64,000 nucleotides of DNA from NCBI GenBank assembly GCA_001179505.1, contig CDMY01000291.1:1-64000 (forward strand), given 5' to 3'. Origin of the DNA: Vitrella brassicaformis CCMP3155. Its lineage: Eukaryota > Protista > Chromerida. Positions 1 through 64,000 of this stretch are shown piece by piece. The translations under genes were made by a program, and so were the position numbers. Positions within the stretch are counted from its first letter, which is position 1; each line of letters starts with the position of its first letter. The notes beneath the pieces were generated by a model, which searched no databases, was not told the origin of the DNA, and saw only the letters and a list, made by a program, of their open reading frames with translations.

Positions 1-729
1 ACACAGTTAGTGCAGAGGCGCTTGTGATTCCAGCAGTCACATCGTCGGCTGCATGTGGACAGCGCAGACGTCCCTTTCTCGTTGCATGCGCAACAGGGGG
101 GCCCGCCGCCGTCTCGCGGGATGAGGGCAGGTGGAGGGGGTTGGGTGTAGTCCGATACACGCTTGCTCATCCGAAAAGGAGGAGAAACAGCCGAGAAATC
201 ACCAACTCAATCATGGGGGGTATATCAATTTATTGATTGACTGGCGCGGCGGAGTCATAGACAGCACACGACTGGCCGCCGTCAGCGCCCTCAAAGGTCA
301 GCACCACATCGTCAGTGTTGAGTGGCAGGGTAGACAGACCGTGTGAATGTTCCTATGTATATGTATGGTCCACGTTTGTGCGCGATCTCCATAGGCCCTT
401 GGGTTACACGAGTCTCGTAACACTTGAACACAATGACCGACCATCCCGCACAGAACCAAATCCCATCTCTACAGCCACAGTGTGACGCCTCAAACCCAAT
501 TGCACGCAGGCAAATTCGTTCTCGACTCAATGATGAGCATTGGGAGGGAGACACGGACATGAACGGCAGGGAGAAAAGAGAGAAGCCTTCTCGGAAGGAA
601 TAAATACTGAGACATATTCCGGTCATTCACTCTTGCGCTCGGCTCGATACATACTGCATGGAACATACGGCCAGGCCGTGAGGAAAATGGTACGAACAGA
701 TACCTCGCTGTGAATCGATTGGTACGGTT

Positions 730-2184
730 TCACCTGATGAATCGCTGAGCTGACGACGAATCTCCGCGTGTTCTGTCTCCCTCTCGTTGCTTCGCTTCTC
801 CTTCGCCGTCACGAGAAGGCTGAGGAGGGGCTGGAGAGCTCATGCGAAAGGCACTTACCGCTCGCAGCATTCGCTGCACGTCGCGGCCTGCCGTGCCCAT
901 GCTTCTGCCTCGCTCTTCCGCGATTGCTAAGCATCCACAGGATACATGAAAAAGAAACCGATGCAGACATCGCAGCCTGTACTGACCTCCAGCTTGGGCT
1001 CTCAGTAGGCTGCAGGGGATAAAAAGACACGCACACCAGGTACATACACTCCATTGCTTCGGGGTCGAGGTAGGCTGGGTGTGCATTCTCTTACTCGGCC
1101 ATTCTCTCGGTGGTCGTCACGTCTTCCTGCTTTTCGAAGTCCTCGGCCTTGACTTCAGACGAGCTTGAGCTGCTTGCGACCTCCGATATCTCGCCACCTT
1201 CTTTATCGCTCTGTGCCGCACTCTTCGCCTTCAATCTCAGCCTCGATGCAATGCCTTGTGGCAAGCCCTTCTTTGGAAAAACTGACGAAGCCTTGGCTGA
1301 AGCAGCTTCTCGCGACTGGTCCTCGTCAGCTTGCGGAGGGGCAGACGGTGCGGTGGCTCGTCTCTTTCCTGCAGCTCTGAACGCTGCAGCACCTCGAAGC
1401 AGCCTCTGCACGTCGGTCCCTGCCTGACTGAAAGTCCGTCGTTCTTGAGAGATTGCAGAAGCGTGGACACTGTACAGTCTGTAGAGACAAACCAGGCGTG
1501 ACCATGGGCAAAGCTCAAGCGCTTCTCCACACTCTCGCTGACCTGCCAAGACGCTCCGTAGGAGACATGTCTTTTTGCGTCTCGACTTTGCCAGCGTCGG
1601 CTTCTTGACTGTCGCTGCTCTCCGATGTCTCCGCTGCAGAGCTGGCTGAGACGGCGCTCTCCTCCCCGTTCTTCTTGGAGATCGCTTTCTTGAGCATCGA
1701 TGCCGCCCTGCCTTCTTTCGTTGCCTCGGTGCCTTCCTCCTTGCTGAACGGCACGAGCTTCCTCTCTGACTTGGCTTCCTTGTCACTGGCAGCGCTCTTG
1801 AAGGCCCTCACTTCTCGCATCATTCGTTGCACGTCTCTCCCTGCCGTTCCTATTGTCCGACGGCGGGTTTCGTCATCGATGGCTGTCGCTTGGACGCTCA
1901 AGAGACTGCTCACAAAACGGGTCATTTCTCACTTCTCGTCTCAGCCCAGCTCTTGTCTACATTCTGTACTACCTTGCGAATCGTTGAGCCGTCGTCAAGG
2001 CCCTGAGTCTGCTGAACTGCTCGGCGTCGACCTCAGATGAGGACGAAGAGGACTCGGCCGACGGGGCGGACGACTCGGCCTCAGAGCCCTGTCTGCCACT
2101 GCTTGCTGGGCCTGCGGCTCGATCCTGAGAATGAAGATCCAGTTTTGTTGTCGCTCTTCGCTTCCTCCATACATCCAAAAGCAA
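730..2184 (-). CDS. Hypothetical multi-exon protein with three copies of an unrecognised ~50 aa module separated by S/E/K-rich linkers; both ends uncertain
   Basis: Manual splicing gives LTTAQRFASLLSVQATAIDDETRRRTIGTAGRDVQRMMREVRAF, MSPTERLGRLYSVHASAISQERRTFSQAGTDVQRLLRGAAAF and VTTTERMADLLRAQAGAIAEERGRSMGTAGRDVQRMLRAVSAF. An intron falls at the same position in each module. Confidence 0.6.
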
Positions 2185-3164
2185 TGTGAATTTATGGTGA
2201 ATGTAGTCCCAGCGAAGAAGGAGCCTGACGGACTTCGCGTCACTCTTTTTGATTTATGGCGGCCTTGGCAGTCGATACTGGACGATGTATTCGCAATGGC
2301 TAGGCTGTCTCTGCCCTTCTGGTGCCCCTGATATTTCTTCTGTACTTGACATCACTGTGGCATTCCGCTCACTGGCTGCCCGAAGGCTTGAGCAACAGCG
2401 CCCGTGAGGCTTGGTCTTTGCTGGCTGCCTGACGCCATGTAAGGAACATAAAGCTGTCCTTCGGTCAATGAGTCGTCCATAGGCACACTTTACTGCCGCT
2501 TACAGTGCCAGCTCATGGTCCAGCTGCAATAATGCTCTCCCGTTTCTTGCAAGAATGGCACCCGTGTTCGTTGTTTGCGTCTTTTCGCCACCAATTGATT
2601 CAAATGGAAGAGCTGCAGCAACCGAGTGGACCGTGGGAATGTCAGATCTCTTCCGAGTGACCATCGCCTCGACCCTTCCGTCCGGGGAGCTGCTTGTCTA
2701 ACGCATGCAAAGTACAGCCAAGTTACTCGTCAACGTGCTCTCTTAGGACTGGACGCTGCATGACACCCGTTCTTGTGGCCATAGCCGTGTGAGCCCTCAG
2801 ACGCTTCTGACGGACGCGAAACATTTTTTGGAGTCCCCGCATACACGAAGAAGTATGCCATCGCACACTGGCCTTGAAAGGGTCTCCGCTGTGTCAATCG
2901 AATTCCACGGACCAAACTTCGCATCATCCCCTCCGGATCACGCCATAGCACGTAAGCACGAAGGCACGTGAAAGGGTGCGGAACTGCATCACTCACGGCC
3001 ACGCACAACGTGCGAGTGTAGAGGGAAGGAGAGAAGAGACACTGGAAAAACAGCGAGGATGCCTTGCCTACGTCTTCTCCCTACACCAATGGCATGTGCG
3101 CATTCATTCGCGCTGGCTCGCTTTGCCTACCTGCATAACGAGCTTAGTTAGTGATATATTCCCA

Positions 3165-3227
3165 CCGTACATTTTAAAACTTCACACTCTGGTGCTCATG
3201 AATTATCACCCTGATCTTCCCTCCCTC
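3165..3227 (+). repeat. Short dispersed repeat, copy A (inverted copy at 20939-21024)
   Basis: ccgtacatttta...cacactctggtgctcatgaattatcaccctgatcttccctccctc matches the reverse complement of 20939-21024, apart from one indel and a few substitutions. Confidence 0.75.
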
Positions 3228-3506
3228 GGCTTTCCTTTTCCTCTGTATGCAAAGATCAGACAGTCATGATGCAGACACGCATGCATGTGGAAGAAAAGAG
3301 GAGCACCAGTCATCAAGACACAAGGTAACCTTAAAGACTACGGCAAATTGACCTTCACACGCACACGACTGGTACCTATCTTACTGATGTTAACGAATAT
3401 CGATGCCAACACGTCACAAGCCGACTAACGGGCAGTCACGCCTTCATTGCCTATACAAAAAGGGCCAGTGCGAGCGAGAAGTGACGCACCAGCCGGCGAG
3501 CTTCGC

Positions 3507-6062
3507 TTACCCGGTGTCTCCCCACTTGACCTGATCCAGCAGGAGGATGTCGTAGACACGGCTCCTCAGGTCACGACTGACGCATCAAGGCAGCAAGGGA
3601 CAAACAGGCCGACAGGCAGAGGATAATGAATGGAGAGGCGTGGTGGCACTCGTCACTGCTTGTGCGTCGATGTATTGACCTGAAGTGGCTGTCCCATGTG
3701 ATCAGGTAGACGTCCTTGCGGTACACCTCGTTGGTTTTGATCTTGTCCAGTGCTGGCTCGAAGTCGCTGTCTCCCGCCACCAGAAAGATGACGTCCACCC
3801 GATCGTCACGCGCCTTATCCAACAGCTCCATGGTGATCTTGCAATCCGCGCCAGACTGCTGCCCATTGGGTTTCAGCCTGCATGCAAGATACGCCGTGAA
3901 CACCGCTCGTCATCCCGTCCGTCTGCTCGTTTGTGTGCATACCTGGATTCCCAGACGCCGAATCCCTCTGCTTTGAGGTCCTTGTGCAGCTGCTTTAGCG
4001 CCTCCCGCTCAGGGCCGAGACGCAGCTCCTTGTAATTGGTGCTGACATATAGCGAGTGATACGCGCTGACATCGTAAGCCCATTTCCGCCGCATCATCCC
4101 CACAAGCGACAGCACGTCACTCGTTCTCGGCTGGCGCCTGGTGTGCTCGGAGAACGTCTGGCAGAAGTAGGCCCCATCCACAATGAGCGCCGCCTTGCCT
4201 CTCAGAGCCACAGGCTCGGGCCTGATCAAGGAACGCCACACGTTAGCGTCAGGAGGGCTATGTGCTATGTTGTTCCGCTAGAATGGTCTCGCTCACGTGC
4301 TGGCCTGCGTCGGAAGCTGCATGGTGTAGGACGGAATGGCGACTGGCGGCGGAGTGGACACATTCGCTGACCTCTCACGATCACGAGCCCTGGTGCACAG
4401 AGGAATATACAAGGGGGAAGGATACAAGACGTGTATCGGCTGATCGGCTGATCTTTCGCATACAAGACTCACCTCCACGCTTCGAGCTCTTCCATGGTGT
4501 GGGCATTATGGCAGCTGTCTCCGTAGCGACAGCCACTTCCTGCACTCAGACACGCAAAACACGATGAACACAGCCACTTGTCTGTCTGTCTGTCTGTCTA
4601 GGTACCGTCAGGGTTGATGTATTTGCACATCGTCGCGTTGCCTCTGAGGTCCAGACGGCCATGTGCGAACGAACATGCGGCACCACGGGGGCAAACACCC
4701 TGACACGACCAGAAGCCAAAACGATCATTCTCACATTGGAGGAAACAAGACAATTGATGCCTCGTCACCTGTCGATCTGCTTCACATATTTTGGTCTTGT
4801 AGAAAGGCGCGTCAGGTCCGGTCGTCGGTCGAGGAGGGGGCGGCCTGTAGAAAGGCTGAAGGACAACAAACAGTGAGTGAGCCAATCACTGCCTCCTGTC
4901 GTCCATTCAACCCACCTTTAGGGCCGTGTGCGCAACCTGCTCGTCTTCGTTGTCTGAGGAGCCAGTGCTATCCCGCCGCATAAAATGCGCCAAGTGCTCT
5001 TGGGAGCTGGTGCCGTAGGTGGGCTGGGTGCGGCATAAAGCTGGGTTTGCGGAGACGGGAGAGCTGAAACGACACAACAGAGACGGAGAAAGGCGCCCCG
5101 TGAATGTGTGAACCGTTGCCCGTCTCTTGCCCTCTCACTTTGGCGTGTCTGGATACTGGGGATATACCGACGAAGCTGTAGTTGAGACCCAGCCCGGTGG
5201 CTTCGGCATTTGGGGCGCCGCAGACCTAACAGCACAAAAGGCATTCGAAACGCATGTCATCAATCGTTCATCTCTCGCCCTGCTCACGGTGTGGCATATT
5301 GCGGCGTCTGCAGAGTCAGATCTGAAGGCGCAGAAGTGCGGCTGCCCTCACGCTCATACGATCTGCACCGACGCAGTGCAAAAGCATCCAAATGAGCACG
5401 ATCAGAAGCGTCAGTGGCTGTGCCGTTACCTCCATGCTTCGAGCTCTTCCATGCTGTGGGCGTTGTGGCAGCTCTCCCCGTAGCGGCAACCACTCCCTGC
5501 ACTCGGGCACGCCCACCAGACACCAATGCCGACCCTCCACTCAGACGGTCTTCTCTTCCTGCTTACCATCTCTGTTGACCCACTCGCACATCTTGGCCCT
5601 CTTCCCTCGCAGCTCCACTCTGCCGTGCGCGTAGGTGCAGGCATCGCCTCGATTGCACCTCCCCTGAGCCAAGTGACAGAGATCAGCGGGATTTGAGATG
5701 AAAGAGTGTTTCGGTCGACCTACCCGGCGCCAGTGCTCGCAGAGCTCGACCTTGAAATTTGCCAGCTTGATCAGATCATCTGAGGAAATCAGAGAGGGAG
5801 GCACCCGTAAGTGACTGTTCCTATCTGAGTGGGATCTCATACCTCCTCCTGCCCGCCTCTCCTCCCGCAGGCCCGTCGACACGATCCAATGGCTGGTGCG
5901 ACGTGGTTGACACTTGGCGTGGGGTACGAATGTGCCCCGGTCGGCTGGAGGGAGAGGGATGCCGTTGCTGGGGGGTGGGTAAAGGGGCACCGGTGCAGGT
6001 GAGGGGGATGGTGTGTCTTCCCTGCCATATCCTGCGGCTGTCGGCGGGACGACGTCTGACAT
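3507..6062 (-). CDS. 4x CCCH zinc finger plus NYN (LabA/DUF88-type PIN) putative endoribonuclease, paralog 1
   Basis: Spliced fingers: FKVELCEHWRRGRCNRGDACTYAH, KMCEWVNRDGSGCRYGESCHNAH, YKTKICEADRQGVCPRGAACSFAH and TMCKYINPDGSGCRYGDSCHNAH. NYN motifs: ALIVDGAY, QSGADCKIT, IFLVAGDSDFEPAL, VYLITWD and SRDLRSRVYDILLLD. Stop TAA at 3507-3509. Confidence 0.85.
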
Positions 6063-6487
6063 CGGCGTTGCGACGTGTCAGATCTCACGGCAAAGAATAC
6101 GTTCTCTCAGATGCAGCCTTCAGAGCCTCACGCGTCGGCATTCCTGCCAAGAATTGGCATCTTATTGTGTTTAACGACACTCGCGTAACCCTTCCTTCGC
6201 AAACGCAGACATTCATGCACACAGCCTGTCATGGTCAGACGAGGGCTTCCGTGGAAGAGGATGCGAGAAGTAAGGTACCAAGAGGTGTTTTCAGTCCAGT
6301 GCAGCACTGTTTGCAGCCAAAGCAAACAGCCCATTGGCTCAAACAGCAACCTCTCTCTGAGAAAGACACCCTCATGATGACACAATAGCACAGACCACAA
6401 ATTGGCTCCCTTCAGTTCTGTCGATGCACAGCACGTCCCCAAGCAGTCAACAATTCGGCCCTAGCAACCAACAGATCCGCCGTCGAA

Positions 6488-7338
6488 TCACGAATCTGGT
6501 TGCACATGGTCAAGGAGGTAGTCTGCGACTTCGTGCTGGTATCTGCAGGACATACCATTCACAAGCCCATCAACTCGGCGCCCTGTGATTCCCCTCACTT
6601 GTCGAGTATGGTTCGACCGTTCTTGTGGAACCCTGCCAGCATCTTCCGGCACGTCGGCTCACCACAAAAGCACTCATCCATGGCCATGATGGCGTACTCC
6701 TGCAGGACACCAACAAATCGGGCAGTCACTTACGGGAAGATGGATGGATAGATGGATGTGCGTATACTCCTCACCGTCGTTTCGTAATCGAAGAATATCT
6801 GACACAGACAGATGACATGGAATCAGTGTACACACGCTGGTCAGCCAATCCATAGAACCGCTCTGTACCTGTTCGTCCTTGGAGATGTCCCGTCGCGCGA
6901 TGAACGTGTAGGCGCCATAGCTGTTGCGCTTCGCCCATGTGTTGGGCTCACACGAGTGGTTGAGGAATCGCCCAGGGGCGTACATGTCCGCATGCCTCGG
7001 CGGGACTTCAGATAACTGATGACACGCGCACACAGCACACACGCAGTCAGATAGGGAATGACCGATGAGCCCACATGTGCGTGTACCTGAATCGAGTGCA
7101 TTGTTCGTTTCTCATCGATGGTCTCAGCTACACCAACAAGTACCACGTCGCCTGTGGAGATGTGCTTTTTCGCGAACACGCCCCTCATCTGTCCTTCCTC
7201 TCCCCCATCGCCGTAGAATCTCTCCTCGCGCACCTCCACATGTGGGCTCAGGGCTGACGGGTCAGTGACGCCGGAAGCCGCGAGAGAAGAGTATGTGCCG
7301 TTGCCGGCAGGACTGGTGGCTGCAAGAGGAGAAGGCAT
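6488..7338 (-). CDS. Small SET plus post-SET domain protein (putative lysine methyltransferase); start uncertain
   Basis: RGVFAKKHISTGDVV, GRFLNHSCEPN, FIARRDISKDEQ and post-SET ECFCGEPTCR, spread across GT-AG exons. Confidence 0.85.
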
Positions 7339-8238
7339 GCTCGGGTTCAAAGTAGCACTGTATCACATCACATCAACACCAACATGAGAAAGAGGGAGGG
7401 AGGGAGAGAGAGAGAGAGAGAGAAGGGGCGTGTTTTCCGTCCGTCTGACTGATCTGACCTCTCGATGCCGAGTGGTGGTGCGAGGTCGACGGCATCGTCC
7501 GGTGTGGTGGGAGGGGAGGAGGCAGGGGAACCTGCATGACATCACGAACAGTCACAATCACACACCCACGAACACACCCGTACATCCATCCACTCCTCTC
7601 CCATCTCACCTTGCGTGGCGGATTATTTCTGACTCAGCCGCCGGAGATCAGCTGACGGAGATCGGAGATCTTGAGCACTTGTAGACGGTTGGTTGGTTGG
7701 TTGGTTGGCTGGTTGGTTATCGTGCCGCCGAAGCGCTGCGGTCGGTTATGGGTTTGACGAGACGCCTGTCCCTACCCCGAAATCGTTGGGGTTCGTTCAG
7801 CGGCAAACAGAAAGACGGGACTTGGATTCTAGCGTTGCGAAGCGTCATAAAAGCGTCTCCAAAAATCACCCCGATCTCTCTATCTCCGTTGAGCTCAGCA
7901 GGTCTAAAATGCCCTTGCTCCCATCACAGGAAAAAGGCTCAGGAGAAGCTTCAGCTGACACGAAGCCATGCATCAAGGGCAGCGCAGCCAAGGGGCAGCA
8001 CCCTCCCTCCCCCCTCTCTCCCTCACAGTTGCAGCTGATGCGAGGTGAGTCTCTCTCTTCTCAAAAATCGCAAGAACACGATGCACAGACACATCATCAC
8101 GAACACGAGAATGCTGCCCCACGCAACATCAAAAAAGTCTATGGCAAGGCAACCGATGGCCGAAACGGCCCTCAACCATAGCTGCATTTGCAGGCCACTC
8201 GCATCGTCCGCCGTACCCTCCCCCGACCCCCGCCACCT

Positions 8239-9596
8239 TCAAAGATCCCGTGACGCCTCCTTAACGGCGGACACAAACGCGCCCGCCGCCTCTGGGGTCA
8301 TGCCGGGCTGCATCCCGTGGCCCAGGTTGGCGATGTACCTCTTTTTGCCGAACTTCTTGACCATGGCGATCGTGTGCTTCCTGATGATCTCTGGGTCGGA
8401 GTACATGGCATGTGGGTCGAGGTTGCCCTGCAAGGTCAGCTTGTCGCCGAACCGCTGACGCATTTCGTGGGGATCTGCGCTCCAGCCGAGGGAGATGGCG
8501 TCGTAGGACGAGTCGGCGAAGGACGCAAGGGGCATCTCCTTCGGGAAGGCGATCAGGATGGCGTTGGACCGCGCCTTCTTGACCTCGTCGGCGATCATTC
8601 GCATGTACTTGGCTCCGAACTCCTCGTACATGTGCGGGGACAAGACACCTGACAGAAATGAAGACAGTGCAGGCAGATACTGAGCGAGAACGCACCCCAC
8701 CACAGCCCCTCCGTCGCTCTGCTTGTCGCACCTGCGTTGGTGTCGAAAACCTGAAGTAGCTGCGCGCCGGCATCATACTGCATGATGAGGTATTGCGCAC
8801 TGATCCTGGCGATGCCTTCCAGCAGCTTGTGACTGGCCTCCGGGTGGTCGTAGAGCCACCTCTTGGCCCCCTGCCAGTCCTTGCTGCTCTCGCCCTGCAC
8901 CATGTAGGCCATGATGGTCCACGGCGCGCCGCAGAAGCCGAAGACCGGGATCTCGTTGTCGAGCTTCTTCTTGGTCGTGTAGATGGCGTCGGCGACGTAG
9001 CCGAGGGTCTCCTCGACGTCAGGGTTAAAGTTGAGCTTCTCGAGGTCTGCGGGCTTCTCGAAGCCGTAATCGAACACTGGCCCCCTTCCCTTGATCATCT
9101 GCAGCGGCTGACCCATCGCCACGGGGATGACGAGAATGTCAGAGAAGATGATGACTGCGTCGAGAGGATAGCGGCGGTAAGGCTGCAGGGTAACCTCGGC
9201 CGCAAGCTCCGGATCTTGGCAGACCTTGAGGAAGTTGTGCTCGGCGACGAGCTCCCTGTACTCAGGCAGGTACCTCCCCGCTTGCCTCATCATCCACACC
9301 GGCACCTCATCAACCTCCTCGCCACGCGCAGCCCGCATGATCCTGTCATTCTTGGGCGTTGGCCACTCGCCCTTGTTGGCGCGTCGCTCAGCGCTGATCT
9401 CCTGCTTCCTCTCGGTGGAGGTTTCGGTCACGACTGCCTGCATGCAGAGGGGGCGGGCCAGACGAGAGCGCAGAGCCCGGCTGTTGGAAGATCTCAACCT
9501 CCTGAGGGGTGCTGACGACAGGAAGCCTGTGGAAGAGGCCTTCTGAGGGTGGAGGGCGAGAGAAGCCGCGACTGCTGCCAAGAGGATGATGGACAT
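8239..9596 (-). CDS. UROD: Uroporphyrinogen decarboxylase with bipartite plastid-targeting presequence; 2 exons, intron 8731-8649
   Basis: PVWMMRQAGRYLPEYR, DAVIIFSDILV, GFCGAPWT, LQGNLDP and YIANLGHGM. The N-terminus is a hydrophobic signal (MSIILLAAVAASLAL) followed by an S/R-rich transit peptide. Confidence 0.97.
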
Positions 9597-9659
9597 CGTT
9601 GGAACGGACATATATGCCGAGAAGATCTTTCCTCACAGCAGGGGTCTTTCCTCAGAGCA

Positions 9660-9684
9660 GCAGCGGTTTCATGGAGCACCCTAG
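9660..9684 (+). promoter_or_regulatory. Recurrent promoter motif, copy 1 (between head-to-head UROD and PH genes)
   Basis: gcagcggtttcatggagcaccctag, a 25/25 match to 30563-30587. The regulatory role is inferred from position. Confidence 0.6.
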
Positions 9685-9726
9685 AAAAATGCGAGCTAAG
9701 AGTCTTCGGATCTTCCGCCATTTGCA

Positions 9727-11355
9727 ATGGATTACGAGCAACAGGACCGTTCGTATCGCAGCCCGAACAAAGTGTACGTCGCGGCTCAACAGATGAGTAT
9801 GACCACTGGGTTGACGAGATGGATGAGTTGTATGTAGAGGAGAGACAGCAGGTATGCCTTGCATCAGAACACGTCAAGCGCAGTACTGCTTCTTTTCTTC
9901 CGGTCGCAGAGGCTGAGTGACCATGAACGGCGCCATAGGGCTGAGAGGCCAGCCGGTGAGCACCGAATTATCGATTTGTATGTGTCTTTCTTTCCTCTCT
10001 GTCTCAGGCGCTCCCTCGTCGAAGGCACACGAGAGCGCTTCAGCCGATGAGGACGCATTTCTCAGCTCGTTTGCACGAAAGAGAGCCAGCTTGTCTCCGA
10101 CCGCCCGTCTCGTGGACAAATCGTCATCGTCGCCCCTCGTTGCTGCGCTGACTCATGGCCGTGAGAGAGCAGATAGTGGGGAGATCGACTCGGGGACAGA
10201 CGACGGTGAACCCGATGTGCAAGAGGAACATGGCGAAGGCAGAGGGAGCGCACAGAGGCGAAGAGTAGGGAAGTTAAGAGAAGCACCATAAAAAAAAAGA
10301 GACACGGGCTTTTTTCTCCCTTCTCCTTTCGCAGCAACGAAGACACGAGCTCGAGCACCACCGTGTGCCGATCGACACCTCCCCTCTCAGGTCTGCCGCC
10401 AATCCTGTTTCATCGGCGGCGCGTGCTGATGCAGCCGTGATGGACGAAGATGACGATGAAGACGATGACGAAAGCTTGGAAAGTTATGGGAGAGGCATGG
10501 GTGATGTCTCGACGCCATTTGCACTGAAGCGGGCGGCGACAGCAGAGAAAAGGAAAACGGTAGGGTGGTGTCAAGGAAAAGACAAAAACACGAGGGGCGA
10601 TTCCTGGCTGCATTTGGACATGTTTGTGTCAGCGTGAAGGGTTGAGTTTTGGCGATGTGGCGGGAACGCAGATACAGAATATGGCTGGCGGGCAAACGCA
10701 GGAGTCAGACGAGCAGAAACGACCTGTCACCTTACGTAAGTCAATGCGTTGGATTCTCCCGCCCGTTTTCCTGCACATTCTGTGGGTCTTCAGTTCGCAG
10801 CGCCCAGCTGTTGTACGACACAGTGCTGGAGGACCATTTAGATAAGAGACACCGCAATGGCTTCATGTGGCAGAGCAGGTAGGCTTGATGGGCTTTCGGC
10901 GTGTCTGTATACACCAGAGGCGCTTTATTTCTATCCACGGTGCAGATGGGTGCGTGTGTGGAGCTTTGCCCTCCTATACTTCGGCGATCGAAAGGACACA
11001 GTCCCAAGTGGAGGTACTTCGTCCTGTCGGTCAGAAGGACACAGTCCTGTACCTCGTCTCCTGTCTCTGACAGTCCTGGACTTCAGAGAGCACAGCTGGA
11101 CCGTCACAGAAGACGAGCGCAACCCAAAAATCTTCAGGTCAGCCTCCATTGCAAAGTGTTCGATTCACCGGGACAACATCATGCTTTATGCGCGCGTTGT
11201 TCGCAAGGATGAGGGCAGAGGGCCAAAATCGTGAGTTCGTCTTTCGTGTGGGGCGTGAGTCGTCGACCGACCGCTCTACGTGGTTGAGGCATATCCGAAA
11301 CCAAATGGCGGCTGCCAAGACCGTCAAAGAAGTTGCCCAGTCACGAGGGCGGTGA
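9727..11355 (+). CDS. C-terminal PH domain protein with acidic low-complexity N-terminus; start uncertain
   Basis: Spliced LEDHLDKRHRNGFMWQSR-WVRVWSFALLYFGDRKDTVPSG-VLDFREHSWTVTEDERNPKIFR...REFVFRVGRESSTDRSTWLRHIRNQM fits the PH consensus, including the terminal Trp helix. Confidence 0.75.
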
Positions 11356-11720
11356 GGGCAGACAGCAAGATGGTCAGCCACATTGCAGAGGGAATGGAGA
11401 GGACTGAGTGAGTCGGTGAGGTGTCTGTCTGATTTGAGTCGTGATGCCTGCCTTCTGGGTCTGACAGTGTGACTGATCTTCTTGCTGCTCACGCAGCAGT
11501 GAGACTATGAACCTTGTTGAATTGTTTGTATGAGTTGTCAGTCCAAACCACAAACCCGATGGCGCTAGAAATGTGCTAGATGTACAGGATGCAATCGATA
11601 ACACTGCTCCCATTTCGCACTCGCTTCATCACACGCATCAAAACCACCCCTCAAAAACCCACTCTCGTCGGCCCCTTCTCTCCTCATGCAGCTCACGAGC
11701 GCCGACCAATCCTTGGTTAG

Positions 11721-12468
11721 TTACAGTACACCAGCAGCGTGCGTGTGACCGGAAACAGCCATCTGCGCGACTGGCCTCCATCGCGAGAGGTTGGCAGTCG
11801 GATGGCCGGACAGCTCGCCAAGAATGTCCGCCATCAAGTAACCAATACCAGCCATCAGCACAGCCGCACCTGAACCGCAATACAAACAAAGACAACGTCA
11901 CGTGCTCTCCGTCTGCTCATCCATCCCTCTGTCGTACCAGCAGCAGCAGGCATCTTCTGTATCATCCTCTGCGCGGTGTGTTGCGTCACTTCATTGGGGC
12001 TTGCATTCTGCATCACCGAGGAGCGGAGCTTAGCCACGTACGGCCCCACACTATCGCCAGCAGCCGCGAGTTGCTGACCACCCAGCAACACAGAAACAAG
12101 AAACGCAACAAACGTGAAGACGCCTGTTTGCCGTCTGCTGCTCGCGTGCCCCTGACCTTGTGAGTGCCATCGCAGTAGGGGAATTTCTTCGACTGCCAAC
12201 AACGACATATGACGATCTTTTTTTCGCCCTTGTCCGGAACGCGCTCAATCAACTGCACGAGGGGGACTCAAATGGGCACAAGTCATGTGCTTGTTGTGCT
12301 TCCATACATGCGAGTACTGGGGAAACTTGCGTGTATTGAAATCCATGACATCTCTGTATCTGAAAGGAGCCATACGCGATATCATGGCATCTTTGCGTGG
12401 TTTTTCTCCGTGTGACATCCTTACAGCAGATTCGTTGGATCCGGAGGCGGCCCAGAAGGCGAAGTCAT
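11721..12468 (-). CDS. CDGSH iron-sulfur domain protein (NEET/CISD family) with a C-terminal hydrophobic segment
   Basis: FNTRKFPQYSH-LIERVP...[34 protein letters not shown]. The last exon is GAAVLMAGIGYLMADILG...GVL*. Confidence 0.9.
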
Positions 12469-12709
12469 CTTTCTGTGGCTGCTGGCGGCTTTGGCGGACT
12501 AGAGCCGGCGTGAAACATAGCGCGAGCATGCAACCCCCGAAAGCGAAACAAAAGTCACATGCACATCTGTCTTCTTGGCTTTCATGGCGCAGATCTGTCG
12601 CTCCTGCCGCTCTCTCCGACGAGTCTCCTGACAGGGCTGTGTTTACAGAACTTTCTCGCCGTAAAACGCGAGTGCTGGGAGGGGCCTTCCGCCCTTGCGT
12701 GCCCTCAGA

Positions 12710-13432
12710 ATGAAGTTGGTGGTCGTTATCGTGGCCCTCCTCATCGGCCTTTCGTCGTCATGGCGCGTCCAGCCAAGGATGCTCAATGCATTCGGCCTGC
12801 CTGCAAAGAAACCCATCGGGGAGGTGGGCAAGTACGCCAGCCCGTACCAGCAGGTCAGTTGAAGGCGGATAATGAGCAGAAGAGCTCCCCGTATGGGCGT
12901 GACGTGCATGTGCGCTGTGTCTGCGTGTCGTCAGGCGAATCCCGTGAATGCATATGTGCCGAAGGGAATGACGCTTGAGCAGTTCAATGCCATCCAGCAG
13001 CAGGTGTTTCAAAAACGCACACGCACACAGACGTACACGCACGTCCATGCCGAGAGCCCCACACATGTGATGTACCCATGCACCTATGTGTCATTGCACA
13101 GGACGTGCAAAAGATCCAGGACAGCAAGGACTACTGGAAGACCAAGTACGGCACATCTGAGGTATGTATGGGTCATGGAGGGTGCGTGCCCACAAAGGGT
13201 ACATCAATCACACAACAAGAATGGAGGCGAATCCTGCGTCCTTTGCGTTACATGCAGCCCTTGGCTGAGTGGCTCATCAAGCGTGAGAAGAAGTACCCTG
13301 GGCAGCCGAAAGCGGTAGGACGGAAGGAGGGGTCCGCAAAATCGTAGGCGTGACGTTATGGATCATGAGTCTGTGTGTCGTCTGTTGCAGGGGCATCGCT
13401 ACGTGAAGTCTACATACGTGCCGCCCTCATAG
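12710..13432 (+). CDS. Small putative plastid-targeted protein of unknown function (5 exons)
   Basis: Signal MKLVVVIVALLIGLSSS followed by W at +1. Spliced core YVPKGMTLEQFNAIQQQ-DVQKIQDSKDYWKTKYGTSE-PLAEWLIKREKKYPGQPKA-GHRYVKSTYVPPS*. From memory it resembles an unnamed red-lineage algal family (not verified). Confidence 0.7.
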
Positions 13433-14078
13433 GACTGTGCGGTCGGTGTGTGCATGAGGTGAGTCCCCGCTGCTACAGCGAGCAGTGATGTGATCCCACT
13501 CGTCGATGCCTTCGCTTCGCTATCGGTCTCATGGGAGGACTTGATTCTTTCTCCGTTGTCCGAGCATGTATCCTTTGCTCACTCACACACGTCGGACTGT
13601 TTGTGAAGTGTATGTGCGCTGCTTGAGCTCATTTGCGAGCTGCATGTGGATCCCATGTTGATGGACTCGCTTGCTTTGGGGGAGAGAAGCGCCACGTCAG
13701 AGTACAGTTTTTGTGTGCACATCAAAGGGGATTTTTCCTTACACCGATGGGTCGCGCAACTCGTGTAGACGTTCTCTGTGAGTGAGTGTTGGCACGCGTC
13801 TTGCATTGATGACCGGCATCCATACTCAGAATGACTGCTTGTGAGACCCCATCCCAGCAGAAAATCAGCCACCAAACAATTTCCAGTCGGCAGCGACTTC
13901 TCCTCCCAAGAGGGGTGTGTGCATCTATCAACTTTGTCCACACAAAGTCAAAACAAGCGCACCGCAATTTTCTGTCCGCGGCACATCTTCAGCTGAGGAG
14001 GCTCCAGTCGACTTGTCAGCATCACGGCTCCATTCCGAGTCCACCGCAGGCGGCCCGGCCCTCACGGCCCGTACTCGC

Positions 14079-14820
14079 GGCCCGTACTCGGCCAAGCTGA
14101 GCCACCTTGATTCATTGATGTTCACAGAGCAAGAGAAAACAAACCTTTCATTCGCGCATACGTGTGGTGGTCTCATGCCGACCGATGACACACCCTAATG
14201 TCCAGAGAAACTCCGGCCGTGAAACGGTTGCGAAAGGGAAATATGAGCAATTTCCCCTGGCTTTCTTTTGGTGAAGGAAGCCAGAGGCCATTCAGCCCAT
14301 CAGGTCGCGCAGCTTTCTCTGCTTTACATGCTGCCAGGACAGCCAGCCCCCATCGTGTCTCACATTGCTGCTGGCCGGCCATTCAATCAGCCATTGAGTG
14401 GAATCCCACAGTGATGTTCAGTACGGAGTGAAATTCAGGGGCACCGGCAAGGCAGAGACAGCTCATCTACAGGTAAAGCTGCGCTGACAGGCGGTCCGAT
14501 ACGGCACAGAAATTTCCCTCTTTGCAGACCGCTGAGGTTAATTTGTTGGGGTGTGTGGTGTGCCCTCAGTGAAGTGTTTGTTGTCGGCTCGGTCTGCAGT
14601 GCCCTTTCGCACACACTGTGCATGGGCGCGACGAATACATTTCGGTCGACGGGAGACCATGCACCAAAGCCATTCATCGTATAAAAACGAAGAGGAGCCT
14701 GCAAGTCCGTGAGGGCAACCGGCGACAAACAACCGGCCTAATTCGTTCTTTCAGTCGCTTTCCGGCTGGATGATATGTACTTATGCACAGGGCAGTGTAC
14801 AAATGCATACAGAACCGTTA
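14079..14820 (+). repeat. ~740 bp dispersed repeat, copy 1; carries a CCCH exon relic
   Basis: Colinear and highly similar to 27677-28409. Its 14320-14515 part matches the reverse complement of 58385-58576. Positions 14570-14645 encode CRLGLQCPFAH with a 1-nt insertion upstream. Confidence 0.9.
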
Positions 14821-15117
14821 AAGGTTACATCCAAGCAAGGCATGTCGTGCAGAGGCGGGCCGATTTTTTTATTGTCATACAGCGCGTGCAAACGTTCTCT
14901 ATGATCAGAGTCCGCCATAAAGCAAGATACAACCGATACATAGAAAACTACACACCTTCGCACTGTTCGTTCTAGAATGCAAGGACACACTTGCGTAGCA
15001 GCTACCCATCAGACGGCATCCTGCGCACTCGCCCACTTACGCACCCCATGGGGACCGACATACAACCAACACCGAGCAACCTACCCAAACCGAAGAACCC
15101 ATCCATAATACACGCTT

Positions 15118-15575
15118 AAGGGTGCCCAGGGTACTTCTTCTCACGCTTGATGAGCCACTCAGCCAAGGGCTGCATGTAATGCAATGGACGCAGGATTCAC
15201 CTCCATTCTTATTGTGTGATCGATGTACCCTTTGTGGGCACGCACCCTCCATGACCCATACATACCTCAGATGTGCCGTACTTGGTCTTCCAGTAGTCCT
15301 TGCTGTCCTGGATCTTTTGCACGTCCTGTGCAATGACACACAGGTGCATGGGTACATCACATGTGTGGGGCTCTCGGCATGGACGTGCGTGTACGTCTGT
15401 GTGCGTGTGCGTTTTTGAAACACCTGCTGCTGGATGGCATTGAACTGCTCAAGCGTCATTCCCTTCGGCACATATGCATTCACGGGATTCGCCTGACGAC
15501 ACGCAGACACAGCGCACATGCACGTCACGCCCAAACGGAGAGCTCTTCTCCTCATTCTCCGCCTTTGGCTGACCT
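15118..15575 (-). pseudogene. Inverted, intron-containing partial duplicate of the 12710-13432 gene
   Basis: Near-identical to ~12850-13300, introns included. It lacks the signal-peptide exon (a (CGCTT)n tract lies upstream at ~15599-15634) and ends KYPGHP* without the last exon. Confidence 0.85.
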
Positions 15576-16214
15576 TGTTGACCTTCTGCTTCAAGCTCTT
15601 CGCTTCGCTTCGCTTCGCTTCGCTTCGCTTCGCTCCGCACTTTTGATGGGGTGCCGAGGTTTTTCAACCATCGACAGAAAAGACATCCATGCGCTGATTG
15701 TTGGGGTCACGCCGAGCGAAAGTAGAGGGATCATCTCACACGGGATGCCGACCTCCGCCAGAGAATGAGTGCCTAAGGATCCGCTGGCCGGCAGCGAAAG
15801 CAAAGGACAAAGATTGGCGCTGAAATCATCCTCCTCCATCTGGATGAAATCACGCTTCGTGGGGTGGCGCTCCTCCGTCGCTAACGCCGTCGCTGCCGTG
15901 CCCGCCGTCCTCTGCGCTGCATCGTTGCTCCGCTCTCAGCCGCGGTGAGCAGGTGTCTGAGCCGAGGAGTCGCCTGGGAATCGCTGCCACCTCCTCAGTC
16001 CGTCAGTCCATCGCAGGGAGCGTGAAGGTTGTAATCGCACGAACGCGACCATAGATTTCGAGGGGTCGGTGAGAGCGAATTAAATACTGGTATTTCGGTT
16101 CTCATCGTTTCGCGCGATAATGCGCTCTACATCGTGAGGCGGCGTACCCGGCGTCCTGCTCTCCCGTCCCTTTGCTCATCTGCTCACTCATCTTCGCCGA
16201 CATCGTCAGACGTC

Positions 16215-17575
16215 ATGCCCAAGGACCGCGTCAAGGAGCTGGCGAAGCTTGCTGACCCCCTGAAGGAAGGCAAGGCACGCAGGAAGTATGAGGGAGAGGA
16301 GCGAGGCGTGGTCTACATCGGCCATTTGCCCTTCGGCCTCTTCGAGCCTCAGCTCAAGAAGTTCCTCTCGCAGTTCGGCAAGATCACGCGGCTGAAGGTG
16401 CCGAGATCTGTCAAGGTGACAAAGGAGAGCAGCAAAGGATGCACGAAGGACATGGTGCATGCCCTTCACTTTTCGTGCAGACGGGTCGTCCGAAGGGCTA
16501 TGCTTTCGTGGAGTTTGAGGTCAAGGAGGTGGCTGAGATCGTCGCCAAGACAATGGACCGATACATGATGTTCGACAAGGTCCTAAACGCAAAGCTCGTG
16601 CCCGACGACAGAGTCCATGAAAGTGAGAAAGAGGCAAAAATGAATGTGTGACATACGTTAACTCATAGCGCAACGGCAGGCAGAGTCTGTCGGTCTCTCA
16701 TGAATGAATCCCCAGTGATCCTGACGAAGTCAGAATGGCGTCGCTGTCGGTGTTGGTTGTTCAGGGATGTTCGCCAACTGGAATCGTCGCTTTGTCAAGA
16801 TCCCTCGGCAAAAGCTCGAGATGGAACGACACAACAAGAGCAGTAAGCAAGGGGGGCGGCCGAGCCGGCATTCTAAACCTTCGCACTGTGATCTCCCTTT
16901 TGTATCCTGTGTCCATGCGTTTGCATGACATAATCAGCGGAGGTTCCCAGTGAGAGCTGCCTGCTCAGACGTCTCAAGGCAGCCAAGAATAAAGCCCAGC
17001 AGCTCAAGCAGCTTGGCATCCAATACGACATTGATCAATTTGTGCCGGTCAGTCTGCCTGCAACCACACAGCGATGACAGTGGTGTCCATGTACGCATTT
17101 CTGTGCCCGCTGATTTCTTCAGGACGAGTCGACTGCTGCCGAGGCAGCCCAAGAGCTGTTCGAGCGCGCCAAGGTCAAGAAAGAGAACAGGAAGGAAGCG
17201 CAGAGAGCACTCATGGCGGAGAAGCGGTCCCAGCAGAGGCAGCGAAGCAAGGAGAACAAGAGAAAGAGGCAGAGCGAAGCAGCTGCGGTCATTGATGTCG
17301 ACGAGGCTCCTGAGGCACTGACCAAGCCCAAGAAGGAGTCAACCAGCAACGTCAAGAAAGAGGCAACGGCAGACGGGCACGCGGAACGCAAGAAGAAGGT
17401 CAGTCGGAAGACCGCCTCGGATGCAGCTGACAGTACTGTCGGCAAGAAGCGAAAGGCGTCAGGTGACGCGACGAGAGAGGCAGACGCGGCAAAGGCAAGC
17501 AAGAAGGGAAAGGGGTTGGCTGACAAGGCGGCACAGAAAGTGGAGAGGAAGAAGGGAAACTCTAGTAGGGGTTAG
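16215..17575 (+). CDS. NIFK: Nucleolar RRM protein of the NIFK/Nop15 family (60S biogenesis)
   Basis: GVVYIGHLPFGLFEPQLKKFLSQFGKITRLKVPRSVK-TGRPKGYAFVEFEVKEVAEIVAKTMDRYMMFDKVL, with a K-rich C-terminus. Confidence 0.88.
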
Positions 17576-17832
17576 TGAGCGCCTGACATGACAGGTGCAC
17601 AGACAAACGACTGAAGGGATAGTGGTCATATTGCCGAAGAGCTTCATTCGATTATATCAAGGTCACGAATGAATGACGTCCAAACGAACCACTGCATACG
17701 CATTCAACGCTCACGACGATCATGTCACAGAACACCTCATGGCGCAGGCTCTACGATTGCGTCATTCCTCGACAGGCCCTGCCAGGCCCTCAAAGCGAAC
17801 GGCACTCTACATAACCACCCCACTGCTCCTGT

Positions 17833-18280
17833 CTACTTGGGCGGCGGCTTGACGAACACGCCGCCCTGTCCGTATGCGGCAGCTGACAGCTCTGCAGCGT
17901 ACTTGGCCTCGTAGGCGCCGAAGGTGTAATAGCCGCAGAAGAAAAACACCAGGAAGGGGTAGAAGAAAATGCCATAGAACTGCGCGGGGGAGTGCGTCCA
18001 CGATACAGGGCTGCCATACCAGTTGCTGCACACAACACAAACAACCAAATCACACACAGATCAGAGAGGTGCAGGCCCTTTGGTGTGACGGCATCTTCCC
18101 CTTTGCTTCTCTCACAGCGTACCGCATCCAGAATTTGTTGACCTCCTCGCCCAGCAGCTTGACGCCGCCGCCCCACGCCTGCTCCACTGTCACGCCTTCA
18201 CAGCTGGCCCATGTCCTTCGCCAGAAATTTGGAGAGATCAGCGACGCCAAGCCGCCCGCAACCCTCCACGCAGTTTCCAT
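17833..18280 (-). CDS. Mitochondrial ATP synthase subunit f, myzozoan type (2 exons)
   Basis: ISPNFWRRTWASCEG..., one TM segment and C-terminal AAELSAAAYGQGGVFVKPPPK. This resembles my recollection of Toxoplasma subunit f (AAAYGQGG motif); it was not database-checked. Confidence 0.65.
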
Positions 18281-18349
18281 CGGCTGCCTGACGAGGGAGC
18301 TTTAAGCCTCTTTCTCACCCTCAATCTGAGCTCGCCGAGTGCAGGCGGC

Positions 18350-18377
18350 CTAGGGCTTCGTGAAACCGCTGCTGCTC
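18350..18377 (-). promoter_or_regulatory. Recurrent promoter motif, copy 2 (between head-to-head ATP synthase f and C2H2-like genes)
   Basis: The reverse complement reads gagcagcagcggtttcacgaagccctag. The first 17 nt are identical to the 9655-9671 context and it ends in the same ccctag. Confidence 0.55.
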
Positions 18378-18507
18378 CGTATTCCTCTCCTTCTTCCCTC
18401 CCTCGCCTAGCTGTTCAAGAGGGAAGGTATGCTCCAGTGACGCACACATGAGCGCTCTGCGATTGGATCTGTGCGCTCTTTTTCGTTCAGCTGTTGAGAG
18501 TCATCGC

Positions 18508-20350
18508 ATGGAGGACGAGTGTTCCGCGTTGGAGGGAAACCCCATTGGGCCGGTGAGGAAGACGCCACGATTGCCACACGACGATGTGCATCTGCTTGCC
18601 TTCGTTGACTCGTCAGGCACACGATAGACTGGTCGCCTTGCCTCAGTCTGAGATGGAAGGTATGAAGCAAGAAACAGGCGCCCTGCGTCACGTGATTCAT
18701 CCATTACGTGTGCGTGAATGCATCCATGCAGGTGCGGACCTGGGTGCGTCGAGCCCACCAGGTTCATGCCTGATGACGCCCAGCGCATCGCGAAGTTCCG
18801 ACCCTCCCCTGCCCGGCTCTGTTGGCTGCGGCTATGCACCGAGTGGGGTTGGTATCCCCTTGAACAACACTCTGGACAACGATTCGGGCAACGATCTGCA
18901 GCTGTCATCCAACCTAGAGGTGGGTGGGTGACAAGACTGAGTAGACCTGACGGGGTGCATTATAGCTGATGGCTGTCTGTGTACAGCTCTCCCAGGAATG
19001 GAGATGGCAGAGCACAGATGAGTTGTACGGAGCGACCGACGAGCAAGGTAGGGGATCCAGAGGGACTATGCCTGCCTGGACCCACTATTCGTTGTATGTC
19101 AACAGACGCCCTGATGGGCCCGTCGTTCTGGGAGGGGCTCCATCCACCGATTCCCTACACCACCGTGCGCACTCGTGGGCGGCTTTTTGAGGCGTTTAGT
19201 GGGGCTGTCTTCCCTTCGCTCAATCAACAGGTGGGTCGGCGGGCTACATGTGAGTGAAGCGACGCTAATTAATGGCTGTGCGAATGTTGGCCTTATGCAG
19301 AGCTGTGACGGTGTTGCGGCCCCTCCTGCCGCAAGCACTCCCGCGTCGGCGCCATCTGGAGACTTTCCACTCATCCCTTCGCCGAGTGGACCCCATCCGC
19401 CCAGCCAGCATACCACTCAGATGCCACCTGCTGCATCGAATGCTGCAACAGTTGAAGGTAAGTGCGCGACACGACTGACTGCTTCCAGTTTGTCGTCATT
19501 GGTGCTCCTGCTGCCTTTTTTTGTCAGTGTCCATTCTGGCCATGCTCCGAGAGAAGTGGCCAGCTCTGAAGCTCGACAGGCGCAGCTCGACTTCACGCGT
19601 GGACCCCAAGGACAGCAAGGCGGCTCCCGAGGACTGCCAGATGTGGCTCGTCTGGGTGGGAGGTGAGTTCCCTCCCGGGTGGGAGGGGTGGCGGTTCGCG
19701 CTCTTGCCCGCCGACATCGACCAAGACAAACGAGACCGCGGCGAGCTCAGGACGTGGTACCGCAGACTCGATTTCCGCCCGCCTGCCGCTCTAGGGCAAG
19801 GGGACTCTGACTACGATCGGCGGTGCTGCGTTCGGGCATACTTCAACGGCAAGCTCATGCACGTCATCCCGTATCAACCCGTCAACAGGGACAGCACCGA
19901 GAAAATCGCCTGCACGTGCCTGTTCCGCTATGATGACGGCACCCTGTGCGGCTTCCAGTCCACGTACAAGAAGATCAGACATTCCCACCTCGCGAAGACT
20001 CATGGGCTGCGCCCCAAGATCGTCAAAACAAAGGTCAGAGAATACACCTGTCACAAGCAGGCCTAAACCCTCTGATGCACTGCGTGCTCCTGCGTGTCTG
20101 TGCATGTCTGCAGGGTCTGGGTGCTGGTCCGACCAAGTGCAAGAAGAGGGGCGCTGGCAAGAAGAGAAACGCGGACAAGGACGGTGCGGTTCAGGACTCT
20201 CTCGCATCGCAGGGTAAAGAGCTGACTGTCAACGACGCGGCTACATTGCATCGCTTGATGTGCATTCACAGGGTCTGCTTGAGCGGTCAAGAACGCCAGA
20301 AGGCCCAAAGACGAGGGATGCTGATCTGTGTGAAGCGCAAGTGTACATGA
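18508..20350 (+). CDS. Hypothetical multi-exon protein with one C2H2-like zinc finger; ends uncertain
   Basis: The long exon 19521-20040 contains CLFRYDDGTLCGFQSTYKKIRHSHLAKTH (C-x9-C-x12-H-x4-H). Flanking Pro/Ser-rich exons have GT-AG sites. Confidence 0.5.
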
Positions 20351-20938
20351 CTCGTGTGTGCTGTGGATGGGTTGGCGCTCTCCCGATTTTTGAGAGGCTG
20401 CTGGGAGAGAGTGCATGGGTTTTGGTTGGTCTGCTCTTACACCAATACATGGTGTAATGCTTTTTTTCTGCCCATGCCTTGTACTATATTTTCTGTTCGC
20501 AGTGAGTCAATGGCAGATGTGCGGTTGTCTCAATGGCTCAGCAGACGCGCCTGCCATGTCTGCGCCGCGAGAGAGAGGAATGGTGACCTGAGTGTACGTG
20601 GAATGAATGGGACGGCGAGTGCCTTTCCTTTAACTGTCTACGCGCGATTGTTGTTTTCTGTATGTGTCCATGCGATTGTGATGCCGATGCAATGCGTCGA
20701 TGGGCATATGTACACCGATACATATATACATACATAAATATATATATATATATGCATACAAACACACGCATGCGCATACGTATACGCATACGTATCTGCC
20801 TGCCTTTATTTCCATGCATGCGTCGGTTTTTTATGGACTTACCTGCAGATGTGTGTCGTGTGACTGGTGGAAGCACAAAAGTGGCGCAGGCAGGCAGGCA
20901 GAGAGGCACTGTGTATGCGTCGTGCTGCGTGTCAAGGT

Positions 20939-21024
20939 GAGGGAGGGGAGATCAGGGTGATGATTCATCAGCGCCAGAGTGTGATATCGACTGTGAAGTG
21001 GATTTAAAAATGTAAAATGTACGG
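20939..21024 (-). repeat. Short dispersed repeat, copy B (see 3165-3227)
   Basis: Reverse-complement match to 3165-3227. Confidence 0.75.
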
Positions 21025-21626
21025 ATTGCACCTTTTGTTTTTGCATGAGTTTGTTAATCAGCCTTCTACCCGGATCTTCTCGGCGGGCTGATCCAGCTCG
21101 GGCTGGCCTGATGTGATGGTGCATGGATGGATGTCATGTTTGTGCCCTTGTGTGTGGATGTTTCCTTCTCGCTTCTCACTCATGGAATGGCTGGCATAGT
21201 CACGAGGGACCACGCCCTTCACTTGCTTTGAATGGAGGCTGAGGGGCTGGGCTGTCATGTCTTCACTGCGTGAGAGCGGCAATGGAGAGCGTTGATGTGA
21301 GCTCTTCGCAGCCTGCGGCATTTTTTTGCATTCTTGGCTCCATTTTTTGATGATCACGCACCGCTTGAATCCAAATCGTGTTGTAGGTCGCTACATGAGT
21401 ACACAGAAGACAGAGACACACGCTTTCACAGAAGCAAAAGTCGTGTACGGGAGTGAACGAAGGAACCAATGAAGCAGATTGTGTGGCTGATGCGGGAAGC
21501 AGAAAGACAAGAAAGACACTGGTGCAGATGCGCAGACTTTCGCGCTGCGCGTTTGTGCCGAACGAACGGAAAAACGGAGCCCTAACGCACTGCCAAAGGC
21601 GACTCAGAGGAGGCGACTCAGAGGAA

Positions 21627-24408
21627 ATGGCGAGCCATTTCATCCCTCACTTTGGCCGCACGAGATATCTGCAGTTCCTGACGAAATACGTGAGGCCGCA
21701 AGTGTCCAATGTGTTCGTGTGCAGCGGTCCCAAGAGCATCGGGTAAGAGAAGCTGACCAAGTACACCGCACTACAAAGCCAACGACTGTCCCCTCCTGTA
21801 TCTCGTCAGCAAGTCACGAATTCTCATGGTGGCCCAGGACAGATTCCTGAGCGAAGGTGAACGGAGGAAGGCTGCACGCGGCAGAGGATGAAGCTTGGTG
21901 TGTGTGCGTGTGCTCAGGCCATGCTGTGATAACTGTCGACTTGAAGTCGTGCGACGGGACTTTCCGTCACTTCATCCACTTGTTTCGGGCCGGCATCTCG
22001 CGAGCAATACAGAACAACGCCGAGGTGCGATAGGCCAAGGAGCAGCTGGCAGCGACAGATCTCTCCTTTCTCCTGCGTATTGCTTCAGGCGTTACGCCAG
22101 ACCAAGACGTCCACTCTTGTCCGGTCGTTCAAGAATGCCTTCTCCATGATGATCATTGAGGTGGGTGAGGAGAAGACGCCCGCAACGGATCCAGCATCCC
22201 ATGCGCGTTGTATGCGTTGCTTGTATGTGTGTGGTTGTCATCAGGAGATCACGCTTGTCGAGTTCCTGAAGACCCTGGTTCGACTGGTCCGGTGGAAGAT
22301 GGGGATATCCACAAGAGGCGACCTGAGCTTCTTCCGCAGGACATGGGTGTCTGAACTCAGCCACAGCCAAAGATTCGCACCAGACGTACAACACAGGATT
22401 AGAGTGGATCAGTGAAAGCGTCTTATCGTCTCTGTTTCTGTCTGTCTTTGGCTCACTCAGACCGGCCTCGGTTTGTTCCAGCGTGGCATGCTGTTGACGC
22501 TTCACGACAGTCTGATGGACAAGAATCTCGGCGTTGGCCAGGTGGCCTCCATATTCGACATCATTGACAAGGTCGACTTTGACGGCATTCTGTTACTGCT
22601 GCACCTGCAAAGCATCTACCCGAGAGCGAGAAATGCCATCGAGGAGGACCAAAGAAAATTCGAACAACTCACAAGCCACGTATTCAGGTAGACTGGCTGT
22701 CCGCCACGCTGCACGGCATCTCCTCTCATCTATCTCCGCTGTGTGTTGGTCGTTCAGCAATTTTCAGCGTCGCAAGCACTACTTTTCGACCACACCGACG
22801 ATCATTGAGGTGGCCGATAGCTTCCTCCATGCCATCGGGCCACGCTTCCTGCTCAGCGGTACGAAAGCGCAACGAGGAAGGATGCAGCGCTCGATGATTG
22901 GCAATATGCGTTGTGTTAGATCCTGAGTCGTTCGCTATCCATCGGTTGTGGCCTCTTGAGAAGTGAGCCAGCAGAAAACGCGACGGCGCGAATAAGCTTG
23001 CGTGCATTTGTGCAGGGATGAGAGCCTCGAATTGTTTCGGTGATCGATGCACGGACAGACGCGTGTGTACATACACAGATGTAGGACTGCGTTTCTCCCC
23101 ACTCGTTCAGTCAGCGTTTCTTCCCACTCATTCAGTCCAGAGACAAGAACAAGTGCGGACAATGCCGTAAGTAGGAAGCATGACGGGAAAGCGGTAGACA
23201 CTTCACGTATTTCGTGTGCGTTCTTTCTGTTGTCTCAGCGTTGTGGAGTGAAGAGAAGGGCTCTGAGGGCTGTCGTGCCATGAAGATCGACGGGCACATC
23301 GGCCACTACATCGGTAACAAAAGGTGGATAGACCGGCTGACGTCTTCAGGGTCTCTGTGCCATGGGTCCACATGCAGGTAACATCAGCGTAGGCGAGTGT
23401 TGGCGCAACATGGAGGGCGAGTCACCAACTGACGAGTCGTCATCACAAGCGGAGCCGGCAAGGAGGCCCACAGAGGCGTCCGACATTGCATACGCAAACG
23501 GCGACAATGGTCAGCACATATACGAGCGGGGCACATGCACCATGAGTGAGTATCCTTCTTCGTGTTTGTTTCAGCGGTGGAAAGGACTGTGCTAGCACAG
23601 CATGAGAAACTGTGGGCCCATACACAGGTATTACTATACTCATCTCAGCCACCCACAAGTCTGACGTGGGTTTGTGGCGCCTGTGTTGTGTTCATTCAGG
23701 GCCATCCTGGCAGCCTGTTCCAGATCCATCTTATGCTTCAAGATGGCCTGAGCCTCGACGAGGCGCTGGCGAAGGAAAGGTCTACGTATCAGATGCTGGT
23801 CAACATGGCATGTGACACCAATGCAAAGGTGAGACAGACGCAACAGAACCGCTCTTCTTCGCTTCGGAGTGTCTTCGTCTGCTGACTCTGTTGATAAGCT
23901 GGAGGTGCTGAAGCGATTCTTGCATGCGGATGCGTTCGTACTCGAGGGCAGCCAGGACGCACTCAAAGTCAGTCAACGTGGATGCCAAGCCCCAGCACGG
24001 CATGCCGATTGCCCATCACTTGCGTGTCTCTCTGCACAGGATTCCATCTACGAGCTGATCGAGCAGGGAATTCTCCAGTGGAATGGCTATGCTGTCTCGC
24101 CCGTGCACGCGCCCATGGCCACCGCTATCAAGTAACTAGCAAAACACAGCAAGAACTGATCAAACCAGGGACGAATACGCCTATCCGTGTTCAGAATGCA
24201 TGTCCAAGGAGGGTCCGATGTCCTGAACTTCTTCTTCTCGACGCCGCAAGCGGTAGATCTCGGCCCACTGGCCATCAACGGTGCAAACGGCGTCAGGACA
24301 GGCTTCGCCAGCACCAAGAGCGAAGACTCAACTGACGTTGATGCAGATGGCAGTGAATTGGACAGCGTGAGGGAGGAGGGGAAGAAACGTATCGGCGCTG
24401 ACACGTAG
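21627..24408 (+). CDS. P-loop NTPase, archaeal-ATPase/STAND-like; many exons
   Basis: Walker A is split by an intron: VFVCSGPKSIG-KS. A later GHPGSLFQIH gives a GxP-type motif, followed by a winged-helix-like YELIEQGILQW. Walker B was not clearly identified. Confidence 0.55.
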
Positions 24409-24933
24409 AGACAAGGGCAGGAAAGGAAATGGGTGCGTGCTTCGTACGAGTCCGAGCCTGTAGCTATGCTGTGGTGTTAGGCTGTGTTTCTCTGTGTTGT
24501 TACCATGCGAATGTTGGTACCCTCGCTGTGCATTTCTGTGCATTCTATTTGTGTCGATGCGTATGTGCGCCTGATTCCAGAGCGAAGCCAGGCATGTAGA
24601 GTACAGTGTGTGAGCGATGGGACTCTCCGATGGCATGCACACTCCCCCATCGATGGAGAAACCATGTGTGTGTACACAGCACGACATCAACCAGCGAAAA
24701 TCCAAAGAGAGCTCCCTCGTCTCACAACACTTGACAGCGGCAGGCTCAAGCAACATTTTTCCCCGATTGGATGGGTTGCTCATGGTTGAGTGGGAAAAAG
24801 CGCCACTTGAGCCAACTCTCTTAACATTCAATTCTCATGTCACACCTCCGATTCTCGAGTACTTCCTGCTTTCCACCACCGTTTTTCATGCGGCAGTCTT
24901 TGTCAGGAAACACGGAAAATCTAGGATGGCCCT

Positions 24934-25612
24934 GTTTCTTGCGGCCTCGTCCAAGTTGTGCAAAAGAAACTGCACAGTGGTATTCTCCTCTCATCAAAGG
25001 TGGGTTTCATTGCCAATGTATGGCGAGGAAAATTCTGCAATTCGTCTTGTGGTGCTCACACAAAGACATCCCAGTACAGCCTACCATTCTCGCCTCATCG
25101 CATTCCTGCTGTAGACGACAGCACCGGTGCCTCCATGACCTCTCACAAGACCTCTTTCGTCACAAAGCCGCGCTCGGCCATTGATTTTTTGATGGGCCGC
25201 ATGCTCGTTTAACGGACCAATGTTTCTTGCGGCCTCGTCCAAGTTGGGCCAAACAAACTGCACAGTGGTATTCTCGTCTCATCAAAGGTGGATTTCATGC
25301 CCAATCCGCGGCGAGGAAAACTCTGCACTTCGTGTCTCGTGGTGCTCAAATCATGCTTCCAAAGACATCCTGCTACCGCCTCGCATTCCCGCCTCTTTGC
25401 ATTCCTTCTCTAGATAATGAAGTCGGTGCATCCGTGACCTCGAAGAGAGTCCCTTTCGCACCCTAACGGTGTCTGGTATAAGCCGCTCACAACACTCAGG
25501 GCCTCTTACTCGTTTAACCGACAGAATCCAGGAGCAGCCCTGTTCTTCTCTTCTCGCGTTTGTTGGCCAAACAAACTGCATGGTTGTGTTGTCTCTCTCA
25601 TCACAGGTAAAT
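24934..25612. repeat. Degenerate tandem repeat, ~290-305 bp unit, about 2.3 copies
   Basis: gtttcttgcggcctcgtccaagttg...aaactgcacagtggtattctc.tctcatcaaaggtgg at 24934 and 25222; partial third unit from ~25509. Confidence 0.85.
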
Positions 25613-25844
25613 CTTACTCCCGCTACATAACGAGAAGAGAGGAAAACGGCTCGTGTCCCATGGGAAACAGGCCGGCACAAAAACGATCGCTGTCAGACAC
25701 TCGGCCCTCTTTCTCTGTTTCCTTTGATCGATATCTGGAGCGGCTTGAAGCGACAAACAACACAGATCGGCTTACACAGATCGGCTTTCTCGTGAATGCT
25801 CTGAAAGGAAGAGATCAACGCAAGCTGGCAGCCCCTGCTCTCAG

Positions 25845-27602
25845 TCACCCATCATTACCGTACCCAAATCCGTGGGCCCGCCTGGCATCTGGGGATGCGA
25901 CATCTTGATAACTCGCCAGGGCTGAATTCGGAACTGATAAATGAATCGTTTCATAAGTCTGATTCCAACCAAACTGCCTGCCTTTCAGGAAGACGCTGCG
26001 CATGCAAATGTCTTTGATGACGGTGTTTCTTTGTTCGTCCAGCCCTCTCGCTAAAGAAGGGCTCTCCATGACCATCGATCGAAGGATTATATAGAGTCGC
26101 GTAGGCAAAATAGCGCATGATGGATGGATAAAACAATGTTTTATCTAGTGGCACTGGTGCTGCGCAGTCGCGTCACCTCTTCCACCAAGGCCTGGGAGGC
26201 ACAGTCGCCCACAATGTGGACAAGTGCGGCTGCAGCAGTAGCCTCACCTGGAGCTCCTGCACGGTGGCATCAATATGCCGGCTCCCGCCTGCTTCGTTGC
26301 TTTGGAAGGCTCTGTCGGACATCTCGAGCATCTGGAGGACCAACTTGCGCTGCAAAGCAAGAACGAACGAAAGGATGGCTCTGGGCATTGCTGTCTATCT
26401 TGCCCTTTCGCTTTGCAGGAATGCGATCTCACGATCCTTGGCTTCGAGCTCCTTCCTCGCGAAAGCCGAGTAGCACTGAAGTGACAGAGAGACACAGTGG
26501 TCAGTGCTGAGGAAGATCCTTGTTTTGACCTTGCCCCCCAATAAGGTGAAGAGCCTTTCCAGGACGGCCTGGTAGATGGCGAAACTGCTTGCAACCTTTT
26601 TGCTGCCATAGTCAAGCTGCAGAACGGACATGACGGCTTGGCATCCTGCATTTAGAGCGGACTTGCTTACCAGGGCAGGAACCGTCGGGAGGTGAGCTAT
26701 TGTATTTCCGACCAACTTGAGCCAACGCAAACCAACCTGTGCCGATGGACAAGAGACGAACATGTGAGACGACACATTCCTCTTGAGGTCTCTCACTTCA
26801 GCGGCTAGAAGGCCAGGCATGTTGCACAGGACGCACATGGAAAGGAAAATCGATTGTGAGTTCTCGCTTTTCGCAATCTCTCCCATCTTCGTCGACAGGA
26901 GGCCAGGACTTGGCATAATGCTGCTGATAACAGTCTCGCCGCACTCCCACAGGGTGAAGGTGAAGGCGTGGAGGTTCGTCTGGATCAGTTTGACGCAGCT
27001 TTGGTATGTGAGAGGGAGCGACAACTCATACAGATTCGGACCGCTCGGACTGCGAACACGGGGGCACGGAGACAGAAAGACAGGGAGGAAAATGCTGTGA
27101 ACTCAACAACTCTCACCTCTTGCTCATTTGGGTTGCTGCTTTCGTTTCAATTGCCTCTTCGCTGGTTGCTTTCGTCGCCACTGAGCAGCTGGAGACGCGC
27201 TTTGTGCATGGGGCATCTGACTCATACATAGGCACTCATCCCAGGCTGCACGTGGGTCCGTACATGCGACTGCTTACCGATGGACATTGAACTGTAGCTG
27301 GTTCCCTGACGATTCACGGTCCTTGCTTGAGTCGCTTGCGAGACACTCATCGAATCTTCATCTTCAATCATCAGCATTGGGGTTTCGTCCTTGAGTGCAA
27401 GAGGCTCTTCAGGCGGCTCAGCAATCCTGCGACAGATTTCCTCTGCCATTGACAGCAGGGGGCCTACCCACAGCCTTGATGCGGGCAGGTGTCTGCTTGT
27501 GCTCTTGAGGAAGGAGATGGTTCGGTGAGGGTTGAGGGGGAGGACGCGAGGCAACGTGGCATAAACCTTCAGCTCAAGAGGCTCCAGTCGAATTGTCAGC
27601 AT
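25845..27602 (-). CDS. Hypothetical multi-exon protein with a possible CS (p23/SGT1-like) domain start near the C-terminus
   Basis: Long coding-like exons at 27222-27602, 26395-27024, 26173-26388 and 25845-26108. FGWNQTYETIHLSVP resembles the CS lead-in W.Qt...v.i.vp. Confidence 0.45.
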
Positions 27603-27676
27603 GGTTCCTTTCCGAATCTGCTCCAAGCCTTGCAAGGCTGGGCAGCTCTCACCGGCCCCCACTTTCAAAATTAACT

Positions 27677-28409
27677 GGCCCGTATTCGGCCAGGCTGTCC
27701 CCCAGTCGATTCACATGGAAGGTTTCAGGGCCAAGAAGAAAACAAAGCTCTCATTCGCGCATACGTCTGGTGGTCTCATGCCGGCCAATCGAACACCGAA
27801 TGCGTCCGGGACGTAGCTCCGTGAAACGGTTGGAATTATGGCGGTGACGTTCATGGCTTTTCTTTAGCGCAGGAAAGCCAGAGGCCATTCAGCCCATCAG
27901 GTCGCGCATCTTTCTCTGCTTTACATGCTGCCAGAACAGCCAGCCCCCATCGTGTCTCACATTGCTGCTGGCCGGCCATTCAATCAGCCATTGAGTGGAA
28001 TCCCACAGTGATGTTGAGTACGGAGTGAAACTCAGGGGCACCGGCAAGGCAGAGACAGCTCATCTACAGGTAAAGCTGCGCTGACAGGCGGTCCGATACG
28101 GCACAGAAATTCCCCTTTTTGCAGACCGCTGAGGTTAATTTGTTGGGGTGTGGTGTGCCCTCAGTGAAGTGTTTTTGTCGGCTCGGTCTGCAGTGCCCTT
28201 TCGCACACACTGTACCTGGGCGCGAAGCATACATTACGGTCGACAGGAGACCATGCACCAATTCATCGTATAGAAACGAAGACGAGCCTGCAAGTCCGTG
28301 AGGGCAACCGGCGACAAACAAGCGGCCTAATTCGTTCTTTCAGTCGCTTTCCGGCTGGATAATATGTACTTATGCGCAGGGCAGTCTACAAATGCATACA
28401 GAACCGTTA
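27677..28409 (+). repeat. ~740 bp dispersed repeat, copy 2; carries an in-frame CCCH exon relic
   Basis: Colinear with 14079-14820. Positions 28165-28238 read KCFCRLGLQCPFAHTVPGREA after a splice-acceptor-like ccctcag. Confidence 0.9.
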
Positions 28410-28835
28410 CAAATACACACCCCAGGAGGTTACATGGCAAAATTCTGCCTCGAGCATGCTTTATGCAAAAGGCACGAGGGACATGGAAAACCGATATCTA
28501 ACTCTCTCTGATAAAACCAATATACAGACCCACATCCACTGATACACCTTCATAGCACGGCGGAAAACGCCTTTTTGTGGCTTGCAACGCCCTCTTTCAT
28601 CACATCTGGACAACACCCCACCCGTCCCTCTCCTTCCCCTTCTGTTTCTGTGGTTCATGAAAGCCGAACCTTCGACTGACACTCGCTTTGTTTTCTGGCG
28701 CCTGACACACGAATAATCCTGCTCGACTCGGAAATGGTATCTATCTGACCAGATGAACACAAAGCGTATGCATCGGAATGTTACTGCTCGATGGCCTCTG
28801 TTCACCTGGTTTGGCTTTGCTTGGATGTGGTAGGT

Positions 28836-29086
28836 TCAGTTGACTTGGTCCAGACACAGCCGCTCCACCACATGGGTTCCCAAGTGTTGGCTGCACAGCA
28901 CAGGGGAGGAAAGTTGGGACGACACATGCACTCGTGAAGTGCGTGTTGCTCTGCTTCCCCCCCTCTCACCTTGAGCTTGCCTCCCAAGTTAGCAAATAGA
29001 CCTCCTTGCGGTAAATCTCATTTCGCTTGATCTCTTCAAGCGCCGGGAGAAAGTCTCTGTCACCTAAACCACGCGCGCACACACAC

Positions 29087-29117
<31 letters not shown>

Positions 29118-30463
29118 GAGAGAGGTCACCAGCTAGAAGCACAATCGCGCTGATCTTGTCGTGTCTGGCCATCTTGAGCAACTGCACGTACAAAGAGATG
29201 TCACCACAGCGTAGGGCAATCTTTCTTTCTTACCTCGATGGTGATCTTGCAGTCTGCACCCGCCTGTGTCCCGTTCTCCTTCAAGCTGAACAACCAGCAC
29301 ATTCACATGACACACAAACGTGACGTTGCTCGGCCGTCGATGTGTTTCCTCACTCACTCTGCCTCCCACACTTCGAAGCACAACTCGTTCCGCAGGTGCT
29401 TGTGCAGCTGTCGGAGCGCCAGCTCCCTCTCCCTCGGCCGCAGATACCTGAAATGTTGATGTGCGTACATCAGTGGCCATGTGTTCCCTCCCCCTGCCCC
29501 CACCCCCGCAACCCAGCACGTTTTTCGCCTACTTGGGGTTGGTGCTGACGTACAGCGAGTGATACGTGGACACGCCAAACCCCCACCGCTCCTCAATGAG
29601 CCCGATGTAGCGCTCGATGTCTTTGATGCCCGGCAATGAGACGGACTTGAACGACTTGCACAAATACGCCCCATCGATGATGAGGGACGCATTGCCGCGC
29701 CAAGGCAACGCACGAGAGGGGCTCCCCGCCGAATCGAGGGCCGCTGGTACAGGACTACTCGTGATGGGAATCGACTGAGGCTGCGTGCTCTTCATGCTGA
29801 CGCACACACACACATCGATGTGACAGATATGCACGTGTTCGCGACACTGCGTGGTGCGTGGCTCACTCGACGGGCTGTAGTGTGGGCGTGGTGGCGTTGG
29901 AGCCGGCCCCAGTAGCACTAGCGCTGTAGGGCATGGGCTTGCCGTTGGCGCCACCTCTGCTCGACATACTGCTCGGACTATACGATCTGAACACACAGAG
30001 TCCTCATACGGCAGGTGAGCGTCAAGCTGCTCATCAGGGTGTGGTGTGCATCCTGTCCGCCTTACGCAGGCGTGGTGTCTTGTGGTTCCGTCGGAGTGTC
30101 GAACGTTGGTACTGCTGGCGGTGCGAATGCGTCCAAACTCTGCTGCGACCTGCAAGGTGAGATCACCAAACACCCACTTGAACGTGCGCGCCTTTTCCTG
30201 TCACGTGTGTGCCATTCGTTACCGCAATGCGTCGCGCTCCTGTGCAGTGTGCGCGAAAGGGCACTGTTGACCGAGCCGACAAAAGCCCTTCGCTGAAGCC
30301 CTCCACACACACAGCCCAAAAGAGTTGACCCGTGCAGCGGCCTGGCGTCGCTTTGCTTACCGATGTACTTGCACATAGTCGCCTTCTTGACCGGCCGCAT
30401 CCCCGCCCTTATCCCCAGTCCTCTTTCTGCCCGTTGCGTTGAGCCTATGGTGCCCGGCCTCAT
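28836..30463 (-). CDS. CCCH zinc finger plus NYN (LabA/DUF88-type) putative endoribonuclease, paralog 2
   Basis: KKATMCKYIAKGFCRLGQQCPFAH. NYN motifs: SLIIDGAY, YHSLYVSTN, QAGADCKITIE, IVLLAGD-RDFLPAL, EVYLLTWE and SQHLGTHVVERLCLDQVN*. Clearly paralogous to 3507-6062. Confidence 0.85.
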
Positions 30464-30562
30464 GGCTGCAAAAATCTACATCTACTCGCAGTGCTGCACA
30501 AGGTGTTGCTTTGTGCAGCAGTCCCTTTGCTTTTGCGACGGTCCCTCCTCTCAACCCTTTCT

Positions 30563-30587
30563 GCAGCGGTTTCATGGAGCACCCTAG
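30563..30587 (+). promoter_or_regulatory. Recurrent promoter motif, copy 3 (in the ~190 bp head-to-head gap between CCCH-NYN paralog 2 and the KH gene)
   Basis: gcagcggtttcatggagcaccctag, identical to 9660-9684. Confidence 0.6.
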
Positions 30588-30656
30588 GCGGTGCACTGCG
30601 AGCCTCCACGCGTCTCTGTTAAGGGAGGCGAGATACGCAGACTACAGATAGCAGGA

Positions 30657-33187
30657 ATGGCAGTACGGGTCAGGGTCGCCCTTGAAGGCAACTCAGAAAG
30701 CCTCAAGATGATGATGCTGGATCCTCAGTGGAGCGAGGAGGTGTGTAAGAGAAAGATTCTGGGGAAGCTGGGGATGCTGAAGGGAACGGACACCAAAGCC
30801 GATGATGCTATTGCAAGGTGAGAGCATCGCCATCGAAAAAGCACGAGAAAAAGAGCCTTCATCTTCGTCTGCGTGTGTGCTTCTGTGCAGATCTTCGGCA
30901 TTGCTTTGCAAAGGCGCAGAAATCGATGACCCGTCTGTGCTCCGTGAAGGTACGGCGCACGGAAAAGTTGTCCCGATTCTCTTTTTCAACTGCCTTGACT
31001 GTGTTCAGACGATGAACTGGTTGTTAAGATTGGCAACGCGGAGCCGCAAACATCACCATCATCCCGTGCGCGGGATGGCAAGAAACGCGAGCCATCTCCT
31101 GACTCGGACCTCTTCTCGGCAGTATGGGACAGATTTGCATCGCACCCGGGCAACGGGGCGCATACCTCTGACGTAAGCAGCACGCAACCCGCTTTGGATG
31201 GAGAAAGACTGTTTCGTGTGCTGTTCGACGAAGCCGACAATTCCGGAAGACCGACACAAGATTGACGTCAGTGTGCCCGTCGTGATGAAGGGCCCATCAA
31301 CTGTCTTGCCGGGCGTCCAATTGGCGAAGGAATACAGCTCCACACACGTAGGAGAGAAAGTAGGCTGCCAAACTGCTGTGCACTGCGGGTTCTTTCCTTT
31401 GCATTCATCTGTGCAGGTGCAGTCCCCTGCTAACAAGTCTGCTTCATGGAACGATGTTGCCGCGAGCTCACAAGGTACTGCAAAACAGACCGAGAAACAC
31501 CTGACTGTGCTTCGTGCGGTGTGGCATTTGCCCTCTCAGATAGTGGTACTCCGTCGTCTTCGAGACAGCAAGAGATCTGCACCTCGCAGAGCGGCTTCTG
31601 TCGTCTTGGCAACTCGTGTCCGATGAGAATCCGCCATGCTGACAAAATGTACGCAACACGAGACGCATGTAGACAGTTGTCACGATGAGTGCCCACAAGT
31701 GCTGCTCTCTTGTGTCCGTCAGGCCTCGCTCTGTGTCGCTGACTGATGGCCCCTCTGCCCCAGAAACGAGCACTGTGTACCAAGAGCTACGCGGCAAAGC
31801 ATACGGTGACAGATACGCAGACACATCTGCAAGGAACGATGTGTCTTGCGCGTGGGCCGCGACAGGTTTGGTGAGAGGCAAGAACGCTCAGAATCAGGAT
31901 CGAATCTCAGCCATCTTCAATGTCAAGCTGGAGATGACACCAGGTGGGCAATGCACACGCACCGGCATACCCATGCAGCTTCCCTTCCATCTGCATTCTT
32001 CTCCCTTGTGATGTGCAGGCGGCAACATCGAGGCTGGAAAGTACAGACTGAAAGGCACCAAGGAGAACATCGAACTCGCCCAGGTGAGTGAGGTGGGCAG
32101 CTTTCGAGGAAAGGAACAACAGTGAGTGCGGTGATGTGTTTTGTTGGGGCTGTCTGGGTGCCTTGCAGCGGTTCATCCATTGGTGGTGTCAGCTCGCCCA
32201 TCCCGCCGTGAAGGACGGCACACCGCAGTACACCCAAGCTGGTACACATACATATCATGTCCCTCCAATGCATTCAGGTCTGCTCAGATGTGCTTCGAAG
32301 TCGAGGTGATGTCGATGATCGAGTCCGTCCATCCTGGCTCCTATGACACGGGCGGGCATGACGTCGTAGCTCATGACGAAGGCGTTGCTGTGGAGTCGAT
32401 GCGCGTACCGGCGCATCATGCCAACACTCTGTTCGGTCCCGTGGGCAGTCGTCTGGCCAAGCTCAAGCGTGCGTCGGGGTGCATTCACGTCACGTGTATT
32501 GGCGGCGTAGCCGTCTTCATCGGTCAGTTGACACACAGGCAGACGCGCATTACCGCATAGCAAGTTGTTTGTTTGGTTTGTGCGTTCTGTTCAGGCTCCC
32601 GAGAAGAGCGGGTGCAAGCCAGGCTTTATCTCCAAGAGCAGAGTGACTTCCTCAGAGACCCAGCGGCATTCAAAGCTGATGGCAGAACGTGAGTGAAATG
32701 GAGAGGGAGGGGAACACGTGCACGGACATGAGCTTACTTGATCGGCTGCTGACTTCAGGTATGTCGAGGTTGTGGCCAGATCGCTGGCAACCTCTCAATT
32801 GCCCATCGAGAAGGACGAGCCGCTGCTCAGGCAGATCACAGCGATCGAAGCTGATACTTCAACGATGATCACATACCGCACCATGGAGTAGGCGACACCA
32901 ACATCTCAACGCACAAACGCAGCCTTCACGTATGCGGCTGCCTTGGCTTTGTGTGACCCAGACGGTGCGTCTTCTTCGTGATAGTGGGCCCCGAGGCTTT
33001 CAGTGCCAAGCAGCGTCTGCAGAAGCTTCTGGTGCAGACATTGGTCATGGGCTCTGTGAGCGCTCCCCCAGCCCCTCCGTTTCCTCCCCCTCGACTCGAG
33101 GCTCTTCGCTCTGCAACGAACACGGAAGAAGACAAGTCCCAGTCGCATGGCAGCGAGGAACACAAGCATCCACCGACCCATCGATGA
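30657..33187 (+). CDS. KHA/ubiquitin-like N-terminus plus variant CCCH plus 2-3 KH domains; possibly continuous with the downstream CCCH-NYN
   Basis: GAEIDDPSVLREDDELVVKIGNAEP (KHA/KCTD9-like); CTSQSGFCRLGNSCPMRIRH; GLVRGKNAQNQDRISAIFNVKL...YRLKGTKENIELAQ; VPAHHANTLFGPVGSRLAKLKRASGCIHV...FIGSREERVQARLYL; and a third degenerate KH-like segment. Confidence 0.7.
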
Positions 33188-33210
33188 ACTAACTGTCCGT
33201 GTGCATGCAG

Positions 33211-34738
33211 CGTGGATGCGCCTGACGCAGCAGCTGCATCGCCAGTCGGAAGCGCACTGAGCAAATCTACGAGACGAAAGTAAGACCGCAGATGGACAGA
33301 TGCGTGTGCATTTCGTCTTCTCTGTACCATTGTGTGCGCCGTGTTGTTGTGTGTGCGTAGGGACGTTGTCAAGAAGAAGAAGAAGCCGATTCCCTGCATC
33401 TATTACGCAAAAGGATACTGCAGGAACGGAGAGCTGTGCCGATTTGCCCACACCGTCACCCAGGCGAACAGCAAGGCCCAAGTCCCCAAGCCTCCCTTCA
33501 TCGACGACAAGGACCGTCAAAGGGCGGCCATGATCGTCGATGGCGCATGGGCAGCTCGGGCATTCAGGTCATCCAACGACCGCGCCATGACTCATGATGA
33601 TTTCGCCCGCATCATCGTGAGGAGGACGAAAGAAGAAGATCCGAACGCGGCTTTGTCTCTGCTTCACGTCTCTGTCTGTATGTCATCCTGACTTCGTCAG
33701 CGCGAGGCGGAGCTGTACCTGCCGCTCAACATCAAGAGAGAGCTGAGCAGCTACTTCAACGTTGATGCTGACGACTTCTTCCACGTACGCGTCAGCGATA
33801 CATGCATGAGGCTGGAAACCAATCTGTCGCTCTGTCTGTCTGTCCACGTTGTTTTCTGTCCTCTCAGAAGATACTCGGCGGTCTCCCGCCGGGCCTCTTG
33901 ATTCGCGATGGCTTGAAGAGCCTGCAAGAGGAGATTCCGAGAAAGAGTGGCATTCGTTTCGTCCAGTCCAAGTGAGCCCGTCACGATGCACCACACGCCC
34001 ATTTCATGCCACATCCTTTCCTTATCCCCTTCATCAGATTCAAGGAGCGACACGTGAGGTGTCCGTGCGGCCATGGGTTTCCGACGTTCGCGCAGAAGGG
34101 GACCGACATTTCGATCGCGCTCGAGATGATGAGCAAGGCCGCCAGCGAGAGCGTCGATGCCATCCTCTTTGTGGTAGGTGTCGTCCTCACGTGCGTGTGG
34201 GTGGGCACATTGCTGGTGGGGTGGGCTGAGTGTCACCATTCCTCGAGTGCTTCGTCCTTTGCAGGCGGGGGACATGGACTTTGCGCCAGTCATCGAGTTC
34301 GTGACCAAGCAGTTCAACAAGCCTGTGTATCTCATCGGGTGGGAGAAATGCCTCAGGTCAGTCACCCAGGCACTCTCATGACGCGCGACACTCTGCTCTC
34401 ATCTGTGCCCTCTGTGAGCCCCCCTCTGTGTGTGTGTGCATTCATATAGTTCTGACTTGTTGAAGCCGTGCGAGGGCTACCATTTCCTGCTGTCCAATGA
34501 CCTGCCTCTCCCAGCAAAGGCTGTATACCAGCAGAAGGCACCGGCGTCCCCCACCGCATCCCAGCCCACGGCGTCCGGCGAGAAAGCATCGTCACCTCTG
34601 TGCCAGCCAGGGGAGGCCAGTGCTTCCTCGCCGCGTTTGTCTGATGGGCCTGGCGGGGAGGAGGGTGGCGCTTCTGACGCCTCGCCCGAGGTGAGGGCTG
34701 GGAGCGTGGAGAGCTTGCCGAATTTGATAGATTTTTGA
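33211..34738 (+). CDS. CCCH zinc finger plus NYN (LabA/DUF88-type) putative endoribonuclease, paralog 3; no own start codon found
   Basis: PCIYYAKGYCRNGELCRFAH; AMIVDGAW; FKERHVRCPCGHGFPTFAQKGTDISIALEM; ILFV-AGDMDFAPVI; VYLIGWE; SSDLLKPCEGYHFL. The first visible exon begins at a splice acceptor (33210). Confidence 0.88.
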
Positions 34739-35057
34739 GTGATATGGTGCGTGTTGACGGCTGAGCCCTTCTCCTTTTCTTCGTAAAGCTTGCGTATTTG
34801 TGCCTTTATCCATCCATCGATAGATCTTTACGTCCAGCTGTCTATAGTAGGTTGTGTACTGTGTTGTGCATGTCGAAGGTGCATGTGATTGGGATGGGTA
34901 CACACTGTGCAAGACTTCACCAATTGGACTTCACGGATATGCTACCCTCCAATAATTGGAATTCGCCTCGTTATGTTTCACCTTACCCAATCTGATGCAA
35001 TTGAGGGATGAGTTCACGGCTGATGAGGGAATGTGTGCCGCGCCTTGAGCGATCGCG

Positions 35058-35081
35058 GCAGCGTTTCACGTGATACCCTGG
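35058..35081 (+). promoter_or_regulatory. Weaker copy of the recurrent promoter motif, ~40 bp upstream of the carrier ATG
   Basis: gcagcgtttcacgtgataccctgg versus the consensus gcagcggtttcatggagcaccctag. Confidence 0.35.
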
Positions 35082-35119
35082 CAGCACAAACCGCGAAGAA
35101 GAAGAAAGAAGCTGTTGGG

Positions 35120-36450
35120 ATGGCGATGAAGCAGTGCGTGCTGTCCTCCCTGCCGGCGTTAGTTGGCGTGATCATCTGCCTATGGCCTTCGCATGCATCT
35201 CCTCCCATCGCACGACCAGCCCTCTTCCTGCCGACACGCACACGCCACGACGACACCTACTCGCCAGCAATCGTCACCGAGCGACTTCCCTCACGCCGGC
35301 CACTGCCATCTGTCAAGGCGTCCCGTTCTTACCTCATCAACAACGCCAAGGGGACGGCACAGAGCGTCAAGAAGCAGTTGCTGAGCCTGTTTGCGGGCGG
35401 CATGGCCGGTACTATCGCATCGTCCATCACCACGCCGATAGAGGTGGTCAAGACGCAGCTCCAGGCGAGTGCTGCGGGGGGGCATCAGAACTTCTTCCAG
35501 GCGGCAAAGGCGGTCTATGACTCGGGTGGACTGCCGGCATTCTACCGTGGCCTTGCACCGACGCTGGTCGGCATCATTCCGGCGCGGTCGATATACTTCT
35601 GGGGCTACTCGACCATGAAGTCGTTTCTGTTTCCCTACATGGACAACAGCCCCCTCACACATATACTCAGTGCTGCTGTGGCCGGGGGCATATCAAACAC
35701 TGGTGAGTCAGGCACATGGCACACTGGGACAGGTCATGCGTACATTCACTCGTCGTTGTCCCCTGTGCTGCGTGCCTTTCTTGCTTACTCTCAGTGACAA
35801 ATCCCATCTGGATGGTCCGCACCCGGCTGCAGCTGCTGGCACAGCCGGGGCAGTCAGCCTACAAGGGATACACGGACGCCGTTCGGCAGATCTGGGCCAA
35901 CGAGGGCTTCGGCGGCTTCATGAAGGGCGTCACGGCCTCCTACTGGGGCATTTCCGAGGGCTGCATCAACTGGGTGGTCTACGAGCGACTCAAGAAGGTC
36001 GTCAACAGCCACATGCACACGAACGGCACATCCACCCTCCTCCCTCTCCCCAAGAACGCTCAGCTCTTCCTCAGCGCAGCGTGCTCCAAGCTGCTGGCCA
36101 CATCGTGCACCTACCCACATGAAGTGGTCCGTACGCGGCTTCGCGAGCAGGCCGTTGGTGGCGTCTACAAATACACGGGCATGCTGCAGGCGCTGCGGCT
36201 CATTGCCAGAGAGGAGGGCAGGCGGGGCCTGTACGCCGGCTTCAGGACGCACCTGCTGCGTGTGGTGCCCAACAATGCGATACTGTTCCTGTCTTACGAG
36301 CTCATCAACGCGTGGCTGCATACGCAGATGGAACGGGAGGAGGAGGAGACCGGGCAGATCGACAGGGGACCGAGGAACAAGAAGGGGGAAGGGGCGAAGG
36401 GGAAGGTGGCAGCCCTCATCGCGCCAAGAAGGCCACTGGCTGCCAGTTGA
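35120..36450 (+). CDS. Mitochondrial carrier family protein, Rim2/SLC25A33/36 pyrimidine-nucleotide carrier-like, with a signal-like N-terminal extension; intron ~35703-35795
   Basis: Three PxD/ExxK/R repeats: TTPIEVVKTQLQ, TNPIWMVRTRLQ and TYPHEVVRTRLRE (the last two are typical of the Rim2 group). Confidence 0.9.
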
Positions 36451-36459
36451 GATGAGATG

Positions 36460-38600
36460 AGGGACGGGAGGCAGAGGGGCCTTGCCTGGACAGTGTCTCT
36501 GTCTGCGAATGAAGTTGGGTGGCGGTGAGAGGATGGTTTTGGAGTGTACAGAATGATGGCTGGTGCATCAGTTGCACCGCAGTGGGGGAGGATGTTGTAT
36601 GTTGGGGTGTGTGTTTTGTGTCGTCCCTTGTGCGTGTGCATATGATTGACGTGTCTGTGCTTGTATGTAGAGAGCCGACGGGCTGACTGACTGACCAGCT
36701 GGATCGATGAATCGATGGATGGATTTGACAGCCGTATGTTTTGATTTTTCACAGGTGCATTTTCCTCAGCTTCGCCGCAGCTGATCGACGATTTTGATAC
36801 GGACGACAGCTACCTCATGTGCTGCGTGTCAGTGTACAGACTCGACTGCCTGTTGTACCATTCAACAACCGTGTGTCCGCTTTAACCGCTCACAGGGCAT
36901 CAGACCGTCTCACGTCCTTGTCCACATCCACAGCCACCCATCCATCAAACCAACAAAATGAGCGTCATATGTGGCAGGCAGGCAGGCAGCTTAAACCAGA
37001 CGGCAAATGACCCACTCAACCCGTCACGCACGCACTCAGTTCAGGGGACACCGGGGGGCAGGGAAGAAGGAACAGAAGACAGACAGACGGACCAAAACAA
37101 AGGCAAACAGAACCTCCACCCCACAGTAACAAAACACCGAGCACCATGGAAACACACACATACACATGAGGAAGAGAATGTGAATGCGATGGATGTGGAG
37201 ATTCTGTTCGATGCACACACAGCACAGCGCAACTCTCTGCCACATTGACAGACAAACAAATGCGGTTGGTGAATGAATGGAGTGCGAGAGACGGCCCAAA
37301 ACTGGTCTGCCGACATTGTTGGTGACGGCAGGGCCAAGAGGAGCAAGAGAGAGCACCGACGATTGGAATAAATCGATTCAGAAACAAACAAATGGGTGCG
37401 GCCGGTCTCTCTGAAATCCTTGCTGACCGGACAAGGCACCCGACTACAGAGAGCGATACGATACGATACGCAGAGCGATAGAGACATGCATCATGGCATG
37501 ACAGGACCACAACACCGATCGCATCGCAGTAAGCGCCACCAGGCAGATAGAAGACAAAACATAGCCGGCTGGTCGCACCGCACGTGTTGTGGTGCATCCA
37601 TCCATCGTACGGCCCGCCACATCCATATACGTCATCCATGTGTGTATGGTATGTATGGGTGTATATGGATGGATAGACAGAGAGAGACACAAAGAGGAAG
37701 GAACCTTTCACTGACAGGCCGGCAGCAAGGGAGCGGAGCCGGGCACATATGTACTTCCGTACGCTACGCATGCACTTACTGTTTGTGCCTGTCTGTCTGT
37801 CTATCCATCTGTCTGTCTGTCTGTCTGTGCGTGTCAGTGTCATGCTCATGGATGGGATGGATGTGGCCTCAGGGAAAAGTGGGATGGATGGATGGATGGA
37901 CGGGTGCCATCGATGTCCGTCAGGAAGCTGATACGACACGACAAACAGTGTAGGTGTGTGTATATAGCACGGATGGATACGGTACAGGTAGTTAAACTGT
38001 GCAGGCGGGTGTCAGTGTGACACGGTTGTGAGCAAAAACGAGTCGTATGGGTATGGGAGACAGTGGCGGGCAGGGCAGGGCAGGGCAAGAAGGAAAAAAG
38101 AATCGTGCGGTGTGGCACCATGGCTTGATGACACATACACACTGAATGTATTCAAACAGACAGACAGACAGACAGAGACAGAGACAGAGATACCCATATG
38201 CAGTCAAGAGACAAAAATCCCCATAACAGCTGCAATAGCGGCACATATAATGCCCTGCCGCTCAGCCAATGTAGCTCTCGACAGCAGGCAGCATCGTTCC
38301 GCCTAGGCCTATAACGCGCTAGACGGACTGTACACGTACGAAACACCTCCCTCGATGCCCACGTGAGGCATTCATTCCAAACACAACCAACGCCCATACG
38401 AGAAGAGACACACAGGCAGGCAAACTAAACCAAACGGTCTCAGCATAGCATCCCTCCAAGGCACACACAGATGAACACGCGGACAGACGTCCGTCCATCC
38501 CCCATCTGTCCTTTCTCTCCCTTCCCTCCCTCAGCATGAAGCGCACGTACGTACTCAACAAGCCATGGCGCCACACCACACTCAGAGCAGACCAGGACAG
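36460..38600. repeat. Non-coding stretch rich in simple repeats ((CAGA)n, (GGAT)n, (TGTC)n, (AGGGC)n)
   Basis: The ORFs here translate to microsatellite-derived peptides ([15 protein letters not shown]). Confidence 0.6.
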
Positions 38601-38702
38601 AGGAGGAAAAATGACTCGGTCGTATGTCTCATCTTGGCTTAGAAAACACCCCAAAAACGCGCAAACCAAAGCCCCCTCCCCTCCCAATCACACCAGGTGA
38701 GG

Positions 38703-41608
38703 TCAGCGTCCGTGGCGGCTGTGGTGGCCGCCGTGGCCATGGCCGTGGCCGTATGTCTTGTAATGGGTGGGCGGTGCCTTGCCGGCGGGGTATTCGGCCA
38801 CCTTGGCCACCGTGTGCTTGGAGCTGCACTGCCCGTCATCGCCCATTGTGTATCCATGCTCACAGTAGGGGGTGGCATCGATCATGGATTCGGTGTAGCA
38901 TTGGCTCTGTCTCAGCTCGCCCTCGGCACACTCCGCTTGGGCGGCCCTGACGGCAGTCCGCACGCACTGCCCAGCTGCACGAGGCGCCCGCCACACACAT
39001 TAACAGGCAGGACACACAGGGAGGGATCTTGATATGACCGTTTGTGTGGGTGTCGTTTGCCTTTCCTGCCAGGCAGGCTACCTTTGATGACGTATCCGGA
39101 TTCGCATGACTGCTGCATGGCCACCGTGTGCTCCACCATGCACTTGCCGTCTGTCATCTCGCCCCCCTTGGGACATGACACGTCAACTGCAGAAAGCAAT
39201 CGCACGACGGCCGTGACAGAGGCAAGATCATGTCATGCGTCATGATGGAGGACATGTCATCGTCTTGGCCACTGGTTGTCACATAAGTACCTACCTGCAA
39301 CGGCTGTCTCCTGGAAGCAGTGGCCCTGTGCGTTGGGGCCAGAGTAGTCAGCAGCGCACACAAAAACGGGAGCCACCTGATCGTGCTGATCAATATACAG
39401 ACAGACACATACGACCACAGACACAACCGAGGGAGGGTGCGTGTGTGCGCCTGCGCATGTTTCCATCTGTCTCCCTGTGTCCCTCCCTCCCTCCCTGCCT
39501 GCCTGCCTCGCTCACCTTAACGCAGACCTCCTCGGCTCCTTTGCTGGGGCCCTTGAGGTAGGAGCCGTCAGGGCATATGACGTAAGCAGCATACGACGTG
39601 TCGACCTCCTTGGTGCACGCCTCGCTGGTGTCCGTCTCGTCCGCCTCGCACTCGGTGGTCTCTGCTGGCGTCTGCTCCTTCTTCATACACTTACCCTGAC
39701 ACAAAACAGACAGACAGACAGACAGATAACAGACAGACAGACAGACAGATCGAACAAATCAGTGAGTGGATGGAGAGAGGTCCGTCACACATGAAGGGTC
39801 CGCAGCACACCTTGCTGGGGCTGTCGTAGCCATCGGGGCATGTGTAGGTGGGTCGCTGCTTATAGGTGACAAGGCATGTCCCTGCGTCGGTCGGGGTGCC
39901 ACCTTTGGAGCAGACGACGTTTCCCGCCACTGGTTGCTCCTCATAACACTTGCCCTCTTTGCATCCCTCAATCTTGACTCTAGTGTAGCACTGTCCCTCT
40001 TTGACATAGCTGTTCTTGGGGCTGCGGGGCAGTCACATAGATGGAAAATGGATGGATGGATGGATGGATGGATGAAAGCATCAAGAAGCACTCACCACAT
40101 CATCTTGCCCTGCACCTCCCTGGTGTAATCACAATACCTGAGAGGGACACATAGATTCGATCGCCGTCTGGGCATTGTGTTTCTGGGGCGCGCGCACCCG
40201 TCTGAGCCAATTTCGCCTTCGGCACACGAGGAAATGGCGTCAGCAGGGACGTAGGTCTCACACATACCGTTCTGATACACACCACTGCACATCAATCACG
40301 TCACATAAGGAAGTCACGATGGATCCAGAAATCCCTTCCTCCCTGCTGCTGACGTACGTGGTGCAGTAAGCTTTCTTTTGTCGTGTGACGGTCTGCGTTG
40401 CGCTGCAGGTCTGGTAGGCCGACTTCTGGCCGTGACCCATCTTGCCGTCGCAGACATATTCCGGGGTGCTCTCGGTCACGGCCACGCACACCTGCCTCTT
40501 GCCGACCTTCTTGTTCTTGTACCTGACAGTCACGCAATCACACAAACACACAATCGCCCGCAAACCATCGCAAACAGTCGCGTGTACACACAAGAGGTCG
40601 ATGTTGTTGTAGCTATGTTGTAGCTACCTCCTGCACTGGCAGCCCCCGTGCCTCTTGCACTTCCTGCGAGCGCACACCCGCTGCTCGAGCCCCTTGTAGC
40701 CCTTCATCTTGCCTGCCTGCAGCGTGTAGTTGGCAGGACAGCCTGCCAATGGAACGATGGATGGATGGATGAGCACACCAGAGTGAGATCCCTCGCCGGA
40801 GTCGTCGGTGTGAGTGTCCATCCCTGGTGGGCGTCACGTACCGACTTGAGCCGCGGCGTATTTGGTGGAGACGCATGCGCCGTCCCGGTAGGTGTAGCCG
40901 TGCTGGCAGCGGTAGACCGGCTCCAGCTCCTTGACCATGCGACACTGGCCGTCCACCTCCTCGTATTCATCGGCGCATTCCGCAATGATGTCCCTGAACT
41001 CCTCCCTGTAACACTGGTTGCCCGTCAGGTTATACCCACCCTCACAGATGTAATCTGCCGGCTTGCTGCACACACAAACCACACCATCCCGATAACACAG
41101 AGATAGAGAGAAACGCATGGCATCGCACTCCACTCCCAGTGTGGTGCTTGGCTTGCTTTGAGTGGAGAGAGACTTACTAAGCAGCCTGCATGCAGCTGCC
41201 GCCGTCGACAAGTGTGCCTGCCTGAACGAGATAGATAAGGCGGATCGGATGCCTCGCATCACGTTCGGTTCGCATGTGTCCGTCGATTCTTTTCCCTTAC
41301 CTCGCATCTAAGCTTGGGTTCGACGACCATCACCTTTGAGCACATCTCACCGTCCTCAACGTACCCATCCGGACAAGAATATGTCACTTCTGCACATACA
41401 GTCAGAGACACACAGCACAAGACCTTATACATCCTGCCTCCCTCTCTCTGATGCCGCCTTGTCTGCCGTAGGCACATGCATACACACCTTTCGATGGTGC
41501 TGGTGCTGGTGCCTTCTTGCCAGTGGGCGCAGGGGCAGGTGCCTTCTTGGGCTCGGCATTCAGTGGAGCGATGCCCAGCAAACAAAGAAGGACATAGATC
41601 TGCCTCAT
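38703..41608 (-). CDS. Secreted cysteine-rich oocyst/cyst wall protein-like (COWP/TgOWP type), many small exons, His-rich C-terminus
   Basis: Signal MRQIYVLLCLLGIAPLNA, then repeated C-P/E-x-G-Y units (CPDGYVEDGEMC, CEGGYNLTGNQC, CQHGYTYRDGAC, CPDGYDS, CEHGYTMGDDGQC), ending GHGHGHGGHHSRHGR. Confidence 0.75.
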
Positions 41609-41776
41609 GACGGGAGAGAGGAGCCTCTGGGGAGCACAGTCAAGCACAGAACGAGGGAAATGCCGGCAGGAAAGATCCGGCGCGCCGATCGACCGGCGCT
41701 TCTCTCTCTGGAAAGCAAGCCGATGAGATGTGGTTCTCTGCAGATCTCCTTGGTGACTTGACAATCGTGAACATCT

Positions 41777-43143
41777 ATGGCGTCCCGCGCCAGTGAAGAC
41801 GAGGGCGAAAGCCCTTCTGCAGCGGAGCAGGCGTGGCAGCAGGCACACAACCTTCTGACAGAGCTCAGGCCTGAAACGCTGCAAGGTGATTGATGCATGT
41901 ATGTATGAGTCGGTGAATGACGTGCCGTCACCTTGTTGATTCATTGACTCATTCGTTACTTCGAGCGTGTGTGTGTGTGTGTGTGTGCAGCGTTGGCTCG
42001 GTTCTACGATGAGCAGCAGCTGACGCAGGAGACCTCAGCCGACACCGCCGATGCGGCTGAGGATGGCAAGCGACACGTCAAAGAAGACTTCCGGCTCAGG
42101 TAGGTGACCGACTGAGTAGGTCAGTGAATGAGTCAGTGAGTCAGTGAGTGAGGGTCGTTCTTTGCATTTCTGCAGCCAGTTCTGGTACAGTGACGACACG
42201 GCAGAGACCTTTGCTGACGAGGTCTTCCACAGCTGCACACACGCCGCCGCATTCGTCTGCACGCCGTCAGCCTTCAGAGCCTTCCATGTGAGCTTCTGAC
42301 CCAGTGCAAGGCACTTGGAAGGCATGGTGTCTGTCTGTCTGTCTGTGTGAAATCAGCGTAAGTATCGGTCAGCAGGGTCAGAGGTGGGGGATGCGCCGGA
42401 CAGCCGGGTGGCTGCGCCGTTCGAGGCGTACCTGCTTGAAGTCGACAATCGGTTCGGGGATGTCTACGGCAAGCAGTTCGTCCATTTCGACCTCTTCCAG
42501 CCTCCTGAGGCGCTGCCCCGCTGGTGCAAGGCAAGTACGTACGTACATACGTACGTACAGGACACGGGGGAGTAGTGCGTGGCGTGAGTGCGCCAATAGA
42601 TCTGTGTGTGTCTGCATGAGTCGCATCGGTGTGCGGTTAGGGTTCGATATGGTCGTGATTGACCCGCCCTACCTCACTGCAGAGTGTTTCGGCAAGGCAG
42701 TGGCTGCCATCGACTATCTGGCGAGGCCGTGCGGGTCGCAAGAAGATAGGTCGTACCGGAAAGTCATCGCTGCGACGGGTCAGCCAGTTGGCTGTCTGCT
42801 CTGTCAGGGAACATGTGCTGTGTTGTGTTGTGGGTCACGTTCCTTAGGTGCGGTGATGCAGGAGACCGTCGAGAAGCACCTGGGACTGAGGCGGCTCGAA
42901 GGATGGTCAGTGGCAGTCGGTCGGTCAATTACCTCGCGTATGGGCGTGTCGTGTTCCCCTGCCTGCAGGGAGCCCACCCACTCGACGAAGCTGTCCAACC
43001 CCTTTGCGTGCTACATCAATTACACTGGGCAGGTCAGTGGTGGTCAAGCAATGAATACTGTGGCCATAGCATAGCAGCACACTGACCAGTCGGTGTGAAT
43101 CGATTGATTGCGTTCTCAGGGCCCTCTCTCTTCACTGAATTAA
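41777..43143 (+). CDS. EEF1AKMT1: EEF1A lysine methyltransferase 1 (N6AMT2/Efm5 family); last exon uncertain
   Basis: EDFRL-SQFWYSDDTA, FVCTPSAF, LLEVDNRF, FVHFDLFQP, FDMVVIDPPYLTAEC, TGAVM and HSTKLSNPFACYINY. Confidence 0.92.
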
Positions 43144-43612
43144 GTAAGGCATTCCTTTTCACAAAGCGGGTCAGTCAGTCAGTCTGTCTGTCTGTCTTTT
43201 CGTGTACGTGGGAACATGTGACACTTCCATTCCAGGCAGGCAAGGTAGCAATTTAATTTGTGTGTTGTGTCTTCTTGTCCGTCGACACGTCTGTGTGTGT
43301 GGTGTGTGAGTGAATGTTGTATGTAGCGTTTTGTTTGATTCCTCACTCCTTTGCACCACACCTGCTGCCTTTGTGGAATTGACAGTTCGCCACCCATCTA
43401 TCTATCATGTCGTCCATTATCGTGTGGCTGGTGCTGCTGGGGCGCACAGGTCAGTCCAGTAGGGTCAGTCACGCGGAGGGAGGGCTACAGACACTCGCCT
43501 GGTCCACATCCACTTTTTGCGATTGCCTATCATCCCTGCATGATGGAATGATCCTTCAGTCTGCATCCATCCCACAGGGAGGCAGGACACACCTTTACAG
43601 CTTGGCCGTCGC

Positions 43613-43636
43613 GCCTAGGGTGCCCCCTGAAACCGC
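43613..43636 (-). promoter_or_regulatory. Recurrent promoter motif, copy 4
   Basis: The reverse complement is gcggtttcagggggcaccctaggc, versus gcggtttcatggagcaccctaggc at 30565 (2 mismatches). Confidence 0.55.
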
Positions 43637-43719
43637 ATCCGCTGAGAGATTCAAACGGACTGACATTGAACTGAAAGGGGGACGACCAGACGCCTGATCG
43701 AAGCGGATGACACTTGCGG

Positions 43720-44296
43720 ATGGCGAAGCGCTGGTATCGGGAGCGGACGTGGGATAGGGGGGTACTTACTTTGATGGAAGACTGCGCGACGATGGGGGAG
43801 GTTCAAGAGAGGATGATGTCGTGGTACCACGTGTATTCTGACACACTGCCACAGGAGATCCAGTTCGAAGGCCACTTTCGCGTCAACCCCGACGACAGAC
43901 CCGACGAGTTCTTTGCCGACGGCGAGGGCTTCCTGCGGACCAAACCGATCGTCTTCTACAGAGAAGTGTCAGACGTGTCGGAAGGTACGCTCGTGAGTGA
44001 GGTGATGGACACACACCGGCAATCCAAGTGCGTGTAGATGACACTCTCTCCATCCTCTGTGTATGTGTTTCCATTCAGCGGCCAACGGTGCGCCTGTCAG
44101 CGCAAGGGAGAACAGTGGCACAGGTACGTACGTAAGCGCGTGCCGTCCGGGCGGACGGACGAGTGAATACGTTCGTACGTACGCACATTCACGTCTGTTT
44201 TCTTGTTCTGGCTGGCTGGATGCCCTCACTCAGCTGTGGTCGTGCGGGCTGGCCCAGTGGGTCGATGCGACGAGTCTCGAGAACAGGTGGCCATGA
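43720..44296 (+). CDS. Small hypothetical spliced protein
   Basis: Coding-like exon EIQFEGHFRVNPDDRPDEFFADGEGFLRTKPIVFYRE flanked by AG/GT; the promoter motif lies ~85 bp upstream. No family recognised. Confidence 0.35.
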
Positions 44297-44960
44297 AGGG
44301 GGGTAAGGGGCGGAATGACGAAAAGGTGGAGAGGAAGAAGCAGAGCGACTGTGTTATCATGTGAGCTGGCCAGCAGCTCGTCGGCTGCGTGTATATATAC
44401 ATCTAGCGTTGCCCCTCGGGTGATTGACCTGACCTTTTCGTTAACTGTACTGGTGTGGGTTGGCTGATTTCGACGTCAATTTGCTACAATGCGCGGATTG
44501 CTTTCCAGCACAGACAGACACCCGCGCACACACACACCATGTCATCCCCACGCGCATTTATATATCTACATGCAGAGAGGAAGCCCATCACAAGCTGCAT
44601 TGACGAAGGCCTCGCACAGTGGCACGTGTCGAACACACAAATTCATCACTGTGAGAACACTCGACCTCCCATGTGTTCCGGTCCTTTGGAGCGAGGGGGC
44701 CAGGAGCCTGCGGGTAGGGAAGCTCCTTAAGCTGCTTCCTCACTTCAAGGACCTCATGGTGACGAGCGTGGTGGGTGGGGGGACAATTGACAGACAGACA
44801 GACAGGTGGTGTCCCCGAACAGTCAGTCAGTCAGTCATTATGCCGCATTCATTCAAACATGCACCCCACGCAATCTTCTGTCGTATCATCACACACAACG
44901 CACATGCACACGCACACACAGACAGGAGGTACATACGTCCCTCCACCCATCAATCAACCA

Positions 44961-45520
44961 TCACTCGTTTCCGGCCTCCTTGAGGTGTTTGTTGAGGTAC
45001 TCGAGTGCCTCCGACTCCTCGCCAAAGTCTGTGACAGCAACACAGCTGGCGCCCACCACCTTGCGCGGCATGCCGTCCTTGTCGATCTTGCACAGACCCG
45101 CCCACTCGCCAAGCTGCTTGCTGTCCTCCACCTTGACCAGCGATACCGACTTGTCCGAACACAGAGCCTACACTCACACACACAGGAAGGGTGAGCAGCC
45201 TCAGATCTCCCGCGGCTCCCTGCCTCCTTGTCTGTCTGTCTGTCTGTCTGTCTGCCTGTCTGCCTGAGTGCTGCCTGCCTGCCTGCCTGGCTGACCTCGA
45301 CGAGTTTCTTGACGCTCTCCTCATCAACGGACTCGGCGAGGAAGACGACTTTGGCGGTTTTTTGCTCGATGGCGAGTGCGACCTCGTTGAGACCCCTGGC
45401 GAGTCCGTCGTTGATCATGGCGTTCTTGATGACCTTCTTGATGGCGACGTTGAGGTCGGTGATCTCCTCCTCGGCCTCCTCGACCTCCATAACGTCCTCA
45501 TGCTCGTCGTGGTCAGACAT
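44961..45520 (-). CDS. RPS12: 40S ribosomal protein S12 (eS12), 2 exons
   Basis: [22 protein letters not shown]...[52 protein letters not shown]. Confidence 0.97.
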
Positions 45521-45934
45521 GATGTGTCAGAGGCTATGCAGACTCAGCCGATAGGCAGATCTCCCGGACCTTCTCCTCTTTTCAGCTGCGAGCTTGAAGA
45601 TCCCATCTGCGAGCTCATCCCATCTGCGAGCTTGGCTTTTCCGAGTGCGGAAAAAGAAGTAGCGAAGTGTGAGAGCATTCGCAGCTGACGGGAGGTGAGA
45701 GAATTCTCGAATTGGCGTCTTACGGTTTCGAGAGGCGGCTGGCGGTCTTGCAACTTCAAGCACAACTTGGACAGCATGGCCATGGCTGCGCCAGCGGTAC
45801 ATCGGTGAAGTGCTATCCCCGCCTGCTCGCTGCCAGCCCGTCAACTGACTCGTTGAGAGGTTCCTGAGTGAGCCCTCAGGCACGCCCTGGCTAGCGAGGC
45901 CTGCGTTTGATTTGGCGCGAGGAGAGGGGTGCGC

Positions 45935-48900
45935 ATGGGCAACGTCAACCCTTCGGCAATCAACCCGCCTCTGTCCCACCGGCTCGCCGGCTTTCGGGGC
46001 GTCCAGGCCAAGTATGAGCCCATTGACCAGAATGAGGATCGGGTGGAGATGCGCCGCTCTCCGTCATCCCCCCGCAACTCGTTTGCAGGCTCGCCCGAGC
46101 TGCCGCACATGGGCGCCCACACGGACGATGGGGCAGGCGAGGGCGACGGCCGCTCAGAGATATACACCGGCAACTCACCCATCTCCAGCCACGTGCGCTC
46201 GGGCTCCCCCAGCTCCTTTGGCCCTCGCCCGGCCCTCGCACGAGTGGAGATCCTCGCCAGTGAGCCCACTGACGCAGACCCCATCGTCAAGAAGGAGACG
46301 GACGACTCCTCTGTGCCCGCCCCAGTGGCCCCGCCGGAGGATCGGCTGCACGTGGCCGTGTGGCTGGCCGACCTGGGCAAGATAGAGCAGCTGGTGGCGG
46401 AGGGGGTCGATGTCAACGAGAAGGACTTCCGCGGTATCACGCCACTCTATCTCGCCATCCAGCTGGTGCAGCGGTCCGACGCATATCGGCCCATCGTGAG
46501 TATGCTGCTGAAGCACAAGGCGAACCCGCAGCTCAAGACGCCGTCGGGGTGGACGGCCATTGACGAGGCGGTATCGTCGGGCGACCGTCAGTGCGTGCGC
46601 GAGGTGTTCACCGCCATGCAGCACGGCAAGCGGCAGAAGTGGCGGCGGGACCTTCCCGGGCTCGTCCAGGCCATGTCCATCCTCCCTGACTTCTACCTGG
46701 AGATCAGGGGCGAGCTCGAGAGCTCCGTCATCCCATTCGTCAACAAGGTCGCCCCCTCTGACACCTTCCGCATGTGGAAGAAGGGCACCAGCCTTCGCCT
46801 CGACAGCACGTTCGTCAGCTGGAAGCCGCTCCGGGGCACCAAGAGGCGGCCCATCACCACCCTGGTCAAGCTGGGCCAGGCAGCGCGGGAGCCACCCCAA
46901 CAAGGCAACGAGGGCGACACCTCGGCGAGCGAGTCGCCACCCACCGGCAAGCAGCGCGAGATCAAGCCCCCCAGGAGGACACAGGCACCGTCAAACGTGT
47001 CTGGTGGCGACTGCAGCAATGCCAGCACGACGACCTCCCCCTCCGCCCCCCACTCTGAGAGACGGCCAGGGTTCGCCGCCAAGTCGCGGGACAGCACGGC
47101 GTCGAGGCAAAGCCGGGGATCGCATGACGACCCAAAAGGGAAGGGTGACGTGGATGGTGATGGTGGGGGCGGGGGTCTGGATCCGTCGATTCAGATCTAC
47201 ATGTTGAATCGTAACAAGGCGACCTATGTGGTGCCTGACGAGGAGGCCGACGATGAGGAGCTAGACGTCATGGTGCAGGACCTCATGAAGGCCGACCCCA
47301 TACAGGTAGGCAGGGAGGGCACATCATATGGGAGGGAGGGAGGGAGGGAGGGAGGGAGGAACAGGCAGGCAGACACACCTGATGGATTGATGCATCGGTT
47401 GTGTTGGTTGCTCAGGGTGATGTTCGTTTAGAGGATCTGCAGGTAGCCGATAGCATGAGTTTGTTCGGCGCCAAGCTGCAGCCCAAGGTCGGGCCCTGGA
47501 ACACCAAAAGGATCGACCTCAAAGGCACCATCGTGCTCAAGGTATGTATGGTGCCAATCACTATCTACCTCCAAATTATCCACTGTGTCGTGCCTCTGGT
47601 GACCTGCAGGTGCGCAAGAAGGGATTTCGCCGCAATCGGTTGAGCTTCGAGGAGTACTTCGGCTTCCCCCTCCCCCCACGCGCCTGTCCACCCGAAGTGG
47701 CCGACCGCCTTCGGCTGCAGACCATCCCGCCCCTCTCACTCGGCCCCAAGGCGCCCCCCAAGAAGCGGAAGCCATTCGATGGCATCAAGGGCGACTACTC
47801 GTTCCGCATCATTCGGTACGGTGAGACGGCTAATGAGGTGTCGGCCATTGGCGACCGGTACTGGGAGGACATGGCCAGCGACTCCGACGACGACTACGAC
47901 GAGGAACAGCCAATCACCATCGACCCAAACACGGTGAGAGGGAGAGGTGGAGACAGACGGGGAGGCACAGACGACGTGCAATGCAAGGGCGCATTGCGGT
48001 GCTCTGTGCTTGTTTGTCTGCTCCAGGCGTTTGATACGTTCGACCGTCCCAAGGAGGTCGTGGACGGCTGCCCCCCCAGCCCGCCGGACTCCGACCGGTC
48101 CGACCGATCCGACCCCTCCGACATGCCCACCTTCCGCGGTCCGTCTGACACATCCTACAACTACAAAGAGGACATCAGGCTGCAGAGCCAGGCCCACCGG
48201 CTGTCCCTCCCAGACCTCCCTCCCCTCCCCCCCAGCCACCAGCACACCTCACCCACCAACTCGCAGTCGCAGTCACATCCTGCCGGCTTTGCGGGATCGG
48301 ACGCGACTTTTCCGCTGCCTAATGGCATGGGCGTGGGGGTGGCCAGCCCCTCATCCTTGACGCGGGGCGCGCTGCCGTCGATGTCGCTGGGGTCGCTCAC
48401 GGGAGAGGAGGAGATCGGCGGGGGGGCGGGCAGGAGCGAGGAGAAGGATAGCCGCTCTGAAATGGAGCGCAACGAAGAAAGTGGACCGGAAAACGAAGGT
48501 CAGCATCGCATCCATCGAAACAAACGAGCTCAGGAGGAGGGACCCACATAGATGGGAACACACGGACATGGTTGCTTCCTTCCTTCTCTTGTGTTGTACG
48601 TACTTAGGTTACCGACCTCAGGACTACAATGTGCGCACAGCGAATGTCGTTGTGGTGTCGGACAAGGCCGCGGTTGACAGCCGCGAGAAGACGCCTCGCG
48701 GCCCGCCGCCCAGCGACGCCAGCCCACACCAGACGGCCGTCTCTGAGCCAGCCATCACGCCGGCCGTGTCGGTGGTCCAGATAAACGGCGTCCTGTCGGA
48801 CGCATCCACTACGGGAAGGTCGTGGGCCACACAGCTCCCTGAGAGACCTGCTTTTCATCCCAGACAGACTAAGGCTGTCAATAAGGTACGTACGCCGGAC

Positions 48901-50961
48901 GGACGACTGTGCGCCTCCAGCTGACTCCACACGAGGTTTGCAAAGTGCACTTTGACTGTCTGTCTGTCTGTGGTCAGATGCCGGGTGACTGTGGCCCGGT
49001 GCCAATAGTGGTTCTTACGAAGAAGAAGAAGCAGCGTCCCATGCCGGGCAGCCGTATGCACGAGTGCATCACCCCTCTTGTCACTCCCCGCATGGACCCC
49101 CTCATGACGCCCCCCGCACCCGCACCACCAGACATCCGGCGCAAGGCCAAGGCCGGCCCCCATCCCCATCCCCGGTCAGCCTCCAACCCCCACCCCCACC
49201 CCAAGTCTCTCCCTTTTCGTCGCTACAACAGCTACGAGTCGCCCAGGAGAGACAAGGACGAGGCGGGGTCAGGGGGCTTCCCATCGCCTGACTTTCGGCC
49301 GGCCATCAACGCTGCCACGGCCGAGTCGGATGAGGATGGCGGTCACGGGTTGCCGGCGTCCATCCTGCGGACGATTGCCGAGAACCCCGGCCTCGATGGG
49401 GAGGTGTTCGGGGCCCCTCCAAGTGCTCGTCGTGGGCAGCAGCAGGACCACAGTCCCGGGCTGTTCTCCCTGATGTCGTGCAAGCTGCAGAGCAGCAGTG
49501 ACGACATCCGGTCCTGCAAGCTGGTCAGCGACAGCATCCCGTCCTGCGGGGTCATCGACGGGCGGTCGGGCGTCCCCAGCCACCAGGCCTCGCCACAGGT
49601 GCTGGCCGCCTCATCGGACCCGCTGCCCTACTGCGCGGTGCCAGAGGGTCGGCCGCCCATCGCCCCCATGGGCCTGCCAGCTCTCGCGTACGGGTCGCCC
49701 GGGACGTCGCCGCTGTATCGTCGTAAGGAGAGGGACCCTCGGCTGGCGCTGCACCGACGGATGCACGAGGAGTACGCCTCGCAGAATATGCCGGGTGTGC
49801 CTTATTCGTCGCTCCTCGCGCCCCTCCCGCCGCCAGCATCAGGGGCAATGGCCACCACCTTCAAGTTCCCCCCTTCGTCCCTCCCGCCACAACTCGGCGA
49901 GCTCCCCCCCCTCTCGTGGGCCCATCCACAGCTGGCGCCCCCTCCCCCTGTCATCAACGCGTACCCGCCCCACACACCAACCATTGCGAGAGACGAGTCA
50001 GGTGCATCGCGGCCACCGGGTGTCGCCGGGCCGCCGTCGGTCAGTGATGCGGCCAGCCCCACGAGTAAGGATGCCGTCTGGGAGTCCAGGGACAAGACGC
50101 GGCTAAGTAGTGCTGTTGCTGCTCCTGCTGCTGCTTCTGGTGGTGGTGGTGGTCCGGGTAGTGCCAAGAGCGGTGGGTTTCTGACGGCGCTGCTATCGGG
50201 TCAGGCGCCCAAGAAGAAGGACAAAAAGGCCAAGGAGGAGGCGCCCGAGGCTGTCAGGGCAGAAAGGCCCGACATGAAGGGCACTCTGCCCAGAAAGGTA
50301 TGAAGAAGGAAGCCGAGACAGACAGGAAAAGACGGAAGGAAGCACAGGGCCTTGCGAGCACAGATGCTGAATTGGCGTCCTCCTTGTGCGTGTTTGCTTG
50401 TCGGCAGTCGAGTGCGATGATATGTTTGACGGATGAGTTTCCGTTGACGTTGGAGGCCTTCATGCCGGTCCTCGACATCTTCGCCCTGCAGCACAAGACA
50501 ATCGCACAAGTCAGAGACTTCCTGCAGTCCGACGAGGTAAGAAAAGGGCCTGACCGAACGACCAACCAACCATCATGGACAAGACGACGGCTTGTCTGTC
50601 TGTTGCGGTCTTCTTTCTTTGTATGTGTGTGTGTTCAGTTGAAGAAGTACATGCCGCCCGACATGTTTCCCGTGCGCCTCCAGATCCCCCTCAACATGGC
50701 CATCAGGGCGTCACTCACCTTCCAGAACTTCGAGCTGCGCACCGACGACAATCCGATACCCGACGAGGAGTTTGAAATACCAGAGGGATACACCAGGTAC
50801 GTGTGGTATGGGCTCGATCGGTGTTTTTCCCGTCTCATGAGTGAGGGTTGGATGTGTGTGCGGTTGTGTGTTGTGTTGTGGCCAGGTTAAGTCGGAAGGA
50901 GGGCGCCAAGACGACCAAGCGGAAGAAGAAGAGGGCGTTGTACACCAACCTCTATATCTAG
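45935..50961 (+). CDS. ANKRD13: Ankyrin repeat domain-containing protein 13 family (ankyrin repeats plus ANKRD13 C-terminal domain) with long low-complexity insertions
   Basis: LHVAVW...DFRGITPLYLAI, SGWTAIDEAVSSGDR, LPDFYLEIRGELESSVIPFVNKVAPSDTFRMWKKGTSLRLDSTF, EFPLTLEAFMPVLDI and FPVRLQIPL...LTFQNFE...FEIPEGY. Confidence 0.9.
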
Positions 50962-53225
50962 ATAAGAGATACACACACATACACTGATAGATAGATACAT
51001 ACACACATAAGACAGACAGACAGCCATACCCATCCTTCTTTCTACTGCTTGCTGGTGCTGGGCTGGGAGGTGCATACATTCCTTGACCTACCTGTTGCCC
51101 CATCATCCCATCCACTATGCATCCCATCTATCGCCTCGCCAGAGTGAGTTAGTTAGTTTCATGACCCATACGCACCCACACAGACACATACACAGACACA
51201 TACACACGTGTGAACCGGTAGGTAGATGTGTCCTGCTGGTACGTTCGTGGCCTGTCTGCCTTGTACGTGTGCGCGTGAGTGAGTCCATCCCATTCCGCCA
51301 CACAGTTTTATTCACCCACCCATCGCTCGCTTCTCTCCCCTCCCTGTCCACCTGTCCATCTGTCCGCCCGGCGACTTGCTTGCTTGCTCGAGTGAGACAG
51401 ATGGACAGCCTATCATATGATCGATACTATCAGTGATGATGGATAACATTCGTTTGTCAGTCAGTGCACCCACCAAGCCCCCCATGAGTTAGTTTCACTC
51501 ACTTGTCGCTAGCTAGAAGGACGTGCCCCACACCGTCAGTCAACTCGACCCCCACACCCCCACCGACCTGCCCACACCCACCCACCCACCAGCCACTGTC
51601 TGTCTGTGTGGTGCATGGCATGCAGTACGTAGTCAGTGACCCATTCACTTACTTGCCAGCTCACTTTCTTATCCGTGTCTGTCTGTCTGTCTGTCTGATT
51701 GGCCGATCGCGGGACGGATGTGTGATTTGTCGGCCGGGTCTTTTGCCAGCCGTGTTCTCATGGCACGTGTGCGATGGGTGCATGTAGCTTCCCATACGCG
51801 CCTGCTCATTCCTTCAGTGACTGACATGCCGCAGGGAGGGAGGGAGGGATGGAGGGAGGAGGATGCCATACCACTTGCTTGCGGTCGTGTGCATGGCGTG
51901 ATGTGGTCTGCGTCGTCAGTGATTCAGCCGGATAAGTGGATGGATGGGTGGACGGGTGATGGTTGGCTGCTTGGTTGCCCCTTGGCCTCTCCTCTCGTCG
52001 ATTTTGTTCGTGTACGTACGGACACCCAGCCATGCATGGCATGCAGCCGTGGAGTGCGTTGCGTACTATGATGGGTGGGTCCACTACGGGGGAAAGAGAC
52101 CAGGATACGAGGGACGGGGTGGGGCGGGGAGCCAGGAAGCAAAAGGGGGCGGGGAGCTGTCTGTCTGTCTGTCTGTCGTCGGTGATTGCTTTCTCTGGCC
52201 GAGGTGACGTGGGCCAGCCCACCGTCGACCTGGGTGTTTGTTGTGTGGTTGTGCAGCTTCAGTGAGTGAGTCGACAGTATTCATTTTGTGCCTCCCCGCC
52301 TGCCTGTATCGGTCGGGGAGGGAGCAGAGAGGCGCGAGTGAGCCGGCGGGGCGGGGCGGGGGCGCCATGTGTTGCCTCCCTCCTCGTCGTGTATGCGCCT
52401 GCCTCATGCCGTCGGTGTTGTGCACGCGTGTACGTTTCTTTCTTCCATGCGGTGCGTGTTTTTGCCCCAAGTGAATGAAATGATTGTTGTTTGATTGAGT
52501 GTACTGTTAGCGACCATCACATGCATGGCATGCATGCACAGCCACACACACCGCTGACCGGCTGGCTGACTGACTGACTGACTGGCGCGAGGGAAACCCT
52601 TGCTCACTCCTCCTTACGTCGTGCATGGCATCGTGCTGCCGTGGTGGTTGGTTGGTTGGTGCTGCTGGCTGCTGGCTGCTGGCTGTGTGGGTCGCAACTG
52701 AGCTAATTAGGTGCTACTAGAAAAGGGAGCAAGGCGGGGAGGAAAACTGGAAGGCCAGTGGATAGATCGACATGGAGGCCCACCTGGCTGCAGGCAAGAC
52801 AGTACAGTATCATCACTCTGTGTAGGCCCTGAATGCGTGCGTCCATGTCTGTCTGCGTGGCGTGCATGCAAGTGTTCGTGAGTGTGTTCTTCATTCAGTG
52901 CGTAACTTGGGCCAGTGGCGTAGCGTACGTCGGCAAGCCTATGGAGAACACATTTTTGAACAACCACATCATGATGGGAGGGAGACACGCAGCTGACTCG
53001 TCCGAGCCTTGGGCTCATACCTCACCCACCCCCTCTCCCCTCATGACACGAATGCCATGAGAGTGACGCCATGAATCGCGTGCTTTGTCACCTAGTTCGT
53101 CGTCAACTGCTGGAGAAGTGTCAGCCATCGGCGCATCAATTGTCAGCTGCAAGAGAAGAGCACGAGCTGCTGCGGCGCTGCCAGCCTGAGCGCGCTGCCA
53201 GCCTGAGCGCGCGTCTCGGCCCCCC

Positions 53226-53525
53226 NNNNNNNNNNNNNNNNNNNNNNNNNNNNNNNNNNNNNNNNNNNNNNNNNNNNNNNNNNNNNNNNNNNNNNNNNNN
53301 NNNNNNNNNNNNNNNNNNNNNNNNNNNNNNNNNNNNNNNNNNNNNNNNNNNNNNNNNNNNNNNNNNNNNNNNNNNNNNNNNNNNNNNNNNNNNNNNNNNN
53401 NNNNNNNNNNNNNNNNNNNNNNNNNNNNNNNNNNNNNNNNNNNNNNNNNNNNNNNNNNNNNNNNNNNNNNNNNNNNNNNNNNNNNNNNNNNNNNNNNNNN
53501 NNNNNNNNNNNNNNNNNNNNNNNNN
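53226..53525. other. Assembly gap (300 N) flanked by poly-C
   Basis: Run of n characters. Confidence 1.
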
Positions 53526-53583
53526 CCCCCCCCCCCCCCCCCCCCCCCATGGTCGAGAGTAAACGAAGGGGCAGGAGGACGGA

Positions 53584-56500
53584 ATGAAGAAGAGAGGGGC
53601 GTCGAGATCCTTAACGCAGGACGGTGAGGGGGTGCCTGCCACTGAGCAGCCGGACCAGGCAGATCGTAGCAAGAGACAACGGGTGGATCACACATTGGAA
53701 ACAGTAGAGGTACAGAGTAGCCCAGGCCCTGGGGAGTCTAGTGGGACAATTCGAATGCTCATGTTTGTTCACGGCTGGCTCGTTTGATCAGGACACCGGC
53801 GATGAGAGTTTTGGTGGGGCTCTGGAGGCGCTGGACATCACGGGCAACCTTCTCAAGGCAATGATGGAATGCTTCGAGGAAGAAGAAGCAAAGGTGACGG
53901 TCCAGTCTGGCTCAGACCCTGCCGTGTGGTTTTATGTTTGTGTTCGGTACGTATTCAGGTTCGTCAGCTGATTGAGAGCAGAAGGACAATCACGATCAGC
54001 CAAACAGAGGAAGCGAAGAGGCAGCTACGGGTGCCACTCAGCCACCGTCACACACACGCATGCACGCAGCACATAGTGTGTGTGTCTCTGTGTGCGACGC
54101 ATGCAGGTCATCGACAGGCACTTTCGCGTCTTGTCGGGTATGATGCTGCTCCACACCACCAAACCAATCGAGACAGCTGCGGAGGAGATGGGTGAGGTGG
54201 AAAAGAAGGTCGTTATGATCCAGCAGCACATCAACAGACTCAGACACCACCAGGTCAGTCAACGACACACATGCTCAATAAGTGTGGCGCATTTCGTCAA
54301 CTGCTGTACTGGTGTGTGTCTCAGCAAGGTGGCCGTGCGTTTCTGCTTGACCTGCCCGACGGCGCCCTGAGCCGCATCTGCTCGTGGCTGACCACTGTGA
54401 ACAATGTCCACTTACTGCGTGTCAGCCATGACATCCACTCGAGGGCCGTCACGGAGGGTGTGTTCCGCCGATTTGCTGTGGAGGAGGACGACGAACGGTT
54501 TTACGACCGTGCGGACGAAGAGTATTTCTATACGCGTACATGCAGTCTCAAGCCTCTGGTAAGATGGCTGACGTGTGAAGCATATTCGAGACCTGGTGAG
54601 ACATGGTGAGACAGTGTGTGTGCGTGTGTCTTTTTGTGTCTATGCAGTGCACTGCAGTCCAGAAGGCCTACGTGCAAATTCTTTGTCTCTCTCCTGTGAT
54701 ACGCCACTTGCTGGAGGCGTCCAGGGAAACTCTCACACACATAACGCTGAGAGCGAAGGCGTACTCATCGGCTTACGATGAACCGGCCTTGAAGGACGGC
54801 CAGTTTCCCATACTCACGCACCTGCACGTCGGGAGGTACTCGAGTGGATGGATCCGTCTCGTCAAGTGAGCAAAAAACGAGTTCTTTAGATGTTGGCACA
54901 TTCATTTCTGTCGTCGGTGGGGCTGTGCTTATTTGCAGCGAGCGTCAGTGGAGGTTTCCCGCCGTCACCAACCTTCAACTCGGCGCCGACACTTGGGGCG
55001 ACGGCATCTTGGGCAGATCAGACAGTGCAGCATTCCTGAAGCTGCTTACAGAGGCATCCGAGCTGAAGCGACTTGATATCCCCTTCTACAAGAATCACAC
55101 CACGCCCGTGCCTTGGACCGACCTCATTGCTGCCCTCGGCAAGTGCCCCCGCCTCACACACATCACAAGCCTGACAGTGCGCATTTACGAATTCCCCCGC
55201 CTGATGCAGCTCAAAGACCTCAGCCACCACTGGGCCAAGCCAGAAAACAAATGTGAGCAGATCAAAGCCGCCAAGGGTTCTCAGCATTCCCATGTCCTGT
55301 ATCCATACTCCATGCAGATGTGCGCAAGAAGCTGGGATTCATCGTCAAGGGTATGCCCAGGCCGACGGAGCAGCAGCCGAGGACGGCCTCGGGGGACAAT
55401 CCGGATCAGATGCAACGGGAGCTGGCAGCGATGGCACGGAGGATGAGAGGCGAGGGCAGCGACAACATGGATGCCGATGCCGACATGGGCGAGAGGGATG
55501 GCGAGGAGAATGTGGCGGCGGTGGAGGGCGGCGATAAAGGTGATGGGAGTGGACAGAAGCAAGACGGCGGCGTCCCACTAGCTGTCGATGCACTGTCCAG
55601 CCCGGCTGCGGGCGGCTCGCCGAGCGGTGGCGCGCCCGGCCAGGCTGCAGAAGAAGGTACGAAGCGGAAAATGTAGACACACCCTCCCGATGTCTCTGTA
55701 TGGCCACAGGTCCCGAAGATGGGCATGCCAGCGGCGACATGAGTGTCTGTGGAGGGGAAGCCGCGGATCCTGCGGACCGAATAGATAGAGCAGAGACGGG
55801 TGGTGACGAAGGTGGGGCAAACGCGCCATTCGATTCGAACAGTCAGGAGGGTAGCGACCCAATTGGCGAGGGCCAGGGCAACACGCCACAGTGGGTTGAG
55901 TACGTCGGCCGAGATTCCCGCTGCTATTACAATGTGCAGACGGGGCAGAAACAGGTCAGAGAGAGGGAGAGAGAGAGAGAGAGAGCAAGAGCGAGAGTTC
56001 ACACTGTTCTCTATGTCTCGCCATTAGTCGGAGCGCCCGGCGGGGTTCGTTCCAGATGTCAACACAGTCGTCATCGACAAATCTGATGACCGTGGCGATG
56101 ACCGCTACGAACGTCAAGACATTTGTTCGATCAGGCCGGACTACGCACAAGACTGGGCCTATCCATGGGCCATCCGCGAATTCAGCAAGTGGGCGGCCGA
56201 AGTCAAGTGTGAGCTCGAATGGCGGCCTTTTGAGGGGCAGCTCATCATCGACTGCAGCAGCGACGCTGCAAATGCCCGCACTGCGCCAGACGGCCTATAG
56301 GAGACATCGCCACGCAGCTCGCCGCAAGAGCAGAAAGGGTGAGGAAAGGGCAAAATCGATGTCCATGCAACACACCGATTCGTCATTTGTTCGTATGCCA
56401 GGTCACGCTGAAACTCGGAGGGACGCCGCTGCATGAGAGCTGGGGTGACCAACTGGTCTTTAACAACGCCAAGATCCTCGTATTTCGTCCCAAGGAGGGC

Positions 56501-57084
56501 GCGACAGCCTCCGCAGTGGAGCAGAGCATCCCCGAGTGGCTGACCGACAGGGACGGCGAGAAGAGCGTCCGCTTCCCAGCTGTCGTCATGCTCGAAGCCG
56601 ACATTCGCTCGCTCTCCCTCACTGAGTGTAGCAAGCTCAGTAGTCTCATTGGGGGGCTGGCAACACTCAAGGAAGTCCATTTCCTGATCGTTTGTCTAGC
56701 TTCGCTGTAGGGTGTGAGCTGCTCTCCTGCGTCTCTGTCGAGCTGCCGATAATCTGGTTCGATTTTCCCTCTCATCCTCCATGGCCTGCCCCTCCGGACT
56801 ACGGCCCATACATAAAGGTAGTGCATTCGCACCGGTTAAGGAGCAAGGCAGACGTGCAACAGCTCACTCAGCTGGTGTTGGCAAAACGACCAGTGAGTGT
56901 AGACTTGACTATAAGGGTGCCTTGGACTGAGTTTGAGAGTCAGGATGACGAGGGTCGAATTGCTGAAGCCCACTCGTGGTTCAAGCCACTCGGGGCATAC
57001 TACACTGCAAGCGACAACAGCGGGGTTTGGCCTCATTTTGGGTATGTAGAGATCGTCGCCAGGTTTCTGCTTTCGCGTGCTTGA
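53584..57084 (+). pseudogene. F-box-like plus LRR-like plus variant WW protein, copy A, with two apparent 1-nt deletions
   Basis: FLLDLPDGALSRICSWL (F-box-like). ggcctataggagac (~56298, TAG) versus ggcctatacggagac in copy B; gtccatttcct (~56677) versus gtccgttttcct in copy B, which splits the last exon. Confidence 0.75.
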
Positions 57085-58384
57085 ACATGTGAGCCTGAAA
57101 GCTAAATGATTGGTACGTCAGGCAAGGCAATTAGCCCACGGGGGGGCACGTAAAGGCGACGGGGGGAAGGAGGATCGGGGCAATGGCAGGCAGCGGTTGG
57201 CTGGCTGACTGTCATGTCTCCATCAAAGGACGGCTGCTTTCTTCTTTGAGTGCTCGACATTGGCTGTCTTCTTTGTGCGTACGCATGCATGGAGCCTTTC
57301 GAGGCAGTCAGGGAGTCACATAAAGCATGTTTGTCAGCGGTTTTGCTTTTGATCATGTTGGCTGTGATGGCATCCAAGCTGCATGTCTGGAAGGGAAGGG
57401 GCAAGACAGAGAGACATGTAGGGAGGGTGGGAGGGCTAGGACGGCTGACACAGGTAGGAGATTTGAATGTCACACGGCCCGTGTCTCTGTAAGGTTGATC
57501 GTGTGTGATGCGCTGTGTGTGTTTGAGGATGATAAGGGCAGTTGTCGGGCTCGTAGATGGTCATGTATTGCATGTGTGTTGTCGGCTGAGCGCTGGCGCG
57601 AGAGACTGACAAGGGGGAAGTGAGTGCGATCAAAGAATGACATCCGACAGACGCTATTGCTGATGCGATGCTTGTGGATGAACCGATGTATCCATCCATG
57701 GTGGCATGCACCTTCACAGAAGAAGACGCCCGTCAGAGCTCACGGCATCCCGGATGTCATTCATCCATGCACCCGCACACACCTGTCTGACGTGTGCATT
57801 TGACCAATGTACACGCACACATTCACACAACTGACTAGAATATTCAACACACCCGACATGAGACGAGCGACCCGCCATCTACAGGCATGTATCAAGTCGC
57901 ATTATTCATTTGCTCTCTTCCTTAGCTAAGTATTTAGCACGAGACACTGGCTTGAAGTTCACGCAGGTAAGAAGAAGAGAGACAGACTTCTGAGAGACTT
58001 CTATGCTGGTTGTGCGTGTTCGTGCGCTGCTCCTGCTTTTGGCCATGTTGGTTGTGTACCTGAGCCATGCGCTGCTTCATATTTGCTGCTGTCTGGTGCC
58101 ATCTTTCTCACCGGTTCGGCTCTCAGGTGATCCAGATGTGACCGAAATGTTGGTGATAGCACACGGACAAATGCAAGGGTATTCCGCGCCGTCCAGTCAT
58201 GTCCGAACGCATGAGTCGTGTCCTTGAGCTCCGACCGTCGAATGTCGTTACTGCTGGTTTTCCAAATGCCAGTGACGACGAGAGGACGCCGTAGTGCTTA
58301 ACGTGTGGAAAAGGACACTAAGGACCGAATGAAGAACCCCTCCATCATCCCACGAAGCGACCCTATACGTGTCCTCTCAAATGG

Positions 58385-58576
58385 GATTTTCCCGTCGCAT
58401 CGGACGGCTTGTCTGCACTGCTTTACCTGTAGATGAGCTGTCTCTGCCTTGCCGGTGCCCCTGAATTTCACTCCGTACTGAACATCACTGTGGGATTCCA
58501 CTCAATGGCTGATTGAATGGCCGGCCAGCAGCAATGTGAGACACGATCGGGGCTGGCTGTTCTGGCAGCATGTAAA
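58385..58576 (-). repeat. Partial inverted copy of the ~740 bp dispersed repeat
   Basis: Near-identical to the reverse complement of 14320-14475 (tttacatgctgccag...gcagagacagctcatctacaggtaaag), diverging after that. Confidence 0.9.
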
Positions 58577-58985
58577 ACAGACCGTGACGCTGATTGTCTT
58601 TCCAAGCGCCACAGTAGATGATTTCGCCGTGAATACTTTCGAATTCTTCTCCATGGCCGTGTCTCTTGCCCTCTTTGAATCCGCCTTCATAGTACTTGCG
58701 TCTGTTGCCAAAGTAGTGCCAGCGCTGCCCACGTTGGCCATGTGGCTTGCCGTCCAGGGTGGGGCCGTCGTATCTGTACCCTCCCAATACAGATCCCTTC
58801 TTCTCTCCACCTGCCCAGCCGCCGCTGTAGGTCACCTTGCCACAGGTCTCCTCCTTGTACTCCCTGCCCTGCCCATGATACTTTCCATCTTTCCACTCTC
58901 CTTCATAGCGTCTTCTCGCCCCAGAGGCTGACAGCAATACTCCCGTTCCGTCAGGCACATCTGTTCCATCCACCTTGCGGGTCAA
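58485..58985 (-). CDS. MORN-repeat ORF whose C-terminal ~30 aa derive from the dispersed repeat; 5' structure unresolved, possibly a pseudogene
   Basis: YEGEWKDGKYHGQG, YSGGWAGG, YDGPTLDGKPHGQ, YEGGFKEGKRHGHG and YCGAWKDNQRHG, followed by LFYMLPEQPAPIVSH...IPQ*. Confidence 0.75.
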   Translation of the reverse strand: MTRKVDGTDVPDGTGVLLSASGARRRYEGEWKDGKYHGQGREYKEETCGKVTYSGGWAGGEKKGSVLGGYRYDGPTLDGKPHGQRGQRWHYFGNRRKYYEGGFKEGKRHGHGEEFESIHGEIIYCGAWKDNQRHGLFYMLPEQPAPIVSHIAAGRPFNQPLSGIPQ

Positions 58986-59550
58986 TCCGGGGCAGCGAGG
59001 CCGAGTGCCTCCTTCAGCTCGACGGCAGTCTTGAGTTTCATCTCCAGCAGCTCTTTCTCTGCCTACACATACAGGCAGACAGACAGACAGACAGACAGAC
59101 GGACAGGCAGCCGAGCAGGGATGCAGGGAGGCAGGGAGGCAGATAAGTAGACATAGGTCACAGAAGATGAGTGCGACTCATCGGAAATCAGCGGAAATCA
59201 ACACTTCAAGTTATCTCTTGCGACTTCAGCGGAAATCAACTCACGCCGCACACCCTGCAACTTGTCCCCTAGTTCGCTGATGCGCTTTGCGCTTTGTCGC
59301 TCTGCACACACACAAACGCCTTGTGTCGATTCATCCTTGTGTCAGGTATGAATCGCGTGCTTTGTCACCTCGTTTGCGTCAACTGCTGGAGAATTGTCAA
59401 CCATCGGCGCATCAATTGTCAGCTACAAGAGCAGAGCAAGCAAGGCCTAACGACGGACTTTCCAAGGGGGCGTCTCGAGCTCGGCCCCCAGACCCCCATC
59501 ATGATGTCTGAACTTAAGAGACCCTGGTGACGAAGGGGCAGGAGGACGGA

Positions 59551-62500
59551 ATGAAGAAGAGAGGGGCGTCGAGATCCTTAACGCAGGACGGTGAGGGGGT
59601 GACTGTCACTGAGCAGCTGGACCAGGCAGATCGTAGCGAGGCCGCAGTGGATCACACATTGGAAGCAGCAGAGGTACAGAGTAGCCCAGGGGACCTCCCG
59701 ATGCTCATGTTTATTCACGGCTGGCTCGTTTGATCAGGACACCGGCGATGAGAGTTTTGGTGGGGCTTTGGAGGCGCTGGACATCACGGGCAACCTTCTC
59801 AAGGCAATGATGGAATGCTTCGAGGAAGAAGAAGCAAAGGTGACGGTCCAGTCTGGCTCAGACCCTGCCGTGTGGTTTTATGTTTGTGTTCGGTACGTAT
59901 TCAGGTTCGTCAGCTGATTGAGAGCAGAAGGACAATCACGATCAGCCAAACAGATGAAGAGAAGAGGCAGCTACGGGTGCCACTCAGCCACCGACACACA
60001 CACGCATATACGCAGCAGCATAGTGTGTGTCTTTGTGTGCGACGCATGCAGGTCATCGACAGGCACTTTCGCGTCTTGTCGGGTATGATGCTGCTCCACA
60101 CCACCAAACCGATCGAGACGGCTGCGGAGCACATGGGTGAGGTGGACAAGAAGGTCGTCATGATCCAGCAGCACATCAACAGACTCAAACACCACGACAA
60201 AGACCAGGTCAATCAATGACACATATGCTCAATAAGTGTGGCGCATTTCGTCAACTGCTGTATTTGCTTGTGTCTCAGGAAGGGGGCCGTGCGCTTCTGC
60301 TTGGCCTGCCTGACGGCGCCCTGGGACGCATCTCGTCGTGGCTGACCACTGTCAACAATGTCCGCTTGTTGCGGGTCAGCCATGACATCCACTCGAAAGC
60401 CGTCACTGAGGGCGTGTTCCGCCGATTCGCTGTGGAGGACGACGAAGCATGTTCTTACAAGCGTGCGGACGAAGCTCGTCGGCGTGCATGGCGTCTGAGG
60501 CCCCTGGTGAGAGGCATGACGTGTGACCTACGTGAAAAAAGATATTGGCTTCCGTGGACGGGCTTTTGTGTGTGTGCGTGTGCTTTATGTGTGGCGTCTT
60601 GAGGTCGTGGCGGACGGAGAGAATTTCTCTGGGCATACATGGAGTCTCAAAACTCTGGTGAGAGGGCTGACGTGTGAAGCATATTCGAGGCATAGTGGGA
60701 CATGGTGAAACAGTGTGTGTGCGTGTGTTTGTGTGTGTGTGTGTGTGCAGTGCACAGCAGTCCAGAAGGCCTACGTGCAAATGTGTCGCCTGAATCCTGT
60801 GATATTCCCGCTGCTGGAAGCGTCCAAGGAGACACTTACACACATGACGCTGACACTGAAATTTCAGTCGTACTCATCGGCTTACGATGAACCGGCTTTG
60901 AAGGACGGCCAGTTTCCCATACTCACGCACCTGGACGTCGGGAGCTACTCGAGTGGATGGATCGAACTCATGGCGTGAGCAAGAGACGAGTTCTTTAGAT
61001 GTTGGCACATTCATTCGTGTCGTTGATTGGATGTGATTCTCTGCAGCGAGCGTCAGTGGAGGTTTCCGGCCATCACCAACCTGCAAGTCGGCGCCGACAC
61101 TTGGGGCCACGGCATCTTGGACAGATCAGATCGTGCAGCATTCCTGAAGCTGCTTACAGAGGCATCCGAGCTGAAGCGACTTGATATCCCCTTCTATGAG
61201 AACAACACCACGCCCGCGCCCTGGATAGCGCCCCGGCTTTTGGGGCAGACGAGCACCGCATGGACCGACCTCATTGCTGCCCTCGGCAAGTGTTCCCGCC
61301 TCACACACATCACAGGCCTGACAGTCCGCATCAACGAACTCCCCCGCCTGATGCAGCTCAAAGATGCCGTCAATCACCACTGGGCCAAGCCGGAGAACAA
61401 ATGTGAGCGGACCAAAGCCGCCAAGGGTTTTCAGCGTTTGCATGTCCTGTATCCACACTGCATGCAGATGTGTACAAGAAGCTGGGATTCATCGTCAAGG
61501 GTATGTCCAGGCCGACGGAGCAAGAGCCGAGGACGGCCTCGGAGGACGATCTCGATCACATGCAACGGGACCCGGCAGCGATGGCACGAGGGCTGGCGCA
61601 GAGGGTCGAGGGCGACGAGGCGGCCATGGGCGATAATGACAATGAGACCGTTGCGCAGCGTGAGCTCGGGCCTTCCGCTTCTCCACTATTCAGCTGGCAG
61701 GGCCCCCCATTCGGAGGCAGGCGGGAGCCGGGCAGTAGATTCGACTACCGGACCCTAAACACCAGATACAGCTATACGGGCAACCCTAGTACCGGTGAGT
61801 TGATGTTTGAGCGTTGGCGAGGAGGAAGGGGCTTCAACATCAACTCTAGACGGCTGAGTGACAAGGTGAGCAGGCCAGCACTCACACACATAAATACCCT
61901 TATGCACACATACACAGCCAGACGTGAACGCACACAGACCAGCCACATGTGTGCATGTTGATGCGCCGTGTGTGCGTGTCTCTGTGCAGGTTGCCAGTAG
62001 CCGGACTGTGGAGGTCGGGGGCGACGACAACATGGATGCCGACATGGGCCAGAGGGATGGCGAGAAGCAAGACGGCGGCGACCCACGAGCTGTCGATGCA
62101 CCGTCCAGCCCGGCTGCGGGCGGCTCGCCGTGTGGTGGCGCGCCCGGTCAGGCTGCAAAAAAAGGTACAGCAGCGGCAAATGCACGCACACACTCTCAAT
62201 GTCTCTGTATGTCCAGGTCCCGAAGATGGGCATGCTAGCGGCGGCATGAGTGTCTGTGGAGGGGAAAAAGCGAATCCTGCGAACCCAATGGATGGAGCAG
62301 AGACAAGTGGCGACGAAGGTGGGGCAGAGGCGCCATTCGATTTGAACAGCCAGGAGGACAGCGACCCAATGGGCGAGGGCCAGGGAAACACGCCACAGTG
62401 GGTCGAGTACTTCGTACGTCCTGGCTTCCGCCGCTACTATTATAACGTGCAGACGGGGCAGAAACAGGTCAGAGAGAGGGAGAGAGAGAGCGGGAGAGAG

Positions 62501-63588
62501 AGCTCACACTGTCCTCTATATATGTCTCGCCATTAGTCGGAGCGCCCGGCGGGACTCTGTCCATTCCACAGAGCCGTCCCCGACGTATTTGATGACGTTG
62601 AGGACGACCACTACGACCGCCATGGCTTTTGTTCGATCAGGCCGGACTACGCACAAGACTGGGCCTATCCATGGGCCATCCGCGAATTCAGCAAGTGGGC
62701 GGCCCAAGTCAAGTGTGAGCTCGAATGGCGGCCTTTTGAGGGGCAGCTCATCATCGACTGCAGCAGCGACGCTGCAAATGCCCGCACTGCGCCAGACGGC
62801 CTATACGGAGACATCGCCACGCAGCTCGCCGCTAGAGCCGAAAGGGTGAGGAAAGGGCAAAATCGATGTCCATGTAACACACAGATTTGTCTCTCATCCA
62901 GGTCACCTTAAAACTCGGAGGGACGCCGCTGCATGAGAGCTGGGGTGACAAACTGGTCTTTAACAATGCCAAGACACTCGAATTTCATCCCAAGGAGGGT
63001 GCGAACACCTTGGAAGTGGAGCAGAGCATCCCTGAGTGGCTGACCGGCAGGGGGGGCGAGAAGGGTGTCCCCTTCCCAGCTGTCACGAGGCTGGACGCCG
63101 ACATTCGCTCGTTCTCCCTCACTGAGTGCAGCAAGCTCAGTAGTCTCATGCGGGGGCTGACAACACTCAAGGAAGTCCGTTTTCCTAATCGTTTGCCTAG
63201 CTTCGCTGTAGGGTGTGAGCTGCTCTTCTGCATCTCTGTCGAGCTGGAGATGGTCTGGTTCGATTTTCCCTTCCATAACCATGACCCTCCCGCCCCTGGC
63301 GGCTGCCCGCCATGCATAGAGGTAGTGCACTCGTGCCGTTTGAGAAGCAAGGCAGATGTGCAGCAGCTCACTCAGCTGGTGTTGCTAAAACGGCCAGCGA
63401 GTGTAGACTTGACTATAAATGTGCCTTGGACTGAGTTTGAGAGTCGGGATGACAAGGGTCGAAGTGCTGAAGCCCGCTCGTGGTTCAAGCCACTCGATGC
63501 ATACTATACTGCGAGAGACAACAGCGGGGTCAGGTGTTATTTTGGGTATGTAGAAATCGTCGTCAGCTTTCAGCTTTCGACTGCTTGA
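59551..63588 (+). CDS. F-box-like plus LRR-like plus variant WW protein, copy B (apparently intact)
   Basis: LLLGLPDGALGRISSWL; LRR-like FPILTHLDVG, FPAITNLQVG, SELKRLDIP, CSRLTHITGL and FPAVTRLDAD; WW-like PQWVEYFVRPGFRRYYYNVQTGQKQ-SERP. Confidence 0.75.
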
Positions 63589-64000
63589 ATATGAGCCTGA
63601 AAGCTGAATGATTGGTACGTCAGGCAAGGCAATTAGCCCACGGGGGGGCACGTAAAGGCGACGGGGGGAAGGAGGATCGGGGCAATGGCAGGCAGCGGTT
63701 GGCTGGCTGAATGTCATGTCTCCATCAAAGGACGGCTGCTTTCTTCTTTGAGTGCTCGACATTGGCTGTCTTCTTTGTGCGTACGCATGCATGGAGCCTT
63801 TTGAGGCAGTCAGGGAGTCACATGAAGCATGTTTGTCAGCGGTTTTGCTTTTGATCATGTAGGGTGTGATGGCATCCAGGCTCCATGTCTGAACGGGAAG
63901 AGGGGACAGACAGACAGACAGACAGACAGACAGCGAGGGAGGGAGGGAGGGAGGGAAAGGGAAGGAAGGAGGGAAGGAGAAGACGGCCGACAGACAGATA

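What the first reader, a model, noticed from the sequence alone, without database searches (positions are those of the whole stretch)
3507..34738. Local family of three CCCH zinc finger plus LabA/DUF88-type NYN ribonucleases, all with intact catalytic aspartates
Seen in sequence: three spliced genes (3507-6062 -, 28836-30463 -, 33211-34738 +) pair CCCH fingers with a C-terminal NYN domain. All four PIN-type Asp are retained: (I/V)DGA(Y/W), GAD or GTD, and AGD(S/R/M)DF. Established: CCCH-plus-PIN pairing drives mRNA and viral RNA decay in Regnase-1, but Regnase uses a different PIN family (RNase_Zc3h12a). The best-known animal LabA/DUF88 NYN, MARF1, is paired with RRM/LOTUS domains instead. Inference: this looks like an independently assembled, locally expanded set of sequence-targeted endoribonucleases, i.e. 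a Regnase-like RNA decay or antiviral/anti-transposon system in a chromerid. This is the best candidate for an undescribed system in the window.
Basis: partly seen in the sequence, partly recalled or inferred. Interest (0 to 1): 0.85.

Follow-up and report, generated by a model that had tools for sequence, protein, structure and literature searches.

The report
Three CCCH-finger NYN ribonuclease genes
Three transcribed genes of the alga Vitrella brassicaformis join RNA-binding CCCH zinc fingers to a MARF1/LabA-type NYN nuclease domain. This unstudied family was found here only in this species, probably cuts RNA, and in one gene a stop codon sits in front of the finger-nuclease part.

Summary
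The core observation holds. The window is Vitrella brassicaformis CCMP3155 contig CDMY01000291.1. All three loci are spliced and transcribed, and are annotated as CEL99873.1, CEL99885.1 and CEL99886.1.

Each encodes CCCH finger(s) N-terminal to a PF01936 NYN domain. Predicted structures match LabA-like 2QIP and the MARF1 NYN domain (Z 15-17). There is no hit to the Regnase family PF11977.

Two corrections:
- The four quoted Asp are present, but they are not the MARF1 tetrad. The Asp at the end of strand beta2 is probably Asn in genes 1 and 2.
- Gene 3 does not start at 33211. It is the 3' part of a transcript starting near 30596, whose 547-codon multi-KH ORF ends at an in-frame TGA (33184-33186). 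No ATG lies before the finger. The annotated 873-aa fusion needs a 75-nt weak-donor intron that no transcript assembly shows.

Sensitive searches found the family only in Vitrella, and the nearest outside NYN domains are bacterial LabA/DUF88 proteins. I found no paper on this architecture.

Best reading: RNA-binding-domain-guided Mg/Mn endoribonucleases, working like MARF1, DNE1 or Regnase. An antiviral or anti-transposon role is untested. This is a new variant of a known kind. Unchecked notes from this scan report further CCCH/KH-NYN genes elsewhere in the genome.

The parts
2811..6176 (-). Gene 1 transcription unit. It has 14 exons and CDS 6062..3507. Products are P0001 (545 aa) and CEL99873.1 (546 aa).
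   Evidence: Transcript contigs L004/L005 map to the window at 100% identity in 14 blocks.
5430..5781 (-). Gene 1, first tandem CCCH pair (residues 87-138). Spacing is C-x7-C-x5-C-x3-H, 12 residues, then C-x9-C-x5-C-x3-H. The pair is spread over three exons.
   Evidence: Motif scan; Pfam zf-CCCH 4.1e-15 with 2 stretches; exons.
4472..4857 (-). Gene 1, second tandem CCCH pair (residues 274-324). Its second-finger exon 4540-4472 is 87% identical in DNA to exon 5497-5430.
   Evidence: zf-CCCH_UNK 31.9 bits against a cut-off of 31.1.
3507..4224 (-). Gene 1 NYN domain exons (residues ~370-545). Key residues are D379 (VDGAY), N426 at the end of strand beta2, D468 (GADCKI), and D493 and D495 (AGDSDF).
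   Evidence: Pfam NYN 6.4e-10. AlphaFold2 model has pLDDT 82.6. Structural matches are Z 17.2 to 2QIP and 16.6/16.4 to MARF1. Residue positions.
28221..30556 (-). Gene 2 transcription unit. It has 11 exons and CDS 30463..28836. The last exon, 28747-28221, is 3' UTR. Products are P0005 (327 aa, CEL99885.1) and P0002.
   Evidence: Joints seen in four runs. Transcripts L001-L003 and L007.
30221..30390 (-). Gene 2 single CCCH finger (C-x7-C-x5-C-x3-H), split by intron 30294-30360.
   Evidence: Pfam zf-CCCH reaches only 16.7 bits (below the 20.5 cut-off), with Torus at 3e-5. The finger aligns with the second finger of gene 1's pairs.
28836..29796 (-). Gene 2 NYN domain exons. Motifs are IDGAY, GADCKI, and AGD|RDF, which is rebuilt by splicing across a (CTAT)n-rich intron at about 29065-29124.
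   Evidence: NYN 2.1e-9.
30596..34965 (+). Gene 3 transcription unit. It has 20 exons and lies head-to-head with gene 2.
   Evidence: Logan contigs. MMETSP contigs L008/L009 mapped to the window.
30657..33186 (+). Gene 3 upstream ORF of 547 codons: a multi-KH RNA-binding module ending at the TGA.
   Evidence: Translation of L009. Pfam KH_1 at 22.1 bits (cut-off 21.5) and a weak KH_N4BP1_1st hit. The Atlas structure matches multi-KH proteins at TM 0.50-0.53.
33184..33186 (+). In-frame TGA between the KH ORF and the CCCH-NYN ORF. It is retained in every transcript assembly seen.
   Evidence: MMETSP's own ORF call, P0039, starts only at the Met just before VDGAW.
33136..33210 (+). A 75-nt in-frame intron used only by the genome annotation to make the 873-aa fusion protein CEL99886.1. 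Its donor is weak.
   Evidence: P0038 equals the transcript translation for 530 residues and then skips 25 codons. The donor scores -0.8, against 4.6-11.2 for confirmed introns. P0038 has no transcriptome source.
33187..34738 (+). Gene 3 CCCH-NYN ORF of 350 codons over 7 exons. The CCCH finger is at 33395-33451. NYN motifs are VDGAW, VDADD at the end of strand beta2, GTDISI and AGDMDF. No in-frame ATG lies before the finger.
   Evidence: Pfam hits. AlphaFold2 model has pLDDT 77. Structural matches are Z 15.9 to 2QIP and 15.6 to MARF1.
30557..30595 (.). Gap of at most ~40 bp between the assembled 5' ends of genes 2 and 3. It is probably a shared bidirectional promoter.
   Evidence: Contig ends. 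Contig ends are not mapped transcription start sites.

Best explanation
What is shown:
- These are three real, expressed nuclear genes of Vitrella brassicaformis.
- They belong to one Vitrella-restricted paralogue family.
- N-terminal CCCH zinc fingers (four in gene 1, one each in genes 2 and 3) are followed by a C-terminal LabA/MARF1-type NYN (PF01936) nuclease domain.
- The single fingers of genes 2 and 3 align with the second finger of gene 1's tandem pairs. The finger-nuclease fusion therefore predates the duplications.

What is inferred:
- The fingers bind single-stranded RNA motifs and hold the exposed NYN active site on the bound transcript.
- The active site comprises the beta1 Asp, the alpha3 Asp and the two Asp of GDxDF.
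- The domain then cuts endonucleolytically with Mg2+ or Mn2+, and the fragments go to general decay.
- The proteins would thus be guided mRNA-decay factors. They would work like MARF1 (NYN+RRM+LOTUS), plant DNE1 (NYN+OST-HTH) or Regnase-1 (Zc3h12a-PIN+CCCH), but were assembled independently from a different nuclease branch.

Gene 3 is a special case:
- Its CCCH-NYN ORF follows a 547-codon multi-KH ORF on the same mRNA, after one in-frame TGA.
- The main mRNA therefore yields a KH-only protein.
- A KH-CCCH-NYN protein would need a minor 75-nt splice or stop-codon readthrough.
For: Expression and splicing:
- Canonical joints appear in four runs from three studies.
- Full ORFs lie on MMETSP, JGI and Logan transcripts.

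Domains:
- Pfam NYN is above its cut-off in all three genes, and zf-CCCH is above its cut-off in genes 1 and 3.
- A family profile hits 2QIP at 2.1e-8.
- AlphaFold2 models have pTM 0.80 and 0.78.
- Z scores are 17.2/16.6/16.4 and 15.9/15.6/14.9 to 2QIP and the MARF1 NYN domain, well above the next fold at about 10.5.
- Foldseek agrees, and the ESM Atlas gives TM 0.72 to bacterial NYN clusters.

Active site:
- The beta1, alpha3 and GDxDF Asp are invariant in all four Vitrella paralogues.

Precedent:
- The MARF1 NYN domain cuts ssRNA with Mg/Mn and needs its RNA-binding domains (PMC6217404).
- A bacterial NYN is a Mn-dependent ssRNase (bioRxiv 2024.04.08.588522).
- LK-nuclease fusions to RNA-binding domains have been proposed as stand-alone RNA-degradation systems (PMC2848206; PMC5499597).

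Common origin of the fusion:
- The ATMCKYI lead-in is shared by gene 1's fourth finger and gene 2's finger.
Against: - No enzymatic or RNA-binding data exist for any family member.
- In genes 1 and 2 the residue at the end of strand beta2 is probably Asn. Its MARF1 equivalent, D215, abolishes activity when mutated. The equivalence rests on sequence alignment and model secondary structure, not on a residue-level superposition.
- The conserved Asn of the D-x-x-N motif is Tyr or Trp here.
- The Pfam NYN model matches only the C-terminal two thirds of the domain.
- For gene 3 no assembly supports translation of the CCCH-NYN part.
- RNA targets, cellular location and biological role are unknown.
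Confidence: 0.6

Rival explanations
1. The proteins are pseudo-nucleases. The NYN domain in genes 1 and 2 has lost catalysis and serves only as an RNA- or protein-binding module. The proteins would then act as CCCH RNA-binding regulators that recruit other decay or translation factors, as TTP does.
For: The beta2-end acidic residue is Asn in genes 1 and 2, and the D-x-x-N Asn is Tyr or Trp. Each of the four MARF1 Asp is individually essential in vitro. Matelska et al. list 1-5 acidic residues and variable activity status for the LabA-like cluster.
Against: Four acidic residues (beta1 D, alpha3 D, GDxDF) are invariant across paralogues that are only 25-50% identical, which suggests selection on the site. 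The LabA-like structure 2QIP also lacks Asp at the aligned beta2 position, where it has Gln. That position is therefore not universal in this branch.
Confidence: 0.2
2. This is the first reader's reading: a dedicated antiviral or anti-transposon RNA-restriction system, a Regnase/ZAP-KHNYN analogue that has expanded locally under an arms race.
For: The architecture parallels Regnase-1 and KHNYN/N4BP1, which restrict viral RNA (papers listed). PADLOC models 'LabA-like NYN' and HEC-09 match the NYN domains, with P0006 at 2e-11. Several NYN fusions are noted elsewhere in the genome (unchecked).
Against: The PADLOC hits show domain homology only. The paralogues are old (25-50% identity), not recent tandem copies. 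No relatives were found in viral or metagenome contigs. There are no infection or transposon expression data. MARF1, DNE1 and Regnase also act on ordinary cellular mRNAs.
Confidence: 0.12
3. For gene 3 only: the CCCH-NYN part is a recently disabled 3' remnant. An ancestral KH-CCCH-NYN gene acquired a nonsense mutation, and the annotated 873-aa protein is a gene-prediction artefact that splices around the stop.
For: The TGA is retained in the genome, in two JGI/MMETSP assemblies, in MMETSP's own ORF call and in four Logan runs. The annotated intron has a poor donor. No in-frame ATG lies before the finger.
Against: The downstream ORF is open for 350 codons across six correctly spliced introns. 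It scores well for CCCH and NYN, folds confidently, and even keeps acidic residues at the beta2 end. Any inactivation would therefore be very recent. Contig assemblies drop rare isoforms, so they cannot exclude a minor spliced form (notes).
Confidence: 0.35

Closest known systems
MARF1 / limkain b1 (animals) and DNE1 (Arabidopsis): PF01936 NYN ('LK-nuclease') endoribonucleases guided by RRM and LOTUS/OST-HTH domains
   Same: Same nuclease fold and Pfam family (Z 15-17 to 5YAA/6FDL). Same logic of a NYN domain joined to RNA-binding domains. Three of the four catalytic Asp positions are kept, and probably all four in gene 3.
   Different: The RNA-binding module is CCCH fingers placed N-terminal to the nuclease, and no RRM or OST-HTH hit was found. 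The family profile does not reach MARF1 by sequence (E>10) but does reach bacterial 2QIP. The beta2 Asp is Asn in genes 1 and 2.
Bacterial LabA/DUF88 (COG1432) NYN proteins, e.g. VPA0982 (PDB 2QIP), and NYN+OST-HTH proteins
   Same: Closest in sequence and structure: 2QIP at 2.1e-8 and Z 17.2. Bacterial NYN+OST-HTH proteins are the best non-Vitrella hits. The GDxDF motif is shared.
   Different: The Vitrella genes are eukaryotic, intron-rich and fused to CCCH fingers. The N-terminal half of the domain is so divergent that an exhaustive HMMER scan found only Vitrella proteins.
Regnase-1/ZC3H12A family (PF11977 PIN-like nuclease followed by one CCCH finger)
   Same: Works alike in outline: a metal-dependent PIN-superfamily endonuclease plus a CCCH finger on one chain.
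   Different: A different nuclease branch. Matelska et al. group PF11977 with PRORP, and no PF11977 hit was found here. The domain order is opposite, and gene 1 has four fingers.
KHNYN / N4BP1 (two KH domains plus a Zc3h12a-type NYN)
   Same: The gene 3 locus has a multi-KH module upstream of a NYN nuclease, with a weak match to the first KH domain of N4BP1 (E 0.019, below the cut-off).
   Different: The nuclease is LabA-type. A CCCH finger lies between the two modules, and an in-frame stop separates the KH and nuclease ORFs in all transcripts seen.
TTP/ZFP36 and Unkempt tandem CCCH RNA-binding modules
   Same: Gene 1's two finger pairs have (F)YK(T)x(L/I)C-like lead-ins and a tandem arrangement. 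Pfam zf-CCCH_UNK is just above its cut-off.
   Different: The spacing is C-x7 ... 12 residues ... C-x9, not C-x8 ... 18 residues ... C-x8 (the TTP spacing is from general knowledge; the spacing here is). TTP recruits deadenylases and has no nuclease of its own.

Membership tests
NYN domain, Pfam PF01936 (LabA/DUF88, LK-nuclease) | Sequence match to the family model above the curated cut-off | tested here: met
   Scores are 40.2, 38.5 and 42.2 bits for genes 1-3 against a cut-off of 24.2. Only model positions ~43-144 are matched.
NYN domain, Pfam PF01936 (LabA/DUF88, LK-nuclease) | PIN-like alpha/beta fold of the NYN type | tested here: met
   AlphaFold2 models have pTM 0.80 and 0.78. Z is 17.2/16.6/16.4 and 15.9/15.6/14.9 to 2QIP, 6FDL and 5YAA, and the next fold scores about 10.5.
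NYN domain, Pfam PF01936 (LabA/DUF88, LK-nuclease) | Four conserved acidic residues as in MARF1 (end of beta1, end of beta2, start of alpha3, end of beta4) | tested here: inconclusive
   The beta1, alpha3 and beta4 Asp are present in all genes, plus a second Asp in GDxDF. The beta2-end residue is Asn in genes 1 and 2, Asp in CEM09120.1, and VDADD in gene 3. These equivalences come from alignment and model secondary structure, with no residue-level superposition.
NYN domain, Pfam PF01936 (LabA/DUF88, LK-nuclease) | Mg2+/Mn2+-dependent ssRNA cleavage | not testable with these tools
   Needs a biochemical assay.
MARF1 / DNE1 subfamily | LOTUS/OST-HTH (and RRM) domains next to the NYN domain | tested here: not met
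   No OST-HTH or RRM hit at E<=0.1. The family profile does not hit MARF1 chains at E<=10.
Regnase / ZC3H12A family | RNase_Zc3h12a (PF11977) nuclease domain followed by a CCCH finger | tested here: not met
   No PF11977 hit. The fingers precede the nuclease.
KHNYN / N4BP1 family | N-terminal KH pair joined to a Zc3h12a-type NYN domain in one protein | tested here: not met
   KH_1 is just above its cut-off and KH_N4BP1_1st is below it. The nuclease is PF01936-type. In all transcripts seen, the KH and NYN ORFs are separated by a TGA.
CCCH (C3H1) zinc finger, PF00642 | C-x(6-10)-C-x5-C-x3-H motif with a Pfam match above the cut-off | tested here: met
   Gene 1 scores 55.7 bits and gene 3 scores 31.0 bits against a cut-off of 20.5. 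Gene 2 has the exact motif but only 16.7 bits.
TTP-type tandem zinc finger | Two C-x8-C-x5-C-x3-H fingers 18 residues apart (definition from general knowledge) | tested here: not met
   Gene 1's pairs are C-x7 and C-x9 fingers 12 residues apart.

The most novel reading that the evidence does not exclude
Gene 3 may be a gated nuclease. The default mRNA makes only a multi-KH RNA-binding protein, because a 75-nt stop-containing segment is retained. Regulated removal of that segment, or TGA readthrough, would extend the same chain with a CCCH finger and a LabA-type NYN nuclease, turning an RNA binder into an RNA cutter. Together with genes 1 and 2 and the other CCCH/KH-NYN genes noted in this genome, this would be a chromerid-specific toolkit of guided RNases. 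It would have been built independently of Regnase, KHNYN and MARF1.
Probability: 0.15. Interest if true: 0.65.

Novelty: new variant of a known kind. Interest (0 to 1): 0.42.

Why it matters
Guided PIN/NYN endonucleases such as Regnase-1, KHNYN with ZAP, MARF1 and DNE1 are central to mRNA surveillance, germline transposon control and antiviral defence in animals and plants. Almost nothing is known about such factors in alveolates, the group that includes the apicomplexan parasites.

This family shows that a chromerid built the same kind of machine from different parts, joining CCCH fingers to a LabA-type NYN domain. It offers small proteins (306-545 aa) suitable for asking how finger specificity is coupled to cleavage.

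If the beta2 Asn variants are active, the definition of the NYN catalytic set would need to be widened. The stop-interrupted KH/CCCH-NYN gene is a concrete test case for splice- or readthrough-controlled nuclease activity.

If the proteins turn out to be inactive, or the architecture turns out to be common elsewhere, this is just another uncharacterised RNA-binding family.

Tried and rejected
- Building the upstream exons of gene 3 by dynamic programming over GT..AG sites gave hundreds of solutions and a wrong best path. I replaced it with direct mapping of transcripts L008/L009.
- An exact-pattern scan of metagenome contigs with a gene 3 exon found nothing.
- The word-indexed protein searches with the gene 1 NYN region and with alignment A1 returned only the query itself. 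They missed even known paralogues, so their blanks say little.
- The search for related loci with A2 failed for lack of conserved columns. With A3 it found no relatives in metagenome or viral contigs.
- One Pfam call on exon pieces failed because of a wrong frame.
- ESM Atlas feature searches gave only sub-threshold leads, a fungal NYN cluster at 0.80-0.81.
- Literature searches found nothing for PF01936 together with zf-CCCH, for DUF7923, for Vitrella together with NYN, or for NYN in alveolates.
- I considered and rejected organellar RNA processing, as for the Arabidopsis mitochondrial NYN proteins, because by eye no N-terminal signal or transit-like extension is visible in P0001 or P0005. 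This is inference only.
- I considered selenocysteine or a variant genetic code for the TGA. I gave it no weight, because nothing here points to it and I did not test it.

Full report
**Source and gene identities**

Exact look-ups place the proteins in Vitrella brassicaformis CCMP3155, contig CDMY01000291.1 (132,039 bp). Window coordinates equal contig coordinates. The window has 55.9% G+C and one 300-N gap.

The three loci are annotated genes:
- Gene 1 is CEL99873.1 (UniProt A0A0G4EQW7).
- Gene 2 is CEL99885.1 (A0A0G4EQH1).
- Gene 3 is CEL99886.1 (A0A0G4ER08).

All three carry only automatic names such as 'C3H1-type domain-containing protein'.

**Check of the observation**

A six-frame motif scan found CCCH patterns and the (I/V)DGA(Y/W) and AGDxDF motifs only at the three stated loci, plus one CCCH-like copy at 28149-28208.

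Laying contigs of four public runs on 28800-34790 gave canonical GT..AG joints for every intron of genes 2 and 3, so both are transcribed and spliced.

An exhaustive HMMER scan with a gene 1 exon returned full-length products. Their transcript contigs could then be fetched and mapped back to the window.

Gene 1:
- It has 14 exons (2811-6176, minus strand; CDS 6062-3507).
- It encodes 545/546 aa with four CCCH fingers in two tandem pairs and a C-terminal NYN domain.

Gene 2:
- It has 11 exons (28221-30556, minus strand; CDS 30463-28836).
- It encodes 327 aa with one finger and a NYN domain.
- Its AGD|RDF motif is rebuilt by splicing across a (CTAT)n-rich intron.

In genes 1 and 2 the CCCH and NYN exons are therefore joined in one complete ORF on real transcripts.

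**Gene 3 differs from the description**

- The transcript starts near 30596, not at 33211.
- It first encodes a 547-codon ORF (30657-33183). Residues 225-500 of that ORF form a multi-KH module. Pfam KH_1 scores 22.1 bits against a cut-off of 21.5, and there is a weak hit to the first KH of N4BP1. The Atlas structure matches multi-KH proteins at TM 0.50-0.53.
- That ORF ends at a TGA (33184-33186).
- In the same frame, 350 further codons encode a CCCH finger and a NYN domain (P0006; NYN 1.5e-10, zf-CCCH 2.3e-7).
- There is no in-frame ATG between the TGA and the finger. The first Met lies two residues before the catalytic VDGAW.
- The annotated 873-aa protein equals the transcript translation for 530 residues and then skips exactly 25 codons, including the TGA. 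This corresponds to an intron at 33136-33210.
- The donor of that intron scores -0.8 on a matrix built from confirmed introns, whose donors score 4.6-11.2.
- The TGA-containing form is the one present in the genome, in two JGI/MMETSP assemblies, in MMETSP's own ORF call (263 aa, starting at that Met) and in the contigs of four Logan runs. The 873-aa protein has no transcriptome source.
- 33211 is simply the acceptor of this unsupported intron.
- Contig assemblies drop rare isoforms, so a minor spliced form cannot be excluded.

**Identity of the nuclease domain**

- Pfam NYN (PF01936) is above its cut-off in all three genes. No hit to RNase_Zc3h12a (PF11977), OST-HTH or RRM appeared.
- A profile of the family hits the LabA-like structure 2QIP at 2.1e-8, but hits no MARF1 chain.
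- AlphaFold2 models of the gene 1 and gene 3 domains have pLDDT 82.6 and 77.0 and pTM 0.80 and 0.78.
- These models align to 2QIP and to the human and mouse MARF1 NYN domains with Z 17.2/16.6/16.4 and 15.9/14.9/15.6. FEN-like folds follow at about 10.5.
- The ESM Atlas gives TM 0.72 to bacterial NYN clusters.

The fold assignment is secure. Within the family, the domain lies closer to the LabA/COG1432 branch than to the MARF1 branch.

**Catalytic residues**

In mouse MARF1, D178 (end of beta1), D215 (end of beta2), D246 (start of alpha3) and D272 (end of beta4) are each essential for activity (PMC6217404).

| MARF1 position | Gene 1 residue | Status in the family |
|---|---|---|
| D178 | D379 | Invariant in the four Vitrella paralogues |
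| D246 | D468 | Invariant in the four Vitrella paralogues |
| D272 | D493 | Invariant in the four Vitrella paralogues |
| none (second Asp of GDxDF) | D495 | Invariant in the four Vitrella paralogues |
| D215 | N426 (probable equivalent) | Asn in genes 1 and 2, Asp in CEM09120.1, VDADD in gene 3 |

In 2QIP the aligned residue at that position is Gln.

Activity in genes 1 and 2 is plausible and unproven. The D215 equivalence is inferred from alignment and secondary structure, because the tools gave no residue-level superposition.

**Family and distribution**

- NYN identity is about 50% between genes 1 and 2, about 40% to the NYN-only paralogue CEM09120.1 on another contig, and 25-28% to gene 3.
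- The single fingers of genes 2 and 3 align with the second finger of gene 1's pairs, and gene 1 and gene 2 share the ATMCKYI lead-in. The CCCH-NYN fusion is therefore ancestral to the family.
- An exhaustive HMMER scan of 1.84 billion representatives with the N-terminal half of the gene 1 domain found only three proteins, all from Vitrella.
- A profile search found gene 3 and then only bacterial NYN+OST-HTH (LabA/DUF88) proteins near E 1e-4. It found no other CCCH+NYN protein.
- Pattern-based scans of metagenome and viral contigs found no relatives.
- Limits: the exhaustive scan used only half of the domain, and the other searches are word- or pattern-limited. Distant CCCH+NYN proteins elsewhere are therefore not excluded.
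- Unchecked notes from this scan report further CCCH-KH-NYN and KH-NYN genes on other Vitrella contigs. If these are right, the three genes are part of a genome-wide repertoire and not a local expansion.

**Mechanism**

Shown: expression, domain architecture, fold, and conserved acidic residues.

Inferred from the families named above:
- CCCH fingers bind single-stranded RNA.
- The NYN domain cleaves it with Mg2+ or Mn2+, as shown for MARF1 and for a bacterial NYN.
- The literature already predicts that LK-nuclease fusions to RNA-binding domains form self-contained RNA-degradation systems (PMC2848206; PMC5499597). Those papers list OST-HTH, RRM, S1 and Zn-knuckle partners for the nuclease, but not CCCH.

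The proteins thus probably work like MARF1, DNE1 or Regnase, while belonging neither to the Regnase family nor to the MARF1 subfamily.

An antiviral or anti-transposon role rests only on analogy and on domain-level matches to LabA-like NYN models in a bacterial defence library.

**Unexplained**

The gene 3 TGA lies upstream of six exon junctions. In animals and plants that position would usually mark an mRNA for nonsense-mediated decay (general knowledge). Yet this is the form that all assemblies recover, and the downstream ORF is fully intact. The possible explanations are that the stop is very recent, that it is bypassed, or that this kind of decay is weak in this organism.

**Verdict**

The three genes are real, expressed and correctly recognised as CCCH plus LabA-type NYN proteins. 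The architecture is undescribed in the literature I could search and was found here only in Vitrella. Its logic is that of known guided NYN/PIN RNases, so I class it as a new variant of a known kind, of moderate interest. The stop-interrupted KH/CCCH-NYN gene is the most unusual element.

Noticed in passing
window 27677-28409, 14079-14820, 58379-58581, 2304-2378: A dispersed repeat of about 740 bp, with the two long copies 88% identical. It carries at 28148-28230 an inverted, 82%-identical copy of gene 2's CCCH exon plus flank (30227-30308). Gene 2's 3' UTR exon (28747-28221) ends inside this repeat copy. Scan note s1-201972 reports the same repeat.
   Followed up: partly
window 30557-30595: Genes 2 and 3 lie head-to-head. 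Only about 40 bp separates the 5' ends of their assembled transcripts, which suggests a shared bidirectional promoter for two paralogues.
   Followed up: no
window 5430-5497 and 4472-4540: Within gene 1, the two exons that encode the second finger of each tandem pair are 87% identical in DNA, while the neighbouring finger exons show no DNA match. This points to an internal duplication with gene conversion or strong constraint.
   Followed up: no
window 3507-3511: Gene 1 has two 3' forms. Transcripts L004/L005 read GDTG then a stop (545 aa). The annotated protein and a second MMETSP transcript end GDTGQ (546 aa). A GTAAG donor sits exactly at the stop, so this looks like an optional terminal intron.
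   Followed up: partly
window 31540-31648 (gene 3 upstream ORF): The KH ORF contains a degenerate finger-like motif, C-x6-C-x5-C-x5-H. Its core GFCRLG..CP resembles the core of gene 2's finger.
   Followed up: no
L008 versus L009, near window 32166-32523: The two MMETSP assemblies of gene 3 differ by 2 nt. L009 has one upstream ORF of 563 codons, whereas L008 splits it into ORFs of 356 and 218 codons. This may be an alternative splice site near 32227/32278 or an assembly difference.
   Followed up: no
window 28748-28805: Gene 2 has an intron in its 3' UTR, about 30 nt downstream of the stop codon.
   Followed up: no
window 35126-36450 (+): The neighbouring annotated gene encodes a mitochondrial carrier (Mito_carr). 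The other neighbours have no Pfam hit or only DUF8274. Nothing suggests a functional link to the NYN genes.
   Followed up: no

What the first reader, a model, noticed from the sequence alone, without database searches (positions are those of the whole stretch)
30657..34738. KHA-like, CCCH, KH-KH-(KH) module directly followed by CCCH-NYN: a possible single large RNA-sensing nuclease
Seen in sequence: exons encode a KHA/KCTD9-like ubiquitin-fold motif (GAEIDDPSVLREDDELVV), a variant CCCH (C-x6-C-x5-C-x5-H), one KH with intact GxxG (GPVG) and one or two degenerate KH domains. About 25 bp after the stop at 33187 comes an acceptor-led exon that runs into CCCH-NYN paralog 3, which has no ATG of its own. 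I could not find a canonical donor of the right phase, so fusion is unproven. Established: KH plus NYN defines vertebrate KHNYN/N4BP1 (KHNYN is a cofactor of the CCCH protein ZAP), using a different PIN family. Inference: a convergent all-in-one KH/CCCH/NYN effector with an oligomerisation-type N-terminal domain.
Basis: partly seen in the sequence, partly recalled or inferred. Interest (0 to 1): 0.8.

Follow-up and report, generated by a model that had tools for sequence, protein, structure and literature searches.

The report
Stop-interrupted KH and NYN nuclease gene
In the alga Vitrella brassicaformis one spliced, polyadenylated mRNA carries an RNA-binding protein (zinc finger plus three KH domains) and, in the same frame behind a UGA stop, an RNA-cutting CCCH-NYN module with no start codon of its own, so the public "fused" 873-residue protein is not what the sequenced transcripts encode.

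Summary
The single large protein is not shown.

The genome is Vitrella brassicaformis CCMP3155. Six RNA assemblies give one 20-exon, poly(A)-tailed mRNA (window 30607-34965). Its 2,697-nt frame from ATG 30657 to the stop at 34736-38 is open except for one TGA at 33185-87.

- **Upstream, 547 aa:** a beta-grasp N-domain that is only weakly KHA-like, a CCCH-like finger, one bona fide type I KH domain and two degenerate ones.
- **Downstream, 350 codons:** a canonical CCCH finger and a LabA/MARF1-type NYN domain with its aspartates intact. It has strong coding bias and no in-frame ATG before the finger.

The TGA sits inside one continuous exon (32962-33279). The AG 23 nt after it is not used in any assembly. 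The public annotation (CEL99886.1, 873 aa) fuses the halves by calling a 75-nt intron (33136-33210). That segment is retained in all assemblies, has a weak donor and is exon-like in composition.

Best reading: a KH/CCCH/NYN fusion gene whose nuclease half needs a bypass of the stop, by minor splicing or readthrough. Rivals are a recent nonsense mutation or separate translation of the nuclease half.

Earlier scan notes report similar CCCH-KH-NYN genes with retained introns elsewhere in this genome; I did not check them.

The parts
30607..34965 (+). Whole mRNA: 20 exons and 19 GT-AG introns of 50-93 nt, with a poly(A) tail after 34965
   Evidence: Spliced contigs in 4 runs. JGI transcript contigs L010 and L009 align to the window exon by exon. 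L010 ends in a run of A.
30657..33187 (+). First ORF: 547 codons plus TGA. Spliced reference: L010:51-1694.
   Evidence: Translation of the spliced model and of L010.
30657..31046 (+). N-terminal domain, aa 1-85 on exons 1-3. Predicted beta-grasp, weakly KHA-like.
   Evidence: AF2 gives strand-strand-helix-helix-strand-strand at pLDDT 55-77. Language-model neighbours are all ubiquitin-like families at scores of 0.87 or less. KHA PF11834 scores 13.8 bits against a cut-off of 29.6.
31578..31637 (+). Variant CCCH-like finger, C-x6-C-x5-C-x5-H
   Evidence: Read from the sequence. The paralogue has C-x6-C-x5-C-x3-H at the aligned place. Pfam CCCH families reach only E 0.1.
31723..32227 (+). KH-like unit 1 on exons 7-10. 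The GxxG loop is degenerate (RGKN).
   Evidence: KH_N4BP1_1st E 0.0045 and KH_1 E 0.048, both sub-threshold. Aligns to a KH unit of alveolate multi-KH proteins and to the paralogue.
32378..32656 (+). KH domain 2, type I. GPVG is at 32435-32446.
   Evidence: KH_1 22.1 bits against 21.5. AF2 pLDDT 70-86 with a beta-alpha-alpha-beta-beta-alpha layout. VIA Z 10.9 to MEX-3C KH, 8.3 to KHNYN KH, 8.2 to N4BP1 KH.
32760..33046 (+). KH-like unit 3 on exons 13-14. The GxxG loop is lost.
   Evidence: Aligned by position to a strong KH_1 unit of P0005. No Pfam hit of its own. AF2 confidence is low.
32962..33279 (+). Exon 14: one continuous 318-nt exon that holds the TGA
   Evidence: Contig pieces span 32962-33279 with 0 mismatches in X1, X2, X7 and X8, and in L009 and L010.
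33185..33187 (+). In-frame TGA, context CAT CGA TGA ACT AAC. It is codon 548 of 898.
   Evidence: It is present in the genome and in all RNA assemblies.
33136..33210 (+). 75-nt in-frame segment that the public model CEL99886.1 calls an intron. All RNA assemblies retain it.
   Evidence: P0014 reads ...TEEDN|VDAPD.... Donor GTCCCA scores 1.8 and the acceptor 7.0, which only 2 of 191 exonic AGs reach. Composition log-odds is -0.18, the exon mean; true introns score -0.02 to 0.37.
33188..33394 (+). Linker of 43 codons, split by intron 14 (33280-33360). It has no in-frame ATG. In-frame GTG at 33212.
   Evidence: The JGI ORF caller starts P0010 at this GTG.
33395..33451 (+). Canonical CCCH finger, C-x8-C-x5-C-x3-H
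   Evidence: PF00642 31 bits against a cut-off of 20.5. Motif scan.
33515..34500 (+). NYN domain, LabA/MARF1 type, on exons 15-20. Aspartates lie in IVDG, GTD and GDMD.
   Evidence: PF01936 42.1 bits against 24.2. D91, G226, D227 and D229 are invariant among Vitrella NYN paralogues. AF2 core pLDDT 75-92. Foldseek: 2qip at E 2.8e-8 and TM 0.72; MARF1 NYN 5yaa and 6fdl at probability 1.0.
33530..33532 (+). First in-frame ATG after the TGA. It lies after the CCCH finger and inside the first NYN strand.
   Evidence: The MMETSP ORF P0015 (263 aa) starts here. The AF2 strand covers residues 84-91 of the downstream half.
34736..34738 (+). Final stop of the long frame, followed by a 227-nt 3' UTR

Best explanation
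**What is shown**
- This is one transcription unit of Vitrella brassicaformis. It makes a 2,974-nt poly(A) mRNA.
- Its first ORF gives a 547-aa RNA-binding protein. This has a beta-grasp N-domain, a disordered stretch, a CCCH-like finger, three KH-type units (one canonical) and a proline-rich tail. It ends at UGA 33185-87.
- A CCCH finger and a LabA/MARF1-type NYN ribonuclease domain follow in the same frame. They have six correctly spliced introns, intact catalytic aspartates and strong codon bias, but no AUG before the finger.

**What is inferred**
- The locus is a KH/CCCH/NYN gene fusion.
- The nuclease half can be made only as a C-terminal extension of the KH protein, by bypassing the UGA.
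- One route is removal of the 75-nt in-frame segment 33136-33210 in a minority of transcripts, as the public model assumes. The other is low-level UGA readthrough.
- In the sampled cultures the main product would then be the nuclease-free 547-aa binder.
- The long form would tether an RNA endonuclease to KH and CCCH RNA-recognition modules. That is a one-chain analogue of ZAP plus KHNYN.
For: - **One mRNA.** Spliced contigs from 4 runs in 3 studies cover every exon from 30607 to 34965 with 0 mismatches and no break at the stop. The same assemblies do break at the true gene end (34965, with the next gene starting at 35093). Two JGI transcript contigs give the same structure, and one carries a poly(A) tail.
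- **One frame.** The 898 codons are open except for a single TGA.
- **The downstream half is a live coding sequence.**
  - NYN scores 42.1 bits and CCCH 31 bits.
  - GC3 is 0.77, against 0.47 in the 3' UTR.
  - The aspartates are invariant among paralogues.
  - The fold matches LabA-like and MARF1 NYN structures.
- **No start codon of its own.** There is no in-frame ATG before the finger. A neighbouring paralogue has its own ATG about 34 codons before its finger.
- **A splice route is formally available.** Only 2 of 191 exonic AGs score as well as the acceptor-like AG at 33210. It is in frame with GT 33136 (75 nt), GT 32965 and the real donor at 32888.
- **Not a recent insertion.** The genome holds no close paralogue of the NYN half.
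Against: - No assembly (0 of 6) shows any splice round the TGA.
- The 75-nt segment is exon-like in composition and its donor GTCCCA is weak.
- The stop context UGA-A is not a known leaky one.
- The RNA downstream folds no better than shuffled sequence (z -0.3).
- No SECIS or other Rfam element was found.
- The 31 linker codons have a GC3 of 0.45, which is UTR-like.
- No relative with KH plus NYN was found outside Vitrella, so conservation cannot be tested.
- All data may come from one isolate lineage.
- Contigs cannot exclude an internal transcription start.
Confidence: 0.5

Rival explanations
1. A recent nonsense mutation. The gene was a continuous KH-CCCH-NYN ORF. In the sequenced isolate a sense codon in the disordered linker became TGA, so the nuclease half is now an untranslated but still intact tail.
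For: - There is a single TGA in an otherwise open 898-codon frame.
- No recoding signal was found.
- All reads are identical, which is consistent with one isolate lineage.
- The stop lies in a low-complexity linker, where a hit is easily tolerated.
- Unchecked scan notes report other multidomain Vitrella genes whose main mRNA breaks frame.
Against: - The downstream half shows no decay at all: 6 introns are spliced, the aspartates are kept and GC3 is 0.77. The event would have to be very recent.
- A good acceptor lies 23 nt after the stop and is in frame with three donors. That is an odd coincidence under this reading.
Confidence: 0.2
2. Two cistrons. The KH protein ends at its natural stop. 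The CCCH-NYN protein is made separately, either from an internal transcription start or by re-initiation. It would start at the in-frame GUG 33212 (context AGC GUG G) or at AUG 33530.
For: - The neighbouring paralogue is a stand-alone CCCH-NYN gene with a short leader.
- ORF callers produce 342-aa (GTG start) and 263-aa (ATG start) products.
- In run X2 the 3' contig is deeper than the upstream contigs, 19.9 against about 11.
- Contigs would merge overlapping transcripts, as the X8 contig does with the next gene.
Against: - No AUG precedes the finger.
- AUG 33530 lies inside the first NYN strand and would drop both the CCCH finger and conserved residues.
- Two short out-of-frame upstream ORFs (ATG 33204 and 33214) precede it.
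- The X2 depth step lies in exon 16, downstream of the CCCH exon, and not near the stop.
- Exon 14 is flanked by spliced introns on both sides within one contig.
Confidence: 0.15
3. The public model is right as it stands. 33136-33210 is a normal constitutive intron and the 873-aa fusion (CEL99886.1) is the main product.
For: - The Augustus model was built with RNA-seq intron hints (PMC4501334).
- The segment is 75 nt long, within the 50-93 nt range of the 19 constitutive introns, and it has GT..AG ends.
- The acceptor is good.
Against: - All six RNA assemblies, from three pipelines, retain the segment.
- The donor is weak and the composition is exon-like.
Confidence: 0.05
4. The UGA encodes selenocysteine.
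For: Unchecked scan notes say that Vitrella has selenoproteins.
Against: - No SECIS-like match was found in 30400-35200 at E up to 5.
- The position is in a disordered linker, not at a redox Cys site.
Confidence: 0.01

Closest known systems
Vertebrate KHNYN / N4BP1 (di-KH plus NYN endoribonucleases; KHNYN is a cofactor of the CCCH protein ZAP)
   Same: KH-type modules sit N-terminal to a PIN-like NYN nuclease, with CCCH fingers in the same system. KH2 superposes on the KHNYN and N4BP1 KH structures at Z 8.3 and 8.2. KH1 has a sub-threshold hit to KH_N4BP1_1st.
   Different: The nuclease is PF01936 (LabA/MARF1 type). No Regnase/KHNYN-type NYN family appeared in the Pfam scans. There is no CUBAN domain. 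There are three KH units plus a beta-grasp N-domain. The CCCH fingers are in cis. The two halves are separated by an in-frame UGA.
MARF1 / LabA-like NYN (PF01936) ribonucleases
   Same: The NYN domain belongs to this family by sequence (42.1 bits) and by fold (2qip, 5yaa, 6fdl), with its acidic residues kept.
   Different: MARF1 pairs NYN with RRM and LOTUS domains (from my own knowledge). Here NYN is paired with a CCCH finger and, across the stop, with KH units. An insertion carrying an RCPC motif lies between the core strands.
Alveolate multi-KH proteins (P0005 897 aa, P0007 641 aa, P0003 1687 aa)
   Same: The KH module (aa 314-436, and by alignment 222-505) is homologous to their repeated unit of several KH domains. 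A local phmmer run gave E 1e-15 and 3e-13, scaled to 1e6 sequences.
   Different: Those proteins are KH-only repeats, with no CCCH, no NYN and no beta-grasp N-domain.
Public model CEL99886.1 / UniProt A0A0G4ER08, 'C3H1-type domain-containing protein', 873 aa
   Same: It is the same locus, the same 20 exons and the same domains.
   Different: It removes 33136-33210 as an intron. The transcript assemblies keep that segment and the TGA inside it.
Programmed stop-codon readthrough and retained-intron switches that extend a protein by a C-terminal module
   Same: One in-frame UGA is followed by a long, open, domain-bearing frame on the same mRNA.
   Different: There is no known leaky context (UGA-A), no stimulatory structure, and no evidence of conservation or of translation past the stop.

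Membership tests
KH domain type I (PF00013) | Profile score above Pfam's gathering cut-off | tested here: met
   22.1 bits against 21.5 on the 547-aa product, at aa 356-404. This is borderline: the same stretch scores 20.7 bits inside the 873-aa model.
KH domain type I (PF00013) | GxxG loop between two helices, in a beta-alpha-alpha-beta-beta-alpha fold | tested here: met
   GPVG at 32435-32446. AF2 gives E354-359, H362-369, H374-383, E387-391, E394-399 and H401-419 at pLDDT 70-86. Z 10.9 to 8 against many solved KH domains. This applies to KH2 only. KH1 and KH3 lack GxxG and stay sub-threshold or without a hit.
NYN, LabA/MARF1 type (PF01936) | Profile score above the gathering cut-off | tested here: met
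   42.1 bits against 24.2, E 1.6e-10.
NYN, LabA/MARF1 type (PF01936) | Conserved acidic residues of the PIN-like site | tested here: met
   D in IVDG and the two D in GDMD are invariant in the alignment with five Vitrella NYN proteins. D in GTD is conserved wherever the region is covered.
NYN, LabA/MARF1 type (PF01936) | PIN-like alpha/beta fold | tested here: met
   Foldseek: 2qip at E 2.8e-8 and TM 0.72; MARF1 NYN 5yaa at TM 0.73 and 6fdl, both at probability 1.0.
NYN, LabA/MARF1 type (PF01936) | Ribonuclease activity | not testable with these tools
   Needs a biochemical assay.
zf-CCCH (PF00642), downstream finger | C-x8-C-x5-C-x3-H spacing and a score above the cut-off | tested here: met
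   CIYYAKGYCRNGELCRFAH at 33395-33451. 31 bits against 20.5.
zf-CCCH, upstream variant finger | CCCH spacing and a profile score | tested here: inconclusive
   The C-x6-C-x5-C-x5-H spacing is non-canonical. The best Pfam hits are CCCH families, but only at E 0.1. The paralogue has C-x6-C-x5-C-x3-H at the aligned place.
KHA domain (PF11834) | Profile score above the gathering cut-off over the whole domain | tested here: not met
   13.8 bits against 29.6, E 0.062, covering only profile positions 43-67 of 67. The language-model neighbour is rank 5 at 0.80, below the 0.9 mark for a hit to be more than a lead. A ubiquitin-like beta-grasp remains likely.
KHNYN / N4BP1 family | Regnase/Zc3h12a-type NYN nuclease. 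The feature and its Pfam number PF11977 are from my own knowledge. | tested here: not met
   The nuclease domain matches PF01936 only. No PF11977 hit was listed at E up to 1.
KHNYN / N4BP1 family | Extended di-KH module | tested here: inconclusive
   KH_N4BP1_1st scores 17.5 bits against 27. The structural similarity of KH2 is no better than to generic KH domains.
Programmed stop-codon readthrough | Leaky stop context and/or a stimulatory downstream RNA structure | tested here: not met
   The context is UGA ACU AAC. The 95 nt after the stop fold at z -0.30 against shuffles.
Programmed stop-codon readthrough | Conservation of the stop and of the downstream frame in relatives; ribosomes or peptides past the stop | not testable with these tools
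   No orthologue was found. No ribosome profiling or proteomics data are on hand.
Selenoprotein | SECIS element in the 3' UTR | tested here: not met
   No SECIS match in 30400-35200 at E up to 5.

The most novel reading that the evidence does not exclude
The UGA-containing 75-nt segment works as a switch, either as a regulated retained intron or as a readthrough site. By default the cell makes a nuclease-free KH/CCCH RNA binder. On a signal it makes the same binder fused to a CCCH-NYN endonuclease. That would be a one-gene, two-output RNA-surveillance effector in a free-living relative of Apicomplexa, convergent with ZAP plus KHNYN.
Probability: 0.3. Interest if true: 0.65.

Novelty: new variant of a known kind. 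Interest (0 to 1): 0.45.

Why it matters
- **An independent combination of known parts.** KH plus NYN, and CCCH plus NYN, are the building plans of vertebrate antiviral and mRNA-decay nucleases (KHNYN, N4BP1, Regnase, MARF1). A chromerid alga combining KH, CCCH and a different NYN family on one mRNA would be an independent invention of a targeted RNA nuclease.
- **A possible on/off control.** The in-frame UGA would offer a simple way to switch the nuclease half on or off.
- **A database correction.** The 873-aa database protein rests on an intron that the assembled transcripts do not remove. Domain-architecture surveys that count it as a proven KH-NYN fusion should be treated with caution.

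Tried and rejected
- **Pfam on single exons.** This was too weak for NYN and KH. It was solved by finding natural spliced references: JGI transcript contigs L010 and L009, and proteins P0010 and P0014.
- **Six middle introns.** I first inferred them from contig length, depth per bin and a splice-site matrix. An early best-scoring model had a second in-frame stop. It was rejected when the bins were re-read with leftmost junction placement, and L010 then confirmed the final model.
- **SECIS or other RNA family.** None found.
- **Structure after the stop.** Not above shuffles.
- **Branch-point motif.** CTAAC lies 18 nt before AG 33210, but true introns of this gene mostly lack such a motif, so it is uninformative.
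- **Exact search for the post-acceptor sequence in JGI metagenome contigs.** It found nothing. This says nothing, because the JGI contigs that do hold that sequence were not returned.
- **Word searches with the 547-aa and 350-aa halves.** No relatives beyond the self cluster. The exhaustive HMMER search with the KH2 exon found only KH-only proteins.
- **Close paralogues of exons 1, 14, 15 and 18 in the genome.** None found.
- **Overlap of KH_1 and NYN hits on the same contigs of the genome.** No overlap, but both lists are lower bounds.
- **N-domain against PDB sequences.** No match.
- **Operators' rules.**
  - No typed spliced sequence was sent to any search tool.
  - The protein was never read through the stop in a tool; the halves were searched apart.
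  - Read laying was given 5,701 letters.


Full report
**Source of the window.** The window is contig C291 of a 72,700,666-bp assembly in 1,064 contigs. Paralogous proteins returned by the protein search are named Vitrella brassicaformis CCMP3155. The size and scaffold number match the published assembly (PMC4501334).

**Transcript structure.** I laid the contigs of four public runs on 30200-35900.
- They gave 21 spliced joints, of which 15 were listed.
- One spliced contig per run (2,974, 2,949 and 4,683 nt in X1, X7 and X8) ran from about 30600 to 34965 with no mismatch.
- Six joints between 31417 and 32277 were not printed. I inferred them from the 452 nt of contig sequence in that interval, the depth per bin and a splice-site matrix.
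- Two JGI transcript contigs then confirmed them exactly. These were found through the downstream protein: L010 (2,981 nt) and L009 (2,983 nt).
- L010 ends in a run of A directly after 34965.
- The gene has 20 exons and 19 GT-AG introns of 50-93 nt.
- In runs X1, X2 and X7 the contig stops at 34965-34967 and the next gene's contig starts at 35093-35116. These assemblies therefore do resolve a real gene boundary. There is no break anywhere near 33187.

**The reading frame.** The spliced frame from ATG 30657 to the stop at 34736-38 is 2,697 nt.
- It is open except for one TGA, codon 548, at 33185-87 (CAT CGA TGA ACT AAC).
- The TGA lies inside exon 14 (32962-33279), which is continuous in all six assemblies.
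- The 350 codons after it are in the same frame as the 547 before it.
- There is no in-frame ATG until 33530. That ATG lies after the CCCH finger and inside the first strand of the NYN domain.

**Upstream product (L010:51-1691, 547 aa).**
- *KH2.* It reaches Pfam KH_1 just over the cut-off: 22.1 against 21.5 bits, aa 356-404. AF2 folds aa 350-425 as beta-alpha-alpha-beta-beta-alpha at pLDDT 70-86. That region matches solved type I KH domains at Z up to 10.9. KHNYN and N4BP1 KH domains score 8.3 and 8.2.
- *KH1.* It has only sub-threshold hits: KH_N4BP1_1st at E 0.0045 and KH_1 at E 0.048.
- *KH3.* It has no Pfam hit. In the alignment it sits where alveolate multi-KH proteins have a strong KH_1 unit.
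- *Homologues of the KH module.* An exhaustive HMMER search with the KH2 exon found only those KH-only proteins and a Vitrella paralogue fragment.
- *Variant finger.* Its C-x6-C-x5-C-x5-H spacing aligns with C-x6-C-x5-C-x3-H in the paralogue. It stays at E 0.1 in Pfam.
- *N-terminal 85 residues.* They are predicted as a beta-grasp-like strand-strand-helix-helix-strand-strand unit at pLDDT 55-77. The language-model neighbours are all ubiquitin-like families: DWNN, KHA, CIDE-N, TDP-43_N and others, all below 0.9. KHA is the best Pfam family, but at 13.8 bits against a cut-off of 29.6 and only over the final motif. 'KHA-like' is therefore a resemblance, not membership.

**Downstream part (L010:1695-2744, 350 aa; P0010 is the same from GTG 33212).**
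- zf-CCCH scores 31 bits against 20.5, and NYN PF01936 scores 42.1 against 24.2.
- Aligned with five annotated Vitrella NYN proteins, the aspartates of IVDG and GDMD are invariant and that of GTD is conserved.
- The AF2 core has pLDDT 75-92.
- Foldseek's best match is the LabA-like protein 2qip (E 2.8e-8, TM 0.72). MARF1 NYN domains follow at probability 1.0.
- GC3 is 0.77, against 0.68 in the KH module and 0.47 in the 3' UTR. All six of its introns are spliced.
- This is a live-looking coding sequence, not an old pseudogene.
- Its nearest paralogue in the genome is distant, at about 25% identity. No close copy of its exons exists, so it is not a recent insertion.
- The divergently transcribed neighbour, a CCCH-NYN gene on the minus strand, has its own ATG (30463) about 34 codons before its finger. 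A stand-alone CCCH-NYN gene with a short leader is therefore the likely ancestral form.

**The public annotation.**
- The 90% cluster of P0010 contains CEL99886.1 / A0A0G4ER08, 873 aa, 'C3H1-type domain-containing protein'.
- Its sequence reads ...TEEDN|VDAPD.... That is my model minus 33136-33210, a 75-nt in-frame 'intron' that removes the TGA.
- The paper says the models came from Augustus with RNA-seq intron hints, and that genes with in-frame stops were marked as pseudogenes.
- For the intron:
  - It has GT..AG ends, and its length fits the gene's other introns.
  - Only 2 of 191 exonic AGs score as well as its acceptor (7.0).
- Against the intron:
  - The donor GTCCCA is weak (1.8).
  - The trinucleotide log-odds of the segment is -0.18. 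That is the exon mean; true introns score -0.02 to 0.37.
  - None of the six assemblies from three pipelines removes it.
- The same AG is also in frame with GT 32965 and with the real donor of intron 13 at 32888. Skipping exon 14 altogether (318 nt) would also keep the frame.
- None of these forms was seen. Contigs drop rare variants, so absence is not shown.

**Recoding signals.** There is no SECIS or other Rfam match. The 95 nt after the stop fold no better than shuffles (z -0.30). UGA-A is not a classic leaky context; that point is from my own knowledge of readthrough contexts. The 31 linker codons have a UTR-like GC3 of 0.45, but they are few and are rich in Ala, Ser and Pro codons.

**Weighing the readings.**
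- *Well supported:* one mRNA, one frame, one TGA, a working-looking nuclease half with no start codon, and a normal RNA-binding half.
- *Most economical reading:* a KH/CCCH/NYN fusion gene whose long product needs a bypass of the UGA, by minority splicing or by readthrough. The 547-aa binder would be the main product (confidence 0.5).
- *A very recent nonsense mutation in a once-continuous ORF (0.2):* it fits the lack of signals and the single-isolate data. It does not explain the good in-frame acceptor.
- *Separate translation of the nuclease half (0.15):* it needs an internal start and a non-AUG codon, or the loss of the finger.
- *The annotation as written (0.05):* the RNA contradicts it.
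- *Selenocysteine:* effectively excluded (0.01).

**Comparison with known systems.**
- It works like KHNYN/N4BP1 or Regnase, in that RNA-binding modules are tethered to a PIN-like nuclease.
- It is not a member of those families, because the nuclease is the LabA/MARF1 type.
- The protein is already deposited but unstudied. No paper cites its accessions.
- Earlier notes of this scan report other CCCH-KH-NYN and KH-NYN genes elsewhere in this genome. One of them has transcripts that mostly keep a frame-breaking intron. I could not locate or test those loci. As leads, they raise the prior that retained introns gate such nucleases in Vitrella.

**Compliance with the operators' rules.** Spliced sequences were sent to tools only as references to natural transcript contigs or database proteins. 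The two halves were always searched apart. The spliced model was built only inside scripts.

Noticed in passing
window 32228-32288 (L009 against L010): There is an alternative intron 10. JGI contig L009 (sample 3300017297) uses a 46-nt intron, 32242-32287, in place of 32228-32277. The net change is +4 nt, which frameshifts the upstream ORF into two overlapping ORFs of 356 and 218 aa. In run X2 the contig breaks at 32287, which fits two isoforms being present.
   Followed up: partly
L004 (G000:C978:23-1738, minus strand) and transcript L005: This is a partial paralogue of the CCCH-KH module (exons 6-13, about 35-41% identity). It has a more canonical C-x6-C-x5-C-x3-H finger. It is transcribed, but its reading frame changes twice in the contig. 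It runs into a short repeat at the contig end, so whether it once had a NYN part cannot be seen.
   Followed up: partly
window 28900-30600, minus strand: This is a divergent neighbour, a stand-alone CCCH-NYN gene. Its ATG is at 30463 and it has an intron at 30293-30360 inside the finger (MCKYI|AKGFCRLGQQCPFAH). Its 5' end lies only tens of bases from the 30607 start of the KH gene, so the two genes probably share a very short bidirectional promoter region.
   Followed up: partly
window 34448-35701: In run X8 one contig runs without a gap from the last exon of this gene into the next gene, a mitochondrial-carrier-like ORF from about 35093. Runs X1, X2 and X7 break between 34965 and 35093. This is either transcriptional read-through or DNA in that run.
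   Followed up: no
window 33748-33784: In run X2 the contig depth steps from about 11 upstream to 19.9 downstream, at a contig break inside exon 16. This could be 3' bias or a further isoform.
   Followed up: no
window 4499-4561 and 3679-3894, minus strand: This is a third CCCH-NYN gene in the window. Its NYN match scores 37.8 bits. It has the same ...MCKYI|intron|...C-x5-C-x3-H exon structure as the neighbour at 30.3 kb, which differs from the intron position in the gene studied here.
   Followed up: no
P0005, P0007, P0003 (proteins from other organisms): These alveolate-type proteins are built from repeats of a unit of several KH domains. One unit type is so divergent that Pfam KH_1 barely sees it (E 0.006 or no hit). 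That unit type is the closest relative of KH2 here.
   Followed up: partly
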